DNA from: Squalus acanthias
Lineage: Eukaryota
Length of the DNA stretch: 64,000 nucleotides
NCBI GenBank assembly: GCA_030390025.1
Contig: CM059432.1
Coordinates: 3,534,001-3,598,000 of the forward strand
Direction: 5' to 3'
The notes under the pieces were generated by a model. The model saw nothing but the letters and a program-made list of their open reading frames with translations, did not search any database and was not told the DNA's origin. This document shows, in pieces, positions 1 through 64,000 of the stretch (its first letter is position 1; every line of letters begins with the position of its first letter). A program made the position numbers and the translations under genes.

Positions 1-1745
1 CAGGTGACCAAAAGCTTGGTCAAAGAGGTAGGTTTCAAGGAGCGTCTTAAAGGAGGAAAGAGAGGTAGCGAGGCGGAGAGGTTTAGGCTGGGAATTCCAG
101 AGCTTAGGGCCTAGGCAACAGAAGGCACGGACACCAATGGTTGTGCGATTACAATCAGGGATGCTCAAGAGGGCAGAATTAGGGGAGCGCAGATATCTCG
201 AGCGGTTGTGGGGCTGGAGGAGATTACAGAGATAGGAAGGGACGAGGCCATGGAGGGATTTGAAAGCAAGGATGAGAATTTTGAAATTGAGGTGCTGCTT
301 AACCGGGAGTCAATGTAGGTCAGCGAGCACAGGGATGATGGGCGAACGGGACTTGGTGCGAGTTAGGACACCAGCAGCCGAGTTTTGGATGATCTCAAGT
401 TTACGTAGGGTGGAATGTGGGAGGCCGGCCAGGAATGCGTTGGAATAGTCAATTCTAGAGGTAACAAAGGCATGGATGAGGGTTTCAGCAGCGGATGAGC
501 TGAGGCAAGGGCGGAGACGGGTGATTTTACGGAGGTGGAAGTAGGCGGTCTTTGTTATGCTGCGGATATGTGGTCGGAAGCTCATTTCAGGGTCAGATAT
601 GACATCAAGGTTGCGAACAGTCTGGTTCAGCCTCAGACAGATGTTAGGGAGAGGGATGGAGTCAGTGGCGAGGGAACGGAGTTTGTGGCGGGGACCGAAA
701 ACAATGGCTTCGGTTTTTCCAATATTTAATTGGAGAAAATCTTTGCTCATCCAGAGCTGGATGTCGGACAAGCAGTCTGACAATTTAGACACCGTGGAGG
801 GGTCGAGAGAAGTGGTGGTGAGGTAGAGCTGGGTGTCGTCAGCGTACATGTGGATTCTGACGCTGTGTTTTTGGATGGTGTCGCCAAGGGCCAACATGTA
901 GATGAGAAATAGGAGGTGGCCAAGGATAGATCCTTGGGGGACACCAGAATTAATGAATCGGGAGTGGGAAGAGAAGCCGTTGCAGGTGATTCTCTGGTTA
1001 CGATTAGATAGATAAGAATGGAACCAGGCAAGTGCAGTCCCACCCAGCTGGACGACGGTGGAGAGGTGTTGGAGGAGGATGGAGTGGTCAACCATGTCAA
1101 AGGCTGCAGACAAGTCAAGAAGGACGAGGAGGGATAGTTTACCTTTGTCACAGTCACAAATTATGTCATTTGTTACTTTGATGAGAGCCATTTCGGTACT
1201 GTGGCAAGGGCGGAAACCTGATTGGAGGGATTCAAACATGGAGTTGCGGGAAAGATGGGCACGGATTTGGGAGGCAACAACACATTCAAGGACTTTGGAG
1301 AGGAAGGGAGGTTGGAGATGGGGCGGTAGTTTGCAAGGACGGAGGGATCAAGGTTTGTTTTTTTGAGGAGAGGGGTGATGACGGCAGATTTGAGGGAGAG
1401 GGGGACAGGACCTGAGGAGAGAGAACCGTTAACAATATCAGCCAGAAAAGGAACTTGGGTGGTCAGCAGTTTGGTGGGAATAGGGTCCAGGGGGCAGGAG
1501 GTGGGTCTCATGGACAGGATGAGCGCAGAGAGGTCATGAAGGGAGATCGGAGAGAAACTGGAGAAAGATGTGAGTTCAGGGCTAGGGCAGGGGGGAACCT
1601 TAGAGGAAGTTTGGCCCAGTGGGCTAGGGGAAGGAAGGGAAGTGGCAGAGGCAGCTAAATGGATGGTCTCAATCTTAGAGACAAAGAAGTCCATGAGCTC
1701 CTCACACTTGTTATTGGAGGTGAGGGTGGAGGAGACAGGGGAGCG
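1..1745 (-). mobile_element. L2-clade LINE, 5'-truncated (ORF2 RT plus 3' region), frameshifted
   Basis: ORF 1173..1694 (SCPLDPIPT, NYRPISNLP) and ORF 310..1239 (QSGFR, LLDLSAAFD, GVPQGSILG, YADDTQLY, FVTSRIDY) join into an L2-type RT across a frameshift. Bases 1-310 match the other L2 3' ends in the window. Confidence 0.92.
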
Positions 1746-1804
1746 GGGTTAGCAAATGACCTACTCCTGCTCCTTTTTCTTATGTTCTTATGTTCTTCTT
1801 ATTT

Positions 1805-2030
1805 GAGAGCAAGAGCAGTGGAGTCCTCCCCTGTGTCCAAGCCAATGTTCATCACTAAAAATCAAATTAGCTCATCGCTGTTTGTGGGAGCTTGCTGTGC
1901 ACAAATTGGCTGCCGTGTTTCCTGCATTACAACAGTGACTACACTTCAGAAAAGTGCTTCATTGGCTGTGAAGCGCTTTGGGACATCGAGAGGTTGTGAA
2001 AGGCGCTATAGAAATGCAAGTTCCTCTTTT
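1805..2030 (+). mobile_element. Deu-type SINE, 3' fragment
   Basis: Matches the 3' half of the full copy at 35356-35825 (gggagcttgctgtgcacaaattggctg...aaaggcgctatagaaatgcaagt). Confidence 0.85.
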
Positions 2031-2130
2031 CAATGGACTTAAATAGTTTGAATATATTCTTGCTTTTATATACTTGATTTTATGACTGGTTAATAATTCT
2101 GGATGGAAATGTATTTTTTATAATCTTAAT

Positions 2131-2360
2131 GGGCCGGATCTTGCGACCCCCTTTTTCCAAAACTTAAATTTTTGTTTCAAATATTTAATTAAATGGCATT
2201 TTAATTAATTTTAAATATGTAATTAAAAAAAAATTATTTAATGTTTTATTGTGTTTTGAAATGTGATCCCCATTCATACTTTTGACAGTTCTGTGCATAT
2301 GGAACTGTCAAAAGTGTGAAGGGGGATTCCCTGCTTTGATTGGTTTCCCATGGCCCATGT
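2131..2360. mobile_element. Truncated MITE-like fragment related to 2734-3468
   Basis: Starts gggccggatctt; AT-rich core and tttgacagtt...aactgtcaaaa hairpin resemble the interior of the 2734-3468 element. Confidence 0.4.
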
Positions 2361-2575
2361 GCTCAATTATGATTGGATCGTGAAGAGTTGGACCAAGCAA
2401 TGGTAGTCCCACTGAGCTGGACAACAAAGGAAAGGCACTGAAGGAAGATGGAGTGATCGACCCTGTCAAAGGCTATAGAAAAAGAAAATACTGCAGATGC
2501 TGGAAATCTGAAATAAAAACAGAAAATCCTGGAGATACTCAGCAGGTCAGGCAACATCTGTGAAGAGAGAAACAG

Positions 2576-2612
2576 AGTTAACGTTTCAGGTCGATGACCT
2601 TTCGTCAGAACT
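2576..2612 (-). ncRNA. Minimal type I hammerhead ribozyme motif (PLE-associated)
   Basis: Minus strand reads AGUU-CUGACGA-A-AGGUC(AUC)GACCU-GAAA-CGUU-AACU: catalytic core, stem II, palindromic ACGU stem III, stem I AGUU/AACU. Confidence 0.8.
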
Positions 2613-2733
2613 GGAAAAAAGCAGGAAATGGAACAGATTTTTAAGCAAGTGTAGGAGCTGGGAAAGGGGGAGGGGATGAAAGAACAAAAGGGAAGGTCTG
2701 TGATAGGAAAGAAGGCAGGAGAGGTTAAGAGAC

Positions 2734-3468
2734 CATGGCCCGAAAATTAGACCTAATACGCGAGAGTACGCACTGTGTACTCTCGCGTTTTAGGTCTCCA
2801 ATTGCCGGTTTCCAGCATGCACTGCGCATGCGCGGGAAACCGGCACTTCGTGAATTCAAAAGGGGGCTGCGCGTGCGCGCTACAGGCTGCGCGCACGCAG
2901 TGCACTTAGTGCTTTGAACGCGCAGGTAAGCATGGAAGATTTTACACATAAAGAAAGGAGGCGTAAGACCCTCTTTTAACAAGGTAAGTAGTTAATTAAG
3001 TATTATTTTAAATTTTTTTCAACAGGTTTATCTTTTTTAGAGACTTTAAAGAAAGGTAAGTTAATTTTTATAACTTTTAAAAAGATTTTAAATTTTTTCA
3101 AAAATTTAATTTTTTGTTTAAAGTGGTTAATTTATTTAACTATACTTATTTTATTAATGTGATGGCTTTTAAAAAAAAATTAATTGAGGTTTAGATGTTC
3201 TTTTGGGGGGTATAGTATTCATAGCTTTGACAGCTCTTGCTGTGAAAACTATGAATGAAAGATGGTGTGCTGCCATTGGCTCTAACTGAATCACGTGATC
3301 CCAGAGCTCGCACGAACTAATTGCGTTTCTGGGTCACGCAAGCTCTGCACAGCTGCAGCCTTGAAACTAAAGTTCGTGTGGGCCCGGAGGAAAAAGGTAG
3401 GCGCGGAGTGAGATATCGCGGGGAAGCCTTACCCCCGCGTGAAGACTCAGTTTTTAATTTCTGGGCCA
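2734..3468. mobile_element. Non-autonomous DNA transposon (MITE), Harbinger-like ends, inserted in the PLE 3' region
   Basis: Ends TGGCCCGAAAATT / AATTTCTGGGCCA form an imperfect TIR. Subterminal CpG-rich hairpins, AT-rich core, and TTAAGAGAC on both flanks. Confidence 0.7.
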
Positions 3469-3641
3469 TTAAGAGACATAAAGAGATATTCAAGGCAAAA
3501 GGAGATGGTAATGGGACAGGTTAAGAAACAAAAGATGGCTTTGGATGAAGTGTAAATTGCGCTGGCAGAATGGGAGAGAAGAAAAGAAAACATAATCAAA
3601 AAAAAAGTGTGGAAAAAAAATATATGTGATAGGGGCCGAGG

Positions 3642-5294
3642 TTATGATCTGAAATTGTTGAACTCTATGTTGAGTCCAGAAGGCTGTAAAGTGCCTAATC
3701 GAAAGATGAGGTGCTGTTCCTCGAGCTTACGTTGAGCTTCAGTGGAACAATGCAAGAGGCCGAGGATGGTGAGGTCAGAGTGGGAGTGGAGCGGAGAATT
3801 AAAGTGACAGGTGACTGGAAGCTCGGGGTCCCCCTTACGGACTGAACGGAGGTGTTCCGCAAAGCGGGCACCCAATCTGCGTTTGGTCTCCTCAATGTAG
3901 AGGAGACCACATCGTGAGCAGCGAATACAGTATACTAAATTGCAAGAAGTACAAGTAAATCGCTGTTTCACCTGGAAGGAGTGTTTGGGGCCCTGGACAG
4001 TGGGAAGGGAGGAGGTAAAAGGGCAGGTGTTGCATCTCCTGCGCTTGCACGGGAAGGTGCTGGGCAAAGGGGAAGGGGTGTTGGGGGCGATAGAGGAGTG
4101 GACCAAGGTGTCGGGGAGGGAGCGGTCCCTTCGGAATGCTGAAAGCGGAGGCGAGGGGAAGGTGGTGAGATCACGCGGGAGGTGACGGAGATGGCGGAGG
4201 ATGATCCGTTGAATGTGGAGGCTGGTGGGGTGAAAGGTGAGGACAAGGGGAACACTATCATGGTTCCGGGAGGGAGGGGCAGGGGTGAGGGCAGAAGTGC
4301 GGGAGATAGAACGGACACGGTCAAGGGCTGTGTCAACCACAGAAGAGGGGAATCCTCGGTTGAGGAAAAAGGAAGACATGTTGGAAGCACTGGTATGGAA
4401 GGTGGCATCGTCAGAGCAGATGCGGCGGAGACGGAGAAACTGGGAGAATGGAATAGAGTCCTTACAGGAAGCGGGATGGGAGGAAGTGTAGTCCAGGTAG
4501 CTGTGGGAGTCAGTGGGCTTGTAGTGAATGTTAGTCAATAACCTATCCCCAGAGATGGAGACGGAGAAGTCCAGGAAGGGAAGCGAAAAGTCGGAGATGG
4601 ACCATGTGAAGGTGAAGGAAGGGTGGAAATTGGAAGCAAAGTGAATGAAATTTTCTAGTTCAGGGCGAGAGCAGGAGACGGCACTGATACAGTCATCAAT
4701 GTACTGGAAAAAGAGGTGAGGGAGGGGACCTGAGCAGGACTGGAACAAGTAATGTTTCACATATCCCACGAAAAGGCAGGCATAGCTAGGACCCATGCGG
4801 GTTCCCATAGCAACACCTTTGATTTGGAGGAAGTGAGTGGAGTCAAAGGAGAAGTTGTTCAATGTGAGAACATGTTCAGCCAGGCGGAGGAGGGTGGTGG
4901 TGGTGGATGGGGACTGGTTGGGCCTCTGTTCAAGGAAGAAGCGGAGCGCCCTCAGGCCATCCTGGTGGGGGATGGAGGTGTAGAGGGATTGGACGTCCAT
5001 AGTGAAAAGGAGACGGTTGGGGCCAGGAAACTGGAAACTGTTAAAGTGGCGGAGGGCGTCGGAACAGTCGCGGATGTAGGTGGGAAGAGACTGGACAAGG
5101 GGAGAAAAAATAGAGTCGAGATTGGAAGAGATAAGTTCCGTGGGGCAAGAACAGGCTGAAACGATGGGTCTACTAGGGCAGTCCTGTTTGTGGATCTTGG
5201 GAAGGAGGTAGAAGCGGGCTGTGCGGGGTTGGGGAACTAAGAGGTTGGCGGCCATGGGGGAGAAGATCTCCAGAGGAGATGAGATCAGTGACAA
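3642..5294 (-). CDS. PLE reverse transcriptase plus GIY-YIG endonuclease (partial, probably defective; Neptune-like Cys linker)
   Basis: 550-aa open frame with FYLLPKIHK, RPIVS, DVQSLYTSIP, GVAMGT, YIDD, FLD, YKPTD, CKRRRCNTC linker, NLVYCIRC..LYIEET..RFAEH and GLN. YIGET reads YIEET here. Confidence 0.9.
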   Translation of the reverse strand: MSLISSPLEIFSPMAANLLVPQPRTARFYLLPKIHKQDCPSRPIVSACSCPTELISSNLDSIFSPLVQSLPTYIRDCSDALRHFNSFQFPGPNRLLFTMDVQSLYTSIPHQDGLRALRFFLEQRPNQSPSTTTTLLRLAEHVLTLNNFSFDSTHFLQIKGVAMGTRMGPSYACLFVGYVKHYLFQSCSGPLPHLFFQYIDDCISAVSCSRPELENFIHFASNFHPSFTFTWSISDFSLPFLDFSVSISGDRLLTNIHYKPTDSHSYLDYTSSHPASCKDSIPFSQFLRLRRICSDDATFHTSASNMSSFFLNRGFPSSVVDTALDRVRSISRTSALTPAPPSRNHDSVPLVLTFHPTSLHIQRIILRHLRHLPRDLTTFPSPPLSAFRRDRSLPDTLVHSSIAPNTPSPLPSTFPCKRRRCNTCPFTSSLPTVQGPKHSFQVKQRFTCTSCNLVYCIRCSRCGLLYIEETKRRLGARFAEHLRSVRKGDPELPVTCHFNSPLHSHSDLTILGLLHCSTEAQRKLEEQHLIFRLGTLQPSGLNIEFNNFRS

Positions 5295-5616
5295 AGGCTA
5301 TAGAGGTCGAGAAGGACAAGGAGGGACAGTGCACCATGCACCGAAGATGTCATTTGTGACTTTGATTAAGGCCATTTCAGTGCCCTGGCAGGCACGGAAA
5401 CCCGATTGGAGAGACTCAAACATGACGTTGTGAGAAAGATGAGCATGCGCTTTGTGATGTTTTCTCTGAAGATGCTATATAAATTTAAATTGCTGTGTTG
5501 ACAAAGGCATAATTAATTATACCTGGGCCTCTGCGCATTTCAAAGAGGAAAGGAACAGGATCGCAAGCCTCGGGATCTACGGGACCAGCAGGTAAGTTCG
5601 TAGATTTTTTCCCCCG

Positions 5617-5978
5617 ACGTAGTAAAACGTCCCCAGGCGCTTCACAGGAGCGATTATCGAACAAAATTTGTCACCGAGCCACATAAGGAGATTTCAGGGC
5701 AGAAGCTTGGTCAAAGTGGTGGGTTTTAAGGAGCATCTTAAAGGAGGGAAGAGAGGCGGAGAGACAGAGAGGTTTCGGGAGGGAATTCCAGAGTTTAGGG
5801 CCCAGGCAGCTGAAGGCACGGCCGCCAATGGTGGAGCGATGGAAATCGGGGGATGCTCAAGAGGCCGGAATTGGAGGAGCGCAGAGATCTCAGAGGGTTG
5901 TGGGGCTGGAGGAGGTTACAGAGATAGGGAGGGAGGCGAGGCTGTGGAGGGATTTGAAAACAAGGATGAGAATTTTGT
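5617..5978 (-). mobile_element. L2 3' end containing a single, unexpanded copy of the satellite unit (5893-5933)
   Basis: Colinear with 1-290. Reverse complement reads ccctccctatctctgtaacctcctccagccccacaaccctctgagatctctgc. Confidence 0.9.
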
Positions 5979-6849
5979 CACTGACACCTTTTTCAACTGA
6001 GCACTGGGAGAGATGTAAACCACCCATTTCAGATGTGAATTTATTCATCGAGTTGGACATATCTGGGCTGTTTCCAGGTCAGCTAGAGGAGCCATTATAC
6101 AATGATTAGAGGCTGTGGACTCTTGCGATTTAAAACATGGCAAGAGATTATATTCTTCCTATACTTTGTTCACTGGGCCAAATAGGAGCTGAATTGTCAG
6201 AAACAATTATGAGGATTTGGCTCCTGTTTACTGTGAAAAACATGGCAAATTGAGACTCTTTGCAAATGCTTATGTTCCCTCCAGGAGACACAATGACCGT
6301 CTCTGCAATTGGATTTGCAGTGGTTAATTAACAAGGCTGATCGATGGAAGCGTATGTTAGAATTTATATCAAAAGAGGTAGCAATATTAGTCCTAAAGCA
6401 TTTAAGCATTAGTAATGGCAAGCTGACGAGAACGGGCAGCGAGAATGTACTTTGATGAAGCAATGGAAAGCTTGTTCCTTTCAATTATTTTCGTGTCTCT
6501 CATAAATCTAACGATTAGCGGGTAACTCTTACATTTCATGGCTCCAACCTTAGTTCCTTCGTAATCTATGGACATTTTTGGTCTCAGTGTCTCCTCTGGC
6601 CTCAATTCAATTCCCACATCGCCACCTGCAAAATATTTGGCTTCCTCCTTTGTGGCAAACATTTGTATCCCCCCCGTCATCCCCACCGGCACGGACTCGA
6701 TGGGCCGAATGGCCTCCTTCTGTGGCGTCATGACTCTATGACTCATCGGTCCTTAACTATATATAAAATCCAAGATCATCCAAGACTTAAATGTTGCTCC
6801 CATATCTGGGGGAGCCATCCCAATACAAAGGGGTGGAAGTTAGGCTGCA

Positions 6850-7425
6850 GCTGTATAAAGCTCTGGTTAGACCGCACCTGGAGTGACTGGGTTCAGTTCT
6901 GGGCCCCACACCTCAGGAAGGAGATATTGGCCTCGGAGGGGGAGCAGCGCAGATTCACCAGAATGATAACAGGGCTCAAAGGGTTAAATTATGAGCACAG
7001 GTTGCACAGACTAGAACTTGTATTCCTTGATTATAGATGATTAAGGGGTGCTCTAATTGAGGTGTTTAAGATGATTAGAGGAGTTGATGGAGAGAAACTA
7101 TTTCCTCTGGTGGGGGGGAGTCCAGAACAAGGGGAGCATAACCTTAACATTAGAGCCAGGCCGTTCAGGGGTGATGTCAGGAAGCACTTCTTCACGCACA
7201 GGGTAGCAGAAATCTGGAACTCTCTCCCCCGAAAAAGCTGTTGAGGCTGGGGGTCAATTGAAAATGTCAAAACTGAGATTGATAGATTTTTGTTGGGCGA
7301 GGAGTATTAAGGGTTACGGAACCAAGGCGGGTAGATGGAGTTAAGATACAGATCAGCCATGATCTCATTGAATGGCGGAACAGGCTCGAGGGGCTGAATG
7401 TTCTTCTCCTGTTCCGATGTTCTGA
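6850..7425 (+). mobile_element. CR1 LINE 3' end
   Basis: VQFWAPHLRK..QRRFTRMI, RKHFFTHRV..WNSLP; tail gatcagccatgatctcattgaatggcgg...ctcctgttcc. Confidence 0.88.
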
Positions 7426-7651
7426 ATTTCTGGTCAGGCTGCCAGAAAATACTCACTGACTGATTGGAAATCCTTTTTCAAGCATCCAGAGTCTCTCTCT
7501 GCCACAACCTTTCTTGTCTATTTTATCAGTATGGTCAGTCTTCCTCTGAATTTTTCCCTTTGTTCCTTCTAGCTTTGCAGCTAACATATCATCTACATGT
7601 TTTTGCAGGGCTATGGGGAAAGAGGCACGAATTGGAGAGCTCTTTCAAAGA

Positions 7652-10600
7652 AACCTCCTCCAGCCCTACAATCCTCCCTCTCTCTGTAACCTCCTCCAGC
7701 CCTACAACCCTCCCTATCACAGTAACCTCATCCAGCCCCAACAACCCTCCCTCTCTCTGCAACCTCCTCCAGCCCCTACAACCCCCCTTATCTCTGTAAC
7801 CTCCTCCAGCCCCTACAACCCTCCCCATCTCTGTAACCTCCTCCAGCCCTACAACCATCCCTATCACTGTAACCTCATCCAGCCCCAACAACCCTCCCTC
7901 TCTCTGTAACCTCCTCCAGCCCCTACAACCCTCCTTATCTCTGTAACCTCCTCCAGCCCCTACAACCCTCCCCATCTCTGTAACCTTCTCCAGCCCCAAC
8001 AACCCTCCCTCTCTCTGTAACCTCCTCCAGCCCTACAACCCTCCTTATCTCTGTAACCTCCTCCAGCCCTACAACCCTCCCTCTCTCTGTAACCTCCTCC
8101 AGCCCTACAACCCTCTCCATCTCTGTAACCTCCTCCAGCCCAACAACCCTCCCTCTCTCTGTAACCTCCTTCAGCCCTACAACCCTCCCCATCTCTAACT
8201 TCCACCAGCCCCTACAACCCTCCCTATCTCGGTAACTTCCTCCAGCCTACAACCCTCCCTATCTCTGTAACCTCCTCCAGCCCCTACAACCCTCTCCATC
8301 TCTGTAACCTCCTCCAGCCCTACAACCTTCCCTCTCTCTGTAACCTCCTCCAGCCCTACAACCCTCCCTTATCTCTGTAACCTCCTCCAGCCCCTACAAC
8401 CCTCCCCATCTCTGTAACTTCCTCCAGCCCCTACAACCCTCCCTATCTCTGTAACCTCCTCCAGCCCTACAACCCTCCCTTATCTCTGTGACCCCCTCCG
8501 GCCCTACAACCCTCCCTTATCTCTGTAACCTCTTCAAGTCCTACAACCCTCCCTATCGCTGTAACCTCCTCCAGCCCTACAACCCTCCCTATCTCTGTAA
8601 CTTCATCCAGCCCCTACAAGCCTCCCTATCTCTCTAACCTCCTCCAGCCCTACAACCCTCCCTCTCTCTCTGTAACCTCCTCCAGCCCTACAACGCTCCC
8701 CATCTCTAACTTCCTCAAGCCCCTACAAACCTTCCTATCTCTGTAACCTCCTCCAGCCCTACAACCGTCCCTATCTCTGTAACCTCCTCCAGCCAAAAAC
8801 CCTCCCTATCTCTATAACCTCCTCCAGCTCTACAACCCTCTTCATCTCTGTAACCTCCTCCAACCTACAACCCTCCCTATCTTTGTAACCACTTCCAGCC
8901 CTACAACCCTCCCTATTTCTGTAACCTCCACCAGCCCTACAACCCTCCCTCTCTCTCTAACCTCCTCCAGCCTACAACCCTCCCTATCTCTGTAACCTCC
9001 TCCAGCCCTACAACCCTCCCTATCTCTGTAGCCTCCTCCAGCCCCTACAACCCTCTCCATCTCTGTAACCTCCTCCAGCCCTACAAGCCTCTCCATCTTG
9101 GTAACCTCCGTCAGCCCTACAACCCTCGCTATCTCTGTAACCTCCTCCAGCCCCTACAACCCTCTCCATCTCTGTAACCTCCTCCAGCCCTACAACCCTC
9201 TCCATCTTGGTAACCTCCGTCAGCCCTACAACCCTCCCTATCTCTGTAACCTCCTCCAGCCCCTACAACCCTCCCTATCTCGGTAACCTCCTCCAGCCTA
9301 CAACCCTCCCTATCTCTGTAACCTCCTCCAGCCCAACAACCCTCCCTCTCTCTGTAACCTCCTCCAGCCCTACAATCCTCCCTCTCTCTGTAACCTCCTC
9401 CAGCCCTACAACCCTCTCCATCTCTGTAACCTCCTCCAGCCCAACAACCCTCCCTCTCTCTGTAACCTCCTCCAGCCCCTACAACCCTCCCTATCTCGGT
9501 AACTTCCTCCAGCCTACAACCCTCCCCATCTCTGTAACCTCCTCCAGCCCAACAACCCTCCCTCTCTCTGTAACCTCCTCCAGCCCTACAATCCTCCCTC
9601 TCTCTGTAACCTCCTCCAGCCCCTACAACCCTCTCCATCTCTGTAACCTCCTCCAGCCCTACAACCTTCCCTCTCTCTGTAACCTCCTCCAGCCCTACAA
9701 CCCTCCCTTATCTCTGTAACCTCCTCCAGCCCCTACAACCCTCCCCATCTCTGTAACTTCCTCCAGCCCCTACAACCCTCCCTATCTCTGTAACCTCCTC
9801 CAGCCCTACAACCCTCCCTTATCTCTGTGACCCCCTCCGGCCCTACAACCCTCCCTTATCTCTGTAACCTCTTCCAGTCCTACAACCCTCCCTATCGCTG
9901 TAACCTCCTCCAGCCCTACAACCCTCCCTATCTCTGTAACCTCATCCAGCCCCTACAAGCCTCCCTATCTCTGTAAGCTCCTCCAGCCCTACAACCCTCG
10001 CTATCTCTGTAACCTCCTCCAGCCCCTACAACCCTCCCTATCTCTGTAACCTCCTCCAGCCCTACAACCCTCCCTATCTCTGTAACCTCCTCCAGCCCCT
10101 ACAACCCTCTCCATCTCTGTAACCTCCTCCAGCCCTACAACCCTCTCCAGCTTGGTAACCTCCGTCAGCCCTACAACCTTCCCTATCTCTGTAACCTCCT
10201 CCAGCCCCTACAACCCTCCGTATCTCGGTAACCTCCTCCAGCCTACAACCCTCCCTATCTCTGTAACCTCCTCCAGCCCTACAAACCCCCCTGAACTCTG
10301 TGACCTCCTCCGGCCCTACAACTCTCCCTATCTCTGTAACCTCCTCCAGCCCGACAACCTTCCCTATCTCTGTAACCTTCTCCAGCCCCTACATCCCTCC
10401 CTATCTCTGCAACCTCCTCCAGCCCTACAACTCTCCCTATCTCTGTAATCTCCTCCAGCCCTACCACCCTCGCTATCTCTGTAACTTCCTCCAGCCCTAC
10501 AACCCTCCCTATCTCTGTAACCTCCTCCAGCCCTACAACTCTCCCTATCTGTGTAACATCCTCCAGCCCTACAACCCTCCCTCTCTCTCTAACCTCCTCC

Positions 10601-13600
10601 AGCCCAACAACCCTCCCTCTCTCTCTGTAACCTCCTCCAGCCCGACAACGCTCCCCATCTCTAACTTCCTCCAGCCCCTACAACCCTCCCTATCTCTGTA
10701 ACCTACTCCAGCCCTACAACCCTCCCTATCTCTGTAGCCTCCTCCAATCCCTACAACCCTCTCCATCTTGGTAACCTCCGTCAGCCCTACAACCCTCCCT
10801 ATCTCTGTAACCTCCTCCAGCTCTACAACCCTCTTCATCTCTGTAACCTCCTCCAACCTACAACCCTCCCTATCTTTGTAACCACTTCCAGCCCTACAAC
10901 CCTCCTTATCTCTGTAAACTCCACCAGCCCTACAACCCTCCCTCTCTCTCTAACCTCCTCCAGCCTACAACCCTCCCTATCTCTATAACCTCCTCCAGCC
11001 CTACAACCCTCCCTATCTCTGTAACCTCTTCCAGCCCTACAACCCTCCCTATCTCTGTAACCTCCTCCAGCCCCTACAATGCTCCCTATCTCTGTAACCT
11101 ACTCCAGCCCTACAACCCTCCCTATCTCTGTAGCCTCCTCCAGCCCCTACAATCCTCTCCATCTCTGTAACCTCCTCCAGCCCTACAACCCTCTCCATCT
11201 TGGTAACCTCCGTCAGCCCTACAACCCTCCCTATCTCTGTAACCTCCTCCAGCCCTACAACCCTCTCCATCTTGGTAACCTCCGTCAGCCCTACAACTCT
11301 CCCTATCTCTGTAATCTCCTCCAGCCCTACCACCATCGCTATCTCTGTAACCTCCTCCAGCCCTACAACCCTCCTTAGCTCTGTAACCTCCGCTAGCCCT
11401 ACAACCCTCCCTATCTCTGTAACCTCCTCCAGCCCTACAACTCTCCTTAGCTCTGTAACCTCCTCTAGCCCGACAACCCTCCCTATCTCTGTAACCTCCT
11501 CCAGCCCTACAACTCTCCCTATCTCTGTAACCTCCTGCAGCCCTACAACCATCCCTTATCTCTGTAACCTCCTCCAGCCTTACAATCCTTCCTATCTCTG
11601 TAACTTCCTCCAGCCCCGACAACCCTCCTCATCTCTGTAACATCCTCCAGCCCTACAATCCTTCCTATCTCTGTAACCTCCTCCAGCCTACAACCCTCCC
11701 TATCTCTGTAACCTCCTCCAGCCCTACAACCCTCCCTATCTGTGTAACCTCCTCCAGCCCTACAACCCTCTCTCTCTCTCTCACCTCCTCCAGCCTACAA
11801 CCCTCCCTATCTTTGTAACCTCCTCCAGCCCTACAACACTCCCTATCTCTGTAACCTCCTCCACCCTACAACACTCCCTATCTCTGTAACCTCCTCCAGC
11901 CAATACAACCCTCCCTATCTCTGGAACCTCCTCCAGCCCTGCAACCCTCCCTATCTCTGTCACCTCTACCAGCCCCTACAACCCTCTAAATCTCTGTAAC
12001 CTCCTCCAGCCCTACAACCCTCTCCATCTTGGTAACCCCCGTCAGCCTTACAACCCTCCCTATCTCTGTAACCTCCTCCAGCCCCTACAACCCTCCCTAT
12101 CTCTGTAACCTCCTCCAGCTGACAACCCTCCCTATCTCTATAACCTCCTCCAGCCCTACTACCCTCCTCATCTCTGTAACCTCCACCAGCCTACAACCCT
12201 CCCTATCTCTGTAACCTTCTCCAGCCCTACAACTCTCCCTATCTCTGTAACCTCCTCCAGCCTACAACCCTCCCTATCTCTGTAACCTCCTCCAGCCCTA
12301 CAACCCTCCCTATCTCTGTAACCTCCTCCACCCTACAACACTCCCTATCTCTGTAACCTCCTCCAGCCCCTACAATCCTCCCTATATCTGTAACCTACTC
12401 CAGCCCTGCAACCCTCCCTATCTCCGTAGCCTCCTCCAGCCCTACAACCCTCCCTATCTGTGTAACCTCCTCCAGTCCTACAACCCTCCCTCTTTCTCTA
12501 ACCTCCTCCAGCCCAACAACCCTCCCTCTCTCTGTAACCTCCTCCAGCCCTACAACCCTCCCTCTCTCTCTAACCTCCTCCAGCCCAACAACCCTCCCTA
12601 TCTCTGTAACCTCCTCCAGCCCTACAACCCTCCCCATCTCTAACTTCCTCCAGCCCCTACAACCCTCCCTATCTCTGTAACCTCCTCCAGCCCTACAACC
12701 CTCCCTATCTCTGTAACCTCTTCCAGCTCTACAACCCTCCTCATCTCTGTAACCTCCTCCAACCTACAACCCTCCCTATCTCTGTAACCTCCTCCAGCCC
12801 TACAACCCTCCCTATCTCTGTAACCTCCTCCAGCCCTACAACCCTCCCTCTCTCTCTAACCTCCTCCAGCATACAACCCTCCCTATCTCTCTAACCTCCT
12901 CCAGCATACAACCCTCCCTATCTCTGTAACCTCCTCCAGCCCTACAACCCTCCCTATCTCTGTAACCTCCTCCAGCCTACAACCCTCTCTCTCTCTGTAA
13001 CCTCCTCCAGCCCTACAATTCTCCCTATCTCTGTAACTTCCTCCAGCCCTACAATCCTCCCTATCTCTGTAACTTCCTCCAGCACCTACAACCCTCCCTA
13101 TCTCTGTAACCTCCTCTAGCCCGACAAGATTCCCTATCTCTGTGACCTCCTCCAGCCGACAACCCTCCCTATCTCTATAACCTCCTCCAGCCCTTCAACC
13201 CTCCTTATCTCTGTAACCTTCTCCAGCCCTACAACTCTCCCTATCTCTGTAACCTCTTCAGGTCCTACAACCCTCCCTATCTCTGTAACCTCCTCCAGCC
13301 CCTACAACCCTCCCTATCTCTGTAACCACCTCCAGCCCCTACAACCCTCCCTATCTCTGTAACCTCCTCCAGCCCCTACAAGCCTCCCTATCTCTGTAAC
13401 CTCCTCCAGCCCCTACAACCCTCCCTATCTCTGTAACCTCCTCCAGCCCCTACAAGCCTCCCTATCTCTGTAACCTCCTCCAGCCCTACAGCCCTCCCTT
13501 ATCTCTGTAACCTCCTCCAGCCTTACAATCCTTCCTATCTCTGTAACTTCCTCCAGCCCCGACAACCCTCCTCATCTCTGTAACTCCTCCAGCCCTACAA

Positions 13601-16600
13601 TCCTTCCTATTTCTGTAACCTCCTCCAGCCCTACAAGTCTTCCTATCTCTGTAACCTCCTCCAGCCTACAACCCTCCCTATCTCTGTAACCTCCTCCAGC
13701 CCTACAACCCCCCCTGAACTCTGTGACCTCCTCCGGCCCTACAACTCTGCCTATCTCTGTAACCCCCTCCAGCCCGACAACCTTCCCTATCTCTGTAACC
13801 TTCTCCAGCCCCTACATCCCTCCCTATCTCTGTAACCTCCTCCAGCCCTACAACCCTCCCTTATCTCTGTAACCTCCTCCAGCCCTACAACCCTCCTTAT
13901 CTCTGTAACCTCCTCCAGCCCCGACAACCCTCCTCATCTCTGTAACATTCTCCAGCCCTACAACCCTCCCTATCTCTGTAACCTCCTCCAGCCTACAGCC
14001 CTCCCTTATCTCTGTAACCTCCTCCAGCCCTACAATCCTTCCTATCTCTGTAACCTCCTCCAGCCCCGACAACCCTCCTCATCTCTGTAACATTCTCCAG
14101 CCCTACAATCCTTCCTATTTCTGTAACCTCCTCCAGCCCTACAACTCTCCCTATCTCTGTAACCTCCTCCAGTGCTGCAACCCTCCCTATCTCTGGAACA
14201 TTCTCCAGCCCTACAGCCCTCCTTATCTCTGTAACCTCCACTAGCCCTACAGCACTCCCTTATCTCTGTAACCTCCTCCAGCCCTACAATCCTCCCTATC
14301 TCCGTAGCCTCCTCCAGCCCTACAACCCTCCCTATCTGTGTAACCTCCTCCAGTCCTACAACCCTCCCTCTTTCTCTAACCTCCTCCAGCCCAACAACCC
14401 TCCCTCTCTCTGTAACCTCCTCCAGCCCTACAACCCTACCCATCTCTAACTTCCTCCAGTCCTACAACCCTCCCTCTTTCTCTAACCTCCTCCAGCCCAA
14501 CAACCCTCCCTCTCTCTGTAACCTCCTCCAGCCCTACAACCCTCCCTCTCTCTCTAACCTCCTCCAGCCCAACAACCCTCCCTATCTCTGTAACCTCCTC
14601 CAGCCCTACAACCCTCCCCATCTCTAACTTCCTCCAGCCCCTACAACCCTCCCTATCTCTGTAACCTCCTCCAGCCCTACAACCCTCCCTATCTCTGTAA
14701 CCTCTTCCAGCTCTACAACCCTCCTCATCTCTGTAACCTCCTCCAACCTACAACCCTCCCTATCTCTGTAACCTCCTCCAGCCCTACAACCCTCCCTATC
14801 TCTGTAACCTCCTCCAGCCCTACAACCCTCCCTCTCTCTCTAACCTCCTCCAGCATACAACCCTCCCTATCTCTGTAACCTCCTCCAGCCCTACAACCCT
14901 CCCTATCTCTGTAACCTCCTCCAGCCTACAACCCTCTCTCTCTCTGTAACCTCCTCCAGCCCTACAATTCTCCCTATCTCTGTAACTTCCTCCAGCCCCT
15001 ACAATCCTCCCTATCTCTGTAACTTCCTCCAGCACCTACAACCCTCCCTATCTCTGTAACCTCCTCTAGCCCGACAAGATTCCCTATCTCTGTGACCTCC
15101 TCCAGCCGACAACCCTCCCTATCTCTATAACCTCCTCCAGCCCTTCAACCCTCCTTATCTCTGTAACCTTCTCCAGCCCTACAACTCTCCCTATCTCTGT
15201 AACCTCTTCAGGTCCTACAACCCTCCCTATCTCTGTAACCTCCTCCAGCCCCTACAACCCTCCCTATCTCTGTAACCACCTCCAGCCCCTACAACCCTCC
15301 CTATCTCTGTAACCTCCTCCAGCCCCTACAAGCCTCCCTATCTCTGTAACCTCCTCCAGCCCCTACAACCCTCCCTATCTCTGTAACCTCCTCCAGCCCC
15401 TACAAGCCTCCCTATCTCTGTAACCTCCTCCAGCCCTACAGCCCTCCCTTATCTCTGTAACCTCCTCCAGCCTTACAATCCTTCCTATCTCTGTAACTTC
15501 CTCCAGCCCCGACAACCCTCCTCATCTCTGTAACTCCTCCAGCCCTACAATCCTTCCTATTTCTGTAACCTCCTCCAGCCCTACAAGTCTTCCTATCTCT
15601 GTAACCTCCTCCAGCCTACAACCCTCCCTATCTCTGTAACCTCCTCCAGCCCTACAACCCCCCCTGAACTCTGTGACCTCCTCCGGCCCTACAACTCTGC
15701 CTATCTCTGTAACCCCCTCCAGCCCGACAACCTTCCCTATCTCTGTAACCTTCTCCAGCCCCTACATCCCTCCCTATCTCTGTAACCTCCTCCAGCCCTA
15801 CAACCCTCCCTTATCTCTGTAACCTCCTCCAGCCCTACAACCCTCCTTATCTCTGTAACCTCCTCCAGCCCCGACAACCCTCCTCATCTCTGTAACATTC
15901 TCCAGCCCTACAACCCTCCCTATCTCTGTAACCTCCTCCAGCCTACAGCCCTCCCTTATCTCTGTAACCTCCTCCAGCCCTACAATCCTTCCTATCTCTG
16001 TAACCTCCTCCAGCCCCGACAACCCTCCTCATCTCTGTAACATTCTCCAGCCCTACAATCCTTCCTATTTCTGTAACCTCCTCCAGCCCTACAACTCTCC
16101 CTATCTCTGTAACCTCCTCCAGTGCTGCAACCCTCCCTATCTCTGTAACATTCTCCAGCCCTACAGCCCTCCTTATCTCTGTAACCTCCACTAGCCCTAC
16201 AGCCCTCCCTTATCTCTGTAACCTCCTCCAGCCCTACAATCCTCCCTATATTTGTAACCTACTCCAGCCCTGCAACCCTCCCTATCTCCGTAGCCTCCTC
16301 CAGCCCTACAACCCTCCCTATCTGTGTAACCTCCTCCAGTCCTACAACCCTCCCTCTTTCTCTAACCTCCTCCAGCCCAACAACCCTCCCTCTCTCTGTA
16401 ACCTCCTCCAGCCCTACAACCCTACCCATCTCTAACTTCCTCCAGCCCCTACAACCCTCCCTTTCTCTGTAACCTCCTGCAGCCCTACAACCCTCCCTAT
16501 CTGTGTAACCTCCTCCAGCCCTACAACCCTCCCTCTCTCTCTAACCTCCTCAAGCCCTACAACCCTCCCTCTCTCTGTAACCTCCTCCAGCCCTACAACC

Positions 16601-19600
16601 CTCCCCATCTCTAACTTCCTCCAGCCCTACAACCCTCCTCATCTCTGTTACCTCCACCAGCCTACAACCCTCCCTATCTCTGTAACCTCCTCCAGCCATA
16701 CAACCCTCCCTATCTCTGTAACCTCCTCCACCCTACAACACTCCCTATCTCTGTAACCTCCTCCAGCCCCTACAATCCTCCCTATCTCTCTAACCTACTC
16801 CAGCCCTGCAACCCTCCCTATCTCTGTAACCTCCTCCAGCCCTAACAACCCTCCCTATCTCTGTAACCTCCTCCAGCCTACAACCCTCTCCATCTTGGTA
16901 ACCTCCGTCAGCCCTACAACCCTCCCTATCTCTGTAACCTCCTCCACCCCTACAACTCTCTCCATCTCTGTAACCTCCTCCAGCCCCTACAACCCTCCCT
17001 ATCTCTGTAACCTCCTCCAGCCCTACAACTCTACCTATCTCTGTAACCTCCTGCAGTCCTACAACCCTCTCTATCTGTGTAACCTCCTCCAGCCCTAACA
17101 ACCCTCCCTATCTCTGTAACCTCCTCCAGCCTACAACCCTCTCCATCTTGGTAACCTCCGTCAGCCCTACAACCCTCCCTATCTCTGTAACCTCCTCCAC
17201 CCCTACAGCTCTCTCCATCTCTGTAACCTCCTCCACCCCTACAATCCTCCCTATCTCTGTAACCTACTCCAGCCCTGCAACCCTCCCTATCTCTGTAACC
17301 TCCTCCAGCCCTAACAACCCTCCCTATCTCTGTAACCTCCTCCAGCCTACAACCCTCTCCATCTTGGTAACCTCCGTCAGCCCTACAACCCTCCCTATCT
17401 CTGTAACCTCCTCCACCCCTACAACTCTCTCCATCTCTGTAACCTCCTCCAGCCCCTACAACCCTCCCTATCTCTGTAACCTCCTCCAGCCCTACAACCC
17501 TCCCTCTCTCTCTAACCTCCTCCAGCATACAACCCTCCCTATCTCTGTAACCTCCTCCAGCCCTACAACCCTCCCTATCTCTGTAACCTCCTCCAGCCTA
17601 CAACCCTCTCTCTCTCTGTAACCTCCTCCAGCCCTACAATTCTCCCTATCTCTGTAACTTCCTCCAGCCCCTACAACCCTCCCTCTCTCTCTAACCTCCT
17701 CAAGCCCTACAACCCTCCCTCTCTCTGTAACCTCCTCCAGCCCTACAACCCTCCCCATCTCTAACTTCCTCCAGCCCTACAACCCTCCTCATCTCTGTTA
17801 CCTCCACCAGCCTACAACCCTCCCTATCTCTGTAACCTCCTCCAGCCATACAACCCTCCCTATCTCTGTAACCTCCTCCACCCTACAACACTCCCTATCT
17901 CTGTAACCTCCTCCAGCCCCTACAATCCTCCCTATCTCTCTAACCTACTCCAGCCCTGCAACCCTCCCTATCTCTGTAACCTCCTCCAGCCCTAACAACC
18001 CTCCCTATCTCTGTAACCTCCTCCAGCCTACAACCCTCTCCATCTTGGTAACCTCCGTCAGCCCTACAACCCTCCCTATCTCTGTAACCTCCTCCACCCC
18101 TACAACTCTCTCCATCTCTGTAACCTCCTCCAGCCCCTACAACCCTCCCTATCTCTGTAACCTCCTCCAGCCCTACAACTCTACCTATCTCTGTAACCTC
18201 CTGCAGTCCTACAACCCTCTCTATCTGTGTAACCTCCTCCAGCCCTAACAACCCTCCCTATCTCTGTAACCTCCTCCAGCCTACAACCCTCTCCATCTTG
18301 GTAACCTCCGTCAGCCCTACAACCCTCCCTATCTCTGTAACCTCCTCCACCCCTACAGCTCTCTCCATCTCTGTAACCTCCTCCACCCCTACAATCCTCC
18401 CTATCTCTGTAACCTACTCCAGCCCTGCAACCCTCCCTATCTCTGTAACCTCCTCCAGCCCTAACAACCCTCCCTATCTCTGTAACCTCCTCCAGCCTAC
18501 AACCCTCTCCATCTTGGTAACCTCCGTCAGCCCTACAACCCTCCCTATCTCTGTAACCTCCTCCACCCCTACAACTCTCTCCATCTCTGTAACCTCCTCC
18601 AGCCCCTACAACCCTCCCTATCTCTGTAACCTCCTCCAGCCCTACAACCCTCCCTCTCTCTCTAACCTCCTCCAGCATACAACCCTCCCTATCTCTGTAA
18701 CCTCCTCCAGCCCTACAACCCTCCCTATCTCTGTAACCTCCTCCAGCCTACAACCCTCTCTCTCTCTGTAACCTCCTCCAGCCCTACAATTCTCCCTATC
18801 TCTGTAACTTCCTCCAGCCCCTACAACCCTCCCTATCTCTGTAACCTCCTCCAGCCCTACAATCCTCCCTATCTCTGTAACTTCCTCCAGCCCCTACAAC
18901 CCTCCCTATCTCTGTAACCTCCTCTAGCCCGACAAGATTCCCTATCTCTGTAACCTCCTCCAGCCGACAACCCTCCCTATCTCTATAACCTCCTCCAGCC
19001 CTTCAACCCTCCTTATCTCTGTAACCTTCTCCAGCCCTACAACTCTCCCTATCTCTGTAACCTCTTCAAGTCCTACAACCCTCCCTATCTCTGTAATCTC
19101 CTCCAGCCCCTACAACCCTCCCTATCTCTGTAACCTCCTCCAGCCCCTACAAGCCTCCCTATCTCTGTAACCTCCTCCAGCCCCTACAACCCTCCCTATC
19201 TCTGTAACCTGCTCCAGCCCCTACAAGCCTCCCTAGCTCTGTAACCTCCTCCAGCCCTACAGCCCTCCCTTATCTCTGTAACCTCCTCCAGCCTTACAAT
19301 CCTTCCTATCTCTGTAACTTCCTCCAGCCCCGACAACCCTCCTCATCTCTGTAACATCCTCCAGCCCTACAATCCTTCCTATTTCTGTAACCTCCTCCAG
19401 CCCTACAAGTCTTCCTATCTCTGTAACCTCCTCCAGCCTACAACCCTCCCTATCTCTGTAACCTCCTCCAGCCCTACAACCCCCCCTGAACTCTGTGACC
19501 TCCTCCGGCCCTACAACTCTGCCTATCTCTGTAACCCCCTCCAGCCCGACAACCTTCCCTATCTCTGTAACCTTCTCCAGCCCCTACATCCCTCCCTATC

Positions 19601-22600
19601 TCTGTAACCTCCTCCAGCCCTACAACCCTCCCTTATCTCTGTAAGCTCCTCCAGCCCTACAACCCTCCTTATCTCTGTAACCTCTTGTAGTCCGACAACC
19701 CTCCCTATCTCTGTAACATTCTCCAGCCCTACAGCCCTCCTTATCTCTGTAACCTCCACGAGCCCTACAGCCCTCCCTTATCTCTGTAACCTCCTCCAGC
19801 CCTACAATCCTTCCTATCTCTGTAACCTCCTCCAGCCCCGACAACCCTCCTCATCTCTGTAACATTCTCCAGCCCTACAACCCTCCCTATCTCTGTAACC
19901 TCCTCCAGCCCTACAACCCTCCCTCTCTCTGTAACCTCCTCCACCCTACAACACTCCCTATCTCTGTAACCTCCTCCAGCCTACAACCCTCCCTATCTCT
20001 GTAACCTCCTCCAGCCCTACAACCCTCCCTATCTCTGTAACCTCCTCCACCCTACAACACTCCCTATCACTGTAACCTCCTCCAGCCCCTACAATCCTCC
20101 CTATATCTGTAACCTACTCCAGCCCTGCAACCCTCCCTATCTCCGTAGCCTCCTCCAGCCCTACAACCCTCCCTATCTGTGTAACCTCCTCCAGTCCTAC
20201 AACCCTCCCTCTTTCTCTAACCTCCTCCAGCCCAACAACCATCCCTCTCTCTGTAACCTCCTCCAGCCCTACAACCCTCCCCATCTCTAACTTCCTCCAG
20301 CCCCTACAACCCTCCCTTTCTCTGTAACCTCCTGCAGCCCTACAACCCTCCCTATCTGTGTAACCTCCTCCAGCCCTACAACCCTCCCTCTCTCTCTAAC
20401 CTCCTCAAGCCCTACAACCCTCCCTCTCTCTGTAACCTCCTCCAGCCCTACAACCCTCCCCATCTCTAACTTCCTCCAGCCCTACAACCCTCCTCATCTC
20501 TGTTACCTCCACCAGCCTACAACCCTCCCTATCTCTGTAACCTCCTCCAGCCATACAACCCTCCCTATCTCTGTAACCTCCTCCAGCCTACAACCCTCTC
20601 CATCTTGGTAACCTCCGTCAGCCCTACAACCCTCCCTATCTCTGTAACCTCCTCCACCCCTACAACTCTCTCCATCTCTGTAACCTCCTCCAGCCCCTAC
20701 AACCCTCCCTATCTCTGTAACCTCCTCCAGCCCTACAACTCTACCTATCTCTGTAACCTCCTGCAGTCCTACAACCCTCTCTATCTGTGTAACCTCCTCC
20801 AGCCCTAACAACCCTCCCTATCTCTGTAACCTCCTCCAGCCTACAACCCTCTCCATCTTGGTAACCTCCGTCAGCCCTACAACCCTCCCTATCTCTGTAA
20901 CCTCCTCCACCCCTACAGCTCTCTCCATCTCTGTAACCTCCTCCACCCCTACAATCCTCCCTATCTCTGTAACCTACTCCAGCCCTGCAACCCTCCCTAT
21001 CTCTGTAACCTCCTCCAGCCCTAACAACCCTCCCTATCTCTGTAACCTCCTCCAGCCTACAACCCTCTCCATCTTGGTAACCTCCGTCAGCCCTACAACC
21101 CTGCCTATCTCTGTAACCTCCTCCACCCCTACAACTCTCTCCATCTCTGTAACCTCCTCCAGCCCCTACAACCCTCCCTATCTCTGTAACCTCCTCCAGC
21201 CCTACAACCCTCCCTCTCTCTCTAACCTCCTCCAGCATACAACCCTCCCTATCTCTGTAACCTCCTCCAGCCCTACAACCCTCCCTATCTCTGTAACCTC
21301 CTCCAGCCTACAACCCTCTCTCTCTCTGTAACCTCCTCCAGCCCTACAATTCTCCCTATCTCTGTAACTTCCTCCAGCCCCTACAACCCTCCCTATCTCT
21401 GTAACCTCCTCCAGCCCTACAATCCTCCCTATCTCTGTAACTTCCTCCAGCCCCTACAACCCTCCCTATCTCTGTAACCTCCTCTAGCCCGACAAGATTC
21501 CCTATCTCTGTAACCTCCTCCAGCCGACAACCCTCCCTATCTCTATAACCTCCTCCAGCCCTTCAACCCTCCTTATCTCTGTAACCTTCTCCAGCCCTAC
21601 AACTCTCCCTATCTCTGTAACCTCTTCAAGTCCTACAACCCTCCCTATCTCTGTAATCTCCTCCAGCCCCTACAACCCTCCCTATCTCTGTAACCTCCTC
21701 CAGCCCCTACAAGCCTCCCTATCTCTGTAACCTCCTCCAGCCCCTACAACCCTCCCTATCTCTGTAACCTGCTCCAGCCCCTACAAGCCTCCCTAGCTCT
21801 GTAACCTCCTCCAGCCCTACAGCCCTCCCTTATCTCTGTAACCTCCTCCAGCCTTACAATCCTTCCTATCTCTGTAACTTCCTCCAGCCCCGACAACCCT
21901 CCTCATCTCTGTAACATCCTCCAGCCCTACAATCCTTCCTATTTCTGTAACCTCCTCCAGCCCTACAAGTCTTCCTATCTCTGTAACCTCCTCCAGCCTA
22001 CAACCCTCCCTATCTCTGTAACCTCCTCCAGCCCTACAACCCCCCCTGAACTCTGTGACCTCCTCCGGCCCTACAACTCTGCCTATCTCTGTAACCCCCT
22101 CCAGCCCGACAACCTTCCCTATCTCTGTAACCTTCTCCAGCCCCTACATCCCTCCCTATCTCTGTAACCTCCTCCAGCCCTACAACCCTCCCTTATCTCT
22201 GTAAGCTCCTCCAGCCCTACAACCCTCCTTATCTCTGTAACCTCTTGTAGTCCGACAACCCTCCCTATATCTGTAACCTCCTCCAGCCCCTACAACCCTC
22301 CCTATCTCTGTAACCTCCTCCAGCCTACAGCCCTCCCTTATCTCTGTAACCTCCTCCAGCCCTACAATCCTTCCTATCTCTGTAACCTCCTCCAGCCCCG
22401 ACAACCCTCCTCATCTCTGTAACATTCTCCAGCCCTACAATCCTTCCTATTTCTGTAACCTCCTCCAGCCCTACAACTCTCCCTATCTCTGTAACCTCCT
22501 CCAGTGCTGCAACCCTCCCTATCTCTGTAACATTCTCCAGCCCTACAGCCCTCCTTATCTCTGTAACCTCCACCAGCCCTACAGCCCTCCCTTATCTCTG

Positions 22601-25600
22601 TAACCTCCTCCAGCCCTACAATCCTTCCTATCTCTGTAACCTCCTCCAGCCCCGACAACCCTCCTCATCTCTGTAACATTCTCCAGCCCTACAACCCTCC
22701 CTATCTCTGTAACCTCCTCCAGCCCTACAACCCTCCCTCTCTCTGTAACCTCCTCCACCCTACAACACTCCCTATCTCTGTAACCTCCTCCAGCCTACAA
22801 CCCTCCCTATCTCTGTAACCTCCTCCAGCCCTACAACCCTCCCTATCTCTGTAACCTCCTCCACCCTACAACACTCCCTATCACTGTAACCTCCTCCAGC
22901 CCCTACAATCCTCCCTATATCTGTAACCTACTCCAGCCCTGCAACCCTCCCTATCTCCGTAGCCTCCTCCAGCCCTACAACCCTCCCTATCTGTGTAACC
23001 TCCTCCAGTCCTACAACCCTCCCTCTTTCTCTAACCTCCTCCAGCCCAACAACCCTCCCTCTCTCTGTAACCTCCTCCAGCCCTACAACCCTCCCCATCT
23101 CTAACTTCCTCCAGCCCCTACAACCCTCCCTTTCTCTGTAACCTCCTGCAGCCCTACAACCCTCCCTATCTGTGTAACCTCCTCCAGCCCTACAACCCTC
23201 CCTCTCTCTCTAACCTCCTCAAGCCCTACAACCCTCCCTCTCTCTGTAACCTCCTCCAGCCCTACAACCCTCCCCATCTCTAACTTCCTCCAGCCCTACA
23301 ACCCTCCTCATCTCTGTTACCTCCACCAGCCTACAACCCTCCCTATCTCTGTAACCTCCTCCAGCCATACAACCCTCCCTATCTCTGTAACCTCCTCCAC
23401 CCTACAACACTCCCTATCTCTGTAACCTCCTCCAGCCCCTACAATCCTCCCTATCTCTGTAACCTCCTCCAGCCTACAGCCCTCCCTTATCTCTGTAACC
23501 TCCTCCAGCCCTACAATCCTTCCTATCTCTGTAACCTCCTCCAGCCCTACAACCCTCCCCATCTCTAACTTCCTCCAGCCCTACAACCCTCCTCATCTCT
23601 GTTACCTCCACCAGCCTACAACCCTCCCTATCTCTGTAACCTCCTCCAGCCATACAACCCTCCCTATCTCTGTAACCTCCTCCACCCTACAACACTCCCT
23701 ATCTCTGTAACCTCCTCCAGCCCCTACAATCCTCCCTATCTCTGTAACCTACTCCAGCCCTGCAACCCTCCCTATCTCTGTAACCTCCTCCAGCCCTAAC
23801 AACCCTCCCTATCTCTGTAACCTCCTCCAGCCTACAACCCTCTCCATCTTGGTAACCTCCGTCAGCCCTACAACCCTCCCTATCTCTGTAACCTCCTCCA
23901 CCCCTACAACTCTCTCCATCTCTGTAACCTCCTCCAGCCCCTACAACCCTCCCTATCTCTGTAACCTCCTCCAGCCCTACAACTCTACCTATCTCTGTAA
24001 CCTCCTGCAGTCCTACAACCCTCTCTATCTGTGTAACCTCCTCCAGCCCTAACAACCCTCCCTGTCTCTGTAACCTCCTCCAGCCTACAACCCTCTCCAT
24101 CTTGGTAACCTCCGTCAGCCCTACAACCCTCCCTATCTCTGTAACCTCCTCCACCCCTACAGCTCTCTCCATCTCTGTAACCTCCTCCAGCCCCTACAAT
24201 CCTCCCTATCTCTGTAACCTACTCCAGCCCTGCAACCCTCCCTATCTCTGTAACCTCCTCCAGCCCTAACAACCCTCCCTATCTCTGTAACCTCCTCCAG
24301 CCTACAACCCTCTCCATCTTGGTAACCTCCGTCAGCCCTACAACCCTCCCTATCTCTGTAACCTCCTCCACCCCTACAACTCTCTCCATCTCTGTAACCT
24401 CCTCCAGCCCCTACAACCCTCCCTATCTCTGTAACCTCCTCCAGCCCTACAACCCTCCCTCTCTCTCTAACCTCCTCCAGCATACAACCCTCCCTATCTC
24501 TGTAACCTCCTCCAGCCCTACAACCCTCCCTATCTCTGTAACCTCCTCCAGCCTACAACCCTCTCTCTCTCTGTAACCTCCTCCAGCCCTACAATTCTCC
24601 CTATCTCTGTAACTTCCTCCAGCCCCTACAACCCTCCCTATCTCTGTAACCTCCTCCAGCCCTACAATCCTCCCTATCTCTGTAACTTCCTCCAGCCCCT
24701 ACAACCCTCCCTATCTCTGTAACCTCCTCTAGCCCGACAAGATTCCCTATCTCTGTAACCTCCTCCAGCCGACAACCCTCCCTATCTCTATAACCTCCTC
24801 CAGCCCTTCAACCCTCCTTATCTCTGTAACCTTCTCCAGCCCTACAACTCTCCCTATCTCTGTAACCTCTTCAAGTCCTACAACCCTCCCTATCTCTGTA
24901 ATCTCCTCCAGCCCCTACAACCCTCCCTATCTCTGTAACCTCCTCCAGCCCCTACAACCCTCCCTATCTCTGTAACCTCCTCCAGCCCCTACAAGCCTCC
25001 CTATCTCTGTAACCTCCTCCAGCCCTACAGCCCTCCCTTATCTCTGTAACCTCCTCCAGCCTTACAATCCTTCCTATCTCTGTAACTTCCTCCAGCCCCT
25101 ACAACCCTCCCTATCTCTGTAACCTCCTCCAGCCCTACAAACCTTCCTATTTCTGTAACCTCCTCCAGCCCTACAAGTCTTCCTATCTCTGTAACCTCCT
25201 CCAGCCTACAACCCTCCCTATCTCTGTAACCTCCTCCAGCCCTACAACCCCCCCTGAACTCTGTGACCTCCTCCGGCCCTACAACTCTGCCTATCTCTGT
25301 AACCCCCTCCAGCCCGACAACCTTCCCTATCTCTGTAACCTTCTCCAGCCCCTACATCCCTCCCTATCTCTGTAACCTCCTCCAGCCCTACAACCCTCCC
25401 TTATCTCTGTAACCTCCTCCAGCCCTACAACCCTCCTTATCTCTGTAACCTCTTGTAGTCCGACAACCCTCCCTATATCTGTAACCTCCTCCAGCCCCTA
25501 CAACCCTCCCTATCTCTGTAACCTCCTCCAGCCTACAGCCCTCCCTTATCTCTGTAACCTCCTCCAGCCCTACAATCCTTCCTATCTCTGTAACCTCCTC

Positions 25601-28600
25601 CAGCCCCGACAACCCTCCTCATCTCTGTAGCATTCTCCAGCCCTACAATCCTTCCTATTTCTGTAACCTCCTCCAGCCCTACAACTCTCCCTATCTCTGT
25701 AACCTCCTCCAGTGCTGCAACCCTCCCTATCTCTGTAACATTCTCCAGCCCTACAGCCCTCCTTATCTCTGTAACCTCCACTAGCCCTACAGCCCTCCCT
25801 TATCTCTGTAACCTCCTCCAGCCCTACAATCCTTCCTATCTCTGTAACCTCCTCCAGCCCCGACAACCCTCCTCATCTCTGTAACATTCTCCAGCCCTAC
25901 AACCCTCCCTATCTCTGTAACCTCCTCCAGCCCTACAACCCTCCCTCTCTCTGTAACCTCCTCCACCCTACAACACTCCCTATCTCTGTAACCTCCTCCA
26001 GCCCTACAACACTCCCTATCACTGTAACCTCCTCCAGCCCCTACAATCCTCCCTATATCTGTAACCTACTCCAGCCCTGCAACCCTCCCTATCTCCGTAG
26101 CCTCCTCCAGCCCTACAACCCTCCCTATCTGTGTAACCTCCTCCAGTCCTACAACCCTCCCTCTTTCTCTAACCTCCTCCAGCCCAACAACCCTCCCTCT
26201 CTCTGTAACCTCCTCCAGCCCTACAACCCTCCCCATCTCTAACTTCCTCCAGCCCCTACAACCCTCCCTTTCTCTGTAACCTCCTGCAGCCCTACAACCC
26301 TCCCTATCTGTGTAACCTCCTCCAGCCCTACAACCCTCCCTCTCTCTCTAACCTCCTCAAGCCCTACAACCCTCCCTCTCTCTGTAACCTCCTCCAGCCC
26401 TACAACCCTCCCCATCTCTAACTTCCTCCAGCCCTACAACCCTCCTCATCTCTGTTACCTCCACCAGCCTACAACCCTCCCTATCTCTGTAACCTCCTCC
26501 AGCCATACAACCCTCCCTATCTCTGTAACCTCCTCCACCCTACAACACTCCCTATCTCTGTAACCTCCTCCAGCCCCTACAATCCTCCCTATCTCTGTAA
26601 CCTCCTCCAGCCTACAGCCCTCCCTTATCTCTGTAACCTCCTCCAGCCCTACAATCCTTCCTATCTCTGTAACCTCCTCCAGCCCCGACAACCCTCCTCA
26701 TCTCTGTTACCTCCACCAGCCTACAACCCTCCCTATCTCTGTAACCTCCTCCAGCCATACAACCCTCCCTATCTCTATAACCTCCTCCACCCCTACAGCT
26801 CTCTCCATCTCTGTAACCTCCTCCAGCCCCTACAATCCTCCCTATCTCTGTAACCTACTCCAGCCCTGCAACCCTCCCTATCTCTGTAACCTCCTCCAGC
26901 CCTAACAACCCTCCCTATCTCTGTAACCTCCTCCAGCCTACAACCCTCTCCATCTTGGTAACCTCCGTCAGCCCTACAACCCTCCCTATCTCTGTAACCT
27001 CCTCCACCCCTACAACTCTCTCCATCTCTGTAACCTCCTCCAGCCCCTACAACCCTCCCTATCTCTGTAACCTCCTCCAGCCCTACAACTCTACCTATCT
27101 CTGTAACCTCCTGCAGTCCTACAACCCTCTCTATCTGTGTAACCTCCTCCAGCCCTAACAACCCTCCCTATCTCTGTAACCTCCTCCAGCCTACAACCCT
27201 CTCCATCTTGGTAACCTCCGTCAGCCCTACAACCCTCCCTATCTCTGTAACCTCCTCCACCCCTACAACTCTCTCCATCTCTGTAACCTCCTCCAGCCCA
27301 ACAACCCTCCCTATCTCTGTAACCTCCTCCACCCCTACAGCTCTCTCCATCTCTGTAACCTCCTCCAGCCCCTACAATCCTCCCTATCTCTGTAACCTAC
27401 TCCAGCCCTGCAACCCTCCCTATCTCTGTAACCTCCTCCAGCCCTACAACCCTCCCTATCTCTGTAACCTCCTCCAGCCTACAACCCTCTCCATCTTGGT
27501 AACCTCCGTCAGCCCTACAACCCTCCCTATCTCTGTAACCTCCTCCACCCCTACAACTCTCTCCATCTCTGTAACCTCCTCCAGCCCCTACAACCCTCCC
27601 TATCTCTGTAACCTCCTCCAGCCCTACAACCCTCCCTCTCTCTCTAACCTCCTCCAGCATACAACCCTCCCTATCTCTGTAACTTCCTCCAGCCCCTACA
27701 ACCCTCCCTATCTCTGTAACCTCCTCCAGCCCTACAATCCTCCCTATCTCTGTAACTTCCTCCAGCCCTACAACCCTCCCTATCTCTGTAACCTCCTCTA
27801 GCCCGACAAGATTCCCTATCTCTGTAACCTCCTCCAGCCGACAACCCTCCCTATCTCTATAACCTCCTCCAGCCCTTCAACCCTCCTTATCTCTGTAACC
27901 TTCTCCAGCCCTACAACTCTCCCGATCTCTGTAACCTCTTCAAGTCCTACAACCCTCCCTATCTCTGTAACCTCCTCCAGCCCCTACAACCCTCCCTATC
28001 TCTGTAACCTCCTCCAGCCCCTACAACCCTCCCTATCTCTGTAACCTCCTCCAGCCCCTACAAACCTCCCTATCTCTGTAACCTCCTCCAGCCCCTACAA
28101 CCCTCCCTATCTGTGTAACCTCCTCCAGCCCCTACAAGCCTCCCTATCTCTGTAACCTCCTCCAGCCCTACAGCCCTCCCTTATCTCTGTAACCTCCTCC
28201 AGCCTTACAATCCTTCCTATCTCTGTAACTTCCTCCAGCCCCGACAACCCTCCTCATCTCTGTAACATCCTCCAGCCCTACAATCCTTCCTATTTCTGTA
28301 ACCTCCTCCAGCCCTACAAGTCTTCCTATCTCTGTAACCTCCTCCAGCCTACAACCCTCCCTATCTCTGTAACCTCCTCCAGCCCTACAACCCCCCCTGA
28401 ACTCTGTGACCTCCTCCGGCCCTACAACTCTGCCTATCTCTGTAACCCCCTCCAGCCCGACAACCTTCCCTATCTCTGTAACCTTCTCCAGCCCCTACAT
28501 CCCTCCCTATCTCTGTAACCTCCTCCAGCCCTACAACCCTCCCTTATCTCTGTAACCTCCTCCAGCCCTACAACCCTCCTTATCTCTGTAACCTCTTGTA

Positions 28601-29687
28601 GTCCGACAACCCTCCCTATATCTGTAACCTCCTCCAGCCCCTACAACCCTCCCTATCTCTGTAACCTCCTCCAGCCTACAGCCCTCCCTTATCTCTGTAA
28701 CCTCCTCCAGCCCTACAATCCTTCCTATCTCTGTAACCTCCTCCAGCCCCGACAACCCTCCTCATCTCTGTAACATTCTCCAGCCCTACAATCCTTCCTA
28801 TTTCTGTAACCTCCTCCAGCCCTACAACTCTCCCTATCTCTGTAACCTCCTCCAGTGCTGCAACCCTCCCTATCTCTGTAACATTCTCCAGCCCTACAGC
28901 CCTCCTTATCTCTGTAACCTCCACTAGCCCTACAGCCATCCCTTATCTCTGTAACCTCCTCCAGCCCTACAATCCTTCCTATCTCTGTAACCTCCTCCAG
29001 CCCCGACAACCCTCCTCATCTCTGTAACATTCTCCAGCCCTACAACTCTCCCTGTCTCTGTAACCTCCTCCAGTGCTGCAACCCTCCCTATCTCTGTAAC
29101 ATTCTCCAGCCCTACAGCCCTCCTTATCTCTGTAACCTCCGCTAGCCCTACAACCATCCCTATCTCTGTAACCTCCTCCAGCCCTACAACTCTCCCTATC
29201 TCTGTAACCTCCACCAGCCCTACAACCCTCCCCATCTCTGTGACCTCCTCCAGCCCTACAACTCTCCCTTATCTCTGTAACTGCCTCTAGCCCAACAACC
29301 CTCCCTATCTTTGTAACCTCCTCCAACCCTACAACTCTCCCTATCTCTGTAATCTCCTCCAGCCCTACAACCCTCCCTATCTTTGTAAACTCCTCCAGCC
29401 CTACAAACCTCCCTATCTCTGTAACCTCCCCCAGCCCCTACAACCCTCCCTAACTCTGTAAGCTCCTCCAGCCCTACAAGCCTTCCTATCTTTGTAAACT
29501 CCTCCAGCCCTACAACCCTCCGAGATCTTTGTGCTCCTCCAGCCCTACAACCCTTCCTATCTCTGTAATCCTCTCCAGCCATACAGCCATCCCTTTCTCT
29601 GTAATCTCTCCAGCCCTACAACCCTTTGAGATCTTTGTGCTCATTCAGCCCTACAACCCTCCTAATCGCTGTAGCCTCCTCTAGCCC
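7652..29687 (+). repeat. ~22 kb tandem array, 36-bp unit AACCCTCCCTATCTCTGTAACCTCCTCCAGCCCTAC (roughly 610 units; 35- and 37-bp variants), L2-derived, with higher-order blocks
   Basis: The repeat is directly visible. The unit matches the single-copy segment in the L2 copies at 201-241, 5893-5933 and 37610-37649. Unit count is array length divided by 36. Confidence 0.98.
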
Positions 29688-32600
29688 TTTTGTTTTTTAT
29701 TCATGGGATGTGGGCGTTGCTGGCAAGGCCAGCATTTAATACCCAACACTAAGGGGTAAAAATTCAGTTGGTTGCGCCTCCCATTAGCGCCTTAAGAGGG
29801 CGCTAATGGGGCGCAAAGCCGCTAATGCCCGGGCGCAGCGATGTTTGCGCCGCTCGGGAACTTAACTTGACATTGTGCGGCGGCGCTAAAACTTACCGCT
29901 GCGACCACCTGCGCGCGCAGATTGTGACGTCATTCCATGGTGCAACGCCCTTGTGGCGCCCCTGGAGCGGAAATTGAGTGGCGCCCCCTGCCTTACCGCC
30001 TGGCGCATCCAACAACCAGAAGACTGGAACGCTATCAATCGCTGTGGGGCTGGTGGGGGGCGCTATTTAAAGGGGGCCTCTTCTTGCCTTTTATTGTTGG
30101 TGGCATTTTTGAACTACGCATTCTGAGAGAGAGAGGGAGAGACTTCTGGAGAGATTCAACGTTGTGTGAAGGAGTTTTGGGTACTGAGCAGCACTTTGCA
30201 GGTTCATTTTGATTTGCCATTCCTTGTATCGATTTAGCAGAGACTGTGGGAGCTGCACTCTGTGCTCTTTGCCTGGTACTCTCCATTGTTCTTTCCAGCA
30301 CATTTGATGTGCAAGTCTCTCCAGGCCGAGATTCAAGGCTGCAATGAACAGGATGTGGATGGAAAGCAAGATTAACCATCCCCTTTAAGAACTGGCCCGT
30401 GCCATTGTGTGTGTGTTCCATTGCTGACTGACATTACATGAGCTTCGCCAGCGCTCTGAGTTAGCGCCTCACTCCTTGGCCTTTGCGCCTTAAGACAGGT
30501 GTGCAGCGCCTGCTTTAGCGCTCCACTCACCTCCCGGGGCGGTAAAAGTGAAGTTTCCAGTCAGTGCCGATAATTAGCGCCAGGCGCTAATATTTGCGTC
30601 CAGACGATATTTGCGCCCCAAATGGTGCGCGACCTAATTTCTACCCCTAATTGCCCTTGAGAAGGTGGTGGTGAACTGCCTTCTTGAACCGCTGCAGTCC
30701 GTGTGGTGAAGGTACTCCCACAGTGCTGTTAAGGAGGGGATTCCAGAATTTTGACCCAGCAACGATGAAGGAACGGCATTATATTTCCAAGTCAGGATGG
30801 TGTGTAACTTGGAGGGAAACTTGCGCCTGCTGCCCTTGTCCTTATGTTCTTGTAGGTGGTAGAGGTCGTTGGTTTGGGAGGTGCTGTCGAAGAAGCCTTG
30901 GCGAGTAGCTACAGTGCATCTTTTAGATGGTACACACTGCAGCCATGGTGCACCGGTGGTGCAGGGAATGAATGTTTAAGGTGGTAGATGGGGTGCCAAT
31001 CAAGCGGGCTGCTTTGTCTTGGATGGTGTCGAGCTTCTTGAGTGTTGTTGGAGCCGCACTCATCCAGGCAAGTAGAGAGTATTCCATCACACTCCTGACT
31101 TGTGCCTTGTAGAAGGTTGAAAGGCTTTGGGGAGTCAGGAGGTGAGACACTCGCCACAGAATACCTAGCCTCTGACCTGCTCTTGTTGCCACAGTATTTA
31201 TGTGGCTGGTCCAGTTAAGTTTCTGGTCAATGGTAACCCCCAGGATGTTGATGGTGGGGAATTTGGTGATGGTAATGCCATTGAATATCAAGGGGCGGTG
31301 GTTAGACTCTTGCTTGTTGGAGATAGTCATTGCCTGGCACTTGTGTGGTGTGAATGTTACTTGCCACTTATCAGCCCAAGCCTGAATGTCGTTCAGTTCT
31401 TGTTGCATGCAAGCATGGACTGCTTCATTATCTGTGGAGTTGTGAATGGCATTGAACACTGTGCAGTCAGCAGTGAACATCCCCACTTCTGACCTTATGA
31501 TGGAGGGAAGGGCATTGATGAAGCAGCTGAAGATGGTTGGGTCTAGGACACTGCCCTGAGGAACTCCTGCAGTGATGTCCTGGGGCTGTGATGATTGATC
31601 TTCAACCATCACAATCATCTCCCTTTGTGCTAGGTATGACTCCAGCCAGTGGAGCGTTTCCCCCCTGATTCCCATTGACTTCAGTTTTACTAGGGCTCCT
31701 TGATGCCAGACTCGTTCAAATGCTGCCTTGATGTCAAGGGCAGTCACTCTCACCTCACCTCTGGAATTCAGCTCCTTTGTCCATGTTTGGACCAAGGCTG
31801 TAATGAGGTCTGGAGCTGAGAGGTCCTGCCGGAACCCAAACTGAGCATCGCTGAGCAGGTTATTGGTGAGTAAGTGCCGTTTGATAGCACTGTTGATGAC
31901 ATCTTCCATCACTTTGCTGATGATTGAGAGTAGACTGATGGGGTGGTAATTAGATGGATTGGATTTGTCCTGCTTTTTGTGGACAGGACATACCTGGGCA
32001 GTTTTCCACATTGTCGGATAGATGCCAGTGTTGTAGCTGTACTGGAACAGCTTGGCTAGAGGCGCGGCTAGTTCTGGAGCACAAGTCTTCAGCACGATAG
32101 CCGGGATGTTGTCGGGACCCATAGCCTTTAGTGTATCCATTGCACTCAGCTGTTTCTTGATATCACGTGGAGTGAATCGAATTGGCTGAAGACTGGCTTT
32201 TGTGATGGTGGGGACCTCAGGAGGATGCCGATATGAATCATCCACTGAAGATGGTTGCAAATGCTTCAGCCTTGTCCTTTGCACTCACGTGCTGGGCTCC
32301 ACCATCATTGAGGATGGGGATATTCTTGGAGCCTCCTCCTCCCGTTAGTTGTTTAATGGTCCACCACCATTCACGACTGGATGTGGCAGGACTGTAGAGC
32401 TTTGATTTGATCCGTTGATTGTGGGATCGCTTAGCTTTGTCTATAACATGCTGCTTCCACTGTTTAGCATGCATGTAGTCCTGTGTTGCAGCTTCCCCAG
32501 GTTGGCACCCCATTTTTAGGTACACCTGGTACTGCTCCTGGATCCTCTTCTACACTCCTTATTGAACCAGGTCCCCTGACTTGATGGTAATGGTAGAATG

Positions 32601-33085
32601 AAGGATATGCCAGGCCATGAGGTTACAGATTGTGGTGGAATACAATTCTGCAGCTTCTGATGGTCTACAGCGCCTCATGGATGCCCAGTTTTGAGCTGCT
32701 AGATCTGTTCTGAATCTATCCCATTTAACACAGTGGTATTGACACAAAACACAGTGGAGGGTGTCCTCAATTTGAAGACGGGACTTCGTCTCCACAATGA
32801 CTGTGCAGTGGTCACTGCTACTGATACTGTCATGGACAGAGGCGTCTGCGACAGGTAGATTGGGGAGGACGAGGTCAAGTAGGTTTTTCGCTCGTGTTGG
32901 TTCTCTCACCACCTGTCGCAGGCCCAGACTGGCAGTTTTGTCCTTCAGGACTCAGCCAGTTCGGTCAGTAGTGGTGCTACCGAGCCACTCTTGGTGGTGG
33001 ACATTGAAGTCCCCCACGCAGAGTACATTCTGTGCCCTTGCTACTCTCAGTGCTTCTTCCAAGTGGTACTCAACATGGATTCATC
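29688..33085 (-). mobile_element. CR1-group non-LTR element (Zenon-like, clade tentative), 5'-truncated, inserted into the array end
   Basis: APE motifs (GDFNVH, EPTR..NLLDLVL, SDH), RT ORF 30923..32284 (KAMGPDNIP, QFGFR, LDIKAAF, GVPQGSVL) and an A-rich tail at ~29690. Stops and frameshifts are present. Confidence 0.85.
29753..30647. mobile_element. PIF/Harbinger-type MITE, 895 bp, TAA TSD
   Basis: TAA at 29750-29752 and 30648-30650; TIR GGGGTAAAAATT / AATTTCTACCCC. The empty site is visible in sister LINE copies at ~54335 and ~60345. Confidence 0.88.
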
Positions 33086-33452
33086 AGTACTACAACCCTC
33101 CCTATCTTTGTAGTCTCCTCCAGCCCTACAACCCTCCGAGTTCTTTGTGTTCCTCCAGCACTACAACCTTTCCTATCGTTGTAACCTCCTCCAGCCCTCC
33201 AACCCTCCAAGATCTCTGCACTCCTCCAATTCTGGCCTCTTGTGCATCCCTGATTTTCATCACTCCATCATCGGCGGCCGTGCCTTCACCTGCGAAGGCT
33301 CTGAGCTCTGGAATTCCCTCCCTAATCCTCTCCGCTTCTCTACCTCTCTCTCCTCCTTTAAGACGCTCCTTAAAACCTACCTCTTTGACCAAGCTTTTGG
33401 TCACCTGTCCTTATATCTCCTTATGTGGCTCAGTGTTGAATTTTGTTTGATA

Positions 33453-34121
33453 CCAGTTATGTGGAGAGGTTGAAAAAGCTGGGATTGTTCTCCTTAGAGC
33501 AGAGAAGGTTAAGAGGAGACCTAATAGAGGTGTTCAAAATTAGGAGGGATTATGATAGAGCAAGTAGGGAGAAACTGTTTCCTCTGGAAAGTGGATCGGG
33601 TAACCAGAGGTCAGAGATTTGAAATAATTGGCAAAGGAACCAGAGGGGAAATGAGGAGAAATTTCTTCACCCAGAGGGTTGATGAGATCTGGAACGCACG
33701 ACCTGAAAGGGTGGTGGAATCAGATTCCACAGGAAGTTTCAAAAGGCAATTGGACATGTAGTTGAAGAGGACTAATTTTCAGGGTTATGGGGAGAAAGCT
33801 GGGGTGTGGGACTAAATAGGACAGCTCTTTCACAGGCACTGACGTAATAAAGACTCACTACGCACTTGGTTGAACATAAAGCAAGGCTTTAATCGACTTG
33901 TAACAAAACATGGCGGTCCAGTTAGCAGTCACGAGCTTCCTGTTTCCAGATTGTCTCTGCCCAAGGTGGGCCCACGCCCGAGTATTTACACTCCCCGGAC
34001 AGCGCCCCAGCTGGCCGCCCAGTAGTACTACCTGAGTTACTTTTTGTAGAAGTTGCGATTTATGACAGGCACAATGGGCCGAATGGCCTCCTTCTGTGCC
34101 GTAAGAGTCTATGATCCTATG
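33453..34121 (+). mobile_element. CR1 3' end inserted in the L2 tail
   Basis: LGLFSLEQRRLRGDLIEVFK, RRNFFTQRV; tail gggccgaatggcctccttctgtgc...ctatga. The L2 tail continues on both sides. Confidence 0.88.
33840..34067 (-). mobile_element. Solo-LTR-like element, 228 bp, TG...CA ends, 5-bp TSD GGCAC
   Basis: GGCAC at 33835-33839 and 34068-34072; ends TGACGTAA / TTATGACA. It interrupts a CR1 tail and is homologous to 42355-42583. Confidence 0.75.
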
Positions 34122-34566
34122 AACGTCCTGTGAAGCGCCTTGGGACGTTTTACTACGTTAAAGGTGCTATATTAGCGCGAGTCGTTCTTGTTTTTGTTGC
34201 AGTAGCTTGTCTTTATTGCCTGACCCTCTCTACAAAAATTGACTGTAAATTGTGGCACTTGCCAGTTTAGACGCCGCAGCCAATCCCACGCGCTCCTGCT
34301 CATTTGTAGAATTATAAAAAATTTTTTTATCCGAGGCAATCGACTAAATAATCGCATCTGCGCTTCTGCCGGTGAAGCATATCACAGGTATCAGGATTAA
34401 AACAAAATCCTGGGTTTCTATGATAACAACAGGATCGTGTCGTTGGAATGCGCTCGATAACTCTACACTTCTGTGAGACTAGAAAGTCGAAGGACTTTTA
34501 TCAACTGCAGGTTTGTGATGAGATCCGCTTCTCTTCCTTCTCATCCTTCTAATATTTCACCACATC

Positions 34567-34977
34567 GGGAACGGTAGCATTAGTGGTTGTGTTGCTGGAC
34601 TAGTTAATCACAGAGATGTGTGTTCAAATCTCTCTTACGGCAGCTGTGGGAATATAAATTCAGCTAAATAAATCGGGAATAAAAAGCTAGTATCAGTAAT
34701 GGTGACCATGTAACTACTGCATCGCCGCAAAAACCCATCTGGTTTACGAGTGTCCTTTAGGGAAGGAAATCTGCCGTCCTTACCCGGTCTGGCCGATATG
34801 TGACTCCAGACCCACAGCAATGTGGTTGACTCTTAACTATCCTCTGAAATGGCCCAGCGAGACACTCAGTTGTCAAGAAGGCAGCTCACCGCCACCTTCT
34901 GAAGGGGCAATTAGGGATGGGCAATAAATGCCAGCCTTGCCAGCGATGCCCACCTCCCGTGAATGAATTTAAAAAAA
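34567..34977 (+). mobile_element. tRNA-headed SINE sharing the 3' tail of the Zenon-like LINE
   Basis: A-box-like tagcattagtgg and B-box-like gttcaaatc. Its 3' end aagaaggcagctcacc...gggcaattagggatgggcaataaatg...gaatgaatttaaaaaaa matches the LINE tail at 57690-57790. Confidence 0.75.
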
Positions 34978-35355
34978 TGATCACAAACCCTCACGCCAGT
35001 TCTATTGTAAGTTGTAACTCTGTCCATCAGGAAACCATTCTAAACCTTGCTTTTTCCCTCTCTCGATGCTCTGAGAGGGGAACAAGCCAACTGGTCCCGA
35101 CAGCAATGACTAGCAGGTGCTATCACTCTGTCAGCCGTTGCTCAGGCGGTCGGTAGCACTCTCGCCTCTGAGTCAGAAGGTGGGAGGAGGCTCGTGTGGA
35201 GCATAAACACCGGCATGACGTGTTGGGCCGAACGGCCTGTCTCTGCGCTGTAAATACTATGTAAAAATAAATTATACATTAGATGGAAAGTGGGATTCTT
35301 CTGGAATTGACAGCCTGTGTCATTTGCCAAATCTGTAATTCTACTTTTATCCCAA

Positions 35356-35825
35356 CAGCTGTGGCTCAGTGGGTAGCACTCTCGCTTCTACGTCAGAAGG
35401 TTGTGGGTTCAGGTCCCACTCCAGGAGGACTCGAGCACAAAAATCAAGGCTGACACTCCCAGTGCAGTGCTGAGGGAGTGCTGCACTGTCGGAGGTGCCG
35501 TCTTTCGGATGAGACGTTAAACTGAGGCCCCGTCTGCTCTCTCAGGTGGATGTAAAAGATCTTGTGGCACTATTTCGAAGAAGAGCAGGTGAGTTCTCCC
35601 TGGTGTCCTAGCCAATCTTTATCCCTCAAGCAACATAACAAAAATATATTATCAGGTCATTATCACATTGCTGATTGTGGGAGCTTGCTGTGTGCAAATT
35701 GGCTGTCGCGTTTCCCACATTACAACAGTGACTACACTTCAAAAAAAAGTGCTTCATTGGCTGTAAAGTGCTTTGGGACGTCTGGTGGTTGTGAAAGGCG
35801 TGATACAAATGCAAGTCTTTCTTTT
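35356..35825 (+). mobile_element. Deu-type SINE, full length (tRNA head, Deu-like core, L2-like tail)
   Basis: A box tggctcagtgg and B box ggttcaggtcc; core gtcggaggtgccgtctttcggatgagacgttaaa (resembles the AmnSINE1/SacSINE1 Deu domain, from memory); tail tttgggacg..aaaggcg..aaatgcaagt as in L2. Confidence 0.85.
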
Positions 35826-36039
35826 AACTTAGTGTAAGTGTATTCAAATGTAAGTACTGGACTTGGGTTAGGAAATTCACACAGTAGCAGATGGGATGGT
35901 TCCATTGGGAATAGTTGAAAATATATGCAAGATGCAAAAAATAAGTGTGTCGTTCTGACTGCACTGAGCATGGCTTGGCTAACAGGCAAATATTCTAAGA
36001 CCCTGGAAGAGTAGAAATGTTCGTGCTTGTCTTATCACA

Positions 36040-36272
36040 GCAACAACAACTTGCATTTATATAGCGCCGTTAACGTAGTCAAACAATATTTGACACTGAG
36101 CCACACAAGGAGGTACTGGGGTGGCCAAAAGCTTGGTCAAAGAAATTGTTTTGAGGAGCTTCTTAAAGGAGGAGGTGAGAGAGGCTGAGAGGTTTAGGGA
36201 GCTTGGGGGTCCAGGCAGCTGAAGGCACGGCCACCAACAGTGAAGCGATTAAAATCAGGGATACGCAAGAAG
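36040..36272 (-). mobile_element. L2 3' tail
   Basis: caacaacaacttgcatttatatagcgcc...ccaaaagcttggtcaaag. Confidence 0.8.
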
Positions 36273-36556
36273 CAAAAAAATACACACAGTACATCGTCAG
36301 TGTTTAGCGATGAAATAAAAATATATTCCTGCATGTACCTTCACTTCAAGGCTCTTTGTACAGGAGTGTTTTGGCTACTCAATAATATTTTAGACTGGAG
36401 GAGGGGAACAGCACTTGCATCACTATTCACAACTTGGCATGGATTCTTGGGGGAAAAACAAACCTTGAAACTCAAAGTGCCTATTATGTAGGAAAACAGG
36501 CAAACAGGCTTAATTAGCAGTAAAGTTCTTCTCACAAAACATCAAAGTACTCTTAA

Positions 36557-36980
36557 GTGTCAGCTGTGGCTCAGTGGGTAGCACCCTCGCCTCTGAGTCA
36601 GAAGGTTGTGGGTTCAAGTACCCACTCCAGAGACTTGAGCACAAAAATCTAGGCTGACGCTCCCAGGGGAGTGCTGCACTGTCGGAGGTGCCGTCTTTCA
36701 GATGAGACATTAAACCGAGGCCCCGTCTGCTCTCTCAGGTGGTAGGTAAAAGATCCCACGGCACTATTTCAAAGATAGGGCAGGGAAGTTATCCCCAGTG
36801 TCCTGGTCAATTACTTATCCCTCAATCAGTATCACTGAAACAGATTATCTGCTCATTATCACAGTGCTGTTTGTGGGAGCTTGCTGTGCGCAAATGGCTG
36901 CTACATTACAAAAGGCTTCAAAAAGTACTTTATTGGCTGTAAAGCGATTTGGGACATCCGGTAGTCGTGAAAGGCGCTTT
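36557..36980 (+). mobile_element. Deu-type SINE
   Basis: Colinear with 35356-35825. Confidence 0.85.
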
Positions 36981-37461
36981 CTTATTGGAGAGAATCTACT
37001 GTGATTTAAACGCTATAATGGCGAAGCTCCATGTGACATAATAGCCTGATCACGGGAGATTCTAAACTGTGAGAATTCTTGTAAAAATCAGTTGTAAAAT
37101 AAGCTGAAATTACTGATGGTTACTTCACCCTTTTATCACAGTTACAGTTACCTCAGAGTTTTGTACCACTTAATCTGATTTTTCTTCAGTATTTGCAGTC
37201 TATGTAGTTTTACTCGCAAAGAAAATATCTGGATAGAATTTTAGACAATGCCAATTAGTTTAGTGCAATTTAACTGGAGGGACTTGGAGTTCTCTCTAGA
37301 TGTAGGAGATGGAGGGGCCAAATGGTCCTCCTCATTCAGACGAACTTGTGTTTGCAGTGCAGTCCTTATGTGATCACTTTGCTACCTTTGGACTGTCATT
37401 TTCAATGGGATTTTTGGACTCGACTATTCCAATGCTTTCCTTGCCGGCTCCCCCTCTTTCA

Positions 37462-37965
37462 CCCTCTGCTGCCCGTGTCCCAACTCACATCAAGTCCCGT
37501 TCACCCATCACTCCTGTGCTCGCCAATCTACATTGGCTCCTGGTCCACCAACGCCTCAATTTTAAAAATCCTTATACTCGTGTTCAAAAATCTCTCCATG
37601 GCCTCGTCACCTCCCTATCTCTGTAAACGCCTGCAGCCTTACAACCCTCTGAGAACTCTGCGTTCCTTCAACTCTGGCCTCTTGTGCATCCCTCACTTCC
37701 TTCGCTCCACCATTGGCAGCCGTGCCTTCAGCGGTCTAGGTCCTAAGCTCTGGAATTTCCTTCCCAAACCTCTTCGACTCTCTGCCACTCTCTCCTCCTT
37801 TAAGACGCTCCTTAAAACCTATCTCTTCGACCAAGCTTTTGGTCATCTGTCCTAAGAGCTCCTTATGTGACTCAGTGCCAAATTTTGTTTGATAATCGCT
37901 CTTGTGAAGCGCCTTGGGACGTTTTACTACATTAAAGGAGCTGTATAAATGCAAGTTGTTGTTGG
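37462..37965 (+). mobile_element. L2 3' end with a single copy of the satellite unit (37610-37649)
   Basis: KSRSPITPVLANLHWL; PPYLCKRLQPYNPLRTLRS..KTYLFDQAF; tail aaatgcaagttgttgttg. Confidence 0.9.
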
Positions 37966-38146
37966 ATATTTAACTTCCTGCTGATAAGGTATGAGCAGAC
38001 TGGAGATGTTCAGAGTTCAGCTTTGGATAGACCGTCACAGCCAGTACTGAATATATTTTTTTGCACAAATTCACATATCACTAATAAAAAGAGGATGTAA
38101 CAGCATCAGTTGTGTGTCAGCTGTGGCTCAGTGGGTATCTCTCTCT

Positions 38147-40067
38147 AGGTGGGAGGGGCTAGCAGTGAGCAGGTGCTGCTGGGTGCTCGATTACTGCAAG
38201 GAGTTGGAGTGAGTTTGTAAAAAGTTGGTGGTGGTTTTTTTTCAGGTTTTAGGGCCTTTTTGGTCCTTGAACAACAGCCAGATGGCTGCTGAGGGGCCTG
38301 GAGTGCCCGACCCCTCAGAGGACAATGTTCCCAGGAGGAATTTAATCAGGGGAGAAAATGTTGGGGGAAGGGAGAACAAAAAAGTCCCAAAGATTTGGGT
38401 CGGGGCCCCAGGAGGTTTGGAAAAGGAAACACGGTGGTGGTTCAGTGCGAGGATCAGGAGATACGAGCTTGGGATATTATCAGGCGGTACATGAGGACTG
38501 CGGCGAGGGAAGGTGCTTTGCCTGCTGACCAAAGCCAAATGTTGGGTTCGAGGTGATGGTCAGTGGCCGAGAGGAGGTGGAAAGACTTTTACTGAGTTTG
38601 AAGGTTGGAGATAAGTTCTTGGAGGTATCTCTGCTATATTCGGAAGAGGTGGTGGTCTCATTCTTAAACCTGCCGGTTTATATTGAGGACGATGTGCTAA
38701 TCAAAACGTTGGAGTCGTGGGACATTAAAATTTGCTCGGCAATAAAGAGGAGATACTATCCAGGAACGCGGGTAGCAGATGGAACCCGTTATGTAAAGGT
38801 GCGGTTCCCAGAGGGGGTGAAGTCATTGCCGTATAGCATGAAATTCGAGACAATGGAAGGAGTGCAGTACTTCCGGGTACTGCATGATAACCAGGTGAAG
38901 GTTTGTTATTATTGTCTTGGACACGACCATCTTGTAAGAAGCTGTCCAGACTTGTACTGTTATAACTGCGGCGAGTCTGGACACATCGCTCGGAGCTGCA
39001 AGGCGGAGAGCTGTGGGGTAAGTCACAAAGGCCCCACCTGCTGTGAGTGTGCGGCAGAAGGAAGCCCCGTGAGTGACGAGGAGATGGGAGAAGGATCAGG
39101 AGGTGTGAGTGGAGCGGCCGGAGGAGTGGAGCAGGCGGAGGACACAGCTGATGAATGGAAGGAGAAAAGAGCGCAGGAAGAGGCAGAAAATTGCGGAGGA
39201 GAGAACAGGATAGAGATGGTGGAAAACACACCAAGTACAATAGAAAAGGACAAAGACAGCAGAGGGCAGCACGGGTCGAGGGCAGAGTCGAGCCATAATA
39301 CGGCTCGGCTCTCCTTAAAGAATCTGGTGTCCATGGGGGGAGAGGAGGCGGGAGCAGGGTTCGGGGTAAGTGTAAGTACTCCAGAAAAAGACGGGGAGTC
39401 GGACATCTCAGGGAGCAGGAGGGGGCAAGACAAGGAGATGGTGCAAGAGGCAGGAGCCTTAAAGGGGCAGCAGGACGGGAGCGGGGAGACAAAGACGCCA
39501 GAAGGGAGCAAGATAGGTGCAGATGTGCCATTGTCCCAGAGAGAGAAGGAACGGTCAGCGGTGGAGATGAAGCCAAAGGGAGTGGCACTGTTGGAGAAAC
39601 CGTGATAGCAAGAAGACTCTCTAAGGGAGATTGTGTATCTGATGGGGAGCAGGGACGGGAGGTTACAGAAGAGCTCGAGAGTGAGGAGTCAGAGGGGGAC
39701 AGAGACATGGAAGTGGGGGGTGGGGTGGCATCGTGTGGAAAGGGAAAGGTTAGTGAGGGTCAGGAGGAGGGAGAAGGGGCAGCTCCTCGTCCCAAACCTA
39801 ATGTAAGGAAGAGGCTGAAACTGCAGGGAAGGTTCAAACAGGAGGTGAAAAAGAGCCGGAGGCTGCAGGAGAAAGCAACAGCTGCCCGAAAAGTTGGGAA
39901 GGAGCATGAGAGAAGGGAAGGGCCGGAGATTAAATGATGGGGGGATTATCAGGCACACTTCCCTTATTCGGAGCCATGATTACATTGGTCTCGATAAATA
40001 TGAACGGACTGAGGGGTGAGAAGAAATTGCTGCAGTTGTTGCCGTGTTTTAAAGGCACTGACTTGTT
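38147..40067 (+). mobile_element. Tx1/L1-clade non-LTR element, 5' half only (gag-like ORF1 plus start of the APE domain)
   Basis: ORF1 pieces at 38282-39937 with frameshifts. ORF2 start MITLVSINMNGLR carries the APE motif SxNxNGL and is cut off at ~40067. Confidence 0.78.
38553..39605 (+). pseudogene. Tx1/L1-type ORF1 protein with two CCHC zinc knuckles
   Basis: NLPVYIEDD..ADGTRYVKVRF..SLPYS, then CYYCLGHDHLVRSC and CYNCGESGHIARSC, followed by an acidic/charged low-complexity tail. Confidence 0.8.
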
Positions 40068-40494
40068 GGGCTGGACTTTGATACTGGGGCGGGTTGGGGT
40101 CGTGTTATCCACCCGACTGCAATTGGATGTGGGAGATTGATGCAATTTTCACCTAATTGAGCAATTGAGTTCCAGCATGTGGGAACCCATGACCCAATTA
40201 GTGTTTTCAGTCTGAAAGTCGCCTCTGATGATGTCATCATTGCTGCTGCATTGAAGGTCTTCAGAGACTGCCTGGCCTTTGCTGTGAGAGGACCTGCAAA
40301 ATGAGCAGCAGCAGTCCTAAGTCTGCGCCCAGATATTTTTACACCACCACTCCCAGATATGTCTCCTCTCCATCCATCCATATATACATCCATCCCCATA
40401 GCCAGCCAGCCCCCAAATGTGCTCCCGCCAGGTTTCACAATCGTGGTTCAGAACAGGCGTGCTTCACGTATAACAAGGGTTAAAATCACAAAGG

Positions 40495-40865
40495 CCTTTC
40501 AAAATGGCACCCATGAGGACGGACTCAACAGGGATCTCGGGTTCATGTCACGCTACAGAACGTGACTCGACATCGTTGTCTGTTTTTCCAGTTTAAAAAA
40601 AAAGTTAAAAGCTTAACTGCAGACGGCAGCATTTGACACGTTGGACCCCCCGTGACCCACCTCATTGTCTTAGCTGTACTCTGATGTGTCTTTGATGTAA
40701 TGCCTCCCTAACAGATTGTATCTCTGCAGACACATTGTTCTCTGTGTTTATATACGGTGTAATTGATTTGTATTCCCTCACTGTACCTGAAGAAGGAGCA
40801 GCGCTCCGAAAGCTCGTAATTTTAAATAAAACTGTTGGACTATAACCTGGTGTTGTGCGACTTCT
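40495..40865 (+). mobile_element. 3' end of a second PLE family
   Basis: THEDGLNRDLGFMSRY-stop resembles a GIY-YIG C-terminus (GLN motif). It is followed by a hammerhead motif and aataaa..ctgttggactataacctggtgttgtg. Confidence 0.7.
40784..40818 (+). ncRNA. Minimal hammerhead ribozyme motif (second family)
   Basis: UAC-CUGAAGA-A-GGAGC(AGC)GCUCC-GAAA-GCUC-GUA; palindromic AGCU stem III. Confidence 0.72.
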
Positions 40866-41331
40866 CATTTTTAAAAATAATGAGGGAGTTCTTCACTTGC
40901 AACACTCCCTGGTACCAAATAACCTTGAAGGAAGTAAAGTTGCAGGAGTTGCAGTTGGAGTTGCAGGAAGTAGCACAGAGCCACTCAAACTGCAGCACCA
41001 TGTCAGGTGTAACTTATTGCTGACGATCCCTTTAAATATCGTTGCTGGAGCCTCCATCCTGCTGTTGGACGGCTGCTCTCCGCCATTGTTTAGACATGCC
41101 GGTAAGTTCAATGGTGAGAACCAATACTGCAGATCAAGCGTCAGGTGAGCGTTGCACACTCACTGACGTCACGATCTCGCTCATTTAAATTCCTCCGCCG
41201 ATCGCGTTTACCGGCAGCGCGACCAGCACTTCCAAAATGGCGCCCGACACGGGATCCGCCACCAGCTGGCGGAAGAGCGCCAGCCGCCACGTTCTCGACA
41301 TTACACCGCGTTAACCGAATTTCTAGGCCAT

Positions 41332-41550
41332 CGAGTCTACAGCACAGCAACAGGCCATTCGGCCCAACTGGTCCGTGCCGGTGTTTATGCTCCACATGAG
41401 CCTCCTCCCACCCCTCTTCATCTCACCCCATCAGCATATCCTTCTATTCCTTTCTCCCTCATGTAACTTATCCAGCTTCCCCTTAAATGCATCTCTGCTA
41501 TTCACCTCAACCACTCCCTGTGGTAGCGAGTTCCACATTCTCACCACTCT
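41332..41550 (-). mobile_element. CR1 3' tail
   Basis: tacagcacagcaacaggccattcggccc...ttccacattctcaccactct. Confidence 0.8.
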
Positions 41551-41871
41551 GCGGGTTTTATACAGGATTGTGAGTGATCAGGATTACTTACCAGTACATA
41601 TCCCAGTCTCGAAACGATCTTTGCCCAGTACGCGAGTAAGTGGTTACAGAAAAACTAACAAAGTGAAACCTTAATAAATGTAGAATTCACACTCACTGAC
41701 TGCTCCTGATCAGTACAAATGTTGCTTTATTCCCATTTGTGTAAAACACTCGGTGACGTGTCAGGGTGAGTGCATGCACAGCCAAGCAAATGACCATCGG
41801 TAATGAAAAATGATGAGTTTCTGGTGACACAGGTTCACCGGCAGAATGAGAGGGTGAAAGCTAAATGAAGA

Positions 41872-42336
41872 AAAAATAAAGACTTGCATTTCTATAGCGC
41901 CTTTTCACAACTTCAGGACGTCCCAAAGCACTTTGCAGCCAATGAAGTACTTTTTGAAGTGTAGTCACTGTTGTAATGTAGGAAATGCAGCAGCCAATTT
42001 GTGCACAGCAAGCTCCCACAATGCGATAATGACCAGATAATCTGTTTTTAGTGATGTTGGTTGAGAGATAAATATTGGCCAGGACGCCAGGGATAACTCC
42101 CCTGCTCTTCTTCGAAATAGTGGCCATGGGATCTTTTCCATCCCCCTGAGAGGGCAGACGGGGCCTCAGTTTAACGTCTCATTCAAAAGACGGCACCTCT
42201 GACAGTGCAGCACTCCCTCAGTCCTGGCACTGGGACTGTCAATCTAGATTTTGTGCTCACGTATCTGGAGTGGGGCTTAATCTCACAACCTTCTGACTCA
42301 GAGACGAAGTGCTACCCACTGAGCCACAGCTGACAC
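41872..42336 (-). mobile_element. Deu-type SINE, full length
   Basis: Reverse complement of 35356-35825. Confidence 0.87.
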
Positions 42337-42354
42337 CTAAGAAGTAATGAGCGC

Positions 42355-42583
42355 TGACATGAATCTTGTCATTCATGTGGAAATGACTTCTGAAATAATA
42401 CTGGGCGGCCTGCTGGTGGCGCTGTCTAGGGAGAGTATAAATACTCGGGCATGGGCCCAGCTTGCTCAGGACATTCTTTAACAGGAACTAGTGAAGGACA
42501 CAACTAGATCTCCATGTTGAAAAACAGTTGATTAAAGCTTTGTTTAACGCTTAGACCAAGTGCCTAGTAGTTTTCTTACGTCA
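42355..42583 (+). mobile_element. Solo-LTR-like element, 229 bp, TG...CA ends, TSD AGCGC/AGCAC
   Basis: Ends TGACATGA / TTACGTCA; internal TATAAATA and ATTAAA; homologous to the reverse complement of 33840-34067. Confidence 0.75.
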
Positions 42584-42774
42584 AGCACCTTGTGATATTA
42601 GAACATGGCAGGGTAAATTTTCACCTTCATTTAATAAAATAGAGGTGGTGGGTAAGTGACCCTAGGTGTAGATATCACATCATAGAATCATACAGCACAG
42701 AAGGAGGCCATTCGGCCCGTCGTGCCTGTGCCGGCTCTTTGAAAGTGCTATGCAATTAATCTCATTCCCCGGCT

Positions 42775-44917
42775 GCTGGTCACTTTGTTCCAGGAGGCAG
42801 TCACACCCCTTAGGTTAAGTAGTACTTTAGAGTTCGTCAGTGGTCAGGGACAGGAGGGTGTGACTGCGAGTCAGGGAGGTATGGGGACCCAGGATGTAGT
42901 GATGGAGGAGACTCAGCCCTTGACCTTGTCCAACAGGTACGAGGTACTTGCTACCTGTACGGATGAGAACAAGGGCTGCAGGGAGGATGGGCAAACTGGC
43001 CACAGCACCATGGTACAGGAGGCCATTCAAGCGGGGGGAGTAAAAAGCAATGCGGTAGTGGTAGGCGGCAGTATAGTCAGGGGGATAGATACTGTTCTCT
43101 GCAGCCGCGACAGGATGTACCGAAGGCTGTGTTGCCTACCCGGTGCCAGGGTTAAAGACATCTCCTCGCGGCTGGAGAAGAACTTGGAGTGGGAGGGGAA
43201 GGATCCAGTTGTCATGGTCCACATAGGAACCAACGACAAAGGTATAACTAGGAATGAGGTTCTGCTGAGAGAGTCTGAGGAGTTGGGGTCCAAATTAAAA
43301 AGCAGAACCTCAAAGGTAATAATCTCTGGATTGTTACCTGAGCCACGCACCAATTGGCACAGGGTCAAACAGATTAGAGGTTTAAATGGGTGGCTCGCAG
43401 AGTGGTGTGGGAGGCAGGGGTTTCGCTTCATGGGGCACTGGCACCAGTACTGGGATGGGCTCCACTTAAACCGGACTGGGACCAATGTCCTGGCGAATTG
43501 AATAACTAGGGCAGTAGACAGGGCTTTAAACTAATGAAGTGGGGTGAGGGGCGGTGGGAGGATTCAGGAAAGAGTAAATTTAAAAGCAGCGAGAGAAATG
43601 TCAAGGCTCTGGAGCAGAGCAGAGTTTTGGGTAAAAATAGCAGAGTGGGTCAGGAAGGGACAGAGAGAGTAACAAAGGTAATAGGGCATCAGTGACTAAG
43701 GTGACATCAGGGAAAAATAGAAAAAAGTCAAAGCTAAAGGCACTATATCTGAATGCACAAAGCATTCGCAACAAAATAGATGAATTAATAGCGCAGATAG
43801 AAATTAATAGGTTTGATCTAATAGCCATTACGGAGACATGGTTGCAAAGTGACCAAAGTTAGGAACTAAATATTCCAGGATACTTAACTTTTAGAAGAGA
43901 CAGGCAGAATGGAAAAGGAGGTGGGGTAGCCCTGATAATAAAGGATGGGATAAAGACAGTAGAGAGAAAGGATCTTAGCTCGGAAAATCAAGAAGTAGAA
44001 TCAGTTTGGGTGGAGCTAAGAAACAGCAAGGGGCAGAAAACATTGGTTGGAGTTGTTTATAGGCCCCCAAACAGTAATTGTAATGCAGGGCAGAGTATAA
44101 ATCAGGAAATTAGAGGCGCATGTAACAAGGATAATACAGTAATCATGGGGGACTTTAATCTACATATAGACTGGGCAAACCAAATTTGCAGTAATAGTGT
44201 GGAGGACAAATTCATGGAATGTATGTATACAAGATAGTTTTCTCGATCAGTATGTTGAGGAACCAACTAGGGAACAGGCTATTTCAGATCTAGCATTGTG
44301 CAATGAGAAAGGGTTTATTAATAACCTTGTAGTAAAGGGGCCTTTAGGGAAGAGTGACCATAATATGATAGAATTTTATATTGAGTTTGAAAGTGATTTA
44401 GTTAAGTCCGAAACTAGGGTCTTAAATCTAAACAAAGCAAACTACGTAGGTATGAGGGATGAGTTGGCTAAAGTGGATTGGGAAACTGCATTAAAAGATA
44501 TGATGGTAGATAAGCAATGACTAGCATTTAAAGAATGAATACATAATTTACAACAAATATACATTCCTTTAAGGCACAAAAACCCCACAGGAAAGGTGGT
44601 CTAACCGTGGCTAACGAGAGAAGTTAACGATAGTATTCGATCAAAGGAAAAGGCTTATAATGTTGCCAAAAAGAGTAGTAGCCTGAGGATTGGGAGGATT
44701 TTAGAATTCAGCAAAGGAGGACCAAGAAATTGATAAGGAAAGAGAAAAAAGAATATGATTGTAAATTAGTAAGAGACATAAAAACAGATTGTAAACATTT
44801 CTATAGGTATGTAACAAGGAATAGTTAGTGAAAGTAAACGTGGGCCCATTAGAGGCAGAGACAGGAGAAATTATAATGGGCAATAAGGAAATGGCAGAGA
44901 CATTAAACAAATACTTT
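42775..44917 (+). mobile_element. CR1 LINE 5'/middle part: ORF1 esterase plus ORF2 APE endonuclease (degenerate)
   Basis: ORF2 motifs YLNAQSIRNK, ITETW, GGGVAL, VYRPP, GDFN and SDH with internal stops. Ends abruptly at LNKYF. Confidence 0.9.
42785..43501 (+). pseudogene. CR1 ORF1 SGNH/GDSL-type esterase domain
   Basis: LSNRYEVL, VVGGSIVRG (GDS box altered to GGS), CLPGARVKD, HIGTND, IISGLLP, DGLHLN. Confidence 0.85.
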
Positions 44918-45612
44918 GGCTGCGAATTCCCAGCGGAGGCACGATGGTGGCAGGAGAGCTGGCTTCCCGGCCAATTAATAGGAAGTGGGTCTGATGATGT
45001 CATTTGATGACGCATCATCAGCCGGTTTCCTTAAAGGGACCACGGCCACATGGAGTTTGACAGTTGTTCTGTCAGTGTTTGACAGCATTGAGGTGCTGCA
45101 ACCACTGACAAGCACTGCACAAAGGTGGACGCTTGCACCCTGGCTCTCAATTGACTCCCTCTATAAGCTTATGGAGGGAATCACAGCACACAGGGAGGTT
45201 CTCTTCCCTTCCAAGGGCGGAAGAGACCTCCCCAGGACACCAGCGCAGCCTGGTTGCACATTGCGCAGGAGGGCAAAAGCAGGGATGTCCTCAGGGGTCC
45301 CTGGCTGCAGTGGCACCAACCTTTCAATGATCTCAGTGAATCACGAAACGTTACTGCAAAGCCACACTTGAACTCACCCTGCTGTGCCACTCAACACATC
45401 CCCATCACTCTGCCTTCCCTACCCTACTCTTGCACATCCTTACTCACACCAACTCACCTTGTACCTCCACCCATCCCTCTCTATCTACATTATTACTTCC
45501 CCATCTCACTAGCCACCCCTCACACTCACCCTCATCCTACTACAAGCATACCACCTAACAACACACAAGGGTAGGCACTTGAGAGGTTTAGCCAATGTCC
45601 ATGTGAAGTTTC
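44918..45612 (+). pseudogene. Harbinger-type transposon remnant with a frameshifted Myb/SANT-like DNA-binding domain (~45130-45335)
   Basis: Two adjacent frames join to APWLSIDSLYKLMEGITAHREVLFPSKG / PQDTSAAWLHIAQEGKSRDVLRGPWLQWHQPFNDL, which fits the trihelix pattern F..S...L......LF...W..IA......R...QC...F.DL. Starts with TIR-like ggctgcgaatt. Confidence 0.62.
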
Positions 45613-45644
45613 TGGCCTACTCCTGCTCCTATTTCTGATGTTCT

Positions 45645-46010
45645 TCTGTTCCCCATAGCCCTGCTAATTTTTCCTTTTCAAGTATTTATCCAATTCCCTT
45701 TTGAAAGTTACTATTGAATCTGCTTTGACGAATAAACCTTTCAGGCAGCGCATTCCAGATCATAGTAACTCGCTGCGTAAAAAGTAATTCGCCTCTGGCT
45801 TATTTGCCAATTGTCTTAAATCTGTGTCCTCTGGTTACCGACCCTCCTGCAGTGGAAACAGTTTCTCCCCATCTGCTCTTTCAAAACCCCTCAGGATTTT
45901 GAACACCTCGATTAAAATCTCCCCTTAACCTTCTCTGCTCAAAGGAGAACAACTCCAGCTTCTCCAGTCTCTCCACACGAGGGAAGTCCCTCATCCCTGG
46001 TACCATTCCA
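45645..46010 (-). mobile_element. CR1 3' fragment
   Basis: ccccatagccctgc..atttatccaattcccttttgaaag..ccttaaccttctctgctc. Confidence 0.8.
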
Positions 46011-46319
46011 GTAACTGAAATAACATTTAATAATATAGAGGCGGATAAGGTACCTTGGGTGTAAATATTATATATTGGGCTAATGTATCCATTCTCTAGC
46101 CAAGATACTTTGGATTACAGTATTAAACGTCCGCAGACATTACAGTCCCACTGAATTATCCTGATTATGCGCCCCTGGTTGCATATAATCCTCCTGTAAT
46201 AGGGTGAAGACGTACCATTGTGTTATTTTAGATGAGAATTGCTTTGTTCTTATCGGTGCCCTGGCACTAATATTTTTTTGCACATGACTGAATTATTTCA
46301 CTGTGACACAAGATTAATA

Positions 46320-47200
46320 TAAGAACATAAGAATTAGGAGCAGGAGTCGGTCACACGGCCCCTCGAGCCTGCTCCGCCATTCAATAAGGTCATGGCTGAT
46401 CTTTCACTTCAATTCAACTTTCCTGCCCGATCCCCATATCCCTCGATCCCCCTAGACTCCAAAAGTCTATCCATCTCAGCCTTGAATATACTCAATGACT
46501 CAGCATCCACAGCCCTCTGGGGCAGAGAATTCCAAAGATTCACAACCCTCTGAGTGAAGAAATTCCTCCTCGTAGCATTTATATAGCGCCTATCACGACC
46601 ACTGGACATCCCAAAGCACTTTACAGCCAATGAAGTACTTTTTGGAGTGTAGTCACTGTTGTAATGTAGGAAATGCAGCAGCAAATTTGCGCACAGCAAG
46701 CTCCCACAAACAACAATGTGATATTGACCAGATAATCTGTTTTAGTGATGTTGATTGAGCGATAAATATTGGCCAGGACACCAGGGATAACTCCCCTGCT
46801 CTTCTTCGAAATTGTGCCATGGGATCTTTTACGTTCACCTGAGAGAGCAGACACAGCCTCAGTTTAACATCTCATCCGAAAGACGGCACCTCCGACAGCG
46901 CAGCACTCCCTCAGTACTGCACTGGGAGTGTCAGCCTAGATTTTTGTGCTCAAGTCTCTGGAGTGGGACTTGAACTCACAACCTTCTGACTCAGAGGCGA
47001 GGGTGCTACCAACTGAGCTGAGACATGTGTCATCTCAGTCTTAAATGGCCGACCCCTTATCCTGAGACTGTGTCCCCTCGTTCTAGACACACCAGCCAGG
47101 GGAAACAACCTCTCAGCATCTACCCTGTCAATCCCCCTCAGAGTCTTATATGTTGCAATGAGATCACCTCTCATTCTTCTAAACTCCAGAGAATATAGGC
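46320..47200 (-). mobile_element. CR1 3' end interrupted by a SINE
   Basis: Tail aagaacataagaattaggagcaggag; the CR1 sequence ttcctcctc|atctcagtc is split at 46571/47030. Confidence 0.85.
46572..47029 (-). mobile_element. Deu-type SINE inserted in CR1
   Basis: Reverse complement of 35356-35825. Confidence 0.87.
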
Positions 47201-47524
47201 CCTTTACTGACGGAAGTCCTAACCTAACGCTTTCAGGGCCACTTGAACTGGGACAGTGAGACTGGAACCTGAACCTTCCATTGAGCGAGAGGACGGGAAG
47301 ACAAGTGTCAGCGTGGCTACGAAATGACGGCCGAGTTTCTCTGCAGAGTATCAAGGTTGTTGCTCTATCCAGTGAATGTGTTGTGTCTGGGTGGCAGCAG
47401 GGTTCTGTGCACCTCAAAAGCGGTGCGTGTATCTGCCGAAGGGACAATCCCTCTCTCGGTGCCCCAGTACACAGAGTAATTAACATCACACACCCTGGCT
47501 GGTGTCACTGACAAAATCAAAAGG

Positions 47525-47705
47525 AACTTGCCTTTAGATAGCGCCTTTAACGTAGTAATACATCCCAAGGCGCTTCACTGGAGCGTTATCAGGCAACATT
47601 TGGCACCGAGCCACACATTAGGCAAAGAGGAAGGTTTTAAGGAGCATCTCAAAGGAGGAAAGAGAGGTAGAGAGGCAGAGAGGTTTAGGGAGGGAATTCC
47701 AGAGC
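47525..47705 (-). mobile_element. L2 3' tail
   Basis: aacttgcctttagatagcgcctttaacgtag...gggaattccagag. Confidence 0.8.
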
Positions 47706-47992
47706 ATTGGGTCATTTCACACTGTGGAAGGTGTTAGAACACACAAACCTTCGGGGACAGCAGCAATAAATTGGAGAAAATGTTGGTGTTTATAACCTAG
47801 TTACTTAAACATTGAGGGGAGCAATATCAACCCAACTCGCCCGTCGGGAAACTGACGGGTTTGGGGCTGATCTTAATCTCCATTGGAGTTAGCGGGGTGC
47901 AATCGCGGGCAGGGTGCAAAACCGCCGTTCTCCACCCGATTCTGTGGGCTTCCCCCTGAGGTGTTAGGTTAGCATGACCCCCAATGACCAGC

Positions 47993-48278
47993 TGTGAGCC
48001 GTGGCTCAGTTGGTAGCACTCTCCCCTCAGAGTCAGAAGGTTGTGATTTAAAAAATCTAGGCTGACACTCCAGTGCAGGGCTGAGGGAGTGCTGCACTGT
48101 CGGAGGTGCCATCTTTCGGATGAGACGTTAAACCGAGGCCCCGTCTGCTCTCTCAGGTGGACGTAAAAGATCCCACGGCCACTATTTCGAAGGAGAGCAG
48201 GGGAGTTCTCCTCAGTGTCCTGGCCAATTTTTATCCCTCAACCAACATCACTAAAGCAGATTATCTGGTCATTATCAG
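47993..48278 (+). mobile_element. Deu-type SINE, 5' two-thirds
   Basis: Head and core match 35356-35670. Confidence 0.85.
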
Positions 48279-48329
48279 ATATCAGCTAACAGTACAGAAT
48301 GTGAACCTTTTCTGGTCTTAATGGCATAA

Positions 48330-48806
48330 AAAGAAAGACTTGCATTTATACAGCGCTTTCCATGACCGTCAAATATCCCAAAGTGCTTTACAGCCAATGA
48401 AGTACTTATGAAGTGTAGTCACTGCTGTAATGTAGAAAAACACAGCAGTCAATTTGCACTCAGCAAGCTCCCACAAACAGCAATGAGATAAAGGACCAGA
48501 TAATCAGTTTAATGATGTTGGTTGGCGGGGAGGGGGGGGGGTACAAAACGTATAGGACACCGGGGAGAACTCCCCTGCTCTTCTTCGAAATAATGCCGTA
48601 GGATCATTTACGTCCACCTGAGAGAGCAGACGGGGCCTCGGTTTAACGTCTCATCCGAAAGACGGCCCCTCCGACAATGCGGCGCTCCCTCAGTACCGCA
48701 CTGGGATTGCCAGCCCGGATCACCTGCTCGAGACTCTGGAGTGGGACTGTGAACCCATGATCTTCTGACTCAGAGGCGAGTGTGCTCCCACTGAGCCACG
48801 GCTGAC
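48330..48806 (-). mobile_element. Deu-type SINE, full length
   Basis: Reverse complement of 35356-35825. Confidence 0.85.
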
Positions 48807-49279
48807 TCCCGAACTCTGGTTAAGCCACATGCAAAAGAAAATGCACAGTTTTCTTGTAAAAAGTAATGTTTTTGGCGTACCGCTCATCTCTTCAAAATCA
48901 GTGAATGGTGATATTCTGTTCTCTTCACTGTCTGGGACAGAGAGAAAGCCAAGAATGTGTTCAGCGACATTGACAATTCTCAAAGGCCCAGTCACATTTC
49001 CAACTCGGTCACAGGATGATACGCTAAAATCATTCAGAGTGTTGGCAAGAAAATAAGCATATTGCCATGAACAAACTAATTGCTGCATAATTAATGTAGA
49101 CAATGAATATGTGCAGTGGAGTGATCACAGGATTATCTCCAACTGGTCTTATTCACATACCTTCCCAGAAGAAATCAAATCCAAATTACATTTATTGTCG
49201 AAACGACATAAGATGGTGTAAACCTTTAGGAAAGGGGGATTTATTTCACATTAGCAAACAGGATTCCAAGGGCAAAAGG

Positions 49280-49425
49280 CACAACGCTGTGGATGCTGGA
49301 AATCTGGAAATATAAACAGAAGGTGCTGGAGACGCTCAGCGGATCGGGCAGCGTTCGCGGAGAGAGAAACAGAGTCAACGTTTCAGGTCGCTGACCTCTC
49401 GTCAGAACTGGAAAATGTCAGAGTT
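49280..49425 (-). mobile_element. PLE 3'-terminal fragment with hammerhead motif (49373-49409)
   Basis: Colinear with 2490-2620. Minus strand reads AGUU-CUGACGA-G-AGGUC(AGC)GACCU-GAAA-CGUU-GACU. Confidence 0.8.
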
Positions 49426-49584
49426 GCAGCAGGATTCCCAGGGCCCCTATTTTTGAGAGACTCCCCCTGGTGGGGAAGGGGTGATAGCACCCCCCAGAAT
49501 CACGGGGCAGAACTTACCGCCCCGAGCCTGCTTACAAGATGCAAATTGGACCCCATCACTGGTTGTCGGGCCCCAATGTAATTA

Positions 49585-50950
49585 TCGTAGAATCGTAGAA
49601 GAATACAGCACAGAAGGAGGCCATTCGGCCCATCGAGTCTCTTTCGAAGAGCAATCCAGTTAGTCGCACTCCCTCCCGCTCTTTCCCCATAACCCTGCAG
49701 TTTCTTCTCCTTCAGGTACTTATCCAATTCCCTTTTGAAAGCCACTATTGAGTCTGTCTCCACCACCCTCTCAGGCAGCGCATTCCAGATCCTAACCACT
49801 CGCTGCGCAAAAAAGTTTTTCCTTGTGTCGCCTCTGGTTTTTTTGCCAATCACCTTAAAATCTGTGCCCTCTGGTTATCGACTCTTCCGCCATTGGAAAC
49901 AATCCTGACCAATATTTATCCCTCAGCCAACAATACGAGCACAGACAGTTTGGTCACTATCACAATTCTGTTTGTGGGATCTTGCTGTGCGCAAATTGGC
50001 TGCCGCGTTTCCTACATTACAGCAGTGACAACACTTCGAAAAGTACTTCATTGGCTGTGAAGCGATTTGGGGAGGTCCGGTGTTCGTGAAAGTCTTTCTT
50101 TCTTGCTTATAAATGGGACAGGCAGGGAGTTCAATTTTTTTAAAAAGAAAATGGAGATTAACAATAGCAGAGTTCGGCAAAAGTATTAATTTTTGAGTCT
50201 ACACGAATGGAGCCAAATGATGATATTGCCACTTCTGTTTCTCACCACGTCCCTTCTTACAGTGCGGACCACAAAAGATCGCTTGTATTTTACACCCACA
50301 AGAGGTTATCGAAATTTACATCTTGGAATGATCCATGCAGAACTGAGAGCAAAGGTACTTACCATTAATAAATAATGAGGGATTGTAGGCACTGTGTGTG
50401 ACTTCGGCTAGTAGCAAAGAACTAACTGAGCTGAAAGAAGGATAGAATGTTGCAAGATATGGAGCAACAACAGCTTGCCTTTATACAGCGCCTTTAACGT
50501 AGTAAAACGTCCCAAAGCGCTTCACAGGAGTGATTATCAAACAAAGTTTGACACCGAGCCACCTAAGGAGATATTTGGGCAGGTGACCAAAAGCAGGTAG
50601 GCCCATCGAGCCTGCTCCGCCATTCAATAAGATCATGGCTGATCTTCGACCTCAATTTTCCCGCCCGATCCCCATATCCCTCGATTCCACTAGAGTCCAA
50701 AAATCTATCGATCTCCGTCCTGAATATACTCAACGACTCAGCATCCACAGCTCTCTGGGGTTGAGAACTCCAAAGATTCACCACTCTCTGAGTGAAGAAA
50801 TTCCTCCTCATCTCAGACCTAAATGGCCGACCCCTTATCCTGAGACTGTGACCCCTGGTTCTAGACTCTCCAGCCAGGGGAAAACAATCTCTCAGCATCT
50901 GCCCTGTCAAGCCCTCTAAGCATTGTGTAGGTTTCAATGCGATCGCCTCT
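49585..50950. mobile_element. Cluster: CR1 tail (-, 49585-49900), Deu-SINE 3' part (+, 49905-50103), L2 tail (-, 50465-50595), CR1 3' end (-, 50595-50950)
   Basis: Each piece matches copies elsewhere in the window; 50105-50460 is unassigned. Confidence 0.8.
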
Positions 50951-51407
50951 CTTGGGAAGAAAGAGGCAGTAGACCTGCCTGCAGTAGTTTCACAGGCTGA
51001 GTTCAGTTGTCACAGTGAAGAGCACAGCGCCTGTGAGTAATTGCTGATGGTTACCGTTCCACGGCACTGCTAATGCTGATTTTTTCATTTTTAGTAGCAT
51101 ACTTAGGAAGCGATAAAGGTGCCTTTCAATGTATTAACATAGCTACAAGCTCGCAGACAGTGCCGTGCGTATCTCCACCACCCTGCGAGTCAGCCATGAC
51201 TGCGCATGAGGCTCTGTGGCTAAGAGGAGAGGACATGTTCCCAGCGCAGAGTAAGATGCACAAAGCGCCAGGTGTCTCTCCCCCACCCCCGGCTCCTCCA
51301 TCGATCTTTCGGGCAAGGCAGTTGGCAGGGAGCTAGTCTGCCAGGTGTTGATACGACGCCAACCAACAGCTGCACGAGTGCTACTTAGCAGCTGCATGGA
51401 AGACAAC

Positions 51408-51818
51408 GTCATAGAATGCTGCAGCACAGAAGGAGGCCATTCGGCCCATCGTGCCTGTGCCGGCTCTTTGAACGAGCTCTCCAATTAGTCCCACTCCCCC
51501 CCTGCTCTTTCCCCATAGCCCTCAAAATTTTTCCTTTTCAAGTATTTATCCAATTCCCTTTTGAAAGTTACTATTGAATCTGCTTCCACCGCCCTTTCAG
51601 GCAGCGCGTTCCAGATCACCACAACTCGCTGCGTAAAAACAATTCTCCTCATCTCTCCCTCTGGTTCTTTTGCCAATTATCTCAAATCTGTGTCCTCTGG
51701 TTACCGACCCTCCTGCCAGTGGAAACAGTTTCTCCTTATTTACTCTATCAAAACCCTTCGTAATTTAGAACACCTCTATTAAATCTCCCTTTAACCTTCT
51801 CTGCTCTAAGGGGAATAA
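51408..51818 (-). mobile_element. CR1 3' end
   Basis: FTQRVVVIWNALPE..FKRELDKYL and tail cagcacagaaggaggccattcggccc. Confidence 0.85.
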
Positions 51819-52356
51819 CACACAAGAAGCTCGACACCATCCAGGACAAAGCAGCCCGCTTGATTGTCACCCCATCCACCACCTTAAACATTCACTCCCT
51901 CCACCACCGGCGCACCGTGGCTGCAGTGCGTACCATCTACAAGATACACTGCAGCAACTCGCCAAGGCTTCTTCGACAGCACCTCCTAAACCCGCGACCT
52001 CTTCCACCTGGAAGGACAAGGGCAGCAGGCGCATGGGAACACCGCCACCTCCAAGTTCTCCTGCAAGTGGCAGGTGGCAGATGGAATTTAATACAGAGAA
52101 GTGTGAGGTGATGCATTTTGGCAGAAGGAACAGGGAGAGGCAATATACACTTAATGGCACAGTTTTAAAGAGTGTGCAGGGACAGAGGGACCTGGGAGTT
52201 AATGTGCATAGGTCCCTGAAGGTGGCAGGACATATTGAGAGAGTGGTTAGAAAAGCATATGGGATCTTGGGCTTCATAAATAGAGGTATTGAGTACAAAA
52301 GTAGAGAAGTTATGCTGAACTTTTATAAAGCGCTGGTTAGGCCACAACTGGAGTAT

Positions 52357-54275
52357 CATAGAATCATAGAAAGTTACAGCACGGAAGGAGGCCATTTCGG
52401 CCCATGGTGTCTGTGCTGGCCAACAAAGAGCTATCCAACCTAATCCCACTTCCCAGCTCTTGGTCCGTAGCCCTGCAGGTTAGAGCATCCTAAGTGCACA
52501 TCAAAGTACTTTTTAAATGTGGTTAGGGTTCCTGCCTCTACCACCCTTTCAGGCAGTGAGTTCCAGACCCCCAACCCTCTGGGTGAAGAAATTTCCCCTC
52601 AAATCCCCTCTAAACCTTCCATCAATTACTTTAAATCTGTGCCCCCCTGGTTTTTGACCCCTCTGCTAAGGGAAATAGGTCCTTTCTATCCATTTTATCT
52701 ATGGCCCTCATAATTTTATACACCTCAATAAGGTCTCCCCTCAGCCTCCTCTGTTCCAAGGAAATCAGACCAAGCCTATCCAGTCTTTCCTTATAGCTAA
52801 GATTCTCTACTCCCAGTAACATCCTTGAAAATTTCCTCTGTACCCTCTCTAGTGCAATCACATCTTTCCTGTAATGTGGCGACCAGAACTGCACGCAGTA
52901 CTCTAGCTGAGGCCTAACTAGTGTTTTATACAGTTGAAGCATAACCCCCCTGCTCTTGTATTCTATGCCACGGCTAATAAAGGTAAGCATTCTGTATGCC
53001 TTCTTAACCACCTTATCTACCTGGCCTGCTACCTTCAGGGATCTGTGGACATGCACTCCAAGGTCCCTTTGTTCCTCTACACTACTCAGTGTCCTACCAT
53101 TTAATGTGTATTCCCTTTCCTTGTTAGCCCTCCCCAAATGCATTACCTCACACTTCTCCGGATTGAATTCCATTTGCCACTGTTCTGCCCACCTGACCAA
53201 TTTATTGATATCTTCCTGCAGTCTACAGCTTCCTTCTTCAGTATCAACCACACAGCCGATTTTAGTATCATCTGCAAACTTCTTAATCATACCCCCTATA
53301 TTCAAGTCAAGATCGTTGATATACCACAAAAAGCAAGGGACCTTGTACTGAGCCCTGCGGAACCCCACTGGAAACAGCCTTCTAGTCACAAAAACACCCA
53401 TCAACCATTACCCTCTGCTTCCTGTCTCCGAGCCAGTTTTGAATCCAACTTGACACTTTGCCCTGGATCCCATGGGCTTTTAACTTCGTGACCAGTCTGC
53501 CATGTGGAACCTTATCAAAAGCCTTGCTAAAGTCCATATACACTACATGAAACGCACTACCCTCATCTACCCTCCTTGTTACCTCCTCAAAAAATTCAAT
53601 CAAGTTTGTCAGACACGACCTTCCCTTAACAAATCCGTGCTGACTATCCTTGATTAATCCGTGTCTTTCTAAATGAAGATTTATCCTGTCCTTCAGAATT
53701 CTTTCCAATAATTTTCCCACCACCGAGGTTAGGCTGACTGGCCTGTAATTACTCGGTCTATCCTTTTCTCTCTTTTTAAACAAGGGTACCACATTAGCAG
53801 TCCTCCAGTCCTCCGGCACCACACCTGAAGCCAGAGAGGATTGAAAAATGATGGTCAGGGCCTCTGCTATTTCCTCTTTTGCTTCGCTTAACAGCCTGGG
53901 ATACATTTCATCCGGGCCTGGGGAATTATCCACTTTTAAAGCTGCTAAACCCCTTAATACTTCCTCTCTCACTATGTTTATTTCATCTAATATTTCACAC
54001 TCCTCCCCCCCGATAGCAATGTCTGCTTCGCCCCTCTCCTTTGTGAAAACAGACGCAAAGTATTCATTAAGAACCCTACCGACGTCTCCCGCCTCCACAC
54101 ACAGATTAACCTCATGATCTTTAATAGGCCCTATCCTTTCTTTAGTTATCCTCTTACTCTTAATATATTTCTAAAACATCTTTGGGTTTTCCCTGATTTT
54201 ACTTGCCAAGAATTTTTCATGTTCTCTCTTTGCTTTCCTAATATCCTTTTTAATTGCACCCCTGCACTATCTGTA
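52357..54275 (-). mobile_element. CR1 LINE RT plus 3' tail (frameshifted)
   Basis: ORF 53382..54098 (SPGPD, NYRPVSLTS, QHGF, DFSKAFDKV) and ORF 52631..53404 (KFADDTK, WQMEFNPEKC, LVRPQLEY). Confidence 0.93.
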
Positions 54276-56317
54276 TTTTTTTAAATTCGTTTATGGGATC
54301 AGGGCGTCGCTGGCAAGGCCAGCATTTATTGCCCATCCCTAGTTGCCCTTAAGAAGGTGGTGGTGAGCTGCCTTCTTGAACCACTGCAGTCCGTGTGGTG
54401 AAGGTGCTCCCACAGCGCTGTTAGGGAGGGAGTTCCAGGATTTTGACCCAGCGACGATGAAGGATCGGCGATATACTTCTAAATCAGGATGGGTGTGACT
54501 TGGAGGGGAACTTAGAGGTGGTGGTGTTCCCATGCGCCTGCTGCCCTTTGTCCTTCTAGGTGGAAGAGGTCGCGGGTTTGGGAGGTGCTGCCAAAGAAGC
54601 CTTGGCGAGTTGCTGCAGTGCATCTTGTAGATGGTACACTCTGCAGCCACGGTACACCGGTGATGGAGGGAGTGAATGTTTAAGGTGGTGGATGGGATGC
54701 CAATCAAGCGGGCTGCTTTGTCCTGGATGGTGTCGAGCTTCTTGAGTGTTGTTGGAGCTGCACTCATCCAGGCAAGTGGAGAGTATTCCATCACACTCCT
54801 TACTTGTGCCTTGTAGATGGTGGAAAGGCTTTGGGGAGTCAGGAGGTGAGACACTTGCCGCAGAATACCCAGCCTCTGACCTGCTCTTGTTACCACAGTA
54901 TTTATGTGGCTGGTCCAGTTAAGTTTCTGGTTAATGGTGACCCCCAGGGGATTCGGCGATGGTTATGCCGTTGAATGTCAAGGGGCGGTGGTTAGACTCT
55001 CGCTTGTTGGAGATAGTCATTGTCTGGCACTTCTGTGGCACGAATGTTATTTGCCACTTATCAGCCCAAGCCTGAATGTCGTCCAGGTCTTGTTGCATGC
55101 GGGCATGGACTGCTTCATTATCTCTGGAGTTGTGAATGGCGCTGAACACTGTGCAGTCATCAGCGAACATCCCCATTTCTGACCTTATGTTGGAGGGAAG
55201 GTCATTGATGAAGCAGCTGAAGATGGTTGGGCCTAGGACACTGCCCTGAGGAACTCCTGCAGCGATGCCCTGGGGCTGTGATGATTGACCTTCAACCACC
55301 ACAACCATCTTCCTTTGTGCTAGGTATGACTCCAGCCAGTGGAGCGTTTTCCCCCTGATTCCCATTGACTTCAGTTTTACTAGGGCTCCTTGATGCCAGA
55401 CTCAGTCAAATGCTGCTTTGATGTCAAGGGCAGTCACTCTCACCTCACCTCTAGAATTCAGCTCCTTTGTCCATGTTTGGACCAAGGCTGTAATGAGGTC
55501 GGTAGCCGAGTGGTCTTGGCGGAACCCAAACTGAGCATCAGTGAGCACGTTATTGGTGTGTAAGTGTCGCTTGATAGCACTGTCGACGACACCTTCCATC
55601 ATTTTGCTGATGATTGAGAGTAGGCTGATGGGGCGGTAATTGGCCGGGTTGGATTTGTCCTGCTTTTTGTGGACAGGACATACCTGGGCAGTTTTCCACA
55701 TTGTCGGATAGATGCCAGTGTTGTAGCTGTACTAGAACAGCTTGGCTAGAGGCGCAGCTAGTTCTGGAGCACAAGTCTTCAGCACGATAGCCGGGATGTT
55801 GTCGGGGCCCATAGCCTTTGCTGTATCCAGTGCGCTCAGCCGTTTCTTGATATCACGTGGAGTGAATCGAATTGGCTGAAGACTGGCTTCTGTGATGGTG
55901 GAGACCTTGGGAGTAGGCCGATATGAATCAACCACTCGGCAATTCTGGCTGAAGTTGGTTGCAAATGTTTCAGCCTTGTCTATTGCACTTACATGCTGGG
56001 CTCCACCATCATTGAGGCTGGGGATATTCATGGAGCCTCCTCCTCCCGTTAGTTGTTTAATGGTCCACCACCATTCACGACTGGATGTGGCAGGACTGCA
56101 GAGCTTTGATCTGATCCGTTGATTGTGGGATCGCTTAGCTCTGTCTATAGCATGCTGCTTCCGCTTTTTAGCATTCATGTAGTCCTGTGTTGCAGCTTCC
56201 CCAGTTTGGCACCTCATTTTTAGGTATGCCCAGTGCTGCTCCTGGCATGCTCTTCTACACTCCTTATTGAACCAGGGTTGGTCCCCTGGCTTGGTGGTAA
56301 TGGTAGAGTGAGGGATA
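54276..56317 (-). mobile_element. Zenon-like LINE, second long copy (RT, frameshifted)
   Basis: ORFs 55732..56340, 55402..55701, 54931..55365 (FADDCT) and 54339..54896; colinear with 30650-32610. Confidence 0.87.
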
Positions 56318-56842
56318 TTGCGTCTAGTTCTGGTCACCACACTTTAGGAAGGATATGAAGGCCCTTGAAAGGGTGCAGAGGAGATTTACCAGAATGGTTC
56401 TGGGGATGGGGGATCTTAACTACAAGGACAGGTTGGAGAAGCTGGATTTGTTTTCATTAGAGCAAAGGAGGTTGAGGGGTGATTTGATAGAGGTGTACAA
56501 GATTATGACGGGTTTGGATAGGCTAGACGGGGAAAGGCTGTTCCCACTAGTTGATGGTACAAGCACTAGGGCGACACAGATTTAAGGTTTTGGCCAAGAG
56601 ATACAGGGGGGGATGTGAGGAAAAACTTTTTTACGCAGCGAGTGGTGAGGACCTGGAACTCGCTGCCGACGGAAGTGGTGGAAGCGGACACACTCACTGT
56701 TTTCAAGGGGAGACTGGATAGGCACTTGAGGGAAATAAACTTGCAGGGCTACGGGGATAGAGCGGGGGACTGGGACTGACTGGATTGTTCTACAGAGAGC
56801 CGGCATGGCCTCCTTCTGTGCCGTTATGACTCTCGACTCTAT

Positions 56843-57551
56843 GGGGGAAAACTTCGGTTGCTTGCGCCTCCCGTTAGAGCCCTAAGAGGGCGCTAACGGG
56901 GCTCAAAGCAACTTGCGCCCGGCTGCCGCCAACGCCTCCCGCGAAATTCAGCGGGAGGTTAGCGGCGGCGGTAACCGTTAGCGCCCCGCAGTGCTGCGCT
57001 GCCGGCGATGACGTCATCGCCTTGCGCAGCGCCCCGGCTGCGATCTTTGGTAGCGCCCCCTGACTTACCGCCAGACGCTATGTCAGACGGGGTCAGGGGT
57101 CAGGGTGGCCTACCTGTGGCCGGGGTGGCGCTGATTAAAGGCGAGGTGCCGGGCGGCCATTTTTGTTGCTGGCCGCCTGCCAGCACCTGCCCCCGTTGCC
57201 ATCCCCGGCCTCATCTTCAGCCCACCTGCGGAGTGCCGGCTGCGCTCCATGAGCCCGGCACTTCTCTTGTGTGCCGGGCTCTTTTGCCGGCACTCCGATC
57301 CCTGGTGGCCCAGCTGGGCCCCGGGTCGCGCTGCGCAAGGGGAGGAAGGCCTGCAGTACCGCGGCGCGATGTGCCGCAGCGCCGTAGCGCCGCGATATTC
57401 CCTCGCAGCGCCCCAAGAGGGAGGTGGGGCGCTTCCAGTAGCACCACGCTTCCCTCTTGGGATGCTACCGATGAATTTAGGCTGCCAGGGCACTAAAAGT
57501 AGCACCCCGGCGAAGTTAGTGCCCCATAGGGGGCGCGACTCAATTGTTCCC
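56843..57551. mobile_element. GC/CpG-rich Harbinger-type MITE related to 29753-30647
   Basis: Shared left end ttgcgcctccc.ttag.gcc.taagagggcgctaa.gggg and similar right end gcccca....g.gcgcgac..aatt; the interior differs. Confidence 0.72.
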
Positions 57552-58174
57552 TCGATGACTCCAAGTCACACACCATCCTGACTTGGAAATATTTCGCTGT
57601 TCCATCATCATCACTGTTTCAAAATCCTGGAACTCCCTCCCTAACAGCACTGTGGGAGTACCTTCACCACACGGACTGCAGCGGTCCAAGAAGGCGGCTC
57701 ACCACCACCTTCTCAAGGGGCAATTAGGGATGGGCAATAAATGCCGGCCTTGCCAGCGACGCCCACATCCCAGGAGCGAATAAAAAAAAAAGAAATTCTG
57801 TGATTCTATGCTATGTGTGGAGGTCCTTGCAACACTAAGTACTCACTGCAGAATTTCATTTAAGTTTCATAAAAGTTGGTGATGCCCAGTAACCAAAACG
57901 TCAGTTCAACATTAATGACCTGAATAGAAGATTTCTCATAGACGATGTAAGTATTCAGCGGGTGAGCTACCGTATGGATCACTCGGTCAACTTACTGCTT
58001 AAATATTCATGGTTTTTCAACCAGCCCATCAGGGATTTCCAATACATACTTCACTTTAAAAATCATCAGCACTGGTGGTGTAATAGTTTGTGATTTATTG
58101 GAACCAAAGACAGCGTTGAAAATCCGCCAGTGTTGTTTGTGCATTGAGAGCACAGAACTGTGGGGCAGGTGAAG

Positions 58175-59395
58175 CATAGAAACATAGAAACATGGAAGAT
58201 AGGAGCAGGAGTAGGCCATTCGGCCCCTCGAGCCTGTTCCGCCATTTAATGAGATCATGGCTGATCATCCAAATTCAGTACCCTGTCCCTGCTTTCTCCC
58301 CATATCCCTTGATCCCTTTAGCCTTAAGAAATATATCCAACTCCTTCTTGAATATATTTAATGAATTGGCCTCTACTGCTTTCTGTGGTAGAGAATTCCA
58401 CAGGCTCACCACTCTCTGGGTGAAGAAATTCCTCCTCATTTCTGTCCTAAATGGCTTACCCCTTATCCTTAGACTGTGACCTCTGGTTCTGGACTCCCCG
58501 GCCATCGGGAACATCCTTCCTGCATCTAGTAAACATAGAAACATAGAAACATAGAATCTAGGAGCAGGAGTAGGCCATTCGGCCCGTCGAGCCTGCTCCG
58601 CCATTCAATACGATCATGGCTGATCATCCAAATCCAGTACCCTGTCCCTGCTTTAATCCCCACAGTACACATATCCCACCCTACCCCCGTAACCCCACGT
58701 ATTTAATTCCCCCTAACATATCCCATCCTATCCCCATAACCCCACATATTTAATCCCCCCTAACACTAAGGGTCAATTTATCATAGCCAAATCAACCTAA
58801 CCCACACATTTTTGGACTGTGGGAGGAAACCGGAGCACCCGGAGGAAACCCACGCAGACACGGGGAGAATGTGCAAACTCCACACAGACAGTCACCCGAG
58901 GTCAGATTCGAACCCGGGTCTCTGGCGCTGTGAGGCACCAGTGCTAACCACTATGCCACCGTGTTGCATAGTCTGTCCAGTCCTGTCAGAATTTTATAAG
59001 TTTCAATGAGATCCCTCTCATTCTTCTAAACTCCAGCGAGTATAAGCCCAATCGACCCAATCTCTCCTCATACGTCATTCCTGCCATCCCAGGTATCAGC
59101 CTGGTGAATCTTCGCTGAACTCCTTCCATGGCAAGAACCTCCTTCCTCAGATAAGGCGACCAAAACTGCACACAATACTCAAGGTGTGGTCTCACCAAGG
59201 CCCTGTACAACTGCAGCAAGACATCCTTGTTCCTGTACTCAAACCCTCTCGCTACGAAGGCCAACATACCATTTGCCTTCTTAACCGCCTGCTGCACCTG
59301 CATACTTACCTTCAGTGACTGGTGCACAAGGACACCCAGGTCTCGTTGCACTTCCCCTTTTCCCATTCTATTGCCATTCAGATAATAATCTGCCT
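58175..59395 (-). mobile_element. CR1 3' end interrupted by a V-SINE
   Basis: ORF 58986..59420 (LVRPHLEYCVQFWSP) and ORF 58275..58604 (RRNFFTQRV); tail (catagaaa)n. Confidence 0.9.
58531..58967 (-). mobile_element. HE1-like V-SINE (tRNA head, V domain, CR1 tail)
   Basis: A box tggcatagtggtta and B box ggttcgaatc; V-domain tgtgtggagtttgcacattctccccgtgtctgcgtgggtttcctccgggtgctccggtttcctcccacagtccaaa (recalled); CR1-type tail. Confidence 0.85.
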
Positions 59396-59459
59396 TCCTG
59401 TAATTGGCACAGTCGCACATTCAAATACTGCATTACAAGAACTACATCGGATTACACAG

Positions 59460-59945
59460 GATATACAGCACAAGAAGGGGCCATTCGGCCCAACCTGTCC
59501 ATGCCGGCGTTTATGCTCCACTCGAGCCTCCTCCATCCTTCCTCATAAGAACATAAGAGCATAAGACGTAGGAGCAGGAGTAGGTCATTCGGCCCCTCGA
59601 GCCTGCTCCACCATTCAATAAGATCATGGCTGATCTGATCTTGGCCTCAACTCCACTTCCCTGCCCGTTCCCCATAACCCGCGACTCCCTTACCATTCAA
59701 AAATCTGTCTATCTCCGCCTTAAATATATTCACTGACTCAGCCTCCACAGCTCTCTGGGGAAGAGAATTCCAAAGATTCACGACCCTCTGAGAGAAGAAA
59801 TTCCTCCTCATCTCACTCTATCAGCATAACCCTCTATCCCTTTCTCCCTCATGTGTTTATCTAGCTTCCCCATAAATGCATCTATACTATTGGCCTCAAC
59901 CACTCCCTGTGGCAGCGAGTTCCACATTCTCACCACTCTCCGGGT
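59460..59945 (-). mobile_element. CR1 tail with a second CR1 tail (59545-59813) nested inside
   Basis: The outer pieces are colinear with 41332-41550; the inner piece matches 46320-46570. Confidence 0.8.
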
Positions 59946-60279
59946 AAAAGAAAAAGGCGCTATAGAAAGACAAATTGCCGTTGTTTTGGTTCGTTTCTCC
60001 TCTCTGAGATCAAACCAATGAAAATAAAATACATGCAACAGGAACTAGTGCTGCCTTACATTCTAAAATGTGGTATTTAAAAATGATATATAGACGGGAG
60101 CTGGAAAAATAAACCAACACGCAAGCTGCAGGCTGAGATTGCAAATTATTATTCCTTGTTACTGAAGGATATGAATACACTCCAAGTGGCAAAATGTATT
60201 TTTTTTGCAGAGCTCCTGGCTTTTGTGCCTCAGATATCCAGATATGTTGCCTGAGCAGCTCAAGTGATTTATTTGTTGT

Positions 60280-60712
60280 GTTGTTTTTTTTCTTAATTCA
60301 TTCCTGGGATGTGGGCGTCACTGGCAAGGCCAGCATTTATTGCCCATCCCTAGTTGCCCTTGAGAAGGTGGTGGTGAGACGCCTTCTTGAACCGCTGCAG
60401 TCTGTGTGGTGAAGGTGCTCCCACAGTGCTGTTAGGGAGGGAGTTCCAGGATTTTGACCCAGCGACGATGAAGGAACGGCCGATATATTTCCAAGTCAGG
60501 ATGGTGTGTGACTTGGAGGGGAACTTGGAGGTGCTGGTGTTCCCATGCGCCTGCTGCCCTTGTCCTTCTAGGTGCAAGAGGCCGTGGGTTTGGGAGGTGC
60601 TGCCGAAGAAGCCTTGGCGAGTTGCTGCAGTGCATCTTGTAGATAGTACACACTGCAGCCAGGGTGCGCCGGTGGTGGAGGGAGTGAATGTTTAAGATGG
60701 TGGATGTTGTAC
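60280..60712 (-). mobile_element. Zenon-like LINE 3' end
   Basis: Colinear with 54276-54690. Confidence 0.85.
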
Positions 60713-61084
60713 CATGATTCAACCAAGCTGTAAAATTTGTTTTTGTACTTGATTTGTTTTATTATCTGTGTGAATATTATCTATATTTTGGCTGTGCGGA
60801 GGGCGGGCGGGGTGGGGGGAGCGATGGGGGAGGCGATGTATTCTCTAACGAAACGTTCTGGATGGCTTGCTCTGAGTTTGCCCGGTGAACGGACTTCAGA
60901 TCGTAAATTGTCTCTGTGATAGGACGCTGATATCTTAAGTTTGGCTCATCATTTTGCTTAAAGGGGTGAGACAGAATCCAAAAAAAGACCATCATATCCT
61001 TTAGGGCCCAACAGATGCACATGTTCCCTCAACACTGACCACCAAGATATTGGTCTCCAGAGTGGATGCAATTGTCTCTGATCT

Positions 61085-61531
61085 AGAAAGAAAGAAAGAC
61101 TTGCATTTATACAGCGCCTTTCACAACCTCAGGACATCCAAAAGCGCTTTTCAGCCAATGAAGCACTTTTGAAGTGTAGTCACTGTTGTAATGTAGGATA
61201 CGCGGCAGCCAATTTGCGCACAGCAAGCTCCCACAAACAGCAACGTGACAATGCCCAGATAATCTGTTTTAGTGATGTTGTTTGAGGGATAAATATTGGG
61301 CTGGACACCATGGATAATAGGGATAACTCCCCCTCATCTTCTTCAAAATAGTGCCAGGGTCTCGGTTTAACATCTCATCCAAAAGATGGCACCTCCGACA
61401 GTGCAGCGCTCCCTCAGCACTGCACTGGAGTGCCAGCCTAGATTTTTGCGTTCAACTCTCTGTAGTGAGACTATGAACCCACAACCCTCTGACTCTGAAA
61501 TGAGAGTGCTTCCAACTGAGCCACAGGCTGA
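61085..61531 (-). mobile_element. Deu-type SINE
   Basis: Reverse complement of 35356-35825 with an internal deletion. Confidence 0.85.
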
Positions 61532-61708
61532 TCCTCTCTAGGCCAGAGACAGCAGGTTATACATGGCGCCATCTTTAGGGGACAACACCAAGCAGGCTAT
61601 TCAGTGTGACTGACACACCACTGCAACGGCACCAACACCTTCGCCCTGGTGTTGCTCCTTCATGTAAAAATGGTATGCTCCTAATGGAGCGAGTATTGGT
61701 CTCATTAT

Positions 61709-62302
61709 TCATAGAATCGTAGAATGATACAGCACAGCAGGAGGCCACTCGGCCCATCGTGCCTGTGCCGGCTCTTTGAACGAGCTCTCCAATTAGTCCC
61801 ACTCCCCTGCTCTTTCCCCGTAGTTTTGCAATGATCTCTCCTTCAAGTATTTATCCAATTCCCTTTTGAAAGTTTGATAGATAGCTAGATAGACTTGCAT
61901 TTCTATAGCGCCTTTCACGATTACCAGACTTCCCAAAGCACTTTACAGCCAATGAAGTACTTTTTGGAGTGCAGTCACTGTTGTAATGTAGGAAACGCGG
62001 CAGCCAATTTGTGCACAGCAAGCTCCCACAAACAGCAATGTGATAATGCCCAGATAATCTGTTTAATGATGTTGATTGAGAGGTAAATATTGGCCAGGAC
62101 ATCGGGGATAAACTCCCCTGCTCCTCTTCGAAATAGTGGCCATGGGATCTTTTACGTCCACCTGAGAGAGCAGACGGGGCCTCGGTTTAACGTCTCATCC
62201 GAAAGACGGCACCTCCGACAGTGCAGCACTCCCTCAGCCCTGCACTGGGAGTGTCAGCCTAGATTGATGTGCTCGAGTCTCTGGAGTGGGCCTTGAACCC
62301 AC
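61709..62302 (-). mobile_element. CR1 tail (61709-61875) followed by a Deu-type SINE (61888-62302)
   Basis: The pieces match 51408-51570 and 41872-42290. Confidence 0.85.
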
Positions 62303-63036
62303 AGGTAGGTAGGTATGTAGACATACATACATTCGTGAGTAAATATTGAAATCTCCAGGATTTTGATTGCTTCCTCCAATCTTCCGCATGTTGGTATCGC
62401 ACTCCATTTGTGTTTTTTTGCATCTGCACAATATAAACCCAGAAAGGCTGTTTGCTTTTACTGAGCTGTGCTGAAACTCCACCTTCACTCCGGCCAACCA
62501 CAATGCTAGCACTGAGGTTTAAGCAGCGATCCTTGAAACACATTCTTGTACTCACGGCATGAAGAAAACAAAAGTCTTCTGATGTTCTAATCAATCTTTT
62601 TTTTTCCTTAATGGCACACAGGCAGGACTTCCTGTGGGTTTTTTAACAGGAAAGTAAACCAAAAAGGATTAAAGCAAATGTGTCTTTGTGAATCATAGAA
62701 TGTACACAGAGACAAATTGCCTTGTTCAATTTGAAATGGTGACGACATTATCACTCATGTTGTTGTAGGCTGGATATAGCCAAAGCATTACACTGGATTA
62801 TAAACCTTGAGATTCCTCCATGTTATCTGCTGGGAATTCTGCATAGATATAGTCTTGTTTCTTCACGTCAGCCAGTAAAGCATACAGCTGTATTCTTTGT
62901 GTTCTTCGCTATCTGGTTTGAGGACATCTGGCAGCCCAGCAAACAAGGTCACCTCTGAGGTATGTTCTCAGAGAATCCAGTCACCATAAGTACACATTCA
63001 ACTGAACCTGTCTGTGCACAGACACTTGCCTACAGA

Positions 63037-63175
63037 GAGGGAGAGGGAGAGAGAAAAAAGAAAGAAAGAAAGGCAGGATCAAAGAAGAAAATAAATGAAA
63101 GGAAAGAAAGAAAGAACGAAGGAAAAAAAGAAAGTAAGAAAGAAGGAAGGAAAGAAGGAAAGAAAGAAAGAAGGA

Positions 63176-63231
<56 letters not shown>

Positions 63232-63303
63232 AGGAAAGAAAGAAAGAAAAGGAAGGAAAGAAGGAAAGAAAGAAAGAAAGAAAGGCAGGAAGAAATAAAG
63301 GAA
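63037..63303 (+). repeat. (GAAA/GGAA)n polypurine microsatellite
   Basis: Directly visible. Confidence 0.95.
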
Positions 63304-63594
63304 GAGTATTCGATTTAAAACTGAGCTAATTAAAACCAACTCTGTACAATAAAGTAGAGCTAGACATATCAATAACAGTAACAATTCATGGATGATAGAC
63401 TCAGTAGACACAGATGATGGGAAGGAGGTGGCCAAGTCGGTGCAAAGCAAAACCGAAGGAAGTTAATGTGCAGAAATCGCCTACGGGAGACAGACATTTC
63501 TTTTTGAAATGTGGGTTAGGATGGGGGCGATGCTGACGCGGCTGCGTTTGTTGTCCAGCCCTAGATTGTTCACCACCGAGAGCCTCGGCCATTT

Positions 63595-63715
63595 TAGAGT
63601 CAACTGTGTAGTGTGGGACTGGAGTCATGTGTCGGCCAGACCTGGGAGAGGCTGAGGATTCCCTTCACTAAAGGAACCAGTTGGGTTTTTACAACCATCC
63701 AGCAGTTTTCATGGT
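63595..63715 (-). mobile_element. Degenerate fragment of the 34567-type SINE
   Basis: agagtcaac..tggagtcatgtgtcggccagacc..ctaaagga..gggttttt is the reverse complement of 34710-34835. Confidence 0.6.
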
Positions 63716-63751
63716 TATTTCTTTCTGGTGCATAGCCCACAAATGACCACA

Positions 63752-64000
63752 ATTTTAGCTCTGAGGAAAGATTGGATAGGCTGGGGTTGTTTTCTTTGGA
63801 ACAGAGGAGGCTTAATTGAGGTGTATAAAATTATGAGGGGCCGAGATAGAGTGGATAGGAAGGACCTATTTCCCTTAGCAGAGAGGTCAATAACCAGGGG
63901 GCAGAGATTTAAAGTAATTGGGAGAAGGATTAGAGGGGAGTTGAGCAGAAATCTTTTCACCCAGAGGGGTCTGAACTCACTGTCTGAAAGGGTGGTAGAG
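63752..64000 (+). mobile_element. CR1 3' region (runs off the window)
   Basis: gattggataggctggggttgttttctttggaacagaggagg..aggggcagagatttaaagt; reverse complement of 52590-52800. Confidence 0.85.

Follow-up and report, generated by a model that had tools for sequence, protein, structure and literature searches.

The question raised by this locus is how a tandem array of 22 kb comes to run directly into the coding sequence of a LINE. The window, a stretch of 64,000 nucleotides from Squalus acanthias (contig CM059432.1), contains a long array of 36-bp units that passes into the ORF2 C-terminus of its parent element (Table 1), and the first-pass annotation had proposed that the array expanded in situ from this very copy. 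We consider it probable (about 0.7) that it grew in place from a dead LINE copy through a DNA-level slip between near-repeats, followed by expansion, and that the same took place independently at many copies.

The array and its parent LINE

Over 7652-29688 TRF reports a period of 36, 610.4 copies and 86% matches, and our own segmentation gives 611 units, each about 2 mismatches from the majority unit, in agreement with the array of about 22 kb first described. One reading frame of the unit is PPYLCNLLQPYN. The array comprises 192 distinct unit strings, and its core (13,000-28,300) is made of recent block duplications of 32 to 161 or more units each. Blocks of 1.1-1.7 kb inside the array are 99.8-100% identical, which suggests turnover at this locus and at the same time means that the exact array length could be mis-assembled; the 22 kb are the length as assembled and were not spanned by reads. 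No reads bridged the locus in the one run that was sampled (about 3%, with 117 of 11,517 reads at least 99% alike), and none of the listed sequencing runs contained even half of the junction words looked for. The array lies 3.5 Mb from the contig end, its unit family is dispersed, and its 611 units exceed the limit of 100 units given for minisatellites in PMC6947457. It is probably a non-coding by-product and not a functional part of a gene; a search for host genes found no Pfam family above the cut-off in four open frames of the window's unique DNA.

Table 1. Features of the array, its parent and neighbouring elements (positions within the window)
Feature	Position	Strand	Basis
Single unit in ordinary, longer copy (1-1750)	204..241	-	segmentation
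Single unit in ordinary copy	5893..5933	-	segmentation
Presumed CR1-type 3' fragment of another abundant repeat, cut at array start	7602..7651	+	blast
Minisatellite array, 611 x 36 bp	7652..29688	+	TRF and segmentation; start is mid-unit
Degenerate 3' edge of array, two 35-bp-register units	29518..29688	+	segmentation
Later, 5'-truncated LINE of another family	29689..~33089	-	ends mapped on other copies
Final array units, including third 35-bp-register unit (33138)	33090..33202	+	TRF and segmentation
Downstream member (B) of the imperfect direct repeat in the parent; array exits into ordinary ORF2	33203..33228	+	sequence; A/B alignment of ordinary copy
Parent LINE: ORF2 C-terminus and start of 3' tail	33229..33452	+	genome matches, protein matches
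Presumed CR1-type 3' piece inside parent tail	33453..34121	+	read off sequence
Remaining 3' tail of parent	34122..34200	+	tails of ordinary copies L002-L010, by eye
Single unit in ordinary copy	37610..37649	+	segmentation

Near its 3' edge the array is interrupted by a LINE of another family, an insertion that had been recognised in the first-pass annotation, but whose coordinates are here corrected to 29689-~33089. This element contains an RT reading frame (30923-32284; RVT_1, E=4e-31) and, judged by eye, an insert of about 0.9 kb at ~29750-30645, and the phase of the array is preserved across it, with an imperfect overlap of 4-7 bp. Beyond it about 3.5 units restart at 33090 and are followed by the end of the parent's ORF2. 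The window has only three units in the 35-bp register, at 29522, 29628 and 33138, and since the later insertion has such units on either side, the array and the 3' parent belong together. Of 120 homologous LINE proteins, 105 are matched by the reading 33114-33470 as far as the C-terminus; the statement that the parent is still attached thus holds for its 3' half, but the 5' part is absent. Genome-wide, 33229-33452 yielded 6,712 candidates, the best 39 other copies being 89-91% identical. The homologous proteins (~50-56% identity) have RVT_1, most of them an endonuclease family too, and we take the parent to be a member of the L2 clade, judging by its C-terminal motif and 3' tail rather than by a named L2 reference. 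The piece at 33453-34121 includes a nested 228-bp TG..CA element (33840-34067) with 5-bp direct repeats around it; the labels of both are our assumption.

Immediately left of the array lies a fragment which we take to be a CR1-type tail. In the fetched loci it has 61 blast matches, 21 of which span exactly 7602-7651, and other copies of this repeat run on into their own tail. A search of the 50 kb left of the window found no upstream part of the parent next to the left edge of the array, and the nearest + strand parent pieces ending at the unit lie at least 13.7 kb before the window start. Had the copy begun at the present left edge, the bases for making the unit would have been missing, and we therefore infer that the parent lost its 5' part; the second LINE would have inserted near the 3' edge after the array had formed.

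The unit occurs once in three ordinary copies within the window, as already noted in the first-pass annotation (the copy at 1-1750 has an RT frame at 310-1347 with RVT_1, E=1.6e-25), and it is single and colinear in 107 of the 120 homologous proteins (a gap occurs in 1; those with names are mostly from bony fish). Judged from these proteins, the unit is ancient single-copy ORF2 sequence, which speaks against a captured satellite. Together with the 35-bp units flanking the later insertion, this supports the proposed expansion in place from a LINE copy.

The direct repeat and the genome-wide array family

In ordinary copies a block A with the words CCCTCC, ATCTCTG and CTCCTCCA is followed 36 bp downstream by a block B with the same three words (6, 7 and 8 bp; 21 of 21 word positions identical in a main-family copy). 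Depending on whether the switch falls in word one, two or three, units of 36, 37 or 35 bp, respectively, are predicted, and all three registers exist. Genome-wide, the 36-bp tandem junction has 950 exact matches, rising to 50,544 when up to 2 mismatches are allowed, with none in 600 kb of unselected DNA; the 37-bp junction has 486 matches, the 35-bp junction 6 and the reversed-pattern controls none. Clean deletion products of the flanked segment, counted for two of the three registers, gave 1 + 3 matches versus 13,013 intact entries. Under simple reciprocal exchange, deletions and duplications should be equally frequent, yet deletions are far rarer, and a gain bias must therefore be added, for which the model offers no explanation.

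Among 84 other arrays with both edges visible, 46 retain both flanks, 21 only the 3' flank, 12 only the 5' flank and 5 neither. An in-register LINE flank on at least one side, expected by chance at about 1% per side, is consequently found in 79 of them, as the check proposed in the first-pass annotation had anticipated for arrays born inside the LINE. Array sizes in this census, part of which was chosen for an intact 3' exit and which was compiled by exact patterns, range from 2-3 units up to 414, and small arrays are pure for the 36-bp or for the 37-bp register. Merging shared flanks reduces 97 arrays to 90, some being segmental duplicates (e.g. L116/L120, 99.3% over 3 kb). Most of the arrays, chosen as they were by exact patterns, carry the family-majority unit; letters private to a locus are shared by all units in 3 of 11 arrays of one set and in 6 of 47 of another. 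The unit is more uniform than the flank in 46 of 47 arrays, a count biased by the exact-pattern choice and by a unit without CpG, and hence not taken as support. Unit-length variants recur in block copies in 142 of 142 cases, but the reasoning is circular and we draw no support from it.

In raw Illumina reads, whose source species may differ from that of the window, tandem junctions are abundant. Read depth is ~19,600 at the unit and does not exceed 2,570 in the rest of the element's 3' 1.3 kb, and among the 15 joints listed 14 go back at the unit site, which is the main tandem hotspot in this part of the element. By extrapolation the family would total ~78,000 units, or 2.8 Mb of tandem DNA, from one LINE segment. 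The suggestion that the LINE seeds such arrays genome-wide is borne out by the junction counts and the many arrays, but only a small share of LINE copies carry one (0 of 58 unselected copies). Arrays are over-represented on unplaced contigs and small chromosomes: C1-C6 hold 2 of 28 last-unit matches, compared to 89 of 276 singles (p=0.004). Enrichment at chromosome ends is uneven (29 of 40 on C1-C17; on C1-C6 4 of 11 versus 32 of 89 singles).

A sister subfamily in which all three A/B words are degraded has 2,189 native matches and 0 junctions, compared to 28 per 276 in the main family. It is also younger (4.2% vs 10.5%) and its unit motif has changed too, so that age or motif could explain the missing arrays.

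Proposed birth in place and its alternatives

According to our proposal, a microhomology-mediated slip or repair between A and B would first duplicate the unit, gain being favoured over loss; the perfect dimer could then expand via unequal exchange or gene conversion, and later growth would proceed by duplication of multi-unit blocks. Such births would have occurred independently at many copies, mostly on small chromosomes and near chromosome ends. G-quadruplex drive, typical of the minisatellites CEB1 and CEB25, was rejected as a weak candidate (3 canonical matches in 22 kb and a G4Hunter-like mean of 1.01, with higher values in other parts of the parent), as was a truncation hotspot at the unit: among the 58 unselected copies, 10 matches start in the unit versus 10 in the preceding 30 bp.

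The excess of gain over loss would be accounted for if birth took place during retrotransposition, with the reverse transcriptase copying B and the unit, stalling at A and slipping back to B on an intact RNA. Insertions would then start with at least two units and DNA-level turnover would enlarge the arrays later. The arrays that lack only the 5' flank (21 of 84, and the array in the window likewise) resemble truncations, the family-majority unit of most arrays fits as well, and a subfamily without an A/B match would not slip; moreover, the homologues' Pfam labels (120 proteins) include no RNase H family, so that the template may have stayed intact. However, 5'-only and 3'-only losses do not differ significantly (21 vs 12, p=0.16) in a set selected in part by its intact 3' exit, in some arrays every unit carries private letters, which fits an already diverged founder copy, and the enrichment on small chromosomes and unplaced contigs indicates a host-region effect. 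We regard this explanation as unlikely, and the same applies to its extension, in which slip-back by the LINE reverse transcriptase inserts ready-made minisatellite seeds and a later subfamily stopped doing so via four substitutions in the near-repeats.

Alternatively, an array-bearing source element or segmental duplication might have spread the arrays, as for the LTR12 repeat. The 36-bp unit stays in frame, the shared flanks mark some duplicated loci, and one clade is not rejected by the AU test (all arrays p=0.246, 36-bp 0.319, 37-bp 0.907; near-star tree, on which the test has no power). On this tree the 36-bp arrays are scattered among single copies (33 changes vs a shuffled mean of 36.8) and mildly clustered, 1 of 500 shuffles being as low; in one flank class, arrays are over-represented (14 of 23, p=0.03). 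We nevertheless consider such spread quite improbable, given that small pure arrays exist for each of the two main registers, that arrays occur in several flank classes (36-bp arrays in all four named flank-motif classes), that their flanks are as old and varied as those of singles (divergence 0.081 vs 0.089, p=0.57), and that single-unit copies dominate. It is highly improbable that the LINE captured a pre-existing satellite or that the array is an assembly artefact: the near-identical internal blocks and the unbridged locus would suit the latter, but the unit is single-copy coding sequence in most homologues, the raw reads are rich in tandem junctions, and the many unit types stand in irregular blocks.

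Comparison with known tandem repeats

Minisatellite starts are hard to study because births are rare, one-off events. Here, arrays in three predictable registers, from 2 to more than 600 units long, have arisen at one site in very many near-identical copies. Given the rare loss products and the sister subfamily, which lacks the trigger, birth rates can be counted against microhomology, age and chromosome position, and the gain bias becomes directly testable with this family; no function is implied. The literature search yielded nothing relevant on this unit or on a shark LINE minisatellite; repeat libraries (Dfam, Repbase), subscription papers and supplements lay outside its scope and may catalogue the unit.

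Tandem DNA related to LINE ORF2 is known from chicken HinfI (CR1), Phodopus PROsat and seal Pvc20 (L1) (PMC9659126). As described there, by similarity to LINEs, these satellites differ from our arrays, which lie in register inside many separate parents. Human tandem repeats that stem from transposable elements have hotspots in AluS and LTR12 (Ahmed and Liang 2012, PMC3389668) and likewise comprise multi-locus repeats from one region of an element. According to that source, however, only ~6% of the human set fit a known model of initiation and the majority have two units, whereas a single site that fits the model dominates the 3' 1.3 kb of the LINE; the LTR12 repeat is thought to travel with its element (PMC3389668), in contrast to the LINE, most copies of which are single-unit. 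In fission yeast, too, short homology pairs give rise to tandem duplications, but these revert ~100x faster than they form (PMC8639346), while the arrays described here persist and grow, for which a gain bias is needed.

The closest likeness is to direct-repeat birth, in which a motif between repeats of 5-10 bp duplicates and then amplifies (Haber and Louis 1998, via PMC6947457 and PMC3389668), and to the Alu-derived minisatellites, in which an abundant retroposon gave one unit at many loci (Jurka and Gentles 2006, via the same sources). The mechanism class is thus already published, and the probable growth in place at the LINE is an unusually clear example of it: the 36-bp unit falls within the range of 10-100 bp and the parent's direct repeats measure 6, 7 and 8 bp. 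In contrast to those cases, as far as these sources describe them, the LINE's ORF2 coding sequence is the parent, there are three unit lengths, one for each crossover word, arrays reach up to 22 kb with loss products much rarer than gain, and a sister subfamily without the repeat provides a natural control.

The array in the window and its source

As assembled, the window contains the satellite of 36-bp units that the first-pass annotation had claimed: about 611 units, each with about two mismatches to the majority unit, fall into 192 unit types. Unique types are numerous in its first 5 kb and among its last 25 units, and its core is built from recent block duplications, with blocks of 1.1-1.7 kb at 99.8-100% identity. 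The contig is 154 Mb long, and the window is placed 3.5 Mb from one of its ends; the genome, 3.7 Gb in size, is shark-like in its SINE and LINE types. By our evidence the parent is an endonuclease-RT LINE, which we take to belong to the L2 clade. The array is broken by a 5'-truncated LINE that belongs to a different family, and the units do resume past it, as had been stated: about 3.5 of them pass into the end of the parent's ORF2, the reading of which aligns with 105 of 120 homologous proteins up to the final residues. Only three units of the 35-bp type occur in the window; because they flank the insertion and share private letters, the array and the 3' part of the parent must once have been one piece. 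The claim that the parent is still attached holds for this 3' ORF2 end but not for the 5' part, since the left edge of the array starts mid-unit, abutting a 50-bp piece of a different repeat, and no 5' part of the parent was found near it. In the main, the earlier account was correct.

Coordinates of the arrays and of other repeats (bare coordinates, window; G000, genome under study; C, its contigs; L, loci fetched from it; distal_left and distal_right, unselected stretches on C8)
Feature	Position	Remarks
36-bp array	7652-29688	period 36
Inserted LINE	29689-33089
TG..CA element, 228 bp	33840-34067	flanked by 5-bp direct repeats, inside a CR1-type tail; resembles a solo LTR
GC-rich inserts, 0.7-0.9 kb	~29750-30645; ~2737-3470; ~56845-57555	ends inverted on visual inspection; probably non-autonomous DNA elements
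Short repeat-containing element	58652-58765; L142 ~250-620	47/24-bp internal repeat, common to both
Fourth unit, shifted upstream	L318 2500-2800; L126 ~1500-1570
Interstitial 36-bp array groups	C1 101-102 Mb; C2 146-156 Mb; C3 75-113 Mb; C5 75-88 Mb	large contigs
L116 and L120	G000:C1 1.79 and 2.43 Mb	3 kb at 99.3% identity, flanks included
23-bp unit, two arrays	G000:C8 ~3,690,600 and ~3,695,600 (distal_right 92610-93373, 97566-98350; within L258)	~34 copies each; matches parent LINE ~100 bp upstream of 36-bp site
33-bp minisatellite	G000:C8 ~3,497,000 (distal_left 162983-163476)	15 copies; from common SINE

Arrays of the unit across the genome

The proposal that the family seeds such arrays genome-wide is borne out by 950 exact matches to a 50-base tandem-only pattern and by 50,544 matches to a 26-base junction at ≤2 mismatches, with none of the latter in 600 kb of unselected DNA. 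A census drawn from the first-listed matches of the pattern searches, not from all matches, gave 97 arrays, or 90 after collapsing by shared flanks. Among 84 with both edges visible (a few entries represent one half of an array that an insertion has divided, and an intact exit was a selection criterion for part of the set), matching LINE flanks were found in register on both sides in 46, 3' only in 21, 5' only in 12 and on neither side in five. Arrayed copies are nevertheless a small minority of parent copies: none of 58 unselected copies is arrayed (upper bound about 5%), and exact matches number 28 for the last unit vs 276 for single units.

Only two of the 28 last-unit matches lie on the six largest contigs. 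Arrays stand near contig ends in 29 of 40 cases on C1-C17, and those of the 37-bp type in 16 of 17 on C1-C4; 36-bp arrays on C1-C6 show no end enrichment (4/11 near ends vs 32/89 for single-unit copies). The interstitial groups might, at a guess, correspond to former chromosome ends or to centromeric regions. The L116/L120 pair reflects either segmental duplication of recent date or a duplicated haplotype. Shorter shark chromosomes are described as richer in simple tandem repeats in PMC10620051.

In two runs of raw reads, mapped to a copy with one unit, depth rises to a peak of about eightfold over the unit, a value inflated by the use of an exact match there as reference. Of the 15 joints listed, 14 go back at the unit site (6,335 more are unlisted), and go-back joints also occur there in contigs of four other organisms.

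Direct repeat and the birth of arrays

The parent contains three short words, each present twice, one unit apart. Switching at the first of them would yield a unit of 36 bp, at the second one of 37 bp and at the third one of 35 bp. The 37- and 35-bp registers, searched only after the direct repeat had predicted them, gave 486 and six junction matches, and small arrays pure for the 36-bp or the 37-bp form exist. The fourth unit has its source in a nearby short match between entry motif and unit. In a sister subfamily, in which all three words are changed, 2,189 native matches are accompanied by no 36-bp junction, and none of 100 matches listed is in tandem. This absence is suggestive support for a direct-repeat trigger, as a control not clean because the subfamily is also younger (4.2% vs 10.5% for the main family).

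We consider repeated birth at the DNA level, in place at separate copies, the most probable explanation (probability about 0.7). In favour of independent births are the registers, the four flank classes in which arrays occur, the equal flank ages of arrayed and single copies, and private letters fixed across the units of some arrays. The same features speak against a spread from few sources, which we regard as improbable even though the flank tree, in which arrays are scattered, does not reject a single clade for all of them. Slip-back by the LINE reverse transcriptase could likewise make the repeat, and would naturally produce the excess of gain over loss (loss products have one and three matches vs 13,013 intact entries), a bias for which DNA-level birth gives no account; we hold it to be unlikely. 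That the LINE captured an existing satellite, or that the pattern is an artefact, seems very improbable: the 12 residues of the unit in an ordinary copy have one ungapped counterpart in each of 107 of 120 homologues (and a gapped one in one), mostly teleost where named, so that the unit is old coding sequence of the LINE, as the first-pass annotation had held, and not a captured satellite.

Relation to known minisatellites

The habit of forming such arrays appears general in this genome, because the unselected sample held both the 23-bp LINE and the 33-bp SINE repeats. Units similar to the latter adjoin arrays in L050 and L051, and 36-bp arrays are also bordered by tandem units of SINE-like sequence; in L052, tandem units directly 3' of its three 36-bp arrays, inside a locally triplicated block, seem to come from a 3' tail of CR1 type. 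The 36-bp unit itself had no match in literature searches, whose reach ended short of supplements and repeat libraries, and nothing on it was found in the accessible part of PMC11406177. The family is valuable as a natural experiment, on a large scale, in how minisatellites are born. The window array is a further case of an already known phenomenon, the TE-derived minisatellite: two reviews (PMC6947457, PMC9659126) and Ahmed and Liang (PMC3389668), taken together, cover the direct-repeat model of minisatellite birth, minisatellites derived from Alu, hotspots inside elements and LINE ORF2-related satellites, and microhomology-mediated duplications are described for yeast in PMC8639346.
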